Assembly: GCF_018977255.1 (NCBI RefSeq)
Contig: NW_024704742.1
Coordinates: 4,094,001 to 4,158,000 of the forward strand
Source of the DNA: Callorhinchus milii
Taxonomy: Eukaryota
Direction of reading: 5' to 3'
Length of the DNA: 64,000 nt
Made by a program: the position numbers and the translations under genes. Under the pieces are notes generated by a model. That model was given only the letters and a program-made list of their open reading frames with translations. It was not told the origin of the DNA and did no database searches. Each line of letters begins with the position of its first letter. The stretch's first letter is position 1. Positions 1-64,000 of the stretch are shown here, piece by piece.

Positions 1-273
1 AATCTTTTAATGTGATACAGCGCTTTATCAAGTCTTCCCGACGTCTCAAAGCACTTCAGAAGATATCCGGTAAAATGGATTGACTCTGTATTTTGTGGAC
101 GAAACGCCACAGCCAATTGCGCACAGCAGCGTCCCAGAAACAGTCGTGGATTGAGTGACCAAATTCTTCTTTTTTTTTCTTTTTTCTGAAGGGATTATTG
201 TCCTTTGGGAAAACAATCTGCCAATTGACTAACCACCAGGATCCTACTTACTGCTAGGTAAACAGAGGCGCGT

Positions 274-573
274 GGAGTCCTGTAGCTCAGTGGTTAGAGC
301 ACGCGCTTTGCAAGCGAGAGACCTCAATTCCAGGCAGAGGGCGAAACCTTGGGCAAGTTTCCTTACTCCACACAGAGCCTAATAATAATCCCTCCAAAAC
401 CAAAAACAATAATAAATTGGTCATTTTCAATCTACGACTGTTTGTGGGACATTGTTGTGCGCAATTGGCTGCCGCGTTCGCTCACAAATATACAGTCAAT
501 TCACTTTACAGTCTAATCTGTGAAGCGTTTTGAGACGTCCGCTATATCAAATGCAAGGATTATTATTACTATT
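274..573 (+). mobile_element. tRNA-derived SINE, young short subfamily
   Basis: GGAGTCCTGTAGCTCAGTGGTTAGAGC head, CORE-like CCTTGGGCAAGT, L2-type tail ending in (ATT)n. Confidence 0.85.
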
Positions 574-803
574 AGGAAACTTGCCCAAGGTTTCGCCCTG
601 CCCGGGAATCAAACCCAGGTCCTCTCGCTTGCGAGACGAGTGCTCTATCCACTGAGTGACAGGACTCCAAATTGTCAAAATTTGCATTTTTTTCCCTCTG
701 ATTTCCTTCTAAAATTTACTCAAGAGATGTTCTCAGAGAGGCCCTCATCCCTGACAAAAAAAACTGTCACTGTGTCACTGGAGTCACCGTCGTCGCTCCT
801 TAC

Positions 804-908
804 CGTATTCAGCCTGTACTTTGGCAGCAGGTTCAGGCCTGGGCTGTCGTCCTGTGTACAAGAACCTTTTCACTCCAAATGGCTTCAGGCGCTCAGCGAT
901 TGCTAGAC
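804..908 (-). CDS. GRHPR: GRHPR copy A exon 6 (glyoxylate/hydroxypyruvate reductase); gene continues off the left edge
   Basis: 105 nt, AG/GT flanked; (G)[34 protein letters not shown], close to human GRHPR exon 6. Confidence 0.95.
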
Positions 909-1705
909 CTTTAAAGAACAATCAGTACAAAATCACAGCCTGTGGGTGTTAAAAAAAAAACATTATAAACGACATTGAATGACCATTCTGTAACGCTCTC
1001 GTCTCTGAATCAGAAAATGTTGTGCGTTTATTCCAAGGGCCTGCTCTGGAGAGTCAAAACACTTTACCGTATACCCTGCGAAGCGCTTTGAGACGTCAAA
1101 ACGACGTGATGAGGCGCTGCATCAAATGCAAGGTTGTTTTTGTTATTATTCACAAATGAATAAAATGGGAGTTTTCATCAGGAGCAGGAACGAGGAAAGG
1201 AAGAACAAAACGATCGACTTCTGAAGAGAACTCGATGTTTCTTTCACACCATCGTTCATGTCGCCCAGATTGCATTTCCCAAATAGTCACTTCAAAGCCC
1301 TGTTGTTTAAAGGCAGAGATTGAATATTGAAGCAGGACGAGTTAATCGCAGGTGTGCCATCCGGGGAGGGTGTCTGTAGTCACCCCAAAATTATGCATAG
1401 TCCAAACTCAAAGGCAGAAAGAGAGAGACAGACAGGGAGGCTGAGAAGGCTGGCACTGAGTAAACTTGACAAGTGTGAAAATTATGTGTGTGTGTGTGTG
1501 ACAGAGAGACAGAGAGAGAGAAGGCTGGCTTGGCAAGGTACTATAGTCACAGTGTAACTTCCGATGGAAGACATCTTACATGTTAAGTTGACCTGATATC
1601 TGCATGGTTTTCATATCCACCAGGGTCTCAGTCCCAATATCTGGCACTCAGCTGTAACCTGCTCATTGAAAAGCTGCAAGACATGCAAATCAGAACTATC
1701 TGTAC

Positions 1706-1794
1706 CTATTCTTCCGAGTCCCACGATGCCCACCGTGCTCTCTTGCAGCCCAAAGCCACACAGCCACAGGGGCTTCCAGGCACTCCAGCCACCA
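1706..1794 (-). CDS. GRHPR: GRHPR copy A exon 5
   Basis: 89 nt, cag/gt; [30 protein letters not shown] with the Rossmann GxGxxG motif. Confidence 0.95.
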
Positions 1795-1849
1795 CTGCAA
1801 AGCAATCACATCAACAAGGCCTTCAACTAACCACCTTGAAAAGACTCCA

Positions 1850-2010
1850 CTGAATCACACACACTGATCAATTACACACACACACACACACTGATCAATT
1901 ACACACACACACACTGATCAATTACACACACACACACTGATCAATCACACACACACTGATCAATCACACACACTGATCAATCACACACACACTGATTTTG
2001 TACACACACA
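1850..2010. repeat. Minisatellite CTGATCAAT-(AC)n
   Basis: About 7 units visible. Confidence 0.9.
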
Positions 2011-2419
2011 TAACATTCTCACTCACACTGACAACTCCATGTAAAGTCTTAGTTGGGCAAGCGGAGAGAATCTTGCTCGTGTTCACAATGGTAAACTGAT
2101 CAGCTTTAGCTGGTTACACTCCAGCAACACCCCAATGCAAAGTCTGGGGTTCCTCGGCTTCAGCTCTTGCCAAACTGCAAGAGGGATAAGGAGGGTTCTT
2201 CCCTCTAGGGAGAGAGTGTGCATTCAAAACTAGACAAACAGAACCCCCCCACACACACGCGGAGCTCTCAATCTGGTTTGGATACGCTTAAACGTGGGGA
2301 TGGGTTTCCCCACGTGTCAGATGCACTCAAGACACAAATGCTCTCACACTCGAGACACACGAACAGCACATTCTGATCATCACGCTGGTATGTTGGAGGA
2401 TGACAGACACAATACTTAC

Positions 2420-2536
2420 TTCTTCACTTCCTCAACCGCCTCCATCAGTCTGCGGGATGTGGCCAGGAGTAAAGCCACGGTGAGCTCAGCAGTGGCGGCA
2501 GTCAGGACATCTGGGGTGTAGCCCACCCGGATTCCC
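2420..2536 (-). CDS. GRHPR: GRHPR copy A exon 4
   Basis: 117 nt, aag/gtaagt; [39 protein letters not shown]. Confidence 0.95.
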
Positions 2537-3124
2537 CTTCAACAACACGGTGAGAATAAAACTCAGCCCTAAGCTCAGTAATTTCACATTAAATTACCCC
2601 AGCAAACGTTTCATCTGATTCCAAAGGAAGCACCAACAGTATTTCATATTTCACGCAATGCCCTGATATCTGCACTGTTTTCAAAGAATAATAATAATAA
2701 TAATAATAATCCTTGCCTTATCGCGTCGTTGAGACGTCTCAAACCACTTCACAGGATATAGTGTAAAAGTGAATTGACTGTGTATTTTGTGGGCGAAACC
2801 CGGCAGCCACCTGCGTGCGCACAGCAGCGTCCCACGAAGGGTCGTGGAAATTCATATTGGGCCATTCATTTCATGGTCGACTGTGGGGCATTGTTGTGTG
2901 CAAACTGGCGGCTGTGTTCGCCTACGAATGCACAGTTGTGTAAATCTCTGTGAAGCGCTTTGAGACCTGCTGCCTACATGAAAGGGGCTATATCAAATGT
3001 AAGGATTATCGGTATATTCACAACGGGACCAGTCACAGTCAGTGAGAATTGCTGGCTGCCCCACTGAAGATACTGGTAATAAGTCAACGTTCAAAAAACA
3101 ATTCCACACAAAGTGTGACTTTAC

Positions 3125-3197
3125 CTCTTTTTGATTTCGTCCAGGGAGAGATGGTCGAAGCCAACTGAAAGGGTGCTGATAATTTTCAAATTTGGTC
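3125..3197 (-). CDS. GRHPR: GRHPR copy A exon 3
   Basis: 73 nt, cag/gtaa; [25 protein letters not shown]. Confidence 0.95.
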
Positions 3198-3806
3198 CTG
3201 AAAGAAGATCATACATGTTCCTAACTCTCTTCTGAAACGGGGTCGCTTTAGTTTTAATCAATGAAACAGGTTTCAATTGACATTCCACCTCCAATCCAGT
3301 GGTCAATTAGTGTTGGGAGTCCTGTAGCTCAGTGGTTATAGCACTCGCCTCGCAAGCGAGAGACCTGGGTTCGATTCCCGGCAGGTCAGGGCGAAACCTT
3401 GGGCAAGTTTCCTTACTCCACACGCCTGATAATAACCCCTCAAGAAAAAAAACAATAATAAAATCAGTCACTTGAGTCCACGACTGTCTGTGGGACTCAC
3501 TGCTGCTGTGAGCAATTGGCTGCCGTGTTTCGAACATGCAGTCAATTCACTTTACAGTATATTCTGTTAAGCACTTTGAGACGGGGGAGGGGGGGGGCGG
3601 GGAGGAAGGTCACCAACGGTGCGGTCGAAAAGAAAGATCTTCAGCCGAGACCTGAAAATAGGAAGAGAGGGAGCGAGACGAAGGGAGTGAGGAAGGCAGA
3701 GCCTCGGGGCATAGTGGCTGAAGGCACGGCCGCTGGCGGTGGAGCGGAGGACTCGGGGGACGAGGAGGAGGTAGCGCAGCCTAGTGGTAAGATATCCAAC
3801 CGCGAT

Positions 3807-3821
3807 AGCGCCATCTAGTGG
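3807..3821 (-). promoter_or_regulatory. CTCF consensus motif
   Basis: Minus strand reads CCACTAGATGGCGCT. Confidence 0.5.
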
Positions 3822-4121
3822 TTAGATATCCACTGAGCTAATGTCATCAGTTGTCACTATGAATGTGGCAGCGAGGCTACATGTCAGCAAAATGTTTCAG
3901 CTGCGCCCATTGACAACAGTGTCCGACAAGCGTCCACCTTGCTTGTCCAGCCTGGGCCGTGCTACCTGCTAAGGGCCTCGGTTTGCAGGATAAACGGGCG
4001 TTGAGCGGGAAGCAACCCGGCTCCCAAGGACTGGTCCTTCACCATGACGCCTTACAGCACAACCGGATTAGTGCCACATTGCAACACGTCAGCGCGGAGC
4101 CGCCGGAGGGGGTAACTGTAC

Positions 4122-4252
4122 CTGCCGCTTGTAAAATCTCCTCATCGATCTTGTCCGTTAACATGCAGTACAAGCCGTGCGCTCCCGCAATCCCCTTGAG
4201 CAGCTCCTGGCGGGTCACTGGCTCGTCCGAATCCCACTGGCCGATTGTGCAG
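4122..4252 (-). CDS. GRHPR: GRHPR copy A exon 2
   Basis: 131 nt, cag/gtac; CTIGQWDSDEPVTRQELLKGIAGAHGLYCMLTDKIDEEILQAAG. Confidence 0.95.
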
Positions 4253-5668
4253 CTGAAACGAGACGGGATAACAGTGATGAACGCCACCCTATATTCTCTT
4301 CCCCTCCCTCCCTCCGTCAAGGCACGTTTCAAGACCCTCCTCTTTAACCGAGTCTTTGGCCACACTCCTTACCCCTACCCTCCCTGCCCTCCGCACCCAC
4401 TGATCCCAACCCCCCCCCCCCCACCCCCAGCTCGGTTCCATATCCGTGACTGTCCAGCGCCTTAGGACTTTCTCCCGACGTGAAAGGCGCCTCATACATG
4501 TAGTTTCGTTATTGTTCTCGTGTACTCCCAATGGAAAAGAAATTAAAGGCCTTCAAGAGGGGAGAAGAAAAAAATGGCATTTAAAATGCCACGACAGAAT
4601 AAAGTCACAGGATAAAGTGGATTGACCGTGTATTTTGTGGGCGAAACGCGACAGCCGGTTGCGCATTGCAGTGTCCCACGTGCAGTCATGGCATTTAAAA
4701 TGCCATTGTGAGACAGCTCAGCGGTTTGATAAAGCTCTATATGAAATGCAAGGATTACTATTATTATTAAAATAATACCCTTTAGAACAGAGGATGCACA
4801 AGTGGAATAGTAACATAATGTAAAAACCTGCAACTGTCTGTCCTGTGTTTAGAATACTGCTGTGAACTTAGACGACTGTATCGACAAATTGCAGTAAAGG
4901 GATTTTGTTGTTAAATGCACCAGAGGTGACCCCTCTATCTACATCACTCGCACCCATCAAACTTTGACCAGTCACTGGCAGTGCGCAAAGTCTCTGAGAT
5001 TGCTGAGCTGCACTTGTACAATGCTTATTCTGCACAATTACACTGTGCAATCGGCGTTTCACTTGGGTCAACAAAAACAAGTCATGTGAAAACCTATTCA
5101 GCTCATACTCAGCAGCAGCTTCTGCTGCAAGAGAATAACTGATCCCGTTTGAGAAGAGCAACAACACTCCCCGATCCTAATGCTACAAATATAGCCATAT
5201 ATATTTTCTACCTTACTAAAGTGACTGGCGTACCTAGACGGCCCAGTAAAATCAGAGTGGGACTCTGTGTTTATCAGAACAGCTCGGGAAAATACCTCAA
5301 TGCAGTCAGTGAAAGGTGTGAGAAGTGGTGGGTAAATGTTGAACTGTATTCTTGTAGGGACAGAAAGTTAACGAATGCAACAAGCGCCGATCCTGTATTA
5401 TAGTGTGTGTGACAAACACTATATATGAGGGTCTAACTTGTGAGATTATATGAGGGTCTTAACTTGTGCGATTCAGCGAAATACTTGTAACTAATGAATC
5501 CTGGATGTGTCACGTTTGAATCCTCTGGAACGCCACCTTCGTGGATGCTGAGAGTGAGATCGGTGTCCTGAGTGAAGTTCCAGAGGACCTGCCAGCGAGA
5601 GGCAAGACTCTGCAAATCTTTATACGAGTCTTTAAAAATTAGAGCCAGTTCACGGTGGTAACCAGAGT

Positions 5669-5986
5669 GGAGTCCTGTAGCTCAGTGGTTAGAGCACTCG
5701 CTTTGCCAGTGAGAGACCTGAGTTCAATTCCAGGCAGAGGGTGAAACCTTGGGCAAGTTTCCTTACTCCACACAGAGCCTAATAATAATCCCTCCAAAAC
5801 CAAAAACAATAATAAATTGGTCATTTTCAATCTACGACTGTTTGTGGAACATTGCTGTGCGCAATTGGCTGCCGCGTTCGCCCACAAATATACAGTCAAT
5901 TCACTTTACAGTGTGTTCTGTGAAGCGCTTTGGGACATCCTCCCGACGTGAAAAGCACTATATCAAATACAAGGATTATTATTATA
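5669..5986 (+). mobile_element. tRNA-derived SINE, young short subfamily (full length)
   Basis: A and B boxes; near-identical to the copies at 12317, 17434, 29411 and 59844. Confidence 0.9.
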
Positions 5987-7069
5987 AATATCTGTGTCAA
6001 AGGAACGTGACCGGATATTGTACACATGCGGAGTCCTGTAGCTTAGAGGCTGCCGTGTTTCGCCTTCAAAGCACACAGTCAATTCACTTTACAATATATT
6101 CTGTGAAGCGCTTTGAGATGTCTCGAAGATGTGATAAGGCGCTATATCAAATGCGAGGATTATTATTATTTTTACTACTACACACTACACACACGGATCA
6201 CCCTGGAAACAACGCAACTGGTTCAGATACACGGTGACAAGGTAAAACCGCTTCCAACCGCACATCAAGACACGGAACGACCGGCAACAGCAAGACCTGG
6301 TCAGCGACATGCAACAGAGACGTTTCCAAAATTCGGCACAGTCTTAACATCTTAAATCCTAAAACTAGGTTCACAAAGAACCGTCAGGGCCTGAGGTGCC
6401 GTCAAACAAGGTCAGAGACTAAGAGAAGCCATAAACTCTCTCCGGCTGCCAAAGAGTTCCAAAGTGCTGCGCTCACTGAACACTACGCGGACTTCAATCC
6501 CTTTAAAAATAGATAAACGGGTCACTTCAATCCACGACTGGTCGCGGGGGGACGCCGCTGTGCGCAATTGGCTGCCGCGTTTCGCCCACAAAACACGCAG
6601 TCAATTCACTTTGCAGTCTATCCCGTGGAGCGCTTCGAGACGTCTCGAAGACGTGATAAAGGCGCTGTATCGGATGCGAGGATTATTATTATGATGATGA
6701 TTATTACTGGACCATCGGTAACACTGATAATCCCGCAGTGACCTTGGTCCCTGCCTCCGCCAGACCCGGAGTCCTTATTAACCGGACACTGAGGTGTTGC
6801 GTTTCCTTCTTTCCGTCATAGGATCTTTTCTTCTTTGAGAGAAGTGGAAATGTATATTCTAAGTCAACACACAAACAAACAAATAAATAAATATATTTTG
6901 GGGTGTTTTATTTTATAAAAAAAATAATCCTGCTGTGACCGCAGAGAATTCAGATTAAACCGTTTAGGGAGACTCGCGCCCAGAGAAGGGAATCAGGAAG
7001 GCACATGTTGCAAAAACATAAAACATGGAAAGGATTAGAAAAGGAAACCTTTTCACTTGACTTTGTAAA

Positions 7070-7712
7070 GGAGACACAGAGAGAGACACAGAGAGAGAGA
7101 GACACACATACAGAGAGAGAGACACACACACACACACACAGACACAGAGAGACACACACAGACACAGAGAGAGACACACACACACAGACACAGAGAGACA
7201 CACACACACAGAGAGAGACACACACACACACACACAGAGACACACACACAGAGACACACACACAGACACACACACACAGAGACACACACACACAGACACA
7301 GAGAGACACACACAGACACAGAGAGAGACACACACACACAGACACAGAGAGACACAAACACACAGAGAGAGACACACACACACACACAGAGACACACACA
7401 CAGACACACACACACAGACACAGAGAGAGACACACACACACACACACAGAGACACACACACAGAGACACACACACACAGACACAGAGAGAGACACACACA
7501 CACACACACAGAGACACACACAGAGAGACACACACACACAGACACAGAGAGAGACACACACACACACACAGAGACACACACAGAGAGACACACACACAGA
7601 CACAGACACACACACACAGACACAGAGAGAGAGACACACACAGACACAGAGAGAGACACACACAGACACACACTCACAGAGAGACACACAGACACACAGA
7701 GACACACACACA
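7070..7712. repeat. Compound (CA)n/(GA)n microsatellite in copy A intron 1
   Basis: Direct reading. Confidence 0.95.
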
Positions 7713-7779
7713 GTCTCCCCCCCGGGCCCCAGGCCTCGGGGTTGCGGGTCTGAGCTGCCCCCCCCACCCCCTCACTCAC

Positions 7780-7865
7780 ATCCCGGCCTCGGCCAAGGCC
7801 CTGAAACCCTCGAGAGGGATCCTCCGGCTCACAAACACCTTCAGCAGCTCCTGAGCCATCGCCAT
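7780..7865 (-). CDS. GRHPR: GRHPR copy A exon 1 (ATG 7865; alternative ATG 7859)
   Basis: [28 protein letters not shown], then a gtgagt donor in phase with exon 2; resembles human MKVFVTRRIPAEG. Confidence 0.88.
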
Positions 7866-7874
7866 CCGCCTGAA

Positions 7875-8700
7875 CCCCACCGGCACTGCCCTCCACCGGC
7901 ACTGCCCCTCCAGCCACACCGACACTGCCCTCCACCCACACCGCCACCTACTGCCAGACACCGGCACTGCCCTCCACCCCCACCGGCACTGCCCTCCGGC
8001 CACACCGGCACCCACTGCCCTCCAGCCACACCGGCACTGCCCTCCACCCCCACCGGCACCCACTGCCCTCCGGCCACACCGCCACCTACTGCCAGACACC
8101 GGCACTGCCCACCACCCCCACCGGCACTGCCCACCACCCCCACCGGCACTGCCCACCACCCCCACCGGCACTGCCCACCACCCCCACCGGCACTGCCCAC
8201 CACCCCACCGGCACTGCCCACCACCGGCACTGCCCCTCCAGCCACACCCCCACCGCCACCCACTGCCCCCCACCGGCACTGCCCCTCCAGCCCAACCGAC
8301 ACCTGCAACCCCACCCCCCCAACGGTCCTCCCCACCCCCCCCACCGCCCCCCCACCACCCACCCACACCCCAACGTCCTCCCACCTCAACCCCCCACCAA
8401 ACCCCCACCACCCACTCCACTCAGACCGCCCCCCACCCGCACCGACACCCCAACCCCCACCGCCCCTATCCCCAGCCCCACACCCACCTCACCCCCAAAC
8501 CCCCACCGCCCCCAATGTCCCCCCACCTCACCCAGTCCACACCCGCACCGACACCCCAACCCCCCAACGTCCCCCCCCCCACCGCCCCCCCAACCCCCCC
8601 ACTCCCCACTCAGACCATCCTCCCAGCCCCCAGACCACCCCCCACCACACCCACCAACCCCCCACCCACACCGTCCCCACACCCCCACCGCCCCCACAAA
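7875..8700. repeat. C-rich minisatellite (CCACCGGCACTGCCC units) grading into low-complexity C-rich DNA
   Basis: Direct reading; dense G-runs on the minus strand. Confidence 0.9.
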
Positions 8701-8855
8701 CAGTTGTGGATCGAAGTGACCGAATTATTACGATGATCACTAATAATATGATTTGAAGGGATTATATATATATATATAAAAAGTAACGATTGCGTCAAAA
8801 AAAAAGAAACGTGGATTTCGGGGATTGTGTTTTAGGTGAAGCCCAGACTTTGGGG

Positions 8856-8889
8856 TTTATTTAATGAGGATTAATGATCATCTTTTATT
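8856..8889 (-). terminator. Candidate polyadenylation signals of GRHPR copy B
   Basis: Two minus-strand AATAAA hexamers (8884-8889, 8856-8861) about 90-120 nt after the stop codon. Confidence 0.6.
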
Positions 8890-8974
8890 GGGTGTAACGC
8901 TGAACAGCGCGTCCGCAGCCCATCGCACCGTCGCGCCCGAGTTACGGGCGTCTTCCTGCGCTTCGCGACTCGCT

Positions 8975-9096
8975 TCACAGCGTCAGTTCCTTTGGCATCG
9001 GTGCACCTCTCAGGCCCGACAGGAGATTATTGGCAGCCAATACGGACATGGTCGTCCGAGTCGCGATGGTGGCGCTGGCAATATGGGGCAGAATAA
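8975..9096 (-). CDS. GRHPR: GRHPR-like copy B exon 9 (last coding exon, TGA at 8975-8977)
   Basis: 122 nt; (V)[39 protein letters not shown] with the catalytic His in PHIAS; not in the ORF track. Confidence 0.95.
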
Positions 9097-10247
9097 CTGG
9101 AAACACAAGGCAATATCCATTATTATCTCTCTCTATGTACATATATATATATATATATTGTTTGTTTTAAAAAAAATCATCTCCGCTGAAGCCACTTTTA
9201 CACAAGTGCCAAAAAGGTGCTTTAAAAATTAATCAATCAATCAATCGATCAAAAAAACTCGCGGGTCATGGTTGGGGGGGGGGGGGGGGGGGGTTTGAAG
9301 AAAGAACTCGATCAAAGAAACCTTTAAGGAAGTGTTCGTTGACGTAACCGTTTCTGCCGAGAAACCCTGTACAATGTGCGTGTTATTCTGATGGAGGAAT
9401 CATCGGAGATCTGGTTCCGGACCTCATTGGGGGGGATGAGGTTACAAGTGGGCGATTCCCTGTACAACACTCCAGTTTACGGGACGGTTGAAAGGAGATC
9501 GATGAGCAATTGGAAAGCGCCTCAAGGAGTATGGAGAAACGACCGGGAAGTGCGATTAGAAGATCAGCTGCAATCTACTAAACTGGTGGAACAGACACAA
9601 AAGAGGGCCGAAAGGTTCCTATATCATGGAGTCGTTTATTCCAAATCTCCTGTTGTGTGATGCAGCCACAAGATTAGTGTGTAAAAAAAAAGGGGGGTTT
9701 TCTTCCAGTAGCTGACTTTGGAGAACCATCACCCAACTGAGAAACCCGAGCCTCCAGTCCACGGTGGGAGCAATCCAGCTGTGTCCTGCGGCAACGCAGC
9801 TCGGGTGGGGCAGAGCAATAGGTCTCGGTTGATTGGGAAATCAACCGGAATTCACAGTCCTGCCTGGTTTCTGGGGGTGGGGGATTCATGCTGGAAGGTC
9901 CATCTGGGTGTAAGACAACGGTATGGACTGGATCGAGTTCAGCTATAATGGGCTTTCCTAGATCCACCCTCTCCTCATCACCGACAACAACTAACGTCAA
10001 ACAGCCTATGTAACTCATTGTCTGAATTCGAGACCCTGTCCGGGGTGAAGGGTGTTATATAAATGCAAGTTGTTGTTGAACTCACACGATGAATGATCTC
10101 TCGGTTGAGCGACCCCAGAATGACTGACACCCATGGACCTCGGGAGGAGTCCGTGTCTTCGTAAGGGACAGAATATTGGAAGGTAGAATGTCTAATTTGG
10201 CAAGATGTCAACATTTTGAGGAATACGATCGACTACTTCTGACTTAC

Positions 10248-10378
10248 CGCAGTTTTTCAGAGTGAAGAGAGGGTGGTCAGTGGGCAGTGGCTCAGGAACA
10301 GTGACATCCATTCCTGCTGCTGCGATCTGCCCAGTGGTCAGAGCCTGATACAGGTCCTCCTGATTCACCACAGCTCCT
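10248..10378 (-). CDS. GRHPR: GRHPR-like copy B exon 8
   Basis: 131 nt; [43 protein letters not shown] (DVxxxEP motif). Confidence 0.95.
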
Positions 10379-10639
10379 CTGGAGAACGAAACAAACACTG
10401 ATCAGAGGGTCAGAGATGGCACACTCATTGACAGCAATCATGAGTACATGTAGTGACTGTATTCATAGGTAAACACTGCAACCAATTTGCATGCAACAAT
10501 GTTGGGACAAACAGCCAGAAAGCAAACAAGTTCTATCAAGGATAGTTGGCCAAGGATAGTAGGAGAAGCTCCCTTTCCTTTTTGAATGGGACTGTGGGTG
10601 GGTTTAGGCCTGTAGTTCCATGTCCATCTGAAGGATGGT

Positions 10640-11160
10640 TGACGTTGCAGTACTTTCAAGACTGGTCTGGAGTCTTCTCTCCGCAACCTCATCACCCCCA
10701 TCCTCACCTGGCCCCACCGGCTCCCCGTCACTCAGAGGATGCAGTTCAAGATCCTGGTCCTCACCTTCAAAAGCCCTCTACAATCTCACTCCTCTCTACC
10801 TCTGTGACCTCCTAACTCCCTACCAACCTGTCCGCGCTCTCCACTCAGCGGGCTCCGGCCTGCTTTACGTCCCCCGCCTCGCGCGCCCCACCATTGGCGG
10901 GCAGGCCTTCAGCCTCTCTCCTCCCACCCTCTGGAACACCATCCCACAATCCCTCCGCCTCGCGCCCCTCTCTTACCTCTTTCAAGACCCTCCTCTTTGA
11001 CCGTGCCTTCGGTCACCCTCCTACCCCTACCCTCCCCGCCCTCCACCCCTCCTGATCCCAAACCCCAGCTCGGGTGCAGATCCCTGACTGTCCAGCGCCT
11101 TGGAACGTCCCCTCTGACCTGAAAGGGGCTGCACAAATGTAATTTGTTGTTGTTGTTGGG
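10640..11160 (+). mobile_element. L2-clade LINE 3' fragment
   Basis: Degenerate ORF2 end (PITPIL..LP..QFKILVLTFKAL), C-rich 3'UTR, stem-loop and (GTT)n tail. Confidence 0.8.
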
Positions 11161-11201
11161 GGTTCACTTTCTGGCTGTTTGTTATTTTATCAGTGTCCCA
11201 C

Positions 11202-11337
11202 CTGCTCGTGTTTATTAACACAGCCGTCTTTTTCATCTTGGAAAACAAATCTTTGTTGTACAAGCCCTGCGTTTCAGGGGTCAAGGCACAATGTAAGGTT
11301 ACAAAGTCAGATTCCTCAGCCAGTTTGTCCAAAGGCA
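11202..11337 (-). CDS. GRHPR: GRHPR-like copy B exon 7
   Basis: 136 nt; [46 protein letters not shown]. Confidence 0.95.
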
Positions 11338-12165
11338 CTGCAACAAACAGAAGACAGAAAGGCTCGACTTATACCACCTCAAACAACTGATGTTTACCAT
11401 GAATCCGATCCAATTGAGTGTGATGGAAAACTGGTACCCGAAAGATAAAAGGCGGATAATCCCGATATGTTTAATTGAGATCATAAGGCATCATATCGTG
11501 GAGCTCAGTGGTTAGAGCACTCGCCTCGCAAGCGAGAGGACCCGGGTTTGATTCCCGACCGGGGAGAAACATTGGTCCGAGTTTCCTTACTCCACACGCC
11601 TCTGTTTACCTGGCAGTAAGTAGGAACCCGGTTGCAAGTCGATTGGTGTGGATCACTTTTCCGGGGGTAATAATTTCTTCAAAACAAAAATAAGTTAAAG
11701 GAAAAACAAGATCAGAATAATTTGGTCACTCGATCCGTGACCGTTTGTGAGACGCTGCTGTGCCCAGTTGGCTGCTGGGTTTCGCTTCACTGCAACTTCT
11801 GTCCTGCATTTTCCACCCACTGTTCCACTGTTAGTGGGACTTCAGGCAGAATAGCAATGGGGACGCAGTGAAAGGGATAGAACAATTAACATTAGTACCA
11901 GGAGAAGCATAAAACACAAGCACTGTCCCTGATGGAACTATGTGCGTGCTTTTGTGTGTGTGTGTGTGTGACAAATCATGAACGCACTAACGCACTATAG
12001 CCTGCAGACTGGGTGCGTGTCTGACCACTACAGTTAATTTAACACCTTTGACGAACACATACATGGAAAGGATAGCGACATGGCGTCCGATGGCCAAAGC
12101 TCTTTTTCCGCTGTTAGATGTACAAATACTAATGGAGTTAATGTGCGGTTGTTGTCCGTTCTTAC

Positions 12166-12270
12166 CGTACTCGGCCTGTATCTGTGCAGCAATATCCGGC
12201 TTAGGCTCAAAATCTGTGTACAGAAACTTCTTCACACCAAATGGCTTCAAGCACTGTCCAACGGCTATAC
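12166..12270 (-). CDS. GRHPR: GRHPR-like copy B exon 6
   Basis: 105 nt; (G)IAVGQCLKPFGVKKFLYTDFEPKPDIAAQIQAEY. Confidence 0.95.
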
Positions 12271-12316
12271 CTGTAGGAGAGAGAAAATCAATATTGAACG
12301 TCACTTTACTGGGATA

Positions 12317-12585
12317 ATTTCCAGGCAGAGGGCGAAACCTTGGGCAAGTTTCCTTACTCCACACAGAGCCTAATAATAATCCCTCCAAAACCAAAAACAA
12401 TAATAAATTGGTCATTTTCAATCCACGACTGTTTGTGGGACATTGCTGTGCGCAATTGGCTGCCGTGTTCGCCCACAAATATACAGTCAATTCACTTTAC
12501 AGTGTGTTCTGTGAAGCGCTTTGGGACGTCCTCCCGACGTGAAAAGCGCTATATCAAATGCAAGGATTATTATTATTATTATTAA
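12317..12585 (+). mobile_element. 5'-truncated young SINE next to the copy B exon 6 acceptor
   Basis: Near-identical to 5725-5986. Confidence 0.85.
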
Positions 12586-13077
12586 TAATCCCTTCCCCCC
12601 AAAAATGTGGTCACTCAATCTACGGCTGTTCGTGGGACGCTGCTGTGCGCAATGGGCTGCTGAGTTTCTCCCACAAAATATGCAGTTGATTTGTTTGACA
12701 GTATATTCTGTGAATCCCTTTGAGACGTCTCGAAGACGCCATAAGGCGCCTATAAAAATATAAAATGCAAGGACTATCATTACCCCCCCAATAAGAAAAC
12801 GGATGAAAAAAAATATAAAAATGCAGGAATTAAAGATTCCTTTCAAAAAAAAAAAATGACGGAAACCACACAAGGAAAAACCTCCCGACGTTGGAAAAGA
12901 GCTGAAAAGGATCGCAGTCCAATCACAATTAGTTTAAGGATCCTTTAAGAAAACTGCGGACCGGATAAATAATTCGCCAGGTCGATGGTTTTAAAAGATT
13001 CCGAAACCACAAGGTTTGGATAGCGCTTTTCACGTCAGCGGGACACGCCCCGAGCTTGGCGATTCCCAGGGTCTTAC

Positions 13078-13166
13078 CTATTCTTCCCAGTCCCACAATT
13101 CCCACCGTACTGTTGCTCAGTCCGTAGCCGCACATCCACAGGGGCTTCCAAGTTCCCCAGCCACCA
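13078..13166 (-). CDS. GRHPR: GRHPR-like copy B exon 5
   Basis: 89 nt; [30 protein letters not shown]. Confidence 0.95.
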
Positions 13167-14262
13167 CTGAAACAGGTCAGACCAGAGGCACGAGTTACAT
13201 CACAGCCGGGCAAGATTGAAAAGATGTGACAGTAGTAATAGAATTCCTTGTTTTTAAATTTAAAAAATTCTTGTTTCAGATCTAACGATCTTTGGAACGC
13301 GCTGGTGTGATCAGATGCAAAGTGCTTTACGGCACTGTTTGCGGGACGCTGCTGTGCGCAATTGGCCGCCGTGTTTCGCCCGCGTAATATACGGTCAATT
13401 CACTTTACACCTGTGAAGCGCTTCGAGAGTTAGCGTCTCGAAGGTGTGATAAGGCGCCGTATCAAAAAACAAAATGTGCAAGGATTATTGAAACGCAGTA
13501 GTTACTTTGGGGTGAACAGGACAGACCGACAAGTGAGGCGAGCGGCCAGTTTTATCTGGGGCAATGTCGGCCAGGACACCGGGAAACACACCAGTCTCTT
13601 TTCGAATAGGGTCATGGGATTTTTAACATCCACCTGAACGGGAAGACCGTTCCTCTGTTTAACATTATAACCAACTCTGACAAAACACTGGGAAGTCAAC
13701 CTGTACCATGAGCTCAAAAGCCTTGACATGGGCCTTGAATTCCCACCCTCCTGACCTGCAGACTGACCCCCAGCAGCTGAAACAGGCTGACAAACAATTA
13801 TCCAATAAATACTGGTTTCACATTAATCTAAATAAATTGGAAAAATGTATAATTCCCCTTGTGTCATGGCTTCCAATAGACAGGGACCTCTTTACTGAAA
13901 GCCTTAGGTCTAAATCATCTTTTGTTAACAAGTCTATGATAAATCCCAGCGATAAAACCTTGCAACAATGACGAAACGGCACGCAAAAAAAATCTCAAAG
14001 CAACTTCAGATAACGTGTTACTTTTGAGGGGTTGAGGGAAGAAGGTTTTTTTTTTTTTTTTTTTTTTGAGGGTGGGGGTGTGATCACCTGGATGTGAAGG
14101 GAATGGGAATCGAGCCACTTTAGTAAAAGGACAGGTCAGCCCCGAGTCAATCGAACCGAAATTTATTAAGATTAAGCGTTTACACGTGGTTAACAGAATC
14201 CGCGTAACAGACCCCGATCGCCAGTTCTAACCGGACACCCAAGTTGATGAAAACAAACTCAC

Positions 14263-14379
14263 TTTTTGGCTTCAGCCACCGCCTCCATCAGTCTGCGGGA
14301 TGTGGCCAGGAGTAAAGCCACGGTGAGCTCAGCGGTGGCATCAGTCAGGACATCTGGGGTGTAGCCCACCCGGATTCCC
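14263..14379 (-). CDS. GRHPR: GRHPR-like copy B exon 4
   Basis: 117 nt, aag/gtgagt; [39 protein letters not shown]. Confidence 0.95.
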
Positions 14380-14944
14380 CTTCAACAACACGGTGAGAAT
14401 TATTACACATCAACGTTCCAGGTTACCTCCAGCCTAAATAAGGATTAAAGCCTCCGCAATTTGATCAAGGAATCTCGTTCTTAAGTTTGCTTGAAATAAC
14501 ATTTTAACAACAACAGCAGCAACATGCACTTATGTAGTTACCCTTCCAGGCAGGGTAGCGTCTCAGAGAGCTTAACAGCGGTGGAGCCTGACTCCGAACC
14601 GGGGTGGTGGGGGGGGGGGGGGGTGAAGGTGACCGTAAGCACAGTCGAAGAGGAAGGTTCTCAGGCGGGACTTGAAACAGGGGAGAGAGGGGGCAAGGCG
14701 GAGGGATTGAGGGAGAGCGTTCCAGAGTTTGGGGGCGCAGTGGCTGAAAGCGCAACAATACCATACAGTCAAAACCTGTTGTGTAAAAAAAAGTTGTGAT
14801 AACGTTTCCATTATTCTGTTTATCTGATTTCTACTTAATTTCCTGCGTCGATGAAATACCTCTCTGTACTTTCAGACATAAATTCAGGCGCTATATCAAA
14901 TGCAAGTATTATTATATCAAGTGAAAGTTCAGATGAGCAATTAC

Positions 14945-15017
14945 CTTTTTTTGATTTCATCCAGAGAAAGGTGATCATGTCCCACAGACATAGTGCTGAT
15001 CACTTTCAGATTGGGGC
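14945..15017 (-). CDS. GRHPR: GRHPR-like copy B exon 3
   Basis: 73 nt; [25 protein letters not shown]. Confidence 0.95.
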
Positions 15018-15229
15018 CTGTGAACAAGAAATGGTTTGGAGGTGAATTCATTCATGGCAAGAGTTCCAATTTCTAGTTTCAAAGAAACGTTTTAAGAGAA
15101 AAACATTTTTACTTTCCAATACAGTAACTAACCTCTCTTTGGCTGACAGCACAGTACACCGACAACACCCTATTTAAGAGGTAAATACTCCACTTGCCGC
15201 TTAGTGCTGAAACCTTTCTTATGTGGCCA

Positions 15230-15770
15230 TGTTCGGAGAAAGGCAACACCTCCCTCATTTCCACAGTGAAGCAGTCGAGGACAGGACCACCAAGGTTGAG
15301 GTGAGATGGTGGAGAAGGATAGAATGGTCAACAAGTGTCAAAGGCAGCAGAGAGGTCAAGGAGGATGAGGAGACATAGGGAGCCCTGGTCACAGGTGGAC
15401 AATATGTCATCTGTCACACTTTGTCCAGGGCTGTTTCTGTGCTGTGGGCGGCACGGAAACCCAATTGGAGGAGTTCGTAGAGAGAGTGGCGGAAGAGGAA
15501 GGAGCGAAGCTGGGAATGAACGACTTGTTCCAGGGCTTTGGAAAGGAAAGGGAAGTTGGAGATGGGGCGGTAATTGGAGAGCAGAGATGGGTCCAGGGAA
15601 TGTTTTTTTTTATTTATTAAGGATGGGGGGTGATGACGGCTGTTTTTAAGGGGGTGAGAACAGTGCCAGTGGACAAGGAGAGGTTGATGATTGCTGTGAG
15701 TAGACGAGCAAGGAGGTGGAGCTGAGAGGCAAGGAGATGGGTAGGGATGGGGTCGAGGAAGCAGATGGAA
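15230..15770 (-). mobile_element. L2 LINE RT-region fragment
   Basis: Translates in pieces to LDPIPTHLL..IINLSLSTG..LKTAVITP and LLDLSAAFDT. Confidence 0.75.
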
Positions 15771-17163
15771 GAAAGAAAATATTTTGTTGCGTCTGTCCTG
15801 AAATTGCCCTTTGTAACTCCAAACCTATTTAAACCTGTAAACTCTACTGCCTTAGTGCATCCTAAAGTAAAGTAAAGGTTTACTCTCTGAATCCCATTTA
15901 TAATTTTATACACATCTATAAAGGTCCTCTCCTGAAGTGCTCTAACCTGTCTAATCCTTTTCGCCTTTTCCTCTAACACTGGGGTTCATCCCTGCTGTTT
16001 TCCTCTTCTAGAGCTTGGGAACCCCCTCACCTTCTACCACAGAAACCAGAACCGTATATTGTACGGAAATCTCACCTGCCTGTTTTCAAGTAGATGGGGT
16101 ACTACTCAAAATGAGAAGGAAGTCTCCCCAGGCTGTTCTGTTAAACAATCCGCCAGATAAATTGATTATTCACGCCATGCCGATTTGTGAACCTTGCAGT
16201 GTGCAAATTCATTGCTGTAGTTACCTACAAATACACATTGCCCTTGACAGCAGTTAACGGCGAAGCACTTAGAGGCTTTGATGTTCTAGGCACTACAACA
16301 AGGGCAAGGATTCTGATCATCCTCATGTAAAGTGCAGCATTTGTGTTGTACAGAATGAATGTACTGCATCAGTGGTTCTACTTCGGTAGTTAAATTACGA
16401 TTGGAATAGCATTACAACCCTGACGTGTCGCCCCTATTTCTCCAAGAGCAAACAGAGTAATGGATATCCAGAGCTTAAATGGTACCATCCCATCCGGGAA
16501 GGACACTCCGAATACTTTATCTCAGGGCAAATATACACCTTAAGATCCGTTGCAAAGCAACAGCGAACTGAACTGTTCCAGACATCACAAAATTCCAACC
16601 AAAAACACAAGGACTACAGCAACTTGCATTTATAATCGCGTCCCAGAGCGCTTTACAGTGGTGGAGCACGACACCAAGCCAGGGGGAGGCGAGCGGAGGC
16701 ACGGTCGAAAAGGAAGTTCTTCAGGCGCGACCTGAAGATGGGGAAGGAAGGGGCGAGGCGCAGGGATAGAGGAAGAGTTTTCCAGAGTTTCGGGGCGTAG
16801 TGGCTGAAAGCGCGCAATGTAATGAAAATATTACATTTAAAAAAAACCTTAGTGGCAACTGATACTGAACCCTTTAATCAGTCAAAAGGCTGGAAGCCTA
16901 TTCGTGATTGAATCACTTTTTTTTTTGAAATAGTGACACACTGGGCACTACTTAATCCTCAGGCTTTGCCTGTGAATTTCCTTGGGTGTGCGTAATAAAA
17001 AAAAACCCAACAAGAAAACCCTTTTGACTGGAGTATCATTAAAGCAGTTCGTAGAAAATCCTGGAAAACAGCTAATATGGCCTGAAAGTCAAGCGGAATA
17101 AAGATTTGTGCGCATTAATGCGTTACGGGGCTCGTGTCACGCAGATTCGCTTCATTCTCATAC

Positions 17164-17294
17164 CTGCAGCGTCCAAAAGTTCTTTGTCGATTTTTTCGGT
17201 CAATAAGCAGAACAGGCCATGGGCTCCAGCAACTTGCTTCAGCAGCTCAGACCTGGGGACGGTTTCATCAAAATCCCACTGCGTCACCTCACAG
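17164..17294 (-). CDS. GRHPR: GRHPR-like copy B exon 2
   Basis: 131 nt; [44 protein letters not shown]. Confidence 0.95.
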
Positions 17295-17433
17295 CTGAAA
17301 TACACACCGGAATCAACCGTTCCGGACAACTGATGTCAATTGCGGCAAAAACGAAATATCGCTAAAAGATACACAGGCCGGGCCAAGAAGTCGTGATACC
17401 ATTACAAAGTCCAAGAGAAAATGATGATTTTCT

Positions 17434-17716
17434 GATGATAATAATAATAATCCTTGCATTTGATATAGCGCTTTTCACGTCGGGAGGACGTCCCAAAGCA
17501 CTTCACAGAACACACTGTAAAGTGAATTGACTGTATATTTGTGGGCGAACGTGGCAGCCAATTGCGCACAGCAATGTCCCACAAACAGTCGTAGATTGAA
17601 AATGACCAATTTAATTATTGTTTTTGTTTTTTTGGAGGGATTATTATTAGGCTCTGTGTGGAGTAAGGAAACTTGCCCAAGGTTTCGCCCTCTGCCTGGA
17701 ACTGAACTCAGGTCTT
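17434..17716 (-). mobile_element. Young SINE, head truncated at a (GA)n tract
   Basis: Reverse complement of the 5669 family. Confidence 0.85.
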
Positions 17717-18449
17717 GATGAGAGAGAGAGAGAGAGAGAGAGAAAAAAATACGTTCATTTAAATAAATCTATCCCACGTCTTCGAGATACAGTGTCGCAT
17801 TTTGTGAACTGGGACATGGTCTGTATCTTCAGGTGGTCTTGAACGTCTCTTGTGTCTGTACGGACGCATCTTCCCTCCCCAACCCCACGCTGTCCGATTA
17901 CCATCGCGCTGATACATTCGAGCTCCGCTCCACGTGCTCCAGGAATATGGATTTAATGCCCTGATTAAATAATGACACGAAGTCTCTCTCTGCACGTCGT
18001 GCTGTAAGAGCTCACGTTGAACAACCACTCCCCCCCAACCCCCACCCCCCAGCCCATTCCAAAAGATCCACCAACCCCTCCCTCGCGGGAAAGCGATGAG
18101 ATTGCAACTGGCTTGAAATCCGTCAGGATGTTTCCTGGCTCCCGATACTCGCACGAACAGGCCAGCAGAGGCTGCACAAGAGCCACGCTCACTTCCGATG
18201 CCTAAGACCCCCAACCCCCCCCCCCCACCCCACCCCCAAAAAAAAAAATTCCACACGTTCGAATGGCAATGGAAGATGCTCGATGGGCAATGTCTGGCTC
18301 AGACGACACGCGGGGTTGGGAGTTGTCTGTGCTTTTTACACTGAGCCGTCTTTTTTTTTAAGTCACTCCAATCCGAAGAGCTCTCAGCTTCGAGACGCCC
18401 GACTTCACCGAATTGAAATCGTTGCATGCGTTCAATGCGGGAACACACG

Positions 18450-19060
18450 ACAACAACAACGACGAAACCTTTTGATATACTTATATACCGGCCTTCGTAC
18501 CGAGCGGTGTCCCGGAGCGCTTCACAGTGGGGGGAGTCTGACAAACGAGCCAGGGGGAGAGAGGGAGGGGGTGAGGTGACCCAGAGTGCGATCAAAAAGG
18601 AAAGGTCTTTAGGGGGGATTTGAAGGTGGGGAGGGAGAGAGTTCCAGAGTTTTGGGGGCGCGGTTGAAGGCACGGCCACCGATGGCGGATCGGTGGGCAC
18701 GCGGGGCAAACAGGAGGCCAGAGCCAGCGGGTGGTGGAGTGGTGGGGGGGGGCGGGGGTGAGCAGGTCGGAGAGGTCGGGAGGTGCGAGGACGTGAAGGC
18801 AATTGGAAACCATTGAGAGGATCTTGAAATCGATCCGTTCGGTGATTGGGAGCCAGTGGAGCCCGGCAAGGACTGGCGTGATGGGGGTCCGGAGTTTCGT
18901 GCGGGCGAGTATCCGGGCGGCAGAGTTTTGAATGAATTGGATATTGTGTACGGTGGAGCTGGGGAGACCAGCGAGGAGGGCGTTGGAATAGTCCAGCCGG
19001 GAAAAGTGACAAAGGTGTGGACGAGGGTTTCAGCTGTTTCGGTTACGAGGCACAGGCCAA
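18450..19060 (-). mobile_element. L2 LINE 3' fragment
   Basis: ORF2 C-terminal remnants (APKLWNSLP) and a (GTT)n tail. Confidence 0.75.
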
Positions 19061-20164
19061 TAATGTACTACTACTATTAATAATAATAATAATATCGATA
19101 AGAGTCTTTAACAACCAGAGGACATCCCAAACACATCACAGGATATACTGTAAAGTGGTGTGACTGTGTATTTTGTGGGTAAACACATGTACAGCAGGAT
19201 TGAGCAGGGGCACTTTTTTTTTCCCCCTTTAAAAACAATTTTCTATTTGTCCCCTGAACTTTTCCTCCTATGAAAACGAGATCGGTTACATTTTCGACAG
19301 CAGCACACAGCGCTTGCTTCAGCGAAACAGGTTAAAGTCCCTTCACACAAGGCACCGGGTAATGTGAGCCGCAACCATGTAGTGGGATGCCTATAAAGTG
19401 AGCCTGTAACGAAGGCCACGGGGTTAGAGCCCACTGTATGAGCCCCAATCCTTGTCCGACACTTGTATCTGGGGAACGGCATCAACCCACAAACGGACCT
19501 TGGAGAGGGTTCAAGGAAGAGTGACGAGGATGATTCCCGGGAGTCCGAGTTCAATGTGTCCTCTGAGGGTAAATATAACGGGAGACACACTTTTTCCTTT
19601 ACCCCCCACCCCCCGCCCCCCCCTCACCCCCAAACAAACGCTGAGAGACAGGTGATGGAAGCGGGATTTTTGACATTGTTTGCAACCGCAGAACTGGAGC
19701 TAAAAGGTTCAAAAGTCTCAAAACGATGGAAGATGGGGACGAAATGTTGGGCAGGTGGAAGAAAGGTTACATTCCAACTGAGTAATGGTTTACGTACAAC
19801 GGAACCAAACGAGTTTGTGTCTGTGAACGATCCTAATGCCCTTACAGGGAGAGTGGCAAAACTCAGGCAAACACTGGGCTCTCAGGGGACGCGATGACTG
19901 GACTGGGAAGGGGAGCGGTGGAGGGATGAAAGCTGCTTGTGAGGAGAGTAACTTTTCCGTGGTTCCTGAGCAGGGGGAGTGGGGGGGAATTTTTTTCATT
20001 GTATTTAAATAAATTTCAGGCCCATCGCCAGTTTGCACACACGTACACAGATAGGATACGGAATGCCTTGCCAGGAGGAGTGGTTCAGGCTGAATCCTTA
20101 TTAGCTTTCAAATGGGAACTAGATAAATACCTAAACAGGAGTAAACAACTGGGGCGTGGGGAAA

Positions 20165-20535
20165 GGAGTCCTGTAGATCAGTGGTTAGAGGACTCGCCTC
20201 ACAAGCGAGAGGACCTGGGTTCGATTCCCGGGCAGGGGCCGAAATGTTGGGCAAGTATCCTTACTCCACACGCCTCTGTTTAGCCATCAGTCAGTAGGAA
20301 CCCGGCTGTTAGTCGATTGGCGGATCGCTTTTCCGGGGGCAATAATCCCATCATATAAAAAAAATTTGGTCACTCAATCCACGACTGTTTACGGGTCATT
20401 GCTGTGCGCAATTGGCTGCTGTGTTTCGCCTACAAAATATACAGTCAATTCACTTTACAGGATATTCTGTGAAGCGCTTTGAGACGTCTCGAAGACGTGT
20501 TAAGGCGCTATATCAAAAACAAGGGCTATTATTAT
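20165..20535 (+). mobile_element. tRNA-derived SINE, long subfamily (similar copies near 21051-21437 and partials near 11500 and 27155)
   Basis: tRNA head with GGTTCGATTCC B box, an extra ~60-nt middle segment, and an ACGTC-TCGAA-GACGT tail. Confidence 0.85.
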
Positions 20536-21499
20536 AATAAAGGGCAGGTAAATGGGACTGAACAATTTTCTTAAAAGAACCAGTACCGACTTAAAAGGGC
20601 CGAATGGCCTTCTTCTGTTCTGTGAATGTTATAGTTCTAAAATTTCTAACACAGACCTTGTGCACAGCGCGAGTAACTCTCACAGGTCAGATACAACGTG
20701 CTCGGTCAAGGCGCGAGCACAATACAGATCAATCTTTTTACACAAGACTGTAAATGCAGCACAGAGAAGAGCGCAGATCTCTTTACCGTGGACATGTACA
20801 GCACAGGTCAGAGACACCAGAGAGTGGGAATCAATAAATGTTTCTCAGACTGGTAGGATGTGTCGAGTGGTGTGCCGCAGGGGTCTGCACTGAGATCTCT
20901 ACTTTCTAATGATAATCCTTACATTTGATATCACATCGTATCACATCAACACACACCACCTTCTGTCTCAGCGGCAAGAGCGTTACCAACTGAACCGGGC
21001 TGACAGGGGCATAAATCAGAGGATTTGTATCCAATACTAGATATTAAATTGGAGTCCTGTAGCTTATTGGTTAGAGCACTCACCTCGCAAGCGAGAGGAC
21101 CTGGGCAGGGGGGAAATCTTAGGCAAGTTTCCTTACTCAACACACCTCTGTTTACCTCGCAGTAAATAGGATCCAGATTGCTATTTGATTGGCGGATCGC
21201 TTTTCCAGGGGTAATAATAACACCTTCAAAAAATTAATAAAATAAATAATATGGTCAATAATAAACTCAATCCACGGCCGCTTGTGGGACACTGCTGTAC
21301 GCAATTGGCTCCTGCATTTCACCCACAAAATATACAGTCAATTCACTTTACAGTATATCCTGTGAAGCGCTTTGAGACGTCTCAACAAATTGATAAGGCG
21401 CTGTATCAAATGTAAGGATTGTTATCATTATTATTATTTTCTTGGGAAACTGACTATATAAGACTTCAGGAGGGCATTGATAGACTTGTGATGGGAAGC

Positions 21500-22010
21500 A
21501 GTGTGATCCAAAGCACAGTCGAAAAGGAGGGTCTTGAGATGGGTCTTGAAGGAGGCAAGGAAAGGGGGCGAGGCGGAGGGACTGTGGGATGGAGTTCCAG
21601 AGGGTGGGGGCAGAGTGGCAGAAGGTCCACCCGTCAATGGTGGGACTGGCAAGGCAGGGGACGTGAAGCAGGCCTGAGCCCGCTGAGCGGAGGGAGCGGA
21701 CAGGATGGTAGGGGGTTAGGAGGTCACAGAGGTTGGGGGGTGGGGGGGGAAAACAAGACCGTGGAAGGCTTTAAAGGTGAGAACCGGAATCTTGAACTGT
21801 ATCCTCTGTGTGATGGGAAGCCAGTGGAGTCGGGCGAGGATGGGGGTGATAGGGTCGCGGAGCCTGGTACGGGAGAGGACACGGGCTGCAGAGTTCTGGA
21901 TGATCTGCAGCCTATGGAGGGAGGAGTTGGGGAGGTCTGACAAGCAGGGAGTTTGCATAGTTGAGCCTTGATGTAATGAATGTGTGTATGAGGGTTTTGG
22001 CTTCCACTAA
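21500..22010 (-). mobile_element. L2 LINE fragment
   Basis: LHRLQIIQNSAARVLSRTRLRDPITPILARLHWLPITQRIQFKIPVLTFKA. Confidence 0.8.
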
Positions 22011-22872
22011 AAAGATATATTGTTCACGTAAGCACTTTTCTCTGGAGATGAGAGCCACGTCAAAGAGTTCGTAACCGGTATAAAACAGAGCTGAAGCTTT
22101 GCGCCCCGGCATGGTAGATGAAGAAGTTTTTAACCTGCAGTCGGAAACCTGAGAGACAATGAGAGATAGGTCTCCACCACTGGTGTTTTCTAAGGTGGTA
22201 TCAGCCAAGATGGTCAAACATTATTGGGATTACATGAAATTACATAGAGTCACTATGCCAAAGATGAATAGATAGTTACTATGAGTTACAACAGATAAAT
22301 GAGGGCTCTTTTAATATCCCACCCTTCTCGAGAACCCTGGATCTTCACTCCTATCACAAAATAAATCGTAATCTTAAACCCGTTGTTGCTAAAAGTTTAG
22401 GAGAAATCAGATTTTTCCAACGGGGATCAGACATCGGAGTTTTCTGCAGAAACTGTACTAACAAGTTCCGAATGAGCATAACTAGATGAGAGGAGCAAAA
22501 TATTACACACTTTACAAAAAGAACCCAATGAAACATTTAGCCTCAGCTCAGATCAGACGAGATTCTCCTTGTTGTTTATTTCCCTTAAATTCTTCTCTGG
22601 CTCACATCTGCCGTGTAAAAAAAAAAGTGACTGCATTTGACAGCAACTCTAAAGTACTCTGAGACATTTGGACGTGATAAGGTTCTTTTCTTCTATGTTG
22701 GGACAGACCATTCCATTGTACTATTAACCGCGTCTGTCTTTGATAAGATAAAACTAACTCCAAGTCTGAAATACTCTGAGCAAAATACTCGACTTTTGAT
22801 GTGCTTTCTCAGCAGCGCAAACGTGGCAAGAGCTCCTCTCGGACGTTCGCAAATCAAACCGATCTCCCTCCA

Positions 22873-23060
22873 TGTGTCAGCCTGGCTCAGTGACAGCACT
22901 CTCGCCTCGCAGTCACAAGGCTGTGGGTTCAAGCCCCGCTTTGGGACTTGGAATCACGCAGTCTAAGCTGACACTCCAACGCAGTGTTTGGTTTTGCGCT
23001 AAATTTTCGGAGGTGCCGTCTTTCGGATGAGTCGTTAAACAAAAGGTCCCGTTTGACTCC
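22873..23060 (+). mobile_element. Older Deu-domain-type SINE fragment (relatives near 13545-13760, 32980-33172, 40090-40280, 49430-49620, 56992-57180, 58240-58440)
   Basis: tRNA-like head followed by GGAGGTGCCGTCTTTCGGATGAG..GTTAAAC; relatives carry AAAGATCCC..GGCAC and GTGTCCTGGCCAA, resembling the AmnSINE/SacSINE Deu domain. Confidence 0.6.
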
Positions 23061-24585
23061 TCGCATTATTAATGTTTGTGGGGCGTTGTTGGCATTGACT
23101 GACTGCCATGTTTGCCTGTACAACACTGTTCTATATTAAATACAGGTTTACCTTTCAACCGCCTTCCTTTTTGTAATTGCATCATTGATTTAGGTTGCGC
23201 CCACCCTCTACTTCGGTGTTTTTCAAGGGAATAGTCATCTTTTGCCCACAAAATAAACAGTCAATTCGCTTTACAATATATTTTGTGAAGCGATTTGAGA
23301 GGTCTCATCGACATGATAAGGCAATATATCAAATGCAAGGATTATTATTATCTTCCCTCTATCACATTTATTTCAAAGAAACATGGATTTTTTTTTCTCC
23401 CGAATCTCCAGTCTTAAATTCCCTCCTCATCCACATTAATTCACTATTTATCTCATCTGCTTGTAAAATGCTGCTCCTTTCTAACATTCAATTCATTTCT
23501 AACTACGTTCATTTTGTAAAATGTTTTGAGATGTTTCTTTTGCATGCTCAACCCCATTACAATTGTGTTTTTCCCTATACTTGGTCCCATCGGCTCAGTT
23601 TCCATCAACTTTTAACTATAAATCTGAAAATTCGTTATTGAACACACAATAGAATTGAATACAAATCTGCGATGAAAGAGATTAAGGTTCTGATAATTTA
23701 GGGATTGGAAAGAGATGGAAAGGACCAGAGGTAGAGACAAGGAGATGAATCAAATTCTCGCCTTCCCCGATTTCCTTCATTTGATCTGCCTGGGCCAACG
23801 TCACTTAACAACAACAACAGCAACATTTCATTGATAGAGCGCCTTTCACGTCGGGAGGACGTTCCAAGGCGCTGGACTTAAACCGATTACCAGGAATTGA
23901 ATAAAAGAATCTGGACTCCTTGGAGCTGAAACGGCTTCAAGGGCACACGCTGGGCAACAGAATGTAAGAATCGAGCCAATGCTTATATTATATGAGGTTA
24001 GGACGTCCTCTCGACGTGAAAGGCGCTATACAAATGTAACCTTGTTGTTGTTGTTAGTAGGAATTCTTATATTACGCCTTAAGAAATTCCAGTCCTTAGA
24101 CCCCTGATCACAAGATGGGTTTGGAGGAAAGAAATATCTTTTTGACCCGTCCAATCCTATCTTCCAGAACACCCATTCTACCATCGATCCAGTCATTGGC
24201 TACCATCCCGGTGTTGTCCTGAAATTGCCCCATTATAACTCAAAACCTACATCATTGTATCTCGGTGCCTCCTACAAGAGTATAGGTTTTTTTGGGGGGA
24301 GGGGTTAACCCTTAGGACCTTTTCTCACAGCAGGCACTAGCTGTTCAACCATAGTTCTCTTCGCTTCTGGTGACTGGAGAATGAAGTTCGATGAAACAAT
24401 CCAGCAGAAAGGAGCTTTCACAGGATGCCTACTATAGCACTGGGGAGCAGGGCAGGGCGGCTCTGGGTGAGGGACATCAAGTCAGTATTGCAGTACAATA
24501 AGAGTGATGTGGCTGCCGTTATGAGCCGTCTCCCGTGCGTGTGTGTGGATGGATGTCCACCTGAGTTGCTTTGCCCTTTACTTAC

Positions 24586-24749
24586 ATGCCAGAGTCCTGC
24601 AGCAAATTCACTCCCTCCTGTGGGACCCGACGGCTCACATACACCTTGGCCAGTTGGTGTTGACTCCGCTTCATGACTTGCGCTGTGTGACTGCTCCCCA
24701 CAGCCCTGCTCAGGTGTGCCAGCACCTTCACACTATGCCCCAACCACAT
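24586..24749 (-). CDS. GRHPR: GRHPR-like copy B exon 1 with N-terminal extension (ATG 24749; other in-frame ATGs at 24674 and 24860)
   Basis: MWLGHSVKVLAHLSRAVGSSHTAQVMKRSQHQLAKVYVSRRVPQEGVNLLQDSG, then a gtaagt donor in phase with exon 2; joined CDS is 1068 nt with no stop. Confidence 0.85.
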
Positions 24750-24984
24750 GCCTTCAGCTGCTCGCACACCAGCAGTGCAAACACAGACTTTGCAATTTGC
24801 TTTTTCGAGTCCTTTTGGGGAGAGAGTGAGTTTGTGCAAACAAGAGGAGGTTCCAAACATACTAACCTTTTGGCCAATAACACATCTCACCTGGACAGTC
24901 AGCAGAGCACTACCCTGGGTCTTAGAGCCCCACACTGAACCCAACGCCCCTGGACACACTAAAGGGTCAACTTATGTAATAATA

Positions 24985-25545
24985 ATCCGTGCATTTGATA
25001 TAGATCGCAGAGGTAGGTGGCTGCGGGGGGTGGAGCAAGGCTATGGAGGGCTTTGACGGTGAGGACCAGGTTCTTCAACTGTATCCTCTGTGTGATGGGA
25101 AGTCGGTGGAGTCGGGCGAGGATGGGGGTGATGGGGTCACAGAAGAGTTTGCATGGTCAAGCCTGGATGTTATGCATGCGTGTATGAGGGTCTCAGCTGC
25201 CTGCGATGTGAGACAGTAGCAGAACCGGGCGATGTTGCGGAGGTGGGGTTATAGCACGGATGTGGGCTATGAAGGACAGTTGAGGGTTGAACAGGACATC
25301 GAGGTTCTGTCTTGGCTCCTTGAGATGTAGAGATGCTGTCGGCGCACAAGGTATGGAGGCACTGACGGGAGCTAAGCCGGAGGGATTCGGTCTTGTTGAC
25401 ATTGAACTGCAGGACGTTAGCTCTCAGCCAGGACTTGATGTCCAATAGGCAGTCTGTGAGGACAGCAGTGGTCCTGGAATCGACGGTGAAAGGCAGAGAG
25501 ATAGAGTTAGGGGTCATCCGCATACATGTGGGAATTGACCCAAGC
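24985..25545 (-). mobile_element. L2 LINE fragment upstream of copy B exon 1
   Basis: LTDCLLDIKSWLRANVLQFNVNKTE, an RT C-terminal motif. Confidence 0.75.
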
Positions 25546-27858
25546 AAATAGATATTGAACAGGTGTGTCCCACAAACAGTGGTGGATTGAGTGACCAAAT
25601 TATTTATTAAAATTTTTTTTTTGGAAGGGATTATTAACCTCAGAAAAGCGAGCCGCCCATCGAGGTTCCTACTTACTCCTGAACAGAGACGTGTGGAGTA
25701 AGGCGACTTGACTAATGTTTCGCCCCCCCACCGCCTTCTTAAGTTTGCTTTTGTACAAAAAAAGTCTTTTGGCACAGAATTTTTTTTTATTGAACCCGGT
25801 TTGCCAATTCTGTTGCAGTTGAGCAAAAACAATTAATGGCGGAAATAAAATGTGAACCCTATGAATGAAAAAGATTCGTGAAATCCATAATTTCAGGAAG
25901 AGAGTGCCCCTTTAAATGTAAACAAAGTGCTAATGGGGGCCAAATTTAGGCTAATCCTTTCATTGTGTCTTCCTAATGTGATTTACCTGTGGACTGAGAT
26001 GAAATAAACAACACATGATCTGGTCTAAATTGCGTCGCTTGGGAGTGCCCACCAGCAGTGTGCTGCCCGATGTGAAAGGCACTAGATATAACAACAACAA
26101 CAACATGCATTTATATAGTATGCAGTGAATGGAGGGCACAATTTTCTAAAACATAAAATAGTGAGTCTCAATATTGTCACGTCTCTGATTGCAGTGATGC
26201 AAAAATCTGTGTCCCTCTGTCATCTCCAACAGATTTGCAGCAAAGCATCAGTTAACCTGTGGTAATGGTCACGGCTCCCTTCACTGTGTGACAAAATGAA
26301 CAATCTCTATCCGTTCCTTATTTTCAGCGCTCCTGGGTATTATTCCCAATCGATTTCACGTGTCAATTCGAGAGGAACAATGTTAAGGGGTCCAGGGAAA
26401 GGGCAGAGAATTGAGATTACAGTGATCAGCTCTGGTGGAGGACCCAATTCAAGATTAACTCGAGGAGCCAAATGGCCTTCTCCTGTGCTGTGATTCCTGG
26501 TCCTGTGAAATTCTGTAGCAGTCTTCTGTCGCAGTGTGACAAAGTCGCCCCTTTTTCATGGGTTGTGCCATGAAACAGCCGTTTTGCAAATACAGCCCTG
26601 TAGTTTAGATGCGTAACACATTAATGATGTCAAGCAGACTGGAACAAGAGGGTAACATTCCCCCGGAGCAGAGAAAAAAAAACAGCTTTAGAATTTAAAT
26701 TCTATTTACAACTTTGCCGAATTCTGGACACTCGAAAACGCTGCGTTAATATATAGTTAAACGTGAACCCGGGAGGAATGTCTCTTCGAAGGTGTTCGCT
26801 AACAATGGATTCTGGTATCAATAAGAAAAAAAGGTTTACAAAATAGAGTCAGATATAACAAGGCACATCACTTGGATCCCCAAGAATTACACCCTGGACA
26901 TGACAGCAATAGTAGCAGCTCACATGCGACTTCGAAGATACTTTAAGAATTGGTGCTAAATTTACCACATTGAGGTTGAAAGGGTTTTGCTTTATTTTTA
27001 CCCTGAAATCCAAAGTGTTGGAAGCCAATTAAAGCCAATTAACCTGAGTAATGTGACTGAATAACGTGGTTTCCAATTGTGACCTATTTTGTGAGTTACA
27101 AACAGCTTTGATCTGCCCTGAAATATTTGCCTATCGGAGTCAGAGGCACTAAAAGTCCTGTAGCTCATGGTTGGAGCACTTGCCTCGCAAGCGAGAGAAC
27201 CTGGGTTCGATTCCTGGATAGGGCAAAAGTTAGGCAAGTTTCCTTAGTCCACACGCCTCTGTTTACCCAGCGGTAAGTAGGAACCCAGTTGTTAGTCGAT
27301 TGAAGGATCGCTTTTCTGGGGGGTAATAATTCCTTCAAAAAACAACCCGCAAAAAATACTTGTGTTGTATAAAGGCATCTAGAGCGCCCAAGCCTAGAGA
27401 GTCTTTACATTTTAAAAACATTAATGGGTAATAATCAAAGAGCAATGAACGTTAGCATACAGCAGGCAACTACTGACGACAGGCAGCTTATTCAAAGACA
27501 ATTATTGTCCTCCAATCGATCTGTCTGCGCTCAGTTTCAACATATTGTACATGCCCATGGGATTGCAACAAATGTGCAAAAGCGAAGTAGTTTGAAATTT
27601 CGCTTTGTTTAATCAGTAACTAATTGTAAATAAAATACTGGGTTCATGTCCTGCAGAAATGTTTAACTGCATTGCACAAATCCTGGACCAATATATCTTG
27701 AATACCTTTTATTGGTTAAGGTGTCAGCTTGGCTGAGTTGGTAGAACTCTCGCCTCGGAGTCAGAAAGTTAATAATAATATTCCTTACGGTTGATATAGC
27801 ACCTTATCGCATCTTCGAGACGTCTCAAAGCGCTTCGCGGAATGCACTGTAAAGTGAA

Positions 27859-28074
27859 ACAAAAGGTAAAATACTGCAGATTCTGTAAACCTGGATTAAA
27901 CACAGAAGTCGCTGGGAACACGCAGCAGGTCAGGCAGCACCTATGGCGAGAGGAAAGTGAGTTAACTTGAAACGTCCTGACGAAAGCTCATAGACCTCAA
28001 ACGTTAATTCATTTTCCTCTCTCCATGGATGCTGCCTGACCTTCTTTGTGTTCCCAGCGACTTCTGTGTTTACT
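27859..28074. mobile_element. Penelope-like inverted-repeat element inserted into a SINE
   Basis: Imperfect inverted arms (AAACACAGAAGTCGCTGGGAACAC..AGGTCAGGCAGCA and its complement), central CTGACGA, 14-bp duplicated target. Confidence 0.7.
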
Positions 28075-28536
28075 CACTTTAAAGTGAATTGATTGTATTT
28101 TTTGTGGGCGAAACCTGGCAGCCAATTAGTTCACAATGACCACGTTGATTTAGAAACTGCTGTTTTATAATTCATACGAGTTTGTGTCAATCTTGTCAGT
28201 TGTGGGCTTGACGTACAGGTTGAAATCCTTTCCCCACAAATGCTGCCTGATGTTAAATCATGATTCATTTTTGACGTTTCCTTCTTATTTTTTTCTATTA
28301 TGTTGCCCAACCAATATATAGACTTATGTTTAGTTGCTTATAATATTTGAATTAATGTTGCGTCAATAATAATAATTTGGTCACTTAATCCCCAACGATT
28401 TGTGGGAAGCACAGACTGTGCGCAATTGGCTGCCGCATCTCGCCCACAAGTTTACAGTCAATTCACTTTACAGTACATTCTGTAAAGCACTTTGAGACGT
28501 CTTGAAGACATGGAAAGCGCTACATCAAATGCAAGG

Positions 28537-28567
<31 letters not shown>

Positions 28568-29410
28568 TATATATTCTCATCACTCATCTAGAGTGTCCAA
28601 CTCTCTGCCCAACACGGCAGTGAGAACCGTAACAAAGATTGTAAAATGGTTTCAACTTAGTTTTTTGTTTATGATTGCATTTGTTTCCCAGTGTAGTGAG
28701 TGAACCTTCAGGGTCAAAGGAGAGGAGCCGAGAGAGCTAGGTAAGGAGTGAGAGACTGATAGAGACGCCTCCAACAACCTTGTCAGTAATGTTTTAGACA
28801 AGTTGCAGGAGAGGTGATTCGAGTGTGAGGAGTGGGATAACATCACTTTATTCTCCCCTGAGTCAGCAAACGTTACAACCGCACAGCACTCGCCATCACT
28901 TTGATTGACAGGCAACCCACGGAACTGAACTGATGGACTTTTAGTTGCGAGTCAAATGTTTATCGAGTTGAGCGACCAGTCTACCCCCAACTCCATTGTC
29001 ATGTTGCTACAAGGCTTCTAAAGCCCAACACCGCTTGCAAATAGCACACACACACACACAAACACTGAGCAAAACCCCTGAACCCTCACAATTAAAATCC
29101 AAGATCACAAAGTGAATTTCTTCCAAAGTTGATTTCATGTCAACCCTGAATTGCAGAGCCGCTGTCACTGTTAATTTCTGACTGGAAAGCCAACGGAAAC
29201 CTGCCGCAAACAGTAGAGAAGCGTGATAAACACTTCTGTTTATCATTTATTCCATGGAGAGAGGAAAACACAAGTGTGTGCGGATTATTCTTGCTTTATA
29301 GTTTATCTCTCATTTTTGCTCCAAATCAGAAATGAGCGCTGTTCAGCAAAAGTATTTCAGTACATTTAGCACGAAAAGTGCGACACACATTCAAGTCACG
29401 ATTATTTCAG

Positions 29411-29732
29411 TAATAATAATAATAATCCTTGCATTTGATATAGCGCTTTTCACGTCGGGAGGACGTCCCAAAGCGCTTCACAGAACACACTGTAAAGTGA
29501 ATTGACTGTATATTTGTGGGCGAACGCGGCAGCCAATTGCGCACAGCAATGTCCCACAAACAGTCGTAGATTGAAAATGACCAATTTTATTATTGTTTTT
29601 TTTTTGGAGGGATTATTATTAGGTTCTGTGTGGAGTAAGGAAACTTGCCCAAGGTTTTGCCCTCTGCCTGGAATTGAACTCAGGTCTCTCGCTTGCAAAG
29701 CGAGTGCTCTAACCACTGAGCTACAGGACTCC
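29411..29732 (-). mobile_element. Young SINE, full length
   Basis: Reverse complement of the 5669 family, with tRNA head and (ATT)n tail. Confidence 0.9.
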
Positions 29733-30261
29733 AGTACTTAAAAGGTACCGACTTTCAACAGAATAATACAATTCCTTGGGTTTGGTACAGTGCCTTTCGT
29801 GTCGGAAGGAGGTCTCAAAATGCTGATACACTTGCCTCCTTCAAGTCCCGTCTGAAGACCTTCCTCTTCGAACGTGCCTTTCGGCCACCTTCCCACCCTC
29901 AACACCCCCCCACACCCCCGCCCTCCACCTCTCCTGACCCCAACTCCCAGCTCGGGGCCAAAAACCCTGATTGTCCAGCGCCCTGGGACGTCTTTCTGAC
30001 TCGAAGGGCGCTATGAAAGTGTAATTTGTTGTTGTTGTACAGTGTAGCGACTGTGTATTTGTGGGCGAACGCATATGAAACTGAATGTAGGAACGTTCCG
30101 CAATTCTGCCCAATATTTCATTTCAAAACAAAATATTCTTAGAGGTTCACTGATCTTCACGGCTAACAGGGGTAAAACTGTAGTTGTCTCGCTGGGTCCA
30201 GATGTACTCTGTGTAGTATTTCAGAAGAGTTCACACTTTATTTTAAACATTGGCTTAATTT

Positions 30262-30470
30262 TGAAATAAAAACAGACATCGCTGGGAACAAGCAGCAGCA
30301 TCTACGGAGAGAGGAAAGTGAGTTAACATTTCAGGTCGATGACCTTTCGTCAGAACTGGGGGATGTTGGAAGGGAGTAGATTATAAGGACAACCAGAGAA
30401 GGGGGCGGGGAGGGAAAGACAATAGAAAAAATTAGGTGGAGGACAAAAGATGAAGAGATCAGAGGTGTTG
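30262..30470 (-). mobile_element. Penelope-like terminal repeat, single arm
   Basis: Same family as 27859 and 39110; hammerhead-like core at 30321-30357. Confidence 0.65.
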
Positions 30471-32680
30471 ATAATTCCCTTTTGAACCTACTGGCACAAT
30501 CAGCCTCTACTGCCTCCGCGTCTTGTCAAATCCATACAATTACTGCTCACTCCCTGTATAAATTAATCAAATCAGACCCGTCTCCTTCGGAGCTTGAGTC
30601 TGTCCACTCTGTTAACGGTATTTTGATTACGTTAAATCTACTGTTCTAGTTCAGTTTATCTGCACTGTAAGAAAAGAGTTAAAATAAGAAACTTTTGTGG
30701 GAAACGTCTTGGGAGCCACCAGCAACAACAACAACTTGGATTTATGTCGCGCCCTCCACGCCGGGCGGCGTCTCAGAGCGCTTTACAGTAACGGATCCCG
30801 GGGCCGCGCCAGGGAGAGGGGGGGGAAGGTGACCCAAGGCGCGGTCGAAAAGAATGGTCTTCAGCAGAGATCTGAAAATGGGAAGGGAGGGGGCGAGACG
30901 AAGGGAGTGAGGAAGGCAGTTCCAGAGCCTCGGGGCATAGTGGCTGAAGGCACTGCCGTCGAGAGTGGAGCGGAGGACTCGGGGGACGAGGAGGAGGCCA
31001 GACCTGGAGGAACGGAGGCAACGGGTACTGTTTTGAGGAGAGAGGAGGTCAGAGAGGTCGGGGGGTGCAGAGGAGTACAGGGACTTGAATACAAGGGTGA
31101 GGATCTTGAAATCTCTGGGATAGTGCAGTCTAGCAAGGACTGAGGTGATCGGGGAGCGGAGTTTGGTGCAGGTGAGAATGCGGGCGGCAGAGTTTTGAAC
31201 GATTTAGATTTGCAGCTGCCAATCATGAGCTGGTGACCAGACATGCGTCCAGATTATTGTGACAATTGTTTAAATATTTGCCCGGAACATTTTGATTCAA
31301 CCTAAGTCATTTGAGTGGTTGCAGGGTTAACACCGATGAGTCCGTGACAGAATTAAAAGAGTCTTCAAGGAGCCAAAGGAACACTGACAAATACTTTCAC
31401 GCTGACCAGCTGAAGCTGCTTAGAGAGAAGTAACCCTTCAATTCCCGTAGACGTGTGAAGTGAAACTGTTGGGAATGTGGATTTTACAAGCACAAAAGCA
31501 TAAACAACTTGCATTTATATAGCGCCCTTCACACCGGATGGACGGCATCTCAAATGCGATCTCAATACAATTGATGATGATTGGGTTGTATGCGCACCAT
31601 GTTTAACCTCGTTACGCTACAACAGATGCCGGGGTATCCATTTGCACGTGTAGGGTGGGATGCCCCTGGTAATCTCAGCTTGGTTTGGATACTCTTAAAA
31701 CATGGCGATGGGTGTCAGACACCCAGCTGCCCCCCAAAAAAGCCAGATGTTCGAGAGTTGAAAGAACACTAATAAAGATTTAATGGTAGTGGTAACAGGA
31801 TTGAAATTAAAGCCCTTTCCCCAAATTAGTAGAATGCTGAGGGCGGTCAGGGGAGCAGCCACATTTATACAGCACCCGACTATGGATTGTTTTTAACCAG
31901 ACATGGGAAGGAGCCCTAAATCATGCGAACCTGACAGCCCAGGAGGAAACTCATTGCGAACGCCAGAGAAAAGATGAAAGGTCACAGCAATTAACCAGCC
32001 AAAAGGCAAGGACACATTTGAAAGGCCTTTTGGCTGGTTGATCAGAAATAAATTTGACCCCCTCCTTCCAAATAACACGTACGATGGTTAAACAAGGGTT
32101 ACATGTCTCCCTCTCCCCCCCCCCACCCCCATTTAATCTGGCAACAAGGTGGAGAGGCTAGACCGAGGCTATCAGGATTATCAAAACCAGGTCTATTTTG
32201 CTAAGAATCCCTGGAATTTGAATCGAGATACGCACCAGGGACAGTATTACCTTGTCTTGGTAATAAAAATAATATTAATAATAACGTGGTCACTCAATCC
32301 ACCACTATTTGTGGGACACTGCGGTGCACCTCGTGGAGATCGACATGAATCATGTGAACCTAGGAATGTTTGGTTCATTACAAAACACTGCTAATTGTGA
32401 CGATAACAATGGCATGAAATTATCAATCCCACCACAAATTGTACATGAATAATATTGAACTGTTTTCTGTACTTGTCCCAATAACAACCCCTCCAATTTT
32501 TTGAAAAAATGGTACGAAGCAGCTGCTTTTGACACCGCTGTGCGCAATTGGCTGCCGCGTTTCGCCCACAAAATACACGGTCACTACACATTCTGTGTAT
32601 TCTGTGAAGCGCTTCGAGATGTCTCGACCACGTGGATAAGGTGCTGTATCAAATGCAAGGATTATAATTATAATTATTAG

Positions 32681-32766
32681 CCCTCGGAGCATTGCAGACC
32701 AGTTCACTCACCACCAGGGTGCTGGTGGGATTTGGATAAGTGAATTAGCCTGCAATACTCCAGGGG
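32681..32766. mobile_element. 86-bp MITE-like element with CCC..GGG termini and TTAG/TTAA flanks
   Basis: About 28-bp imperfect terminal inverted repeats read directly from the sequence. Confidence 0.5.
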
Positions 32767-35700
32767 TTAAAAAGCATCGGAGTGAACATCTGGTTAACAC
32801 CCGACAATGAACCTTCTCTTATCAGAGATTGACAGGCGTGTCCAGAGAGTATCATTGGCGGAAAATCTATCCCGTCCTGTTATCACATCATCAACACGTC
32901 TCAAAGAGCTTCCCGGGATTTTACTGTGGAGTGTAGCGACTGTGTATTTGCACGCAAGTGCGGCAGCCAATTTAGAATAGTAACATCCACCTAGACAGGC
33001 AGATATGGTCTTGGTTTATCATCTCATCCAAAGGGTGGCACCTCCAACAATGCAGTACATCCCCAGCACTGCATTGGAGGGTCAGCCGAGACCGTGCGTT
33101 CAAAGTCCCGACACGGGGCTCGAACCTGTTGACTCAAGAGGCGAGAGGACCACCAACTGAGCCAGCCTGACCATGTTGAAAACACATCGGGTTTTGCTAA
33201 ATTTAAAGTTCTCCGTCAAACAACAACTTGTATTTATATAGTGCTGTTCACCTGGGGTAACGTCTCGGAGAATGGAGATGAATAACTCAGCAACTCACCT
33301 CAAATATTACTTGTGTTCCACTCAGTGAATGAATATATTCCGTTAGATTCTTGTTGGATCTTCCGTAGCATGTGTGTATAGCACAGTTTGTGTAAGATAA
33401 CATATTTATGGCTTCCGGACAGTTGATTGGCAGCATTCAGTATATTGAAACGTAAAGTTTTAGTTCGGATCTCTGATCAGAATCTGCCTCTCTGACTCTG
33501 TCAGTAATAGTTGAGTTCTCCGCTACCACCACCAAAAAAATGACAATTCCAACTGGCCGTCATTCCCCGAATCCCATTAGATCGTGTCACTTCAGGAAGC
33601 CTTTAATGTGGGAGTTCCATTGCTGAGCCCTGTAAATAAGATTGCTGCGCTAATTAAAACCATAACACTAAGCAGCTCCGCTTTATTTAAGGTAAAAGGC
33701 AAAAATTCCTACAACTTACCCAAGAAGAACTAGACAAAATTCTTGAAAACCATAGCACATTGCACATAAAAAGAAAAATGTAATCTGGTTATAACATTTG
33801 TTCTGGTGCTTAAACTCTCATTCCAATCCTCAAAAGATTAACTGGATTTCCAATTAATTCATCGGCAGGAGAGTGAGAATGAACAAACATTTCCAGTGTA
33901 AGCATGTGCAGACCGGGCTGGTGATAGGCCCTCTTGCTTTATACAAAAAGACATGTAAACCAGAGACACAGCGATCAAGGCTCAGTGACTCAACTCTATG
34001 CCCATCGAGCTGCATTTCGTTGAAAACACAATTGTTTTGTAGAGCAATAGTATGGAGATGATGTGGTTAAACCACATCCTAAGTCGGAACTATTTGAATT
34101 GGGTTTCTATTAAAGGTGTCATTTTATTCAAAAAAATCTGAAGTCAAAGGACTATCCATAAATTGTTTCAATTTTCACAAGACTATTGAGGATTGGGGTG
34201 GGGGTGTGGGGGGTGGAAGAGAAAACCATTTATGCTTACTTTACGTTTGTGTTTACTTTATGTTAAACCCCTAAAAGCTCAATTGGATTTGAATGTATGG
34301 CAATTATAATAAATTACTCTACAAATAACAAAATTATAAGTAGATCTGTTAAGTTTCTGTTTCCCCTGCGATAAACATGCCTCTTGGCAATGATAGCAGG
34401 GAAAATTTGTATATAAGGTTATTCTCCCTCTTCAATTTACTTGGGAGTTGGGGAGCAGATTTGAATGCAATTGGAATTTAAATCTTTTGACAAATTAATT
34501 TAAATTAATTTGTTTTTCATTTATATGAAAGTCGAGTGACCCAAAATGTAAATTCAGAAGTAAATCAAGCTGCTTACGTGCCTATGACTGCAACTGATCG
34601 AGACTGCAATCCTCACACAGGCTTTATGTAGGATGCTGTAAGAGCTTCTCATATCAACAACAAATTACATTTGTATAACGCCTTTCCTGTTGGGAGGACA
34701 TCCCAAGGCACCGGACAGTCAAGGATTTGGACCCGAGCTGGGGGTTGGGATCAGGGAGTGTGCCCAAAGGAGCGGTTGAAGAGGAGGGTCTTTAGACGTG
34801 CCTTGAAGGAGGCAAAGGAGGGATAAAGGTGAAGGGACTGTGGGTTGGAGTTCCAAAGAGTGGGGGCAGATAGGCTGAAGGCACGACCGCCGTTGGTGGG
34901 GCGGGCTGGGCAGAGGATTTGGAGCAATTTCTCATCTCCCCTCTGGTTCTTTTGCCAATTATCTTGAATCTACGTCGTAGTTCACAGAGGGAGCGGCAGG
35001 AGCGAAGCTGGGAAGCAACGACTCGTTCCAGGACCTTGGAGAGGAAAGGGAGGTTGGAGATGGGCAATAATTGGAGATTGTAACTGTGTATCCTCTCTTC
35101 CTGCAGTCAAAACCTTTTTGAAAACACTCCCTTCGGTCTCATCACCTTCCTCCTGTTCCCTTGGCCTGATGATCCACACAGTGTAAAGAGTTGCCAAACA
35201 ATTTCCTACATGAAAATTACGTGTACGTAGTGAAGTGACAGATGATTACTCAGCCATAAACAATTAATTGCTCACAATTCAAAACTATCTCGCTCTGGTC
35301 AAGCCCTCCAGGATGCTACATGAATGCAAGTTGTTGCTGTTGTTGGTCAGAACACTGACCTGAAAACCGTTGTAATTTAACATTCGTTGCATGTTTTTTT
35401 TTTGCAGATAAGTGAAGAAAGGACACTGGTTGTACTGAGGAATTTTGAAATGTTTAATAAGTACAAGTACAATAAGCAATTACAGAAACCTGCTCAGCAA
35501 GTTTAATTACAAATAGGTAACTAAATCCTCACACTAATTGCAGCGTATAGCAGGTATTAAAATTTACTTAAATTGCATCAAACTACTGATCTTCATTGGA
35601 AAATTGTGTATTTTTTTTTATTCACACCAAAATAATCTTTAGCTGAAAGCATGAGAGAGATGACCTGCACCTAGACTTTGGTCAGTGTCTCTCTAAATGT

Positions 35701-35986
35701 ACACAAGCAGGACAGTGACTTGCTTCTGAAACACTACGCTCCCTCCCACTACACGGTACCTTGCTTCTCCTTAGCATTTCCCCACTATCTCGTTGACATC
35801 AGGAATTCACAGTCACCAGCGAGTGCATGATTAACATTTTAAAAAAGGGTATCGACACATGTAAGAGCTCTGAGACACTGCCCTGCGTGGAGGGCGCTAT
35901 CTAAATGGAAGTTGGCGGTGATATCGTTGATCCTAGAATCCAATCAACTATTCACTAATTCTTGCTCTTTGTAGTCTGAAAACTGC

Positions 35987-36513
35987 TCAATCTAATTTGC
36001 GGGAACGCCTTTTGACCTTCTTTGTTCTTTGTTTAATTATTAGTAAATCATTAGCTATGCCCGAGGAAGCCTCTTCGTTGGCGTGAGTTTCGTTCTTCCT
36101 TGCTCTCTTCCTCTTTTTCCTGGGCTTAGTTAACCCAGGCACAGATTCTCTTTCCGTTTGTTTTCTCTTCGATATCTTTCTCTTTCTCCTCGAATATTTT
36201 TCACTGGGTAGAAACAATAGAGAGCCCCGGTGGTGTGTGTGCTGTGATCTGTTAAGTCCTGGTGAGCATGCTGCAAGCCCTCTAGGAAAATCCTTATCAA
36301 TCTCTTTGTTAATCTTTCTGGAAAATTTGGAGGATCTGTGACAATGCTTCTCAGATGGATTTTCAGTCAAAGATGATTTCTCACTCTTTTTCTGCTTTGC
36401 TTTTTCTCTTCTTTTCTTGTTCAGCTCTCGCTTTTGTCTTTTTAGCATTTTCTTGGAGAGCACTTGCTTGCCTTCCGCCTCTGACATCTTAACAAGACTA
36501 GCCACTTGCAGAT
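35987..36513 (-). CDS. ZCCHC7: ZCCHC7 (AIR1/2-like zinc-knuckle TRAMP subunit) last coding exon
   Basis: ttccag acceptor in phase with the upstream exon; K/R-rich tail containing DFPRG and NDLLIIKQRTKK, matching recalled human ZCCHC7 motifs DFPRG and DNLFLIKQRKKK. Confidence 0.9.
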
Positions 36514-37309
36514 CTGGAAAGGTAACTGTAAATAATAAGGGAATGTTAATTTGTTTGGTGGTCAGGAGTCAATTACCAACTGGAAAGAGAAAGTTCTAGT
36601 CCTGGGTGGGGGACGTGGAGCAAGCTGGAGCCCGCTGAGCGGAGAGAGCGGACAGGTTGATACGGGGTTAGCAGGTCCCAGAGGTAGGAAGAAGCAAGGC
36701 GTGCAGGGGCTTGAAGGCGAGGACAAGGATTTTGAATTCTATACTACGAGGCGAGAGTGCTACCAACTGAGCCAAGTTGATACCTAATATTAGCAGATAG
36801 AGTTGGCATCATTTTGCGCAAAACAAAAACCCAGTGTAATTCACGATTGCTTTGATCTGTGATGTATTCCTAATCTCGATTGTTTTGCTCTAAGGAAATA
36901 CCAAACAGATATTGCAGAAAGCTGGTTGAGCTTGGGAAAGGTTAGCCAAAGAGCATGGGAGGGGAGGGTGAAACAGCACAATCTGACATCCTTAAAAACT
37001 TAACAACAACAAGATTTCATTTATAGAGCGCCTTTCACGTCGGGAGGACGTCCCAAAGCGCTGTGGACAGTTGGGTCGGGACCCGAGCAGGGGGGAAATG
37101 GTCAGGGGGAGGGAAGGGAGGGAGCGAGGAGGGGGTAGAGAGTCAAGAGGGGAGCTGAAGGCACGGTTGAAGAGAGACCAGCCAGGACATTAGTATGATG
37201 GGCCATGTTTGTGCCTGCAATTTTCAGTCTGAACACACATCCGGCACAAAACAGTCACTGCCCTTTACAGCGAAAGGCGTGATACCAAATCATAACCAAT
37301 GGAACAAAC

Positions 37310-37427
37310 CTTTCATTTTCTTCTTTATCCGATAATTTCTGCACCCTATCTCTTTGGCCGTGTCGTAGTGATACACAAACGGTGACGCAGGGAAGTTGTC
37401 ACTGAACATCCGCCTGGCTTTGCACTC
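37310..37427 (-). CDS. ZCCHC7: ZCCHC7 penultimate coding exon
   Basis: 118 nt, cag/gt; ECKARRMFSDNFPASPFVYHYDTAKEIGCRNYRIKKKMK. Confidence 0.92.
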
Positions 37428-38742
37428 CTGTTAAATCACCAAAACAATATACTTAATGATGAAACAACAGTAAAATTCTTCCGTTTGTAACAATGGGCCG
37501 CTCACATTTGACAGTACAAGCAAATTGATGTTAAGGCTCAATTTTTCATCTGATATAGCAGGAAAATAAACATTTACGACAGAAGGCCGTGCAGCCCAAA
37601 TAGCCTGCGCCACCAAGCCCGAGCATATAATCATATGCATAATCATTACCCTCTCCTGGTACCACTTCCCTGCGTTGATTGGGCCTTCAGTCTCTCTGCT
37701 GCCACCCCTTGGAACTCCATCCCACATTCCCTTCATCTTGCTCCCTCCCTTGCCTCCTTCAAAACATGTCTCAAGACCCTCATCTTCAACCGTGCCTTCG
37801 GCCACCCTCCTACCCCTACCCTCCCTGCCCTCCACCCCTCCTGATCCCAACTCCCTGAGTGTCCAATGCCTTGGGCATCCTCCCGACGTGAGAGGGGCTG
37901 TGTGAATGTAATTTGTTGTTGTTGATGCTTGTACGCTGCAGGAGGGAGATTTGGCCTTCCATCAACTAATTAAATTCTATGCTCAATTAATACAGAGTTA
38001 AATTAATCTAAGCTGAAAATTATTTTGTAGGACAATTTGGGGCCATTGGGTGTTACTGAATTATTATTCATTGTTATCAGCATCAACTGTCGTCTCGACA
38101 ATACTTTTTAGGTATCCTTATCCATTATTCCTACCCTGTGTTGAGGTACCCAGAACTGAATGCAATATTCTCAGTGTAGGCTGATTTCTGTCGTCTTGTA
38201 ATATGCCATCATATGCACTCAGCCAGCATTCGTGCACTAATTGTCAGCAAATCACATCTGCTCAAATAAAGTGCTCGGCAGCAGGACTCTGGATAGAAGT
38301 CTTAGAGGAAAGACCATTATTTTGGAGGGAAATAAGTCCTGTGTAACTTTGTACAGCTTTTATTATTACCACCGTATTTCCCGCGCTTTTCCTCCACCCA
38401 AAAAAATGTCAGCGCAGTAGTTATTGCTGGAAACTGGCAACATTTCACATCTGCATATAAACAGAATTAACTGAGGACATACTAGGGTTGAAAATTGTGC
38501 AGATATTTTCTAAATTAGAAATCGTTCTGATTTTAAAAGGTCACCCTATGTTTAGCAAGCACAAGATCGAGTTTTTCCAAAAGATACGGGGTGGAAATGT
38601 AACTTTAAATCCGTCAGATGATTTTTATTGTGGCGTCGACCGGTTATATACGCCATTACAAGTCTAGCAGTTTAATCTTGAATTACTTTATACATTAATC
38701 TTATATAAACCCAGGGCTACGAATGAAGGTTGAAGAGCTTAC

Positions 38743-38838
38743 AAAGCCGTAATGTCCTCTCCGTGAACAATTGTAGCAATAAATGTTTCTCATCCGAACC
38801 GTATCTGAACGTCCATTTACAATTGGACCTGGTTTAGT
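38743..38838 (-). CDS. ZCCHC7: ZCCHC7 exon with the last zinc knuckle
   Basis: 96 nt, tag/gtaag; TKPGPIVNGRSDTVRMRNIYCYNCSRRGHYGF, completing CX2CX4HX4C with the next exon's EC. Confidence 0.93.
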
Positions 38839-39109
38839 CTAGAACAGAGAAACAGACCATTAGTAATATTCAGAAATATTCAGAGAAAGAGCTGTGACAA
38901 GCTAAAGAAAATTTTAACAAATAACAATACTCACTGTCAATCATTTAAAGAAATAGAAAATAAACGCTTAAACATTTAAAAAAAAAGGAACCCATTTATC
39001 ACAGAGGGTTCACAGAAGGAGGTCATTCGGCCCATCATGACTGTGCAAGTGTTACCTTCCTGAATGAAGCCTATTCCCAATAATCATAATTATTAATATT
39101 GAGGTCCTT

Positions 39110-39312
39110 TGTCTTTTTTCCCCCGGGCCCCTTCTCTGCTTGTCCGGATAATCTGTTCCCTCCCAACATCCCCCAGTTCTGACGATAGGTTGTACACCTG
39201 AAACGTTAACTAATTTTCCTTTCTCCTTAGATGCTGCCTGACTTACTGTGCGCTCCCAGCAACTTCTGTTTTATTTCAGATTTCCAGCATTTGCAGTATT
39301 TTGCTTTTTATT
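39110..39312 (+). mobile_element. Penelope-like terminal repeat, single arm
   Basis: CTGACGA..GAAACGTTAAC..AGATGCTGCCTGAC..TTCAGATTTCCAGCATTTGCAGTATTTTGCTTTT. Confidence 0.65.
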
Positions 39313-41049
39313 AATATTGAGCGTCTGGGTTGTCATCTGCTCCGAGGGCATGTGTAGAAAGAACAGTTAAATTTATGTGAAATTCCCTTTACTCTAACCC
39401 AACATGCATCGTAATGTCAATCCAGGAAGGCACTGAAGCATTTGAATTCTTCCGTTTCCAAAATCAGCCATTCCTTTTAAAATAGAAATCCCAGGTGAAG
39501 GTCAAAGATAATTTTGCAATACACCGACTCTGAAAATAACAACTTTTTCTGTCAGGTCCAAACTTAAGAACGAGCGTTTATATCTTCAAAGTGTGAGGAC
39601 AGCAAATGACAAATGTAAATGCAGGAGATTCTCTGTTAAAAAAAAAAGGGTGAACGTGAAACCTCAAAGGGTTCCCAAAAGGAACTGGACAAGTTCCTTG
39701 TCAATTAAACTGATTCAAGAGGAGATAGATGCATCACAGCGTCTTGTAGGAAAATGGGACACGTAGACTGGATGTACTGATAGATATGGTAGGCTCCATG
39801 TACACAAGGAAAAAAGTATTTTTAATAGATCAAAGTAAGAATTCAGCACTTATAGCTACACAGATAAAAGTAGTCAACAACTTGCATTTACACACCACAC
39901 CTCACGCAGGGCAGTGTCCCAGAGCGCTTGACAGTGGCGGAGCCTGATGCAGAGCCGGTGGAGGGGTGACCGTAGGCAAGGCTGAATAGGAACCGTAGGC
40001 AACGCTGGGGAAGGAAGGGGCAAGGCGGAGGGATAGAGGGAGAGTGTTCCAGAGTTTCGGGGCGTATTGGCTGGAAGTCCCACAAACAGCTCTGAAGTGA
40101 GTGACCAATTTTATCTGGGATTGTTGGCCAGGACACCCAGGAGAAACTCCCTTCTCTTTTCAAATAGTGCCATGAACAGGGAGATGGGACCTCAGTTTCA
40201 CATCTCATCCGGAGGTCTTCACTTCCAGCAATGCAGCACTTCCCCAACACTATATTGGATCGTTAGCCTAGACTGTGAGTCAACGCGTGCTGTAACGAAG
40301 TAACTGACTCACAGACGAACAGGCTGTTGTACCAATATTTGTCTGGGAACTAATTTCCCAAACTATCCGAGGAGAATAAGCCACTGAGAGTAAGAAGTTT
40401 GATAAAAATCAAGCAAAACTGTATTAAGGAAACACATATATCTACATATATAGAAAGATTTATAATTGGCTCTCAGCATTCTCACTTATCAAAGAAACCC
40501 AATGAGATCACAAGTTTGATTACTAAAAAGAGCACTTTTGTGTTCCTTTTTACAACGACCCCAGTGATGAAAATAAGAGGACGTTTCTGATGAAGTTGCA
40601 TTAACCCTGCTGGATTAAGGTTGATTGTTATCGAAGGAAAAAATTAATGGTTAAGAGCCTGACACTGAGTAGCGAAGTAATGCAGTGATGTTGGGCTGTG
40701 ATGTAGGAATACTAAAATGATAGTGAAGTATTCAATAATAAATAGCAATAATCCTTGCATTTGATATTGTGCCTATCGTTGAAACGCCTCAAAACATTTC
40801 ACAGCTAATTGCTGACTATCTGCTGACATTTCGCGCAAAGCAAGGTCCCATCAGCAGCTACGAAATGATTGCCCAATTTATCTGGAAGACTGAGAGCCAG
40901 GATACCCGGAGATGCTCTCTTCTCTATTTGAGGTAGACATACTTGACCGAGTCATCCGTTTAACTCATTCGAAGTGTAGCACCTTAAGACAGTGCTCTTC
41001 AGTATTGCACTTAAAAGATCAGGCTAGACTATGATCTTAAAGTCACTAT

Positions 41050-41500
41050 CAACAACAGCAACTTGCACTTATACAGTGCCCCTCACGTAGGGTAGCATCC
41101 GGGAGCATTTGACAGTGGTGGAGCACGACTCCGAGCCGGGGGGGGGGGAGATGGAGGTAACCGTAGGCACGGTCGAATAGGAAAGTCTTCCAATGCGACC
41201 TGAAGATGGGGAAGGAAGTTGGCAAGGCAGAGGGATGGAGGAAGAGTGTTCCAGAGTTTCGGGGCGTAGTGGCTGAAAGCGGGGCCACTCATGGTGGAAC
41301 GGAGGGCACGAGGGACATGCAGAGGGCTGGAGTGGGTTGTGGGGCAAGCAGGTGGGAGAGGTGTGAGGATCTCCCGTTCGGCGATAGGGAGCCAGGCAAG
41401 GACTGCTGTGATGGGGGTACGGAGTTTGGTACGGGTGAGTATGCGGGCGGCGGAGTTTGGGATCAGCTGGATCCTGTGCATGGTGGAGCTTTGCATCCGG
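41050..41500 (-). mobile_element. L2 LINE 3' fragment
   Basis: NSAARILTRTKLRTPITAVL..AFSHYAPKLWNTLP and a (GTT)n-like tail. Confidence 0.8.
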
Positions 41501-43079
41501 AGCCAAGACTCCTGTCAGACGAGCCAAGTGTTTACTTCTGCATATTGAAAATTCTAGGATCTTTTCAGTGTGAGATGTTGTCAACTTTTGGTGACAACAT
41601 TTGTTATCTTAAGGAAGATACGGTATCATCCATTACCCAGAAATAATTCAGAGAAAAGGACAGTTGTGTGTCTTATTTCAGGTACCCAGGTATTATTTTA
41701 AAAACAGCTGCAAATACTTTATTTTCCAATGTGGAAACATTACCTTGTATAAGAATTTAATACAACAAGAAGCCGTTAATGTACTGAATTGTACTGAACA
41801 CACTGCCAACATTACATACAAATATCACATTGGATAGACACCTATGCAGATGTAACACTCCAGTGTGAAACATGCACATTTACATATGTACCTGCTCAAT
41901 CCAAGCATGTCAAAATATTAATAAAATTAAATGATCTGCTTTCCGCTGGTCATTAAAGAATAATACATTGCAGAATTTATCTGCAGACACAGATGAAACA
42001 AGAGAAAAGAAAGATCATTGGTAGAAAACCTCCATGTTACAATTTTAACAAACATTTAAATAATCTATACTTGCAGACTGATATCTGGCAGATTACCACA
42101 CTATCAAAATATAAAAGTAATAACTCAGTAGATAGCAATACCTATGAACGGTTCATCCCATCTGCTATCCTTGGTGAAAGCTTTTCATGCACCAGTAAAC
42201 TCAGTAAATATCAGAAGATAAAGCATAAGCCAACTATGGCATGGATTTACTCCTAATGTCTCCTGAAAGTGCAGCCCGATGCGATTACAAATGATTTTCT
42301 CCTAATGTCATTTTACATAACCCTTTTTCTGCATGAGTAGTTACTACGAAATGAGTGAATGTCATTAAAACAGTTAATCATTATCTTGCAACACTGGGCT
42401 CCCTCCCTCTCTCACATTGGAATCTCCATGACAAAGAACCAGAGGACAGAATGCATGGGCTGCCTGTGCGACCCATCTTCACAAGTAATTTTTTATGCAA
42501 ATGTACTTGTCGGGCAGTTCCCCGGGTGACCTTGAGCTGTTCGTATCAAAATTGACTTCAATCTGATAAGCGTGCTCCTTAAGTAAAACGTGTGATTTTA
42601 TATACAGTACACGCAGCCGATATTGCCAATTGGTATACATTATAATGAGAATAATAATCCTTGCATTTGATACAGCGCCTTATCACGTCTTCGAGACGTC
42701 TCAAAGCATTTCACAGAACATACTGTAAAGTAAATCGACTGTATATTTTGTGGGCCAAGTGGAAATAGTGCAAGGCAAACTGTTTTATCTAACTTTTAAC
42801 ATCATAAGGATATATCTAGGTGTAACCTGCCAACTTTTGTCATTCCTATGACCAAAATTTAAAATTGCCGGATTGAACAAGGAAGATTTTTTCAAAGAAC
42901 CGTACTGAAAGGAAATAATTAATTTTACAAACCAAACTTGACGTTTTTTCTAAGTTGATTTTTCAATATTTTATTAACGTTTTGCTAGTAATAATTCATC
43001 TTGCAAGAAGTCTGCAGTTATAATATGATTTTCAGGATGAATATATACAGTGCATTTTAAAATTAAAGTACAAACAAAC

Positions 43080-43720
43080 AGACAACAACAAAATTACATT
43101 TGTATAGGGTCGGGAGGATGTCCCAAGGCGCTGGACAATCAGTGTTTCGGACCCAATCATGGAGGGTGGAGGGCAGGGGGGAGAAAGGAGGGTGATCAAA
43201 GGCATGGCTGAAGAGGATAGTCTTGAGATGAGTCTTGAAGGTGGCAAGGGAGGGGGCGAGGTAGAGGGACTGTGGGATGGAGTTTCAGAGGTTGGGCAAG
43301 CGAGGTGGGGGACGTGAAGCAGGCCGGAGCTTGCTGAGTGGTGGGTAGGGCAGGTTGGTCGGGGGTTAGAAGGTCACAGAGATAGGGTGGAAGTAAGGCC
43401 ATGAAGGGCTTTGAAGGTGAGGACCAGGATCTTGAACTGTATCCTCTGTGTGATGGTATGTGAGTGGAGTCGGGCGAGGATGGGGGTGATAAGGTCACGG
43501 AGTCTGGTATAGGAGAAGATGTTCTGCAGCCTATGGAGGGAGGAGTTGGTGAGACCGACAAGCACGGAGTTCGCACAGTCAAGCCGGGATGCTATCAATG
43601 AGTTTATGAAGGTTTCGGTAGTCTGCGGTGTGAGACAGTGATGGAGCCGGGCGATGTTGCGGAGGTGGGGGAAGGCAGAGTGGGTCATGGCACGGATGTG
43701 GGGTAGAAAGGATAGTTTAC
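43080..43720 (-). mobile_element. L2 LINE 3' fragment
   Basis: AFPHLRNIARL..SRLDCANSVLVGL..QRIQFKILVLTFKALHGL. Confidence 0.8.
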
Positions 43721-43789
43721 TTTGTTTTATTTCTGAATTCCAGAATAACTAAATGACTTCAGCACCAAAGTGCCTGCGTCAACAGACAT

Positions 43790-44060
43790 AAGCACATAGT
43801 TTTCGCTGGAAAAAGAACCAGAGGGGAAGACGGAGAGACTTTTCTTTACCCAGAGAATTGTCACGGTCTGGAATGCACTGCCTAAAAGTGTGGTGGAAGC
43901 GGATTTCATAACAGCTTTCAAAAGGGAATTAGGTAAGTATTTAATGGAATCATTTGCAGGGCTATGGAGTAAGGGCGGGGGAGTGGGACTAGATGGCGAT
44001 CTTTCAAAGAGCAGGCACAGGCACGATAGGCCTCCTTCTGTGCTGTAAAATTCTATGATT
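43790..44060 (+). mobile_element. CR1-clade LINE 3' end (other CR1 pieces near 15780-16060 and 19470-20140)
   Basis: FFTQRIVTVWNALPKSVVEADFITAFKRELGKYL, then a GGCCTCCTTCTGTGCTGTAAAATTCTATGATTCT tail. Confidence 0.8.
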
Positions 44061-46883
44061 CTGTGTGCGAATGGCAGCACGTGTGTGTGTGTGTGTGCAA
44101 AGGTCTTTCTTTCATGGAAGCTCACAGAAAATAGGAGGTGTGAATGGACAGATAGGTGATGGTGAGGACCATGATGTTGTTGGAATCCAGGGAGCCAGTG
44201 GAGTCTGGCAAAGACTGTGGTGATGGAGTTTGGTGCAGGTGAGGATACGATGGGGGAATTTTGGATTAGCTGGACCTTATGAATGGTGGATCGAGGGAAT
44301 CTACAAAAAGTGCATCAGCGAAGTCTAAGTGGAAAGTAACATGTGAATTAAAAGTTTTGGCAGCATTGGTGAGAAATACAATACAAATTTACATTTATAT
44401 TGAGCCTTTCAGGCTGAGAAGGGCAATATTTCAGAGGTGGGAGAAAAACTGAACGGGTCAGGGCACGGCTGTGAGATTTAGAGGACAGTTGAAGAGTCAA
44501 ACAAGACACTGAGGTTCCCCACTAGCTCCGTGGAGTGTGGTATCTATTCAGGTTAATGCTGTCAACACCTGAGGTGAGAAGGCACTAACGGAAGTCAAAT
44601 AGGATGTCTTTGCCTCTGTCTTGCAAACATTCAACTGAAGAAAGTTAGAGCTCATTCAAGACCTGAGTCTGACAGATTCCTCCTGGAATCAAGGTAGAGG
44701 CAGAGAGATAGATTTGGTTGTCATATACGTGGAGGTTAACCCGACACATCCGGATGCTATCGCCGAGTGGGAGAAGGTGGATATTACAACAGCTTGGATT
44801 TATACAGCGCCCTTCGCGTGGGGTAGCGTCCCAGAGAGCCTGCTTCGGGACGCTACTCCATATATTAAAGAGGAGACGACTGAATTGGAAGTGAATCCCA
44901 TGTCTACGGATGATGTTGCCGAGAGGGAGCGTGGAGATAGTGAATAGAGGACCGAGGATACAGCCCTGAGCAAAGCCAGATATGACTGTGGCAGAGAAGC
45001 CAAAACACAGAGAAGCCGGCTAGAAAGAGAGGTGGGGAATGTGATTGGATATTTAGAAAAGCAGCTTTGACCCAAGTGACTCAACCTTAGAGGTAAACCA
45101 GTTACCAGTGAGATCTGAAAATATTTAGTCACACAGAGGTTTGTGAAGATGTGATCCACACTGTCCCAGAAAGCCGCTGATGCAAAAATCAATTGGGATG
45201 ATTAAATGGGAGACAGAAGGATACTTGGGAAGTTAGGATATTAAAGGATGGACTGAATCGCCCCTTCCTGCTCCTGTAGTTTGGGAAGGTCAGGGCTCTG
45301 GTTCTGTTAGCTATCTGTACAACAACAACAAAATTGCATTTATAGAGCGCCTTTCATGTTGGGAGGACGTCCCAAGGCGCTGGACAGTTGGGTTGGGACC
45401 CAAGCAGGGGGGAAATGGTCAGAGGGAAGGGAGGGAGAAGACAACTGATCACATAATAGCCATCCTTCAGTGCTTCAAGTGTTACAATGGAGAATGTCAC
45501 CTTTTCATTTTAATCTTATTTATACTCAACGTTACTCCCTGGACTGGAGACTATCTCGCATTACAAAATGATTGCAGAGGGAATGAGTGCTCTTCCACTC
45601 TCTGGCTGGGCAAATCCTGACAAACAGCACCATCTCTAGCACATGTTTATTCTTCCCACTGTACTTCCACCTGTAAATAGGGATTTCCAACATAATGGCA
45701 AATACTAAAGTAAAGACATTTTCACAAATGTATCATAACAACATCTTAATTTTCTCTATCACACATTGTATCGCTTCTTTCAGTTCCTGTTTCGACCATG
45801 TGTTTATCTCATTGCCCAAAATGTACCACCTCTGATGGACATCACTCCTAAAGATGTTCTATACTTCAGTTATTTGAAATGCATATTGTACTACATTATA
45901 ATAAAGAGTGATTAGTTTATTTAGTGCAATTTACAGAGGGAGGTGTACATACGATGGGAAGGATCTAAAGCTCTTTGACAGGCTTCTCGGTCATCGTTCC
46001 CTTCAGCTCCCACCCCCAGAGTCAAGCGCTTTGAGAAGTCCTCCCTATATGAGTTCTTCATCAATTTCCCTGTAAGAACATTCCTTGCATTTGATGTCGT
46101 TTGTGTAACGTTGGAACATCTCAAAACATTTCACAGGTAATTGCTATTGTTTTTGGTGACAGTAGACGGTTTGTTGTCTACCATTGTCTGAAATCCAAAA
46201 TCCACGTCGGAAAAACATACTACAGCTTTAACAAGAGAGAGAATCCTCTCCTTGTATTTGCTTGCGGGGATATTAAAATGTGGGTGTCATTTTCCTAGAT
46301 TATACAACTGTTTACTTTTCATTCAATGCCATTTGCACATCTAATAATGTAGAAAACTAACATGCAGAAATTGTTCTGTAAATATTAACATTGTTAATTC
46401 TTCTAATCAGTTGAGTATCGAATACAGGTGGAAATCCTTCCACGGTGCTTAAGAGGCTCCAAACCATTCTACTGAGAACTTCCACTTCTGTTTCCGTTTG
46501 TCTGGTAATAAGAGTACACACTCTTCCTACCCAACACCAGAGAATTGAGGAGCAGGTTCGCAAGAGCCACGGTTTGGAGCCTATATAAACGTAAATTTGC
46601 ACTGTACTCCTGTACCACTCTAACATCTTTCAGATGGGCAGGCGATGGCACCACTGTCTCCACGTGGACTCATTCTGATAAGTTGTTGGGAGGCATTCCA
46701 TTGTGAATCAGAATCAGTTATGTTTGTCTCCCCCCTTCCCCGCTTCCACCTGTTGGTGCAAAGTGCTCCATTTAAAGACTTTGCTGTCTATAATAAATAC
46801 ATCATGGACGGCGAGGGAGACTTACTGAGATTTATGTTTTTTAGGACATATTCCTAATTGAGTCAAATCGAGGCCATATATAT

Positions 46884-46963
46884 ATTATTAGTTTTGTTAT
46901 TTTATATATATTGTGTATATATATATATCTACACAATATATATAAAATAACAAAACTAATAAT
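46884..46963. repeat. 80-bp AT-rich palindrome
   Basis: Perfect 34-bp arms (46884-46917 and 46930-46963) around an (AT)n centre. Confidence 0.9.
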
Positions 46964-49900
46964 CCTTCATTTGATATAGCGCCTTATCGCATCTTCGAGA
47001 TGTCTCAAAGCGCTTCACAGAATATACCGTAAAGTGAATTGACTCTATATTTTGTGGGTGAAACGCGACAGCCAATTGCGCACAGCAGCGTCCCCACAAA
47101 CAGTCGTGGACTGAGTGACCGAATTATTATTCTGATTTAGTTATTTATTTTTGAAGTGGTTATTTATATATGTACATAATTGTACCTGTCCCAAACCAAC
47201 TTCTACTCTTTATGTAAATTCCGTTGTCTGAAAACGTAAACCTCAAAATTGTACAACGCAATGGGAAGAAAATATACAAGTGTATAAAAAGAACGGCATC
47301 AAACAAATTGGATGATTTAATCACATTATTTTGTTTGACATAGTGGTCGGTGCACTCCTTCAAGGGTTAACAAAGTGGGCGATGTGATTGAAATACTTAA
47401 CCACTACTGTAAGAGTCACGAGGACAACAGCATTACATCGATGACATATGCTCTAATATACAGTAAGCACTGTCATCAACAGGATGAATGACCTGAATAC
47501 AGAACTCAGTGTCACTAGGGTGTTAGGGTTTATCAATTGAAGAGCTGTCGTTCCTCTTTAGATAACGGCTAACCTAACAAGCAGGATATGGTGCAAATTG
47601 CTGATAGGGGCACAACCAATCGCCTCAGCCAAAACATTCAAGTTTTTACTGTGTAAACAGTTCCTAAATTTGCAATGGCATTCTAAATATAAAATTATAA
47701 ATAATCTCCGTGCAGTAGATTTGTTCAGCGACAGACGAATAACTGTACTCGCTGCACAAACCTTTCACACATTGTCAAGTGGCAATTTTCAATTATCGGA
47801 AAGAACTGACATTTTTGACAATAAAAATAAAAAAAACTTCAGAAATGCTGTTTTAATATTTTTGAAAGCAGAGATGTATTTCCTATATTCTGTATTAAAA
47901 CATTCCTATTGCATTTACCATCCTAAACATATCTTGGTCTTTGTGACCTTATATTAAGCCTTTGATTCCTTTTCACACTTACAGGAGCAGATGGACTGCA
48001 TAAATAAGCACAGTGCTCTGAGGCTTCAGACCAGACGATAACCTCCTTCAATTTTCATGCCAGCTTCTTCCTTTGTAATTCAAATCTGGTCAGAAACTGG
48101 CGGCTATGAAAACTGAAACAAGCACTGCCACAAATACCTTGTAATGCTATCGACCTTGTCTGCCCATGCAGTGAGAAAAGGGAATGCATATGTGTCTGCA
48201 GTCATCCAGATAACACAACTAATTTTTGGATAACAGAAGCCGGGCCTGACTGTGCACCAAAGCAGTCATTACCAGGCAGAAGAAAAATAAGTCTCTTCAA
48301 ATACAGGATGCATTTAAAACCATATACAGGGGGCTCAGCCACTTTCAAGGCTGCTTTCATTACCAATTTTAATTTGCTGCTTCAGTTTGCTGGGGAGATA
48401 AACTCTTTAGTGCTGTTTTTTAATCTGTTTGCCACATTTTATGTTTAAGATTATAGTAATATCAGAGAGTGGAAGGAATCCTTTTGTAGGAAATAAAGAA
48501 ATAGATCCTCTTATCAGCAGCAATCAGAAAGTTCATTAATCAGCGTGGCTTTGTGCCCTCTAAATTGAAAGGTTAAATAATCCTCTCAGGAATATTTCTC
48601 AGCACCTCTGCTGATTGTCCAGAAAGGAACCGTCATTCAAAGCACTCTGGATCACTGACAGAATATTTTTCACTGTTTTGACCACAAACAATGATGGACA
48701 AATAGTCTGACTCTTAACAGAATTCACCTGCTGTAAGAAGGCTTGACTTTGTATTTCAAACGAAGAAAGTGGACTCATGCAAATACATTTAACTATGAAG
48801 GAAATCCTCTTAAATTACTGTGTAAACGATGTCTCAAGGCAGAAAAAGAATTTCTCCAAGACATTTTAGCGACAGAGTACATACATTTTTCATGAAAATC
48901 CTAAACATTGAAATAAAAACATCTTGAATTGCTTGAAATATATCTAAACCGAGAAATAGAAATAATTATCTGGGGTTTACTGCAAGTAAATAATCTAATT
49001 AAGCAGTTCAGAAGGAGTATTATTATTATTATATTGTGACCTATGAGAGTGAAGAAAGAGTGTTTCATAATGGCCACCTCAATCCTGAGATTAGATGACA
49101 CAATTTAAGTAATAAACCAGATATTATATATCTATCTGATTATAACTCATGTTCGTTTATAATTCAGGTGCCCTTGGACCCACATCCAGTTTCCCATGTG
49201 ATTGGCCACATCATGATGAGGAAGTACTGGCTGGTAATCGCACTCTATTATAAGGCCTTTGGGGATGTTATGGACCCCAACGACTGACTTAATGGGATTC
49301 TACTGTATTAATACTAACATCAAAGCAAATCACGGGTAATTTCTATCAGTGTGGCGATTGTATATCTGTACGCCACGCGGGCACATCAATGGCCACAAAG
49401 AGCCATTAAGTGAATGCCCAATTTTATCTCGACTGTTGGGCAGTTACAAGCAGGAGAAATAAATGCCCTTCTCTTTTCGAACGGTGCCATCTTTAACGTC
49501 CACCTGAACAAACACCCAAGGCCTCGTTTTGACTTCTCATCCAAAGGACAGCACTTCTGACACTGCAGAGTTCCCCACGAACTCACAGCCAGGATTATCA
49601 GCCTGGACAGTGAGCTCAACAACCACAACAACAACTTGCATTTACGTAGCCCCCTTCAAACGGAGTTGCTGTCCCGGAGAGCTCGACATGCCTCCTGCAT
49701 TGTAATTATTTTTTTCTACAGAACGCTACACATTTGTATATTGTGTGTTAGAATGCGGCAGCACGGAAACAGGCTCTTCGGCCCAGCGAGTGTGCGGGTG
49801 TGTGCTTTTCTCCACGCGAGACGGTCTAATTCCGTTCTCCGGGTCACCCTTTAATATTTCTCTTTCGCGCGCACCTCCTATGGCTTAGCAAAGTTGCTTC

Positions 49901-50039
49901 CTGTTTGCTGTCAGTGAAATCGGCGGTGACCGGATGACTCGGAAAGCCATCCATTTTTAGCACAGAGAGTTGAGATGGCCGATTCCTGGTTGCAGGTGGC
50001 TCGGCGCAAGCACAATTCATTTTTTGTCGGGGAGGGTGT

Positions 50040-50600
50040 CACCTGGGTGTCTGACACACACAGAAACCCAGCACCCGTGCCTAAGAGTATCCAAGCCACG
50101 CTGAGATGTCCGTGAATCCAACCTACACATGGAAATCCCAGAGATGGATTGTTGGAATGGAATGTGCTCTCACTCTCTCTCCCTGGAGAGACGCACCTTG
50201 CTTACCTAATTCCAGGAAGTATTAGGCGCAGGTTGGCAAGAGCCAACGCTTGGGGACCCCAGAGTGTGCTTTGTGGTAACTGCTGGAGTCTAACCAGCTA
50301 AAACCGCACAGCTTGTCATTGATATTGCTGTCTGGCAAGCTTTCCCGCTGCTTGTCCAGTTAGGACCACCCTACCTGTTAGGGCTTTGGCTTTCAGAGTT
50401 AACAGGAGCTGATTGGGATGACTCCCTGCCCCCAGTGACTGGTCTGCCCTTCCAAGTCCTATCGATGAGCCAGGCTGTGCTGTTATCAGCAGTGCCCTGG
50501 AATACTGTGGACCCGCCTGGCTCAGGAACTGGACTACCGAGACCACCAGAGGGCTGTCTCGATTCCAGCATTTCGCTGCCAGGTATGTCACCTTGAAGCC
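50040..50600 (+). repeat. Unclassified dispersed repeat (relatives at 2045-2330 -, 3915-4050 +, 31630-31745 -, 57495-57930 +)
   Basis: Shared blocks GGGTGTCTGACAC, TAAGAGTATCCAA, GGCAAGAGC, GGGACCCCAGAGTGTGC, GGAGTCTAACCAGCT, CCCTACCTGTT and CCCCCAGTGACTGGTC. Confidence 0.7.
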
Positions 50601-51720
50601 AGTTTGGATCTTAACCTCTCTGCCGCTTTCGACACTGTCGACCATTCTATCCTTCTCCACTACCTTTCCTCTCAGCTTCTCCTTCATGGTTCTGTCCTTT
50701 CCTGGTTTAATTTCCCAATGTCTTCATTTTGAATCTGCCAAAGGTTTCTCCTCCTGCACTGCATACTCAGTTACTGCGATCCTCAGGGTTCAACAACAAC
50801 AACTTGCACTTCTATAGCGCCCCTCTCACAGGGCATCGTCCTTGATAGTGGCGGAGCACGCCGCCGAGCTGGGGGAAGGGGGAGGTGACCGTAGGCACGG
50901 TCGAATAGAAAGGTCTTCAGGCCCGACCTGAAGATGGGGAAGGATGGGGCAAGGCGGAAGGATAGAGGAAGAGTCCTCAGTCATCTCCTCTTTAAAATCT
51001 ACACGCTCCCACTTGGGGACACCAACCAGAGGTATGGGGTTAACTTCCACGTGTCTTACAAACAAGTCTATCTCTCTGCCTCTGCCTCCACCTTGGTTCC
51101 AGGACCACTGCTGTTCTGACTGTTTACCTGTCAGACATCAAGTCCTGAATGAGAACTAACTTTCTCCAGATGAATGTCGACGAGACAGAGGCCCTCCTGC
51201 TTGATTCCACTCAGTGCTTCTCACCTCAGGCAGCATCAATGTATGAGGATGTACACTCCACCCCACGGAGCAAATGCACAACCTCGGTGTCTTGTTTGAC
51301 TCAATTGCCCTTTAAACCCCATATACAAGACCTGTGTGCAAACGTTCCTCCTTTACGGACCCGAGCTCCTGGGAATGCAGCCGAGAGGCTTCCTCTGACC
51401 CATTTTGCAGGATCGAGCAGTGAGGTGGATTTGTGGCAAACGTGGCAAGCGGTTGCAGGTATGGAGGGCTCTGGCCTACACTGGCCTGACACTGAGCCCC
51501 CTGGAGGATGCTTCACAGCGGGCATGTCTATTTGCCAAGGTCACTCGCATGAGCACCCAGATTAAGCAGCTGGTGCTGGGTAAACCTGGACTTCGAGAAC
51601 ATCAAAATGACTGACACGTCACAAGCTGTCCTGTAAAGCTCCTCCCACCACTCCAAAGGCAGATGTCCGCCAGATAGTGAATGAGGAAACTTGGAGGTTT
51701 CGGGCAACAGCTGTTCAAGT

Positions 51721-52097
51721 TAATAATCCTTGGATTTGACATAGCGCCTCTTCGAGACGTCTCAAAGCGCTTCACAGAATATACTCTAAAGTGAATTGAC
51801 TGTTTTGTAGGTGAAATGCGGCAGCCAGTTGCGCACAGCAGCGTCCCACAAACAGTCGTGGATTAAGTTTATTATTGACCAAATTATTATTATCCATTTA
51901 ATTAATTTTGCGAAGGATTTATTACCCCCAAAAAAGCGATCCGTCAATCGACTAACAACCGGGTTCCTATTTACAGCTGGGTAAACAGAGGCGTGTGGAG
52001 TAAGGAAACTTGCCCAAGGTTTCGCGCTGCTCGGGAATCGAGCCCAGGTCCCCTCGCTTGCGAGGCGAGTGCTCTAACCACTAAGTTACAGGACTCC
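51721..52097 (-). mobile_element. tRNA-derived SINE, long subfamily
   Basis: Reverse complement of the 20165 family. Confidence 0.85.
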
Positions 52098-54054
52098 ACG
52101 GCATTTGATTCCATAATCCGTGTTGGGGAGGTCAGCACTATGAATGAAAACACTAGCAGATGATCCAAATTTCCCCAAATCATGTGCAGCAGGTAGATAA
52201 TGGAAGCTGCCTCTTAGCAAGATTACGAGATCAATCAAAAATAATCGAAAGATATTCCATGGGGCAGGGGTAAAGGAGAATGCAAAGAGAAAGAAGACGT
52301 TGACGGTGTCTGACTCGTCAGACTCTAAACCTGAATCTGAAGACAGTGGCTATTGGCTCTCAAATTCAATTAATATGTCATCAGAACAAATTTCTTCTGC
52401 TCAACTAATTTTAGCCTGAACAGCCGAGATGCTAAGCAATGTGCAATACAAATCCTACAACTGCAACCCAACAAGAACCCGGACATTTCTTCTAACAACC
52501 CTTGCATTAACATGACGTCTCAAAGCACTTCGCAGAATATACTGTCAAGAAAGTCGACCGTGTATTTTGTGGGCAAAGCATTCAAAATGCAGCGTCACTG
52601 GGCTTCACGCTTGTACCTAATAGTCAATAATTTTGGGTGGAAAACAATATTTGATAATTATCCGAGCTTTGAAAGAAACTATTGGAAGTTGCAAGCCATA
52701 AATGGACAGTGCTGAGTTACTGTCAGTCCGGTGAGCCAATGGCAACCGGATACGAAATTTTAGGAGTCAACTCAAGATTTTCGTCCAGCTAGCGACACAA
52801 ACTGTGGCTAAATGAAGGTCTGATCTTGTCTCCCGCCCGCTGGCTGATCAGGCAGTGTTATCACCAGAAGTCACAATAGAAACGGTGACCTGGGCTGGCC
52901 TATCCTGTCAGCTGGAGGACCTGCAAAGGGAAGCTTTCAAGGGGAGAGCAAAAGAATTAACATTTGAATGTACTTATCGAGTCCATCATTCCCACGAAAC
53001 AAATTCATCCAGCAGCTTTTCTTTACATATTTAACACAAAAAATAATCTCGGAATAATTTAATTTTCTCTGCTCGCTGAAAAAAAAATGGTTAACAGAGA
53101 AATGCTCATTAATCAAGGGGAGACATCAGGGAATGCTGATGTCACCATGTACCACATTAGTGAAACAGCCAATACGGTGGCATACACTGATATTTATCAG
53201 GCATCTGTCATGATTTGGGGGGGGGGGATTAAATATCTTAACAATAAAACAAAACCTGCTGGATGAAAAACAAATACGATTTTGTGAAAACAATCATGGT
53301 TCCTGCCTTCGGGGCACTGAAGATTTGAAAAGCTTTAGTTGTTTGAGCTGAACCTGTTTAAAGGGGAAATAAAAAAAAAACCTTAAATAAGTTACCGGTT
53401 GAATCTTCCCTTATTTATTGGTTTGGACGATTTGTTTCTTTTGTGCATGTAACAGGAGAAAGCGTTTTATCTGTAAAGTCTTCAAGAAGAATTTGACGCA
53501 GATCAGAGAACGCTTACATACGTGTTCTCGTAAATCTTGTCGTTACCAACATCAAAGTGTTTGCACAACCCGGTCTCTTATTCTGCAGCTATAACATAAG
53601 AGTGCGTTGATTCCATGTGAAGTGTAATGGTACTATAGGTTGGATGACTTGCATGCAGGTAAGCATTTATTTCAGTGTGTGAGATATATGAACCATCATT
53701 ACATCGTTTCAACTGTCAACAAGATCTTGAAATACATTGCAGGAGTTCCTGGCAATCTGAAATGTAATCATTGTTATAAGAAGCTGTTTGGGAACCTAAA
53801 TTGGGATTCATTTATCGGGATTCATTCATATTATCTCAAGAGATAAACATCTTTATTAAATGAATACTAATAAGTACACTAAGTACGCTATCCACTCCAC
53901 CAACGCAGGGAGCCCTGGTATAATATGGTCCTCTCGGTCCAATATCTAAGAAGTTGCGTTACAACAAAGAAAAAATGTTCTCCTTCTGCATTATCAGGCT
54001 GTCGCTGACATTATGTCCTGTGTCTTGCACACAAACTTCCTTCACATTCTTTCA

Positions 54055-54156
54055 AAAAGTGACGTCAGAATTGCTTCCTGGGTGTAGCGGAGGAAGTGAC
54101 ATCCGCGGCGACTTCAACATCGGCCATTTTTAAGCAAGGAAAGCTCACCGGTTAGT
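54055..54156 (+). promoter_or_regulatory. Promoter-like motif cluster (CRE, two ETS, YY1) inside a ZCCHC7 intron
   Basis: TGACGTCA 54060, CTTCCTG 54074, GGAAGTGAC 54092, CGGCCATTTT 54121; locally CpG-rich. Confidence 0.45.
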
Positions 54157-54933
54157 AAATGTAACGTAAAAATACAACGTTTAGGACCAGAACTATACGA
54201 TCTGGTTTTTGGCATTTTTCTCTCTTCCTTTCTCAAGAAGGAGTGAAATACTGATTACTCTGCGATTGTCCCTGAACTCGTGGACTTATACATTCCTCTT
54301 CAGGTTTCTGCCAGGGTCCTGGCCAACAGTCCCCTATTCACCTCACGGCTGTTTGTGAAGCAAATGGGCTGCTGCCTTCACCTAATAAATAAAGCCACTG
54401 ACTTCTTAGTAAAATCCCATGAAGCGCTTTGAGATGTCCTCCCGAGAGTGAAAAGCACTGCAACCAAATGCAAGGCTTATTATATTACTATTGTTCTTTT
54501 GTTTCAGTGAATATGTATTTGAAAATCCCTTTATGATACTCAAGACATTTTTAAAGTAATCTTACATTCCATAGTTCTCTTAGGTATCATATGCTGGCAG
54601 AGCTGATGGTTCTTATCAGCCTTCCAATACTGAACCGTGTTTATCCTCACTCCTGGCCAGGCAGTACTTTCCTTGAAACTCAGATAGTCTATGCACTGCA
54701 AGGGTGTAACACGTTGTTGGAGTTGCCATTCTTTGGATGGGACATAGAAATTTTCTACGATCCGTGAAGAGTTTGTAACCGTGTGGGTCAATGTTTACAC
54801 GCTACCCACTTGTACCAAAAGTAAGGATTTTTTTTTTAAATAACCTGTTTTTGTTCATCTTTATAATTTATTCAACTCTCCTGCCAAGCAGATTGCTTTC
54901 ACATCCTAAAAGCTTTCAGTTTATAAATATTGT

Positions 54934-55310
54934 GGAGTCCTGTAGCTCAGTAGTTAGAGCGCTTGCACTTGTAAGCGAGAGACCCGGGTTTGATTCCCGG
55001 GCAGGGGGCGAAATGTTGGGCAAGTTTCCTTGCTCCACACGCCTCTGTTCACCGAGCAGTAAGTAGCAACCCGGCTGGTAGTCAATTGGCGGATCAGTTA
55101 TCCGGAGGTATTACTGCCTTCAACAAAAAAAGAATAAATAATAATTTGGTCATTCAATCCACGACTGTTTGTGGGACACTGCTGTGCATAATTGGCTGCT
55201 GTGTTTCGCCTGCAAAATAATCAATTCACTTTACAGTATATTCTGTGAAGCGCTTTGAGACGTCTCGAAGACGTGATAAGATGTTTTATCAAATGCAAGG
55301 ATTATTATTA
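54934..55310 (+). mobile_element. tRNA-derived SINE, long subfamily
   Basis: Full head, middle segment and (ATT)n tail. Confidence 0.85.
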
Positions 55311-58300
55311 TACTATCTTTATTTTTGCATCTCTACAAAAGTATATTAGCCTCTTTTATCCTTCGATCAATTGCAATTTATCCTGAGTGAATTGTTTTGC
55401 ACTGTTCTGATGTAGATTTCCCTATTGTTCTAATTTCCTTTGTTAATATCTCTAAATTACAAACCATGAGATCACCAACAGCTTCAGACCATGTTGGCTG
55501 AAGAACAAACTGAGTAACAAAACAAATTTGCACAACCATTAGCATGTGATGCAACTACAGAGGGCATTTAGTAACAAGCATTTCTAAATAATTTATATCA
55601 ACAGTAAAAAAAAGTTATCGGTGCTACACAGCTGACATAAAAACAATTAATTACAATCTATACAAATAACTTTCAGCAGTAAGTAGGAACCTGGTTGTTA
55701 GTCGATTAGTGGATCGTATTTCCAGGGGTAATAATCCCTTCAAAATAATAATAATAGTTTGGTCACTCAATTCACAACTGTTTGTGGGACACTGCTGTGT
55801 GCAATTGGCTGCCACATTTCGCCCAATGTCTCAACGTTGTAAAAAAGTGCGATATTAAACATGAGGTGCAGTGACTGTATTTTGTAGGCAAAAGCGGCAG
55901 CTAATATGCGCTCAGCAACGTCTCATGAAAAAACAAACCGAATGACTAACTTTATTTGGGACATTATTGGCCAGGACCTCTCATTTTTAATATATGTATT
56001 AAACACAAAGAACCATCAACACACAATGAAACGACAGAACCAAAGTCACAAATTAAATTCCACTCGTTAAGACCTCAATAACTTGCTTGAAGTTATTGAA
56101 TATTGTCAATTTAGTAAACGAGATATAAGTAACCACTATTTATTGCATGTCATACCCTTTCAGAATAATCTTCACTAATTAAATCACAACTCATCCTGAA
56201 GTTCCTCACACACTATTTTTAAAATCATAGAATAAAACCGTGTTGGATGTAGTTGGAATGGAAATGTTACCCTGTGCTGCTTACCCTGAAAAACCTTAAG
56301 CTGTTCACCATAAGAAGTGGAGACTTTAGGAAAGATAACCGAAAGGGAGGTCAAAGAGGAAGGTCTTGAGGCAGAAATTGATGGAGGTGAGGGAAGGGGA
56401 GAGTGGTAGGGAATCCAGGATTGAGTTCCAGAGAGTGAGGGCGTACAGGCCAAAAGTCCAACGGCTGATGGACAATCCACAGGAGATTTACCCTTTTCAA
56501 AATGTTTCTTATTTAACACGCTGAAAGCAAATACATTAAACTGAATGAAAGGGTAAAACAAAGATGGCTAAGGTTGCTACCCATTTTCTAACAATCTCTC
56601 AGTTTTGTAAAGAGATTGGCAGTGTGGAGAGAAGCGGTTATTTAATACTGAAATCAAAAATGCTTCAGAGTGGTATTAATGTGGTCTTAATGATACTATT
56701 TTTCTTGCATAACAGTTGAATCTGATTTATTTATGCCTCTTATGACACCACCAGAAAACAAAACTATTATTTTCCAATTGAAGCAAAGTTTACACTAAGC
56801 AAAACACAGATCAGCTAACGTGCCAAAGCAAATGGGGGCTTTGCTATTTCAAAGAAACATGGAGATATTCTTCTCCTGGTTATTGTAATTCGTAATGGCC
56901 TTTGAATCCAAAATTGCCTTCAAATTAATTTGGTGCTGCTTTCGTTGCTGTTCATAGAACATTGTTGGCGCAGATTAGCTACTATGTTTGGATGTCAGCC
57001 TGGTTTATTTGGTAGCACTCTCGCTTCTGGGCCGTAAAGTTGTGGGTTCGAACCCCACTCGGAACTCAAGAGTTTAGCCTGACCTTCCAATACAATCCAT
57101 TGTCGAACGCGCAGCCCTTCGGATGAGTCATTTGCTAGTTCAGGTGGATATTAAAGATCCCACGGCACTCTTTGAAAAGAGGAGGGGGTTTCGAGACGTC
57201 TCAAAGCGCTTCACTGTGAAGTAAATTGACTGTACATTTTGTGGGCAAAACACGGCAGCTAATTGCACGCAACAGAGTCCCCACAAACGCTCGTGGATTG
57301 AGTGACCTAATTTTAATAATAATAGTACGAACAAAAAGTAATAGTCATCCTTGCATTTGATATGGCACCTTTCACATCAAGAGGATGGGGGAATTGTTGG
57401 CCAGGACACTAGAAGAAACTTCTTTCTCTTTTTGAATAGCGCCACAGGATCTTTAACGTCCACCTGAACAGGCAGACGTCAGTTTCAAGCCATCTACACC
57501 TGGACATTTCCCTGTGTCTGGAATGCAATGCACACTCTCAATGCACGCCCTAACTAGTTCAGGAAAATATTAAACAAGGGCAGGCAAGAGCTAAGGTTTG
57601 GGGACCCCAGAGTGTGCATTGAGGAACTGATGGGAGTCTAACCAGCTCAAACTGCGTAGCTTGCCATGGCACATTCTGCCTGGCGAGCATCCCTGGGCTT
57701 TGTCCATCTAGAATCACCCTACCTGTTCAGTATTAATAGTTGAGTGGGAAAAATTGTTGCCCCCAGTGACTGGTCCTCTAAGTCCTGCCAATGAGCAGGT
57801 TGACTGGCCTGTCATCAACAGTGCCTTGAAGTATTGGTGATCCACCCGGCTCAGGAACTCGATTACCAAATACCACCACGAGAATCAACCTGATTCCCAT
57901 ATTCCATTGTCAGGTAAGTCGCCTTAGAGTCAACTCAATGCCAAAGGAGGGTGGTCAGTGGTTGAAGTGCAGGAGCCTTGGCATCATCAGGAGTATTGAC
58001 TTACTTAGTATTGCCTAACATTGTAGCCAGGCCCAATTAGTGCAGATAACGGGACCCGCCAATGTGTATGAGCATTCTGGCAAATGTTGTGCACAGAACC
58101 GATTTTGCGAGTTTAAAAACACCCCATAAAGAATCCACATACGGAATAGTTTCCCAAAGAAAAAGAAATACCCTCAATTAGCGCTGAATTAGCTTCATTC
58201 GGCCTGTATTTTTTCCTTAATGGAGGCTATTAAACAGCTATGAAGTGAGTGACCAATTTTATTTGGAGGATTATTGGCCAGGACAATGAGAGAAACTCCT

Positions 58301-59843
58301 TTCTTTTTTTTGTTTGAATCGTTCACCTGAACAAGCAGACAGGGGCAACAGTTAATGTCTCATCAGAAAGACGATATCTCTGACAAGGCAACGCACCCCC
58401 CAGCATTGCATTGGAATGTCAGCCTAAACTGTGAGTTTGTGACGAGATCAGGAGGTGACAACAAGGCTCATATCAGGGAAGTCCATTTAAGAAAAGAAGT
58501 CTCTGACTTCACACTGAAATAATTTAATTCCGTTTGGGTAAACTACATCTCACATTATGTTATAAACAAAAACAAGTACCTTGACAAGTGACTGATGTCT
58601 GATTCATTCAGTCTAATCCCCAGCAGACACACAAACTACCTCGCATCTGTTAAATCCTGCCTTTAAAGTAAAGGCAAGTCACAGACACCCTCAATGCTTC
58701 AATAATGAAAGAAAGACGTTTGAAGCAAAGGTGCACGGAAAACCCCAAATAACAAATTGCAGAAAGTGGCAGTGTGACTCTTCAATGGATTTCAAATGTT
58801 TTCCAGTCATGCAATATTTAGTTGAGTCTAGCTCTAATTGTTATAGAAACCTCAAAGGACAAGACTATCATTAACGCCACATTGTCTCTGAAGAATAATT
58901 TTGGAACGTAGCCCTGCAAAACAAAACGCCAGTAAACAAAGCCTTGAAATTCTCTGCCAAAGAGCAAGCGATACCTTCTCCAATAGATGGCAGTATGCAT
59001 CTTAATTATGAGCCATTCAGCTCTGTGGATCCTCACACTTTTAAATAAAACGCCAGCCGAGGCTATTTTTTTTTAACGACGTAATTGTTAACTCGTTCCT
59101 CGTTCAAGATCAGCTTTCCATGAACTGTTAGCAACAATCGGTTATTATAACCCGATGCACTATTCCTGTTCTTGTATCCTTTCAGTGCATTAGGGCACAT
59201 TTATTATCACAATCTACAATCGCATTTTGTTGTAACTGAATCTCAAGCTGGTGGAAATCTGTATTTCCTACACCAAAGGGTTGTGCTTCAATTTTATTTT
59301 TCGTTTCTTAGTACATTCCAGTATTGTACCTTTGAGACACATTGATAGAAAAAAGTATATGGCTTATATGTTACAGTGAATTGATCAATGCTAGGAGAGC
59401 GATGAAATCCGAATCCAACTCGGATCCCAGTGTGTTTAATTAAGTACATATTAAAACTAGACTCCCTCTATCAAAATGGAGAAACCCTGATTTATTTTAA
59501 GCTTTTTCTACTTGTATGAAAGTTTCCACTGTTATATCAGTTGCATCCTAATGCCAAGACATGACCCAGAGGGTGAATCATGATTCTTTTATTGCAACGA
59601 ACATTAATGGTCGTTTGGTGTCCATTCAAATTATAAAAAACAGCTAGCGACAAACAAATCATAAATACCAGATTTCAAAATAAATAAACAAAAGCCCTTT
59701 CTAGTCAAGTACTTTATGTAAATATAGGCAACCAAAACAATGATGTTTTATCAGATTAAATGCAGAAAACAACAATTTATCGTATCCAACACTGATGTTT
59801 ATGTTATTCTTAAAGAAGGTCTCATTTGGTATTAAACAAGTTT

Positions 59844-60060
59844 AATAATAATAATAATAATAATCCTTGCATTTGATATAGCGCTTTTCACGTCGGGAGG
59901 ACGTCCCAAAGCGCTTCACACAATATACTGTAAAGTGAATTGACTGTATATTTGAGGGCGAACGCGGCAGCCAATTGCGCACAGCAATGTCCCACAAACA
60001 GTCATGGATTGAAAATGAACAATTTATTATTGTTTTTGGTTTTTGGAGGGATTATTATTA
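59844..60060 (-). mobile_element. 5'-truncated young SINE
   Basis: Matches the 3' part of the 5669 family. Confidence 0.85.
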
Positions 60061-62268
60061 GTATGCTTCAAGCGATTCATTCAACAAAAACCTACAGTAA
60101 CAACTTAACCCTTTGAAATTCCATCATAACAATCTTGGAAAATGTCCAAAAATGCAAAATTATTTTCAACACTTGCTTCAAATGATATGCAAGTGTGGGC
60201 AATATCTGTGCGATGTCTAATTCTGAGTCACATATATAAAAAAAAATCTCTGCAGAATAGAATACAGAATACAGAAAATCTGATGGAAATACAAGTTTTT
60301 CAGACACTGAGCGAGTCCTTCAGCTCCTCCGAACATTAATTCAACTGCCTTTGAGAAAGCAACATTGATATCAACAAATCCTGTAGATGGATTTTCTATG
60401 ATAACTTAACCGTTTCTTTTCATCAAATGTACATCAGGCTTTCAATTCTATTTTTATTTACACACTTATTCGTTTAAATTAGCCGCATTTAAATAAGTCT
60501 GGGGCCTTATTCAAAAGTCTTCTCGCCTGTGAGCAATAGGTAAGCAGACATTTCCTGTGGTAACCAGATCAGAGGGCTGAGCCAGTGCCATAAGGGAGTG
60601 GCCGAGTTTTAAAATGTAATGTTCTGGCTGGATGGTATTATAATACACTTTAAACTGGGAGGTATCTGCCACCAATTATTCACAGGTTTGGCTTCATTTC
60701 ACTAAGGCATCAATTTTCCAACGCAGCAATTGCAGCACTGTTTAGACATCTCGTTCGTATCTGTTCCCGGCTCACATCTAATGGTATCCTTCCCACGGAC
60801 TCAAACCACACAAAAAGGGCATTTAATTTATCATTCATAATTTTAAACTGACGAACTGTATATTAAAACTGCAAGAACTCGTCCTTTAATTCAAGGTAAC
60901 ACAAAATAATCTCGTTGGGGGTGGGAGAAATCCAGTTATAAAGATGCCATTTCAGATATAGAATAATACCATTGGATCAACTTTAATTTATGTATCTATT
61001 AATCATGCCCGTCCTGCTAGAAAACTGAACTTTACATCAGGTTTATTGATCTAGGATTTTCTGATATAAAGTTATGCTTTCAAGCTCAGGGCAGGCTTGA
61101 TCAAGCAATCCATAAATAACATTTATTATTTTTTAAATCTCAGACCCATCAGGATTAATTTGAAGCAATTTTATTTTCAGGAAATTATATCTGTGAAGTC
61201 CCATTACAAAATCACATAAATTGTGGGGTCACTCAACTCCGAAATCTTAGCCAATTCAGCACATTCTGATAAAACTGTTCTACAAAAATATTTCCAACAG
61301 AATATGCCAATGACTACAATGATTAAAGGAAACCTCTTAAATCTAAAATTCAAGACCAATACTTGCGGAACTTGTGGAAAGCCACTGATCATTTGAAAAG
61401 ATCCGTGCAAATTAATGGAAGATAAAGGTTTGCTGCAATAACTGGTCCACCATTCTGAGATGCCGTTCCTTTGAGAAGGCCCACACATCAACGGCTTGGG
61501 GGTTATTAGTCACTTGTGAAACCTAACTGTGGCAACAATTAAATCAGTCGTCCATAAGAGGACCCAGACATATTCGAGACAACCCATCTCATACTGAAAA
61601 AAACAATTTATCACAATAGAATAAATGCATTATTATATGATGACGGTAATGCACTTGTAGTCAGTTCTACTTCGGTGCAGAAACCTTAATAAACTCAAGA
61701 CGTAGCTCGTGTCATTCAAGATATTCTGAAGAAAATGTATCACACGCAAACAACAGAAGTACCACTCAATGTGTGCAATCTAATATGGCTCCAGCATCAC
61801 TGAAGGAAATAAAAATTCTCCCTTGAGTATTTTAAATGAACGGTAGGAAAACCAGAATGATTATGTTCAAAACTGCTCAGTCTGATTTTTTATTTTTTTT
61901 GATAAAAACACAAGAAGTAACTTCTGCTTCTCTGTACCAGGAACACACCCTAGCTCACAGCATGTCACCAGCACTGATCACAGATATCCAAACCACTTAT
62001 TTTTATTCCTTGACTTTACCTGATCAGATATGGCCCCCAAAATACAAAAAAAAATGACTAGCTTAAGACAGCAATTATGGGCTGAATTTATAACAAAAAA
62101 GGGCCCATTATGGTACGTGTTACAGAGCACGGATTAAAATTCACACATCAAGTGTGAACATTTAAAAAAAAAAGAAAATTAATGATTTTCAGCTATGCTG
62201 AAATAAATATCTTAATGTTGCTCCAATAGAAAGTAAAAGTATTTTTTGGATAAAAATGTTTTACTTAC

Positions 62269-62304
62269 GGTTACATGATACTGTCTCCATATTTCAGGAC
62301 ATGC
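62269..62304 (-). CDS. ZCCHC7: ZCCHC7 36-nt exon with the IWRxY motif
   Basis: Polypyrimidine tract plus tag acceptor, gtaagt donor; ACPEIWRQYHVT carries the AIR1/2 family IWRxY motif. Confidence 0.92.
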
Positions 62305-64000
62305 CTAGAGGAAAAAAAAATGTCAGCTTGAAGCAAATCGTACAAAGCTTAAAAAAATGAATGATCGGATCAAACGTACAGTCTCTGTTTTTTGCTCGAA
62401 TAAAGGTTAAACCAGAAAGAATACACTTAGAAATGTAAACTTCCCCTGTTGAGGGAAACAGTTTTTCATCAAATTTTCAGACCACAACACCTTCCAAATA
62501 ATAACAAGGGAATCCGGGATGATTGGCGTATAGTTAAGACTTATTACAAATGCTTCTCAGCAATAAATTCCAGATCTTGAGAAAATAGTCAGTGAATATT
62601 GGCTGAAGACATTTGAAAATGTCCCTAAACTTGACTAGACGGGCAGGTAAAACCCACCGATACTCTCGGAGAGAGAGCGTTTAACAGACGTGTGTGTGTG
62701 GATAACAAGCAGTATCCTTCTCAATGGACCATAACCAGTAAAATTAAAGATATTTCCCAGAAGCAATTCAAAATAGATTTTATAAATGAAATCAGTGCAC
62801 TTAAATTACACGGAGAAACTGATAATTTTTGCATTTCGTTTTTTTTCTATTTTTCTGTTCCTCTTCTATTTCCAAACCCATGTAATTCTTTTCGGAGATT
62901 AGAGGATTCACTATTTCTTCTTTTTAAAAAATATACTGTCTATAGCCCAGTGTGTTTTTTCCTCTCATTTTTCCTTCATGAGCCATCAAGCACATATGGA
63001 GTTACAATTTTGAATGGATTGGGATTGAGCAAAACTCAAGAGCTGTAGCTAAAAGCAAAATTTTTATTTTTATAAAAAAAAGTAAAACAAGCTGTTTGAT
63101 GTTAGTTAGTAAATCAAAATCTTTGGCTCTAACAATTCAACGACCTTTTGTATATATACAATTAGCTGTTACCAATACAATAATCAATATATGTCCATTT
63201 GCTGTACTTAACGTTGAATATCTTTGAAATTTTAAAAACATTTTAAAAAAGAGACCCAATTGCAGATTTTTTTGTATTAAAAAAATGCAGGAATAAAACT
63301 CTTCGATTTATTCCAACATTGTGAATGAAAACATATTTGACAGTTCTATAGTCTGCTAATTTTACTTTATAAATGAATCGAAAAACATTTTATTTGCAGA
63401 TTTTTTAAATAAAGGCAATTATTGAAGCAGTAATGGAAATTCAGTATTACACTACTAATTTCCATCTATTTTCAGGTATAACCCTATGTATGATTTTGAA
63501 CATCAAGAGAATGTTTCTACAGTGAGCAGCTCAAGGAATAGTTTTTTTTGTATTGACATTCAGTTTGAATGGGCAAAAGTTTTTTCTTCCTGTTTCCGAC
63601 TGGATATCATGAAACATAATAAGTGGCCATTTTGGTGTCATTTACTTCACTCTATACACACAAAGGGTGTGTGTACTGTATATACCTGTACACACATACA
63701 GTCGGTCAGTCTCATTGGTCTAAAGACACAGTTGTATGTTGTTCCATGCCAATGTCTAATAAAACAAATAGTTTTCAAAAACCCTCTGGCTATGACACTG
63801 TGGGAACCAATTAATTGTATTTTTCTTGCTGACTGTTAATTATTTTAGTGCATATTTGTGTATTCCAAGTATTTTCTCCCTGTAGTATATTACAATGTAG
63901 AATGTACATAATATTCTACAGTAATTCAACACCCCCATAGTTTAGACGATACAGGTTGCAGAAGGAAATTGATTTGCTTCACTCTGTAGTAGAGATAAAT

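Follow-up and report, generated by a model that had tools for sequence, protein, structure and literature searches.

Most jawed vertebrates have a second copy of GRHPR, the oxalate-disease enzyme, one seemingly built for mitochondria and for NADH over NADPH. The evidence comes from a pair of genes, here called A and B, in a 64,000-nucleotide stretch of Callorhinchus milii DNA (the window), together with their relatives across vertebrates. As a whole, the account that we consider probable combines an old tandem duplication, an NADPH-type A, a mitochondrial NADH-type B, and later losses of B.

The original prediction had described a head-to-tail pair on one strand; the two genes indeed form such a pair, both intact as far as the window shows them. 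The strand is the minus strand, with B placed upstream of A. B is complete in the window (24749-8975), with nine exons encoding 355 amino acids, and matches database protein P0201 at 100%. Its exon 1 (coding part, 164 nt; 24586..24749) encodes the presequence-like N-terminus and first strand and includes an in-frame Met26 (24672-24674). This is followed by exon 2 (131 nt; 17164..17294), exon 3 (73 nt; 14945..15017), exon 4 (117 nt; 14263..14379), exon 5 with the glycine-rich dinucleotide-binding loop (89 nt; 13078..13166), exon 6 with the cofactor loop and Asp211 at 12212-12214 (105 nt; 12166..12270), exon 7, which falls in Pfam PF02826 (136 nt; 11202..11337), exon 8 with Arg272, Asp296, and Glu301 (131 nt; 10248..10378), and exon 9 with His320 and the B-diagnostic Ala322 (coding part plus stop; 8975..9096). 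Exon 1 of A (coding part, 86 nt; 7780..7865) begins 1.1 kb downstream of the B stop and is preceded by a GC-rich tandem repeat; the further A exons are exon 2 (131 nt; 4122..4252), exon 3 (73 nt; 3125..3197), exon 4 (117 nt; 2420..2536), exon 5 (89 nt; 1706..1794), and exon 6 (105 nt; 804..908), which carries at 838-852 the Gly-Arg-Gln-Pro-Arg loop also found in human GRHPR. Exons 2-6 have the same sizes in A and B (131, 73, 117, 89, and 105 nt), and all introns of both copies within the window are GT..AG. The predicted identity of internal exon sizes and intact splice sites thus holds, with the correction that A ends at the window edge: it is cut after exon 6, exons 7-9 lie past the window start, and the 200 A codons in the window correspond to residues 1-200 of the 329-aa protein P0206. 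The A and B proteins are ~66% identical, with opposite cofactor loops.

All eight B introns were spliced in public contigs from four runs, which were taken to be RNA by guess rather than by record and were used for B only. The exon 1-exon 2 joint was found in all four runs and the exon 9 joint in three, and the contigs of the three runs with a listed exon 1 piece reach 29-100 nt 5' of the B ATG. Because the equivalent Met is kept in sharks and rays, we take the Met at 24749 as the B start. The in-frame ATG at 24860, used by the older model P0208, was set aside, as it lies 5' of all listed contigs, which themselves cannot show a start. One contig of run X3 bears the three exon 4 letters of A. 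Contig depth varies widely among the four runs and is not usable as an expression ranking.

In exon 3, A and B differ at 20 of 73 nt and 20 of 23 codons encode the same residue, matching the predicted pattern of nucleotide change with a mostly conserved protein. The broader claim of heavily diverged synonymous sites is borne out in five exons (pS 0.42-0.91), but not in exon 4, where pS is 0.17 (Fisher p = 6e-7). The 21 nt of intron before exon 4 are identical between the copies; together with the first 102 nt of exon 4 they make up a gene-conversion tract (minus strand; 14278..14400 in B, 2435-2557 in A) with three A/B differences in 123 nt. Local gene conversion acted over exon 4 in the Callorhinchus milii genome, a feature that the original prediction had overlooked. 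With exon 4 left out, dS is ~1.8, dN 0.26, and dN/dS ~0.15, strongly supporting the idea of an old duplication under purifying selection. In eight cartilaginous fishes, per-exon A-B identity within species was not above cross-species identity overall; thus, widespread recent conversion beyond the Callorhinchus milii genome is not demonstrated. An apparent wholesale conversion in crocodilians, where ten A and B proteins fell into one 90% cluster, was dismissed: the alignment resolves distinct types, which had been joined via a fused gene model.

Phylogenetic trees were built with the N-terminus and cofactor loop removed from the alignment. The A/B split received an SH-aLRT of 98 (119 rows), and in a tree of 67 rows plus nine outgroups, A formed one clade (98/93) that includes chimaera, sharks, ray-finned fishes, and tetrapods. 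With outgroups added, support for B as a single clade was weak (55/21), and dropping exons 4 and 8 did not raise it (47/53). Every root position still demands a duplication before the gnathostome split. Clustering of the copies by species, the pattern that the original prediction had named as contrary to it, was rejected both in the trees and in AU tests, which excluded the window A and B as sisters (p = 0.0005) and all cartilaginous-fish A and B in one clade (p = 0.022). As judged from these trees, the A/B duplication predates the divergence of cartilaginous and bony fishes, A is the human GRHPR type, and B is the orthologue of teleost grhprb. A teleost whole-genome-duplication pair, with grhpra and grhprb nested in teleosts, was rejected, as teleost proteins named "b" fall on the side of the tree that holds B from gar, sturgeon, bichir, coelacanth, and tetrapods; this teleost set represents cypriniforms by "b" proteins other than those of zebrafish, which are absent. 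The pair stayed linked in most lineages: of the 30 species with both available, 26 had a longest contig of equal size for the two copies (sizes of 106 kb, 0.7 Mb, and 1.5 Mb are among them), and three fused gene models, from alligator, sturgeon, and softshell turtle, have the order B then A. In two teleosts checked, the pair is on different chromosomes.

These results bear on whether the pair could instead have arisen by recent duplication in one lineage, or through an assembly error, with functionally equivalent copies. Exon 4 is indeed near-identical between the copies, and chimeric B/A protein models (P0203 and P0208) are on record for Callorhinchus milii. However, the exons other than exon 4 are near saturation, B is spliced as a separate transcript, and both types have orthologues across jawed vertebrates; with species grouping rejected, we regard this explanation as already refuted and give it next to no probability.

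The cofactor loops read TGRQPR in A and TDFEPK in B, the latter including Asp211-Phe212-Glu213. In the structural model, B Asp211 directly follows strand 206-210 and aligns to human Gly184; this placement, an Asp at the end of strand beta-B, is that of NADH-preferring enzymes, and the Asp is found in 123 of 124 B rows. An Asp in the cofactor loop is described as a mark of NADH preference in D-2-hydroxyacid dehydrogenases (PMC6303947). At this loop position, all 54 A rows have Gly and all 124 B rows have an acidic or amide residue; Asn replaces Asp in nine of nine tinamou B rows, and one A-type toad protein bears the Asp. A has the human-type NADPH loop and B does not: among A rows, the first loop Arg is present in 38 of 54 and Arg or Lys occupies the second place in 54 of 54. 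Of the 124 B rows, 121 also retain Arg or Lys at the second position for phosphate binding. While the A loop is observed directly, NADPH as its cofactor is inferred from the human enzyme. A residue in exon 9, unlinked to the loop, co-segregates with type (Gly in 54/54 A rows, Ala in 123/123 B rows; Ala322 in the window).

B has the two-domain fold with the NAD(P)-binding Rossmann domain (PF00389 and PF02826). Its top sequence match is human GRHPR (PDB 2GCG; E 3e-149), which is also its top structural match (69% identity, with a TM of 0.92 over the target). Human GRHPR, a member of the GHRB subfamily of D-2-hydroxyacid dehydrogenases and the gene of primary hyperoxaluria type 2, has the same cofactor loop as A, and its active-site residues are common to B. 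In B, these are Arg272, Asp296, Glu301, His320, Trp168, Ser323, Arg329, Leu86, and Val110-Gly111; we take the roles of the catalytic and substrate positions in B and A to be those in the human structure. Ten active-site positions hold the identical residue in at least 53 of 54 A rows and at least 122 of 124 B rows; the C-terminal catalytic residues of A were read from P0206, outside the window. Since these residues are the same in A and B, B most likely reduces glyoxylate and hydroxypyruvate, and the best reading of the sequence is that B would be a mitochondrial, NADH-preferring glyoxylate/hydroxypyruvate reductase.

B could instead be an NAD+-linked matrix dehydrogenase that works in the oxidative direction, on D-glycerate or another D-2-hydroxy acid, and feeds carbon and NADH to mitochondria. 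Nearly all D-2-hydroxyacid dehydrogenases are said to use NAD+ (PMC6303947), mitochondrial NAD is given as an oxidised pool, at ~100 to 1 (PMC11670150), and certain positions around the active site carry residues fixed specifically in B, for instance Ala322 beside the catalytic His. The substrate-binding positions, however, are the same as in A and human GRHPR. Moreover, the equilibrium of both known reactions, glyoxylate and hydroxypyruvate reduction, lies strongly on the reduction side, and we consider an oxidative B improbable. A shuttle from mitochondrial NADH to cytosolic NADPH through B and A was also discarded on thermodynamic grounds.

In the favored account, the tandem duplication before the cartilaginous/bony fish split produced two GRHPR genes. 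A represents the human GRHPR lineage and has kept the Gly-Arg-x-x-Arg/Lys loop, which would hold the 2'-phosphate of NADPH. B would be imported into mitochondria via a cleavable presequence, with the Asp at the beta-B end favoring NADH; in the matrix, it would use matrix NADH to convert glyoxylate, made there by hydroxyproline breakdown, to glycolate and hydroxypyruvate to D-glycerate. A would perform the same reductions mainly in the cytosol with NADPH. The pair was later separated in the two teleosts checked and underwent local conversion in Callorhinchus milii, with apparent B losses in therians, squamates, and neognath birds.

The original prediction of a short N-terminus with an NADP-type loop in A, and an extension with an Asp loop in B, was confirmed: 9 residues precede the first strand in A and 35 in B. 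Among 180 vertebrate rows surveyed, an extension (at least 20 residues) was present in 111 of 115 scorable B rows vs 6 of 48 A rows. By a home-made presequence measure rather than a trained predictor, the first 25 residues had a net charge of at least +2 and at most one acid in 98 of 111 B extensions vs 11% of 6629 body windows from the same proteins. The first 25 residues of the window B contain two basic and no acidic residues, with a hydrophobic moment of 0.64 vs a body mean of 0.40, and residues 1-28 have low pLDDT (<50) in the model. By this measure, the extension is basic, acid-poor, amphipathic, and unstructured, and it probably includes a cleavable mitochondrial presequence.

We are less sure of a strict compartment split, as human GRHPR already occupies both compartments and an internal Met persists in B. 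The predicted mitochondrial NADH side is strengthened by the conservation of the B presequence and loop in 124 rows; a strictly cytosolic A is weakened by the human A-type protein, the extended A models, and the Met retained in B extensions. The pair might differ by cofactor and tissue, and not cleanly by compartment, with both proteins dual-located: B would use two in-frame starts, as AGXT does in omnivores, and A a cryptic signal, as human GRHPR does. An in-frame Met near the start of A is kept in 103 of 111 B extensions (in the window B, a purine stands at -3 of Met26), 4 of 115 B models start short, and some of the six extended A models are presequence-like. Human GRHPR is reported in both cytosol and mitochondria, where it uses NADPH (PMC11670150), so that a second mitochondrial enzyme is not required, and AGXT, of the same pathway, is targeted via two starts (PMC8779045). 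Against this, turtles, crocodilians, and tinamous have lost the internal Met but kept the extension, and the upstream ATG is included in three listed contigs. The teleost Met lies within an R-x-M-S motif, which is similar to an R-3 processing site, and may be kept for cleavage. We judge dual location of both proteins rather unlikely and continue to favor a mitochondrial B.

B is present in cartilaginous and bony fishes, amphibians, turtles, crocodilians, tinamous, and monotremes. None was found for therians, squamates, or neognath birds among the best 120 matches, so B was apparently lost in therians (placentals and marsupials), squamates, and neognath birds, as inferred from absence in this ranked search; for therians, the basis is protein annotations. 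The original prediction had missed the therian loss. The 20 named representatives of 150 sequences included none from lamprey, hagfish, or amphioxus, and the loop residue across those 150 is mixed (Gly 45, Ser 35, Asp 32, Asn 16, other 22).

Human GRHPR is unlike B in its Gly-Arg NADPH loop, its lack of a long extension, and its presence as one protein in cytosol and mitochondria. The closest likeness to B is teleost grhprb and the NCBI "GRHPR-like" proteins of sharks, amphibians, turtles, crocodilians, and monotremes, which share its side of the tree, Asp loop, extension, and Ala322. Plant HPR1 and HPR2 belong to the same subfamily through an independent duplication and are likened here by description rather than sequence comparison: they pair an organellar NADH enzyme with a cytosolic NADPH enzyme, and HPR1 resides in peroxisomes, where it works in photorespiration. 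One published account counts HPR1 among the NADH-preferring members (PMC6303947). In AGXT, location is set by the presence or absence of a presequence and upstream start (PMC8779045), but this is one gene with two starts, whereas GRHPR has two genes with different cofactor loops. Although the B paralogue is annotated, our literature search yielded nothing on its cofactor, location, or loss. In two zebrafish papers, grhprb figures as an isoform or equivalent of human GRHPR (PMC8943054, PMC5191836), and the names grhpra and grhprb imply a teleost genome-duplication pair; our trees date the split far earlier, making grhprb a more ancient paralogue whose cofactor loop differs, rather than a teleost copy of human GRHPR, with consequences for zebrafish models.

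We tentatively suggest, with somewhat less than even confidence, that ancestral jawed vertebrates had a dedicated mitochondrial NADH glyoxylate/hydroxypyruvate reductase beside a cytosolic NADPH enzyme, that therians lost it, so that in humans a portion of the single NADPH enzyme, GRHPR, has to serve the matrix, and that human susceptibility to hydroxyproline-derived oxalate is shaped by this loss. The matrix and cytosolic shares of glyoxylate removal bear on primary hyperoxaluria types 2 and 3. In humans and mice, one protein serves both compartments and the shares are inseparable; the two-gene system of fish and frogs makes the question testable, and if the ancestral reading is true, A and B knockouts there would separate mitochondrial from cytosolic glyoxylate removal. 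The A/B pair, similar in sequence with opposite loops, is also clean material for a cofactor-switch study.

Upstream of the pair, also on the minus strand (35987..38838), lie the last three exons of a neighbouring gene (~38742-38838, 37312-37428, and 35987-36512). Its tail and last exon gave no Pfam match and no useful Atlas match. The gene encodes a CCHC zinc knuckle interrupted by an intron (zf-CCHC lead score 0.88) and a Lys/Arg-rich tail, and is presumably ZCCHC7.

The window carries two head-to-tail minus-strand GRHPR genes, A (the human GRHPR type) and B (orthologous to teleost grhprb). GRHPR-B (24749..8975, minus strand) has nine exons encoding 355 residues and is identical to P0201, which its source database names as a Callorhinchus milii GRHPR protein. 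GRHPR-A starts 1.1 kb past the B stop on the same strand; six of its exons lie inside the window, and their 200 codons are the start of the 329-residue P0206, likewise source-named a C. milii GRHPR protein. As originally predicted, internal exon sizes match between A and B and the splice sites are intact (all introns in the window are GT..AG), with exon 3 differing at 20 of 73 nt. Against B, four public runs drawn from a pair of studies show seven introns skipped in 4/4 runs and the last intron in 3/4; the runs, typed as RNA by guess, are therefore RNA by their spliced contigs.

We assembled a comparison set from three homologue searches and three cluster look-ups, and built trees without the N-terminus and cofactor loop. 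In the 119-row tree (built after removing two fused rows and two partial ones, with one fused insect protein cut and used as outgroup), a single branch parts 65 Asp-loop from 53 Gly-loop rows (SH-aLRT 98), and the root placed by this long outgroup falls inside A. A second tree of 67 rows, including nine non-vertebrate outgroups, recovers an A clade (98/93) that spans chimaera, sharks, ray-finned fishes, coelacanth, lungfish, and tetrapods including rhinoceros. Bony-vertebrate B (96/99) and cartilaginous-fish B (97/89) are each well supported, while support for B as one clade is only 55/21, or 47/53 without exons 4 and 8. Since the A clade includes both great jawed-vertebrate groups but no B, the duplication predates the split of cartilaginous and bony fishes under any root. 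Clustering of the copies by species, which would speak for a recent duplication, is not supported: trees joining the window A and B as sisters (p-AU 0.0005) or cartilaginous-fish A and B as one clade (p-AU 0.022) are rejected. A and B are thus a real, ancient, and conserved paralogue pair. Teleost proteins named "b" are of the B type, and the deep split is probably already visible in gene-tree databases.

The predicted purifying selection holds for A versus B without exon 4 (pS 0.68, dS ~1.8, dN 0.26, dN/dS ~0.15), but the prediction overlooked a low-divergence exception. A tract spanning 21 nt of intron and running into exon 4 (2435-2557 in A and 14278-14400 in B, both minus strand) has only 3 differences in 123 nt (pS of exon 4, 0.17; p = 6e-7), and is a local gene conversion between A and B. 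A's three exon 4 letters are present in one contig of run X3. Within the tract, A has Ala at a position that is Asp in 50 of 54 A rows and Glu in 3. Met295, Leu241, and Leu267 are common to C. milii A and B; of the 53 other rows, 0, 0, and 1 have them. Protein identity between the two is 93% in exon 8, and together these features hint at further conversion tracts outside the window. Two database models of C. milii are B/A chimeras, P0203 switching in exon 8 and P0208 in exon 4, probably because of the conversion tracts. They are likely assembly or prediction artefacts, though they may also stem from read-through splicing, which would pair the presequence with the NADPH loop.

The cofactor loop separates the two types. 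In a predicted model of B (mean pLDDT 90), Asp211 directly follows strand 206-210; the best structural match is human GRHPR, in which the aligned residue is Gly184. Two loop arginines of the human enzyme are described as holding the 2'-phosphate (PMC4749974, as residues 184 and 188; the PDB sequence has them at 185 and 188), and the enzyme's binding preference for NADP(H) over NAD(H) is put at >100-fold (PMC11670150). Across 180 vertebrate rows, which are non-independent in that isoforms and ~55 extra teleost B rows are included (five fused or replaced rows were dropped), the loop residue is Gly in 54, Asp in 123, Asn in 1, and a gap in 2. A residue in exon 9 sorts in the same way with zero exceptions. 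Several findings count against a simple loop rule. All nine tinamou B rows (P0125, P0132, P0185-P0191) have Asn for Asp, which may reflect relaxed selection or a reversion to NADPH. P0245, a partial A-type model from the toad Pelobates cultripes, carries an Asp loop that differs from the loop of frog B and could represent an independent cofactor switch. In addition, the second basic loop residue is kept in 121/124 B rows.

Counting rows that begin with Met and retain the first strand intact, at least 20 extra N-terminal residues are present in 111/115 B rows versus 6/48 A rows. The first 25 residues of the B extensions average 3.7 Arg/Lys and 0.46 Asp/Glu, with Leu, Arg, Ala, and Ser abundant; a simple charge rule is passed by 98/111 extensions versus 11% of 6629 control windows. 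Their sequence is variable and their character kept, as in mitochondrial presequences. A Met near the place of the A start, found in 103/111 B extensions, could serve as a second start or belong to the cleavage motif. The proposed division of labor is weakest in holding that A is cytosolic only, since human GRHPR is itself dual-located (PMC11670150). Presequence-like extensions occur in the A-type models P0036, P0037, and P0060, from reedfish, sterlet, and a caecilian; in some lineages, A too may be targeted. Some non-vertebrate relatives (P0230, P0234, P0246) likewise begin with presequence-like sequence, and in two of the three this comes with an Asp loop; the combination seen in B may be ancestral or may have evolved repeatedly.

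Types A and B agree at ten active-site positions, which makes shared substrates probable. Mitochondria make glyoxylate by hydroxyproline breakdown, and GRHPR is thought to clear it there (PMC11670150, PMC8779045). Most likely, B would be imported and remove mitochondrial glyoxylate using matrix NADH, and it may also reduce hydroxypyruvate from mitochondrial serine transamination. The sequence of B points to a mitochondrial NADH-linked GRHPR variant, apparently missing from therians. The gene itself is known but uncharacterized: a search covering few subscription journals found no paper on its origin, cofactor, location, or loss. Seven papers mention grhpra or grhprb. Passages of two of these regard the genes as isoforms of the human enzyme or as its counterparts, with a mosaic double crispant serving solely a cyanide question (PMC8943054, PMC5191836). 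In the available part of a zebrafish kidney model review, GRHPR comes up a single time and no model of it is described (PMC6162634).

In a search with alligator B that scored 8000 candidates, the best 120 matches (down to 531 bits) included turtles, crocodilians, tinamous, platypus, echidna, amphibians, and fishes, with monotremes at 622-626 bits. Among these 120, tinamous are the only birds, and there is no named therian, squamate, or neognath-bird B. Judged from annotation, this pattern suggests that B was lost several times. As for linkage, the size of the longest contig agrees between A and B in 26 of the 30 species where both were available. The four exceptions are one catshark (with an aberrant B model), Xenopus laevis, possibly reflecting homeologues, and two characiform teleosts, which would fit reciprocal loss after the teleost genome duplication. 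Three fused gene models have the order B then A, as in the window.

The last three exons of a CCHC zinc-knuckle gene (35987-38838, minus strand like B) lie 11 kb upstream of B. They encode a knuckle that an intron interrupts, together with a basic tail, and we take the gene to be ZCCHC7, probably. Within 7074-8695, intron 1 of A contains a 640-nt AC/AG microsatellite, and a GC-rich tandem repeat of ~800 nt sits immediately upstream of the A start and makes up most of the B-A gap. An interspersed repeat of ~300 nt has many intron copies (e.g., 274-574, 5669-5985, 12312-12580, and 17440-17715). With a tRNA-like head, a short AT-rich tail, and copies 75-96% alike, it is probably a SINE family.

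Follow-up and report, generated by a model that had tools for sequence, protein, structure and literature searches.

GRHPR is the gene of primary hyperoxaluria type 2, and the accessible portion of PMC11670150 puts its NADPH dependence and dual location at the centre of models of glyoxylate detoxification. The same portion gives the human enzyme an affinity for NADP(H) more than 100-fold above that for NAD(H), and reports human GRHPR, which is of the type that we call A here, in both cytosol and mitochondria. GRHPR also takes part in the mitochondrial step of hydroxyproline catabolism, according to the part of PMC8779045 at our disposal. In the wider GHRB subfamily cofactor choice is mixed, GRHPR_HUMAN preferring NADPH and HPR1_ARATH NADH, and specificity is set by the betaB-alphaD loop, where a conserved Asp goes with NADH preference (PMC6303947, in the sections available). 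Zebrafish has two genes, grhpra and grhprb, which have already been targeted together in crispants, both being taken as NADPH-dependent GRHPR isoforms in the available text of PMC8943054.

The stretch of DNA that we have analysed (the window: 64,000 nucleotides of Callorhinchus milii, GCF_018977255.1 NW_024704742.1:4094001-4158000, with positions counted from its first letter) is vertebrate DNA rich in short interspersed repeats. It carries two GRHPR genes as a tandem pair, with GRHPR-B head-to-tail upstream of GRHPR-A on the same strand. Both are already annotated in C. milii and, since this holds for GRHPR-B, the novelty lies in the functional prediction and not in the gene. The gene models were guided by database proteins retrieved with the exon on which the first-pass annotation had focussed (12166-12270, minus strand), and in the resulting protein-guided splice model this interval is exactly exon 6 of GRHPR-B. 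The parts of this gene are:

24586..24749, minus strand: GRHPR-B exon 1, coding part; ATG at 24749-24747; encodes the extension, residues 1-25 (splice model, sequence, contigs)
17164..17294, minus strand: GRHPR-B exon 2, 131 nt (splice model and contig joints)
14945..15017, minus strand: GRHPR-B exon 3, 73 nt (splice model and contig joints)
14263..14379, minus strand: GRHPR-B exon 4, 117 nt (splice model and contig joints)
13078..13166, minus strand: GRHPR-B exon 5, 89 nt; W168 and most of the GLGRIG motif (splice model, contigs)
12166..12270, minus strand: GRHPR-B exon 6; post-GLGRIG helix, strand beta-B (KFLYT) and cofactor loop DFEPKPD (translation, splice model, contigs, structure model)
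12212..12214, minus strand: GRHPR-B Asp211 codon GAT, equivalent to human Gly184 (sequence, alignment, model)
11202..11337, minus strand: GRHPR-B exon 7, 136 nt; catalytic Arg272 at its end
10248..10378, minus strand: GRHPR-B exon 8, 131 nt; includes catalytic Glu301
8975..9096, minus strand: GRHPR-B exon 9, coding part; catalytic His320; Ala322 codon at 9079-9077; TGA stop at 8977-8975

With nine exons on the minus strand, GT-AG ends at every intron and an open frame of 355 aa, the gene is intact, as had been claimed before. Translation of the minus strand between 12164 and 12271 gives GIAVGQCLKPFGVKKFLYTDFEPKPDIAAQIQAEYG, and the readings YTDFEPKPD in B and YTGRQPRPE in A (838-852), with the Asp codon of B at 12212-12214, are exact. 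The same annotation had put this Asp 18 residues past the last Gly of GLGRIG; there are indeed 18 residues in between, so the Asp itself is the 19th. GLGRI is encoded by exon 5, and the codon of the last Gly of the motif is split over the exon 5/6 junction. The model protein is identical to P0187 (XP_042192440.1 “GRHPR-like”, AFK11050.1 and AFM87300.1, all from Callorhinchus milii), the sequence being common to several protein records of the species, and it differs from P0005 at 4 residues. Within the window there are two copies of exon 6 and no third. P0004 (113 aa) is a probable annotation artefact, in which exon 6 of B is read on into the next intron (11990-12496).

Spliced contigs mapped on 5100-25099 came from four of the six small-share runs, in two studies, and are presumed to represent RNA; the four high-share runs (X7-X10) were left out of the contig comparison. 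All eight introns of GRHPR-B are bridged exactly at the modelled junctions, seven of them in 4/4 runs and intron 8 in 3/4. The joints are 9096 to 10248, 10378 to 11202, 11337 to 12166 and 12267(+3) to 13075(+3) in the first half, and 13166 to 14263, 14378(+1) to 14944(+1), 15016(+1) to 17163(+1) and 17294 to 24586 in the second, the last of them (intron 1) being present in 4/4 runs. Their CT..AC ends on the plus strand are GT..AG on the gene strand. Contigs also cover 24586-24849, extending the 5'UTR to at least 24849, and carry the 3'UTR to at least 8871. GRHPR-B is transcribed and spliced, judging by these presumed-RNA contigs, and the lack of expression that had been named earlier as a possible outcome is contradicted by the bridging of every intron. 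Formally, a processed and spliced DNA copy could also be the source of the contigs. They cannot rank A against B in expression.

The corresponding parts of GRHPR-A, together with the block that separates the two genes, are:

7780..7865, minus strand: GRHPR-A exon 1, coding part; ATG at 7865-7863; transcript covered to about 7907 (gene model)
4122..4252, minus strand: GRHPR-A exon 2, 131 nt (gene model)
3125..3197, minus strand: GRHPR-A exon 3, 73 nt (gene model)
2420..2536, minus strand: GRHPR-A exon 4, 117 nt (gene model)
1706..1794, minus strand: GRHPR-A exon 5, 89 nt (gene model)
804..908, minus strand: GRHPR-A exon 6, 105 nt; NADPH-type loop GRQPR at 852-838 (gene model, translation)
7877..8695, strand not assigned: minisatellite between the 3' end of B and exon 1 of A; units of 11-138 bp

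Exons 7-9 of GRHPR-A lie beyond the window start. Residues 1-200 are identical to XP_042192434.1 of C. milii, the minus-strand translation of 802-909 is the 36-residue exon 6 peptide, and contigs cover exon 1 (7780-7906/7907) in three runs. GRHPR-A is the orthologue of human GRHPR and retains the Gly-Arg-x-x-Arg loop; the NADP(H)-type loop that had been attributed to it is the GRQPR encoded at 852-838. Exons 2-6 have the same sizes in both genes (131, 73, 117, 89, and 105 nt). P0069 (339 aa, copy A) is another probable annotation artefact, with an alternative first exon at 5127-5198 and exon 2 extended into the intron. The minisatellite takes up the ca. 1 kb that separates the two genes. Its plus strand is C-rich, its transcribed strand G-rich, and it contains a 22-bp unit repeated 15 times plus related units; such a G-rich block could be a pause/termination element or a promoter of A. 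Intron 1 of GRHPR-A contains an (AC)n array of ca. 600 bp (7074-7712). The rest of the window (25000-64000) is repeat-rich and becomes AT-richer near its end, and since none of its 111 open frames of at least 70 aa had a Pfam match, no neighbouring gene was identified there.

Among solved structures the best relative of GRHPR-B is human GRHPR (2GCG/2H1S, E 1.8e-147, the next match being at 2e-74), which also heads the Foldseek matches with 67-69% identity and is the sole match when exon 6 alone is searched. The Pfam domains PF00389 and PF02826 (catalytic and NAD(P)-binding) are found on P0005 and its orthologues, and the GxGxxG motif appears in B as GLGRIG at residues 187-192. No gap interrupts the loop in the alignment with human GRHPR (2GCG), which pairs D211 with G184, F212 with R185 and K215 with R188, so that B has D-F-E-P-K where A has G-R-Q-P-R and the G-R-x-x-R signature of NADPH enzymes is absent from B. 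Arg185 and Arg188 of the human loop are the residues that we take to touch the 2'-phosphate of NADP(H). We used an AlphaFold model of GRHPR-B built on 49 homologues (mean pLDDT 83), in which residues 182-186 form strand beta-A, 187-202 the glycine-rich turn with its helix and 206-210 strand beta-B, making D211 the first residue after beta-B. In Rossmann folds, the acidic residue that specifies NAD(H) comes directly after this strand. D211 is at that position in the model, an equivalence that rests on the predicted secondary structure, and, given the strand boundary of the model, it presumably matches position by position the acidic residue of 1GDH and of phosphite dehydrogenase (Glu175). GRHPR-B probably prefers NAD(H), and as a prediction from sequence and model this preference is well founded; the rule behind it is a correlation. 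We found no study of the kinetics, cofactor or location of a B-type enzyme in the open full-text literature, the scope of the search, with subscription journals and supplements outside it; PMC8943054 was the single functional paper to turn up.

The homologues show how widespread this loop is. A search with the exon, for which a 48-residue read-through of the exon 6 stretch was used, yielded 15 proteins, each from a chondrichthyan and each with YTDFE.KP. Full-length queries were the chimaera B (best 120 of 5584 matches) and the platypus B (best 120 of 7494), and with the exon search they gave a set of 182 proteins (P0005-P0186), of which 181 have the GxGxIG motif. Asp follows Y-[TSAN] in 126 of these 181 listed homologues (median length 356 aa) and Gly in 52 (median 329 aa); the others are an insect protein with Ser, a partial tinamou sequence with Asn and a Xenopus tropicalis record with an aberrant segment. 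The Asp type is present in chimaera, sharks, rays, coelacanth, lungfish, caecilians, salamanders, frogs, turtles, alligator, echidna, platypus, bichir, sturgeon, gar and many teleosts, where NCBI names it “glyoxylate reductase/hydroxypyruvate reductase b”. GRHPR-B is 79-86% identical to its shark and ray orthologues, and with the platypus B as query the echidna protein scores 97% and those of amphibians ca. 82%. Not one marsupial or placental protein was present among the best 120 relatives, in annotated proteins, of either the chimaera or the platypus B. Any therian orthologue should rank high in the platypus list, so none is annotated in the collection, and B is apparently missing from therian mammals as far as the annotated proteins searched can tell. 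This fits the first-pass annotation, which knew of no counterpart at the human locus. However, GRHPR-B is no oddity of the elephant-shark locus, its wide distribution having been missed at that stage. No cyclostome sequence was identified among the homologues.

For the tree, 56 proteins (31 with Asp and 25 with Gly) were picked by hand for taxonomic spread from the chimaera-B listing and the rest were left out; the careful IQ-TREE run was made without the N-terminal and loop columns, and with the scale-insect outgroup dropped. Even without the loop, a single branch separates the Asp type from the Gly type (UFBoot 100 / SH-aLRT 99), and the split requires a single change in 100% of 200 bootstrap trees. 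A vertebrate tree scoring the loop type had been proposed as a check, and its outcome is two ancient groups. The chondrichthyan B clade is supported at 99/93 in the careful tree, and the chondrichthyan A clade at 99 in the quick tree. The root is unplaced because the sole outgroup, the scale-insect protein, has a branch length of 3.7 in the quick tree. Given that cartilaginous and bony vertebrates are found on both sides, the tree dates the B paralogue to before their split, and by the same sequence comparison GRHPR-B is the orthologue of teleost grhprb and of tetrapod “GRHPR-like” proteins. Judged by identical lengths of chromosome-scale contigs, A and B genes are on one contig in Heptranchias, Heterodontus, Scyliorhinus torazame, Mobula, Narcine, Latimeria, Protopterus, Rhinatrema, Ambystoma, Bombina, Ascaphus, Spea, Dendrobates and Ranitomeya, and also on a 106-kb contig of Mustelus and a 712-kb contig of a tinamou, and they are on separate contigs in Colossoma, Metynnis and Carassius.

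Several smaller observations accompany this picture. The only bird B-type record listed, P0179 (Nothoprocta ornata, partial, 300 aa), comes from a gene on the same 712-kb contig as the A-type gene of that species and has Asn in place of Asp (YTNSAVRPE), which may reflect relaxed constraint in birds. Outside the vertebrates, scallop (P0210/P0351) and ascarid nematode (P0214) “GRHPR-like” proteins have Asp plus a hydrophobic residue in the loop (YYDVAE, YSDVFR), so the Asp state may be older than vertebrates and not their invention. Within the elephant-shark pair, exon 4 of A and B (2409-2557 against 14253-14400) has 92.6% DNA identity over 149 bases, flanking intron bases included, and exons 3, 5, and 6 have 74-81%; for so old a duplication, the identity at exon 4 suggests that gene conversion has acted on the tandem pair. 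Of the core exons, exon 6, which encodes the loop, shows the greatest divergence from A to B (21/35 residues), and yet it is conserved within each (30/35).

We consider it likely that GRHPR-B is best explained as an ancient NAD(H)-preferring GRHPR paralogue, less surely a mitochondrial one; its gene structure, expression, orthology, conservation and Asp position are established, and from them we infer the cofactor preference, the compartment and the physiological role. The case for a compartment of its own comes from the N-terminus. In all 31 B-type proteins sampled it is ca. 25 residues longer than the A-type start, beginning with MW in 21 of them, with a net charge of +1 to +5 over residues 1-20 and a first acidic residue usually at position 13 or later, and these proteins have an internal Met in line with the A-type initiator. 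In C. milii the extension is MWLGHSVKVLAHLSRAVGSSHTAQV, followed by Met26; the model gives it a helix at 4-16, after which comes a low-confidence linker, and pLDDT is below 50 over residues 1-29. We predict that it is a mitochondrial presequence, with a confidence only slightly better than even. Judged by eye, neither the extension nor the C-terminus KELTL fits the peroxisomal signals PTS1 and PTS2. Some A-type records also have long basic N-termini, namely P0039 (Erpetoichthys), P0063 (Geotrypetes), P0050 (Mobula) and P0040 (Acipenser); these may be alternative first exons or model errors, and they bear on the route of A-type enzymes into mitochondria.

The enzyme could also be NAD(H)-preferring without being mitochondrial, that is, a cytosolic hydroxypyruvate reductase or D-glycerate dehydrogenase whose extension is put to other use (regulation, stability, another compartment) or is bypassed at Met26. 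Met26 (24674-24672) is in frame and aligns with the A-type initiator, a UniRef record of 330 aa (P0189) begins exactly there and a Pelodytes isoform has 329 aa (P0053); the first two of these facts make two translation starts possible, and B may be translated from both, the second giving a cytosolic form. Acidic residues at extension positions 13-17 in many species point in the same direction. Against this, the position, length and basic character of the extension are kept across the 31 sampled B-types, from chimaera to platypus, all seven teleosts sampled have no acidic residue for 17-43 residues, and the first ATG of the transcribed exon is the one used in the model, preceded by 100 nt of 5'UTR with no other ATG. 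We regard a purely non-mitochondrial B as unlikely, if far from negligible.

A reading that we find improbable is that the Asp has switched nothing, B using NADPH equally well or better and the loop being a case of tolerated drift or of affinity tuning. It draws on the position of human Arg188, which stays basic in the B type (Lys in C. milii, Arg in 108 of 126), so that some NADPH binding could remain in B, and on the available sections of PMC6303947, in which cofactor use within GHRB is variable and motifs are imperfect predictors. However, among the matches listed Asp is found in 126/126 B-type and Gly in 52/52 A-type proteins, and fixation of each residue in its own group indicates selection and not drift. 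The partner Arg185 is, moreover, lost in every B-type listed, the residue after the Asp being V (82), I (16), F (15) or else T, L, M, or A, and Arg in none of the 126, as against Arg in 36 and Ser in 12 of the 52 Gly-type proteins. The same pairing extends across the wider family, for which we took 135 representatives of at least 280 aa from the query, P0192 (the copy A protein), and 150 listed matches. The loop column is acidic in 32 of them and non-acidic in 102, and Arg comes next in 3/32 of the former and 51/102 of the latter. An acidic residue without Arg in one set and a non-acidic residue with Arg in the other is the signature expected of an NAD/NADP switch.

Still less probable, in our opinion, is that B has diverged chiefly in substrate, toward another 2-oxo acid, with the change of Gly295 to Ala beside the catalytic His as the key difference. 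Only seven columns were diagnostic in the comparison of 123 B-type with 52 A-type proteins. Two of them separate the types completely (100%/100%), D211/G184 and A322/G295, the second of them lying two residues past the catalytic His and just ahead of a Ser (HIASAT in B, HIGSAT in A), and Phe310 of B against Leu283 of A is nearly diagnostic. The changes at A322 and Phe310 are what such a reading can build on. It leaves the loop change unexplained, though, and it has against it the 67-69% overall identity to human GRHPR and the invariance of the catalytic triad and of the two residues named for substrate selection: R272, E301, H320, L86, and W168 of B, equivalent to human R245, E274, H293, L59, and W141 (an offset of 27 in the alignment to 2GCG), are the same in all 49 aligned A- and B-type proteins, bearing out the first-pass annotation, which had listed the catalytic Arg, Glu and His and the substrate Leu and Trp as kept. 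The Gly295Ala change, like the conserved N-terminal extension, is a feature of B that goes beyond that annotation. That B is a decaying or silent duplicate, of which the sole hint is the Asn of the partial tinamou sequence in another species, has a negligible probability and is ruled out for C. milii by the open frame with canonical splice sites, the spliced contigs over every junction, the 79-86% identity to shark and ray orthologues and the several C. milii records with the same sequence.

Returning to an NAD(H)-preferring B, its mechanism may be sketched as follows. The Asp carboxylate would hydrogen-bond the adenosine ribose of NAD(H) at its 2'- and 3'-hydroxyls and would repel NADP(H) through the 2'-phosphate, which would also lose one ligand with Arg185 (replaced by Phe in this protein, by Val, Ile, or Leu elsewhere). 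With triad and substrate residues intact, B should carry out the same hydride transfer as GRHPR, and it would be an NAD(H)-preferring glyoxylate/hydroxypyruvate reductase (D-glycerate dehydrogenase) of unaltered catalytic chemistry. If the extension is a presequence, B would be a matrix enzyme and A a cytosolic NADPH enzyme, and matrix NADH would serve to reduce glyoxylate that mitochondria derive from hydroxyproline, or hydroxypyruvate from a mitochondrial aminotransferase. A dedicated mitochondrial paralogue in non-therians would fit the picture given in the part of PMC8779045 available. More tentatively, and with more doubt than confidence on our side, the jawed-vertebrate ancestor might have divided the reduction of glyoxylate and hydroxypyruvate between two enzymes suited to the redox chemistry of their compartments, A with NADPH in the cytosol and B with NADH in mitochondria. 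Therians would then have lost B, leaving one NADPH enzyme to serve both compartments. Were this true, the loss of B in therians would account for the puzzling presence of human GRHPR in two compartments, and primary hyperoxaluria type 2 models in fish and frogs would own a back-up enzyme that is absent in humans.

What emerges is a second paralogue, vertebrate-wide, that is predicted to use another cofactor and may work in another compartment. Because both GRHPR genes count, work on zebrafish, Xenopus and other non-therian models needs re-reading. The fixed Asp/Gly difference (123 B-type against 52 A-type proteins) offers enzymology a natural cofactor-switch pair, and the apparent loss of B in mammals is a dated gene loss that could be tied to the known species differences in the site of glyoxylate handling.

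Compared with the systems described so far, GRHPR-B is closest to human GRHPR, with which it shares the fold and domain pair, the catalytic residues and the positions of Leu59 and Trp141, and from which it differs by Asp for Gly184, Phe for Arg185, Lys for Arg188, Ala for Gly295 and the addition of the N-terminal extension of ca. 25 residues. In the loop it resembles instead Arabidopsis HPR1, 1GDH and phosphite dehydrogenase, which also end strand beta-B with an acidic residue and have no Arg next to it, although enzymes of this kind are only ca. 30-33% identical to B. 1GDH is titled NAD-dependent D-glycerate dehydrogenase in the PDB, and the E175A/A176R variant of phosphite dehydrogenase is titled “in complex with NADP”; going by these titles, the Asp/Arg pairing that separates the two vertebrate types would be analogous to the engineered cofactor switch of the latter enzyme. 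The teleost grhprb and the tetrapod and lobe-finned-fish “GRHPR-like” proteins, known from database annotations, are B itself, in the same clade (100/99), with the loop Y-[TSAN]-D-[VIFLMT], the median length of 356 aa and the same type of extension. Within this group, chondrichthyans have D-F-E-P-K where bony vertebrates mostly have D-[VI]-A-P-R, and the A and B genes are on different chromosome-scale contigs in the teleosts seen, whereas chimaera, sharks, coelacanth, lungfish and amphibians keep them on one contig.
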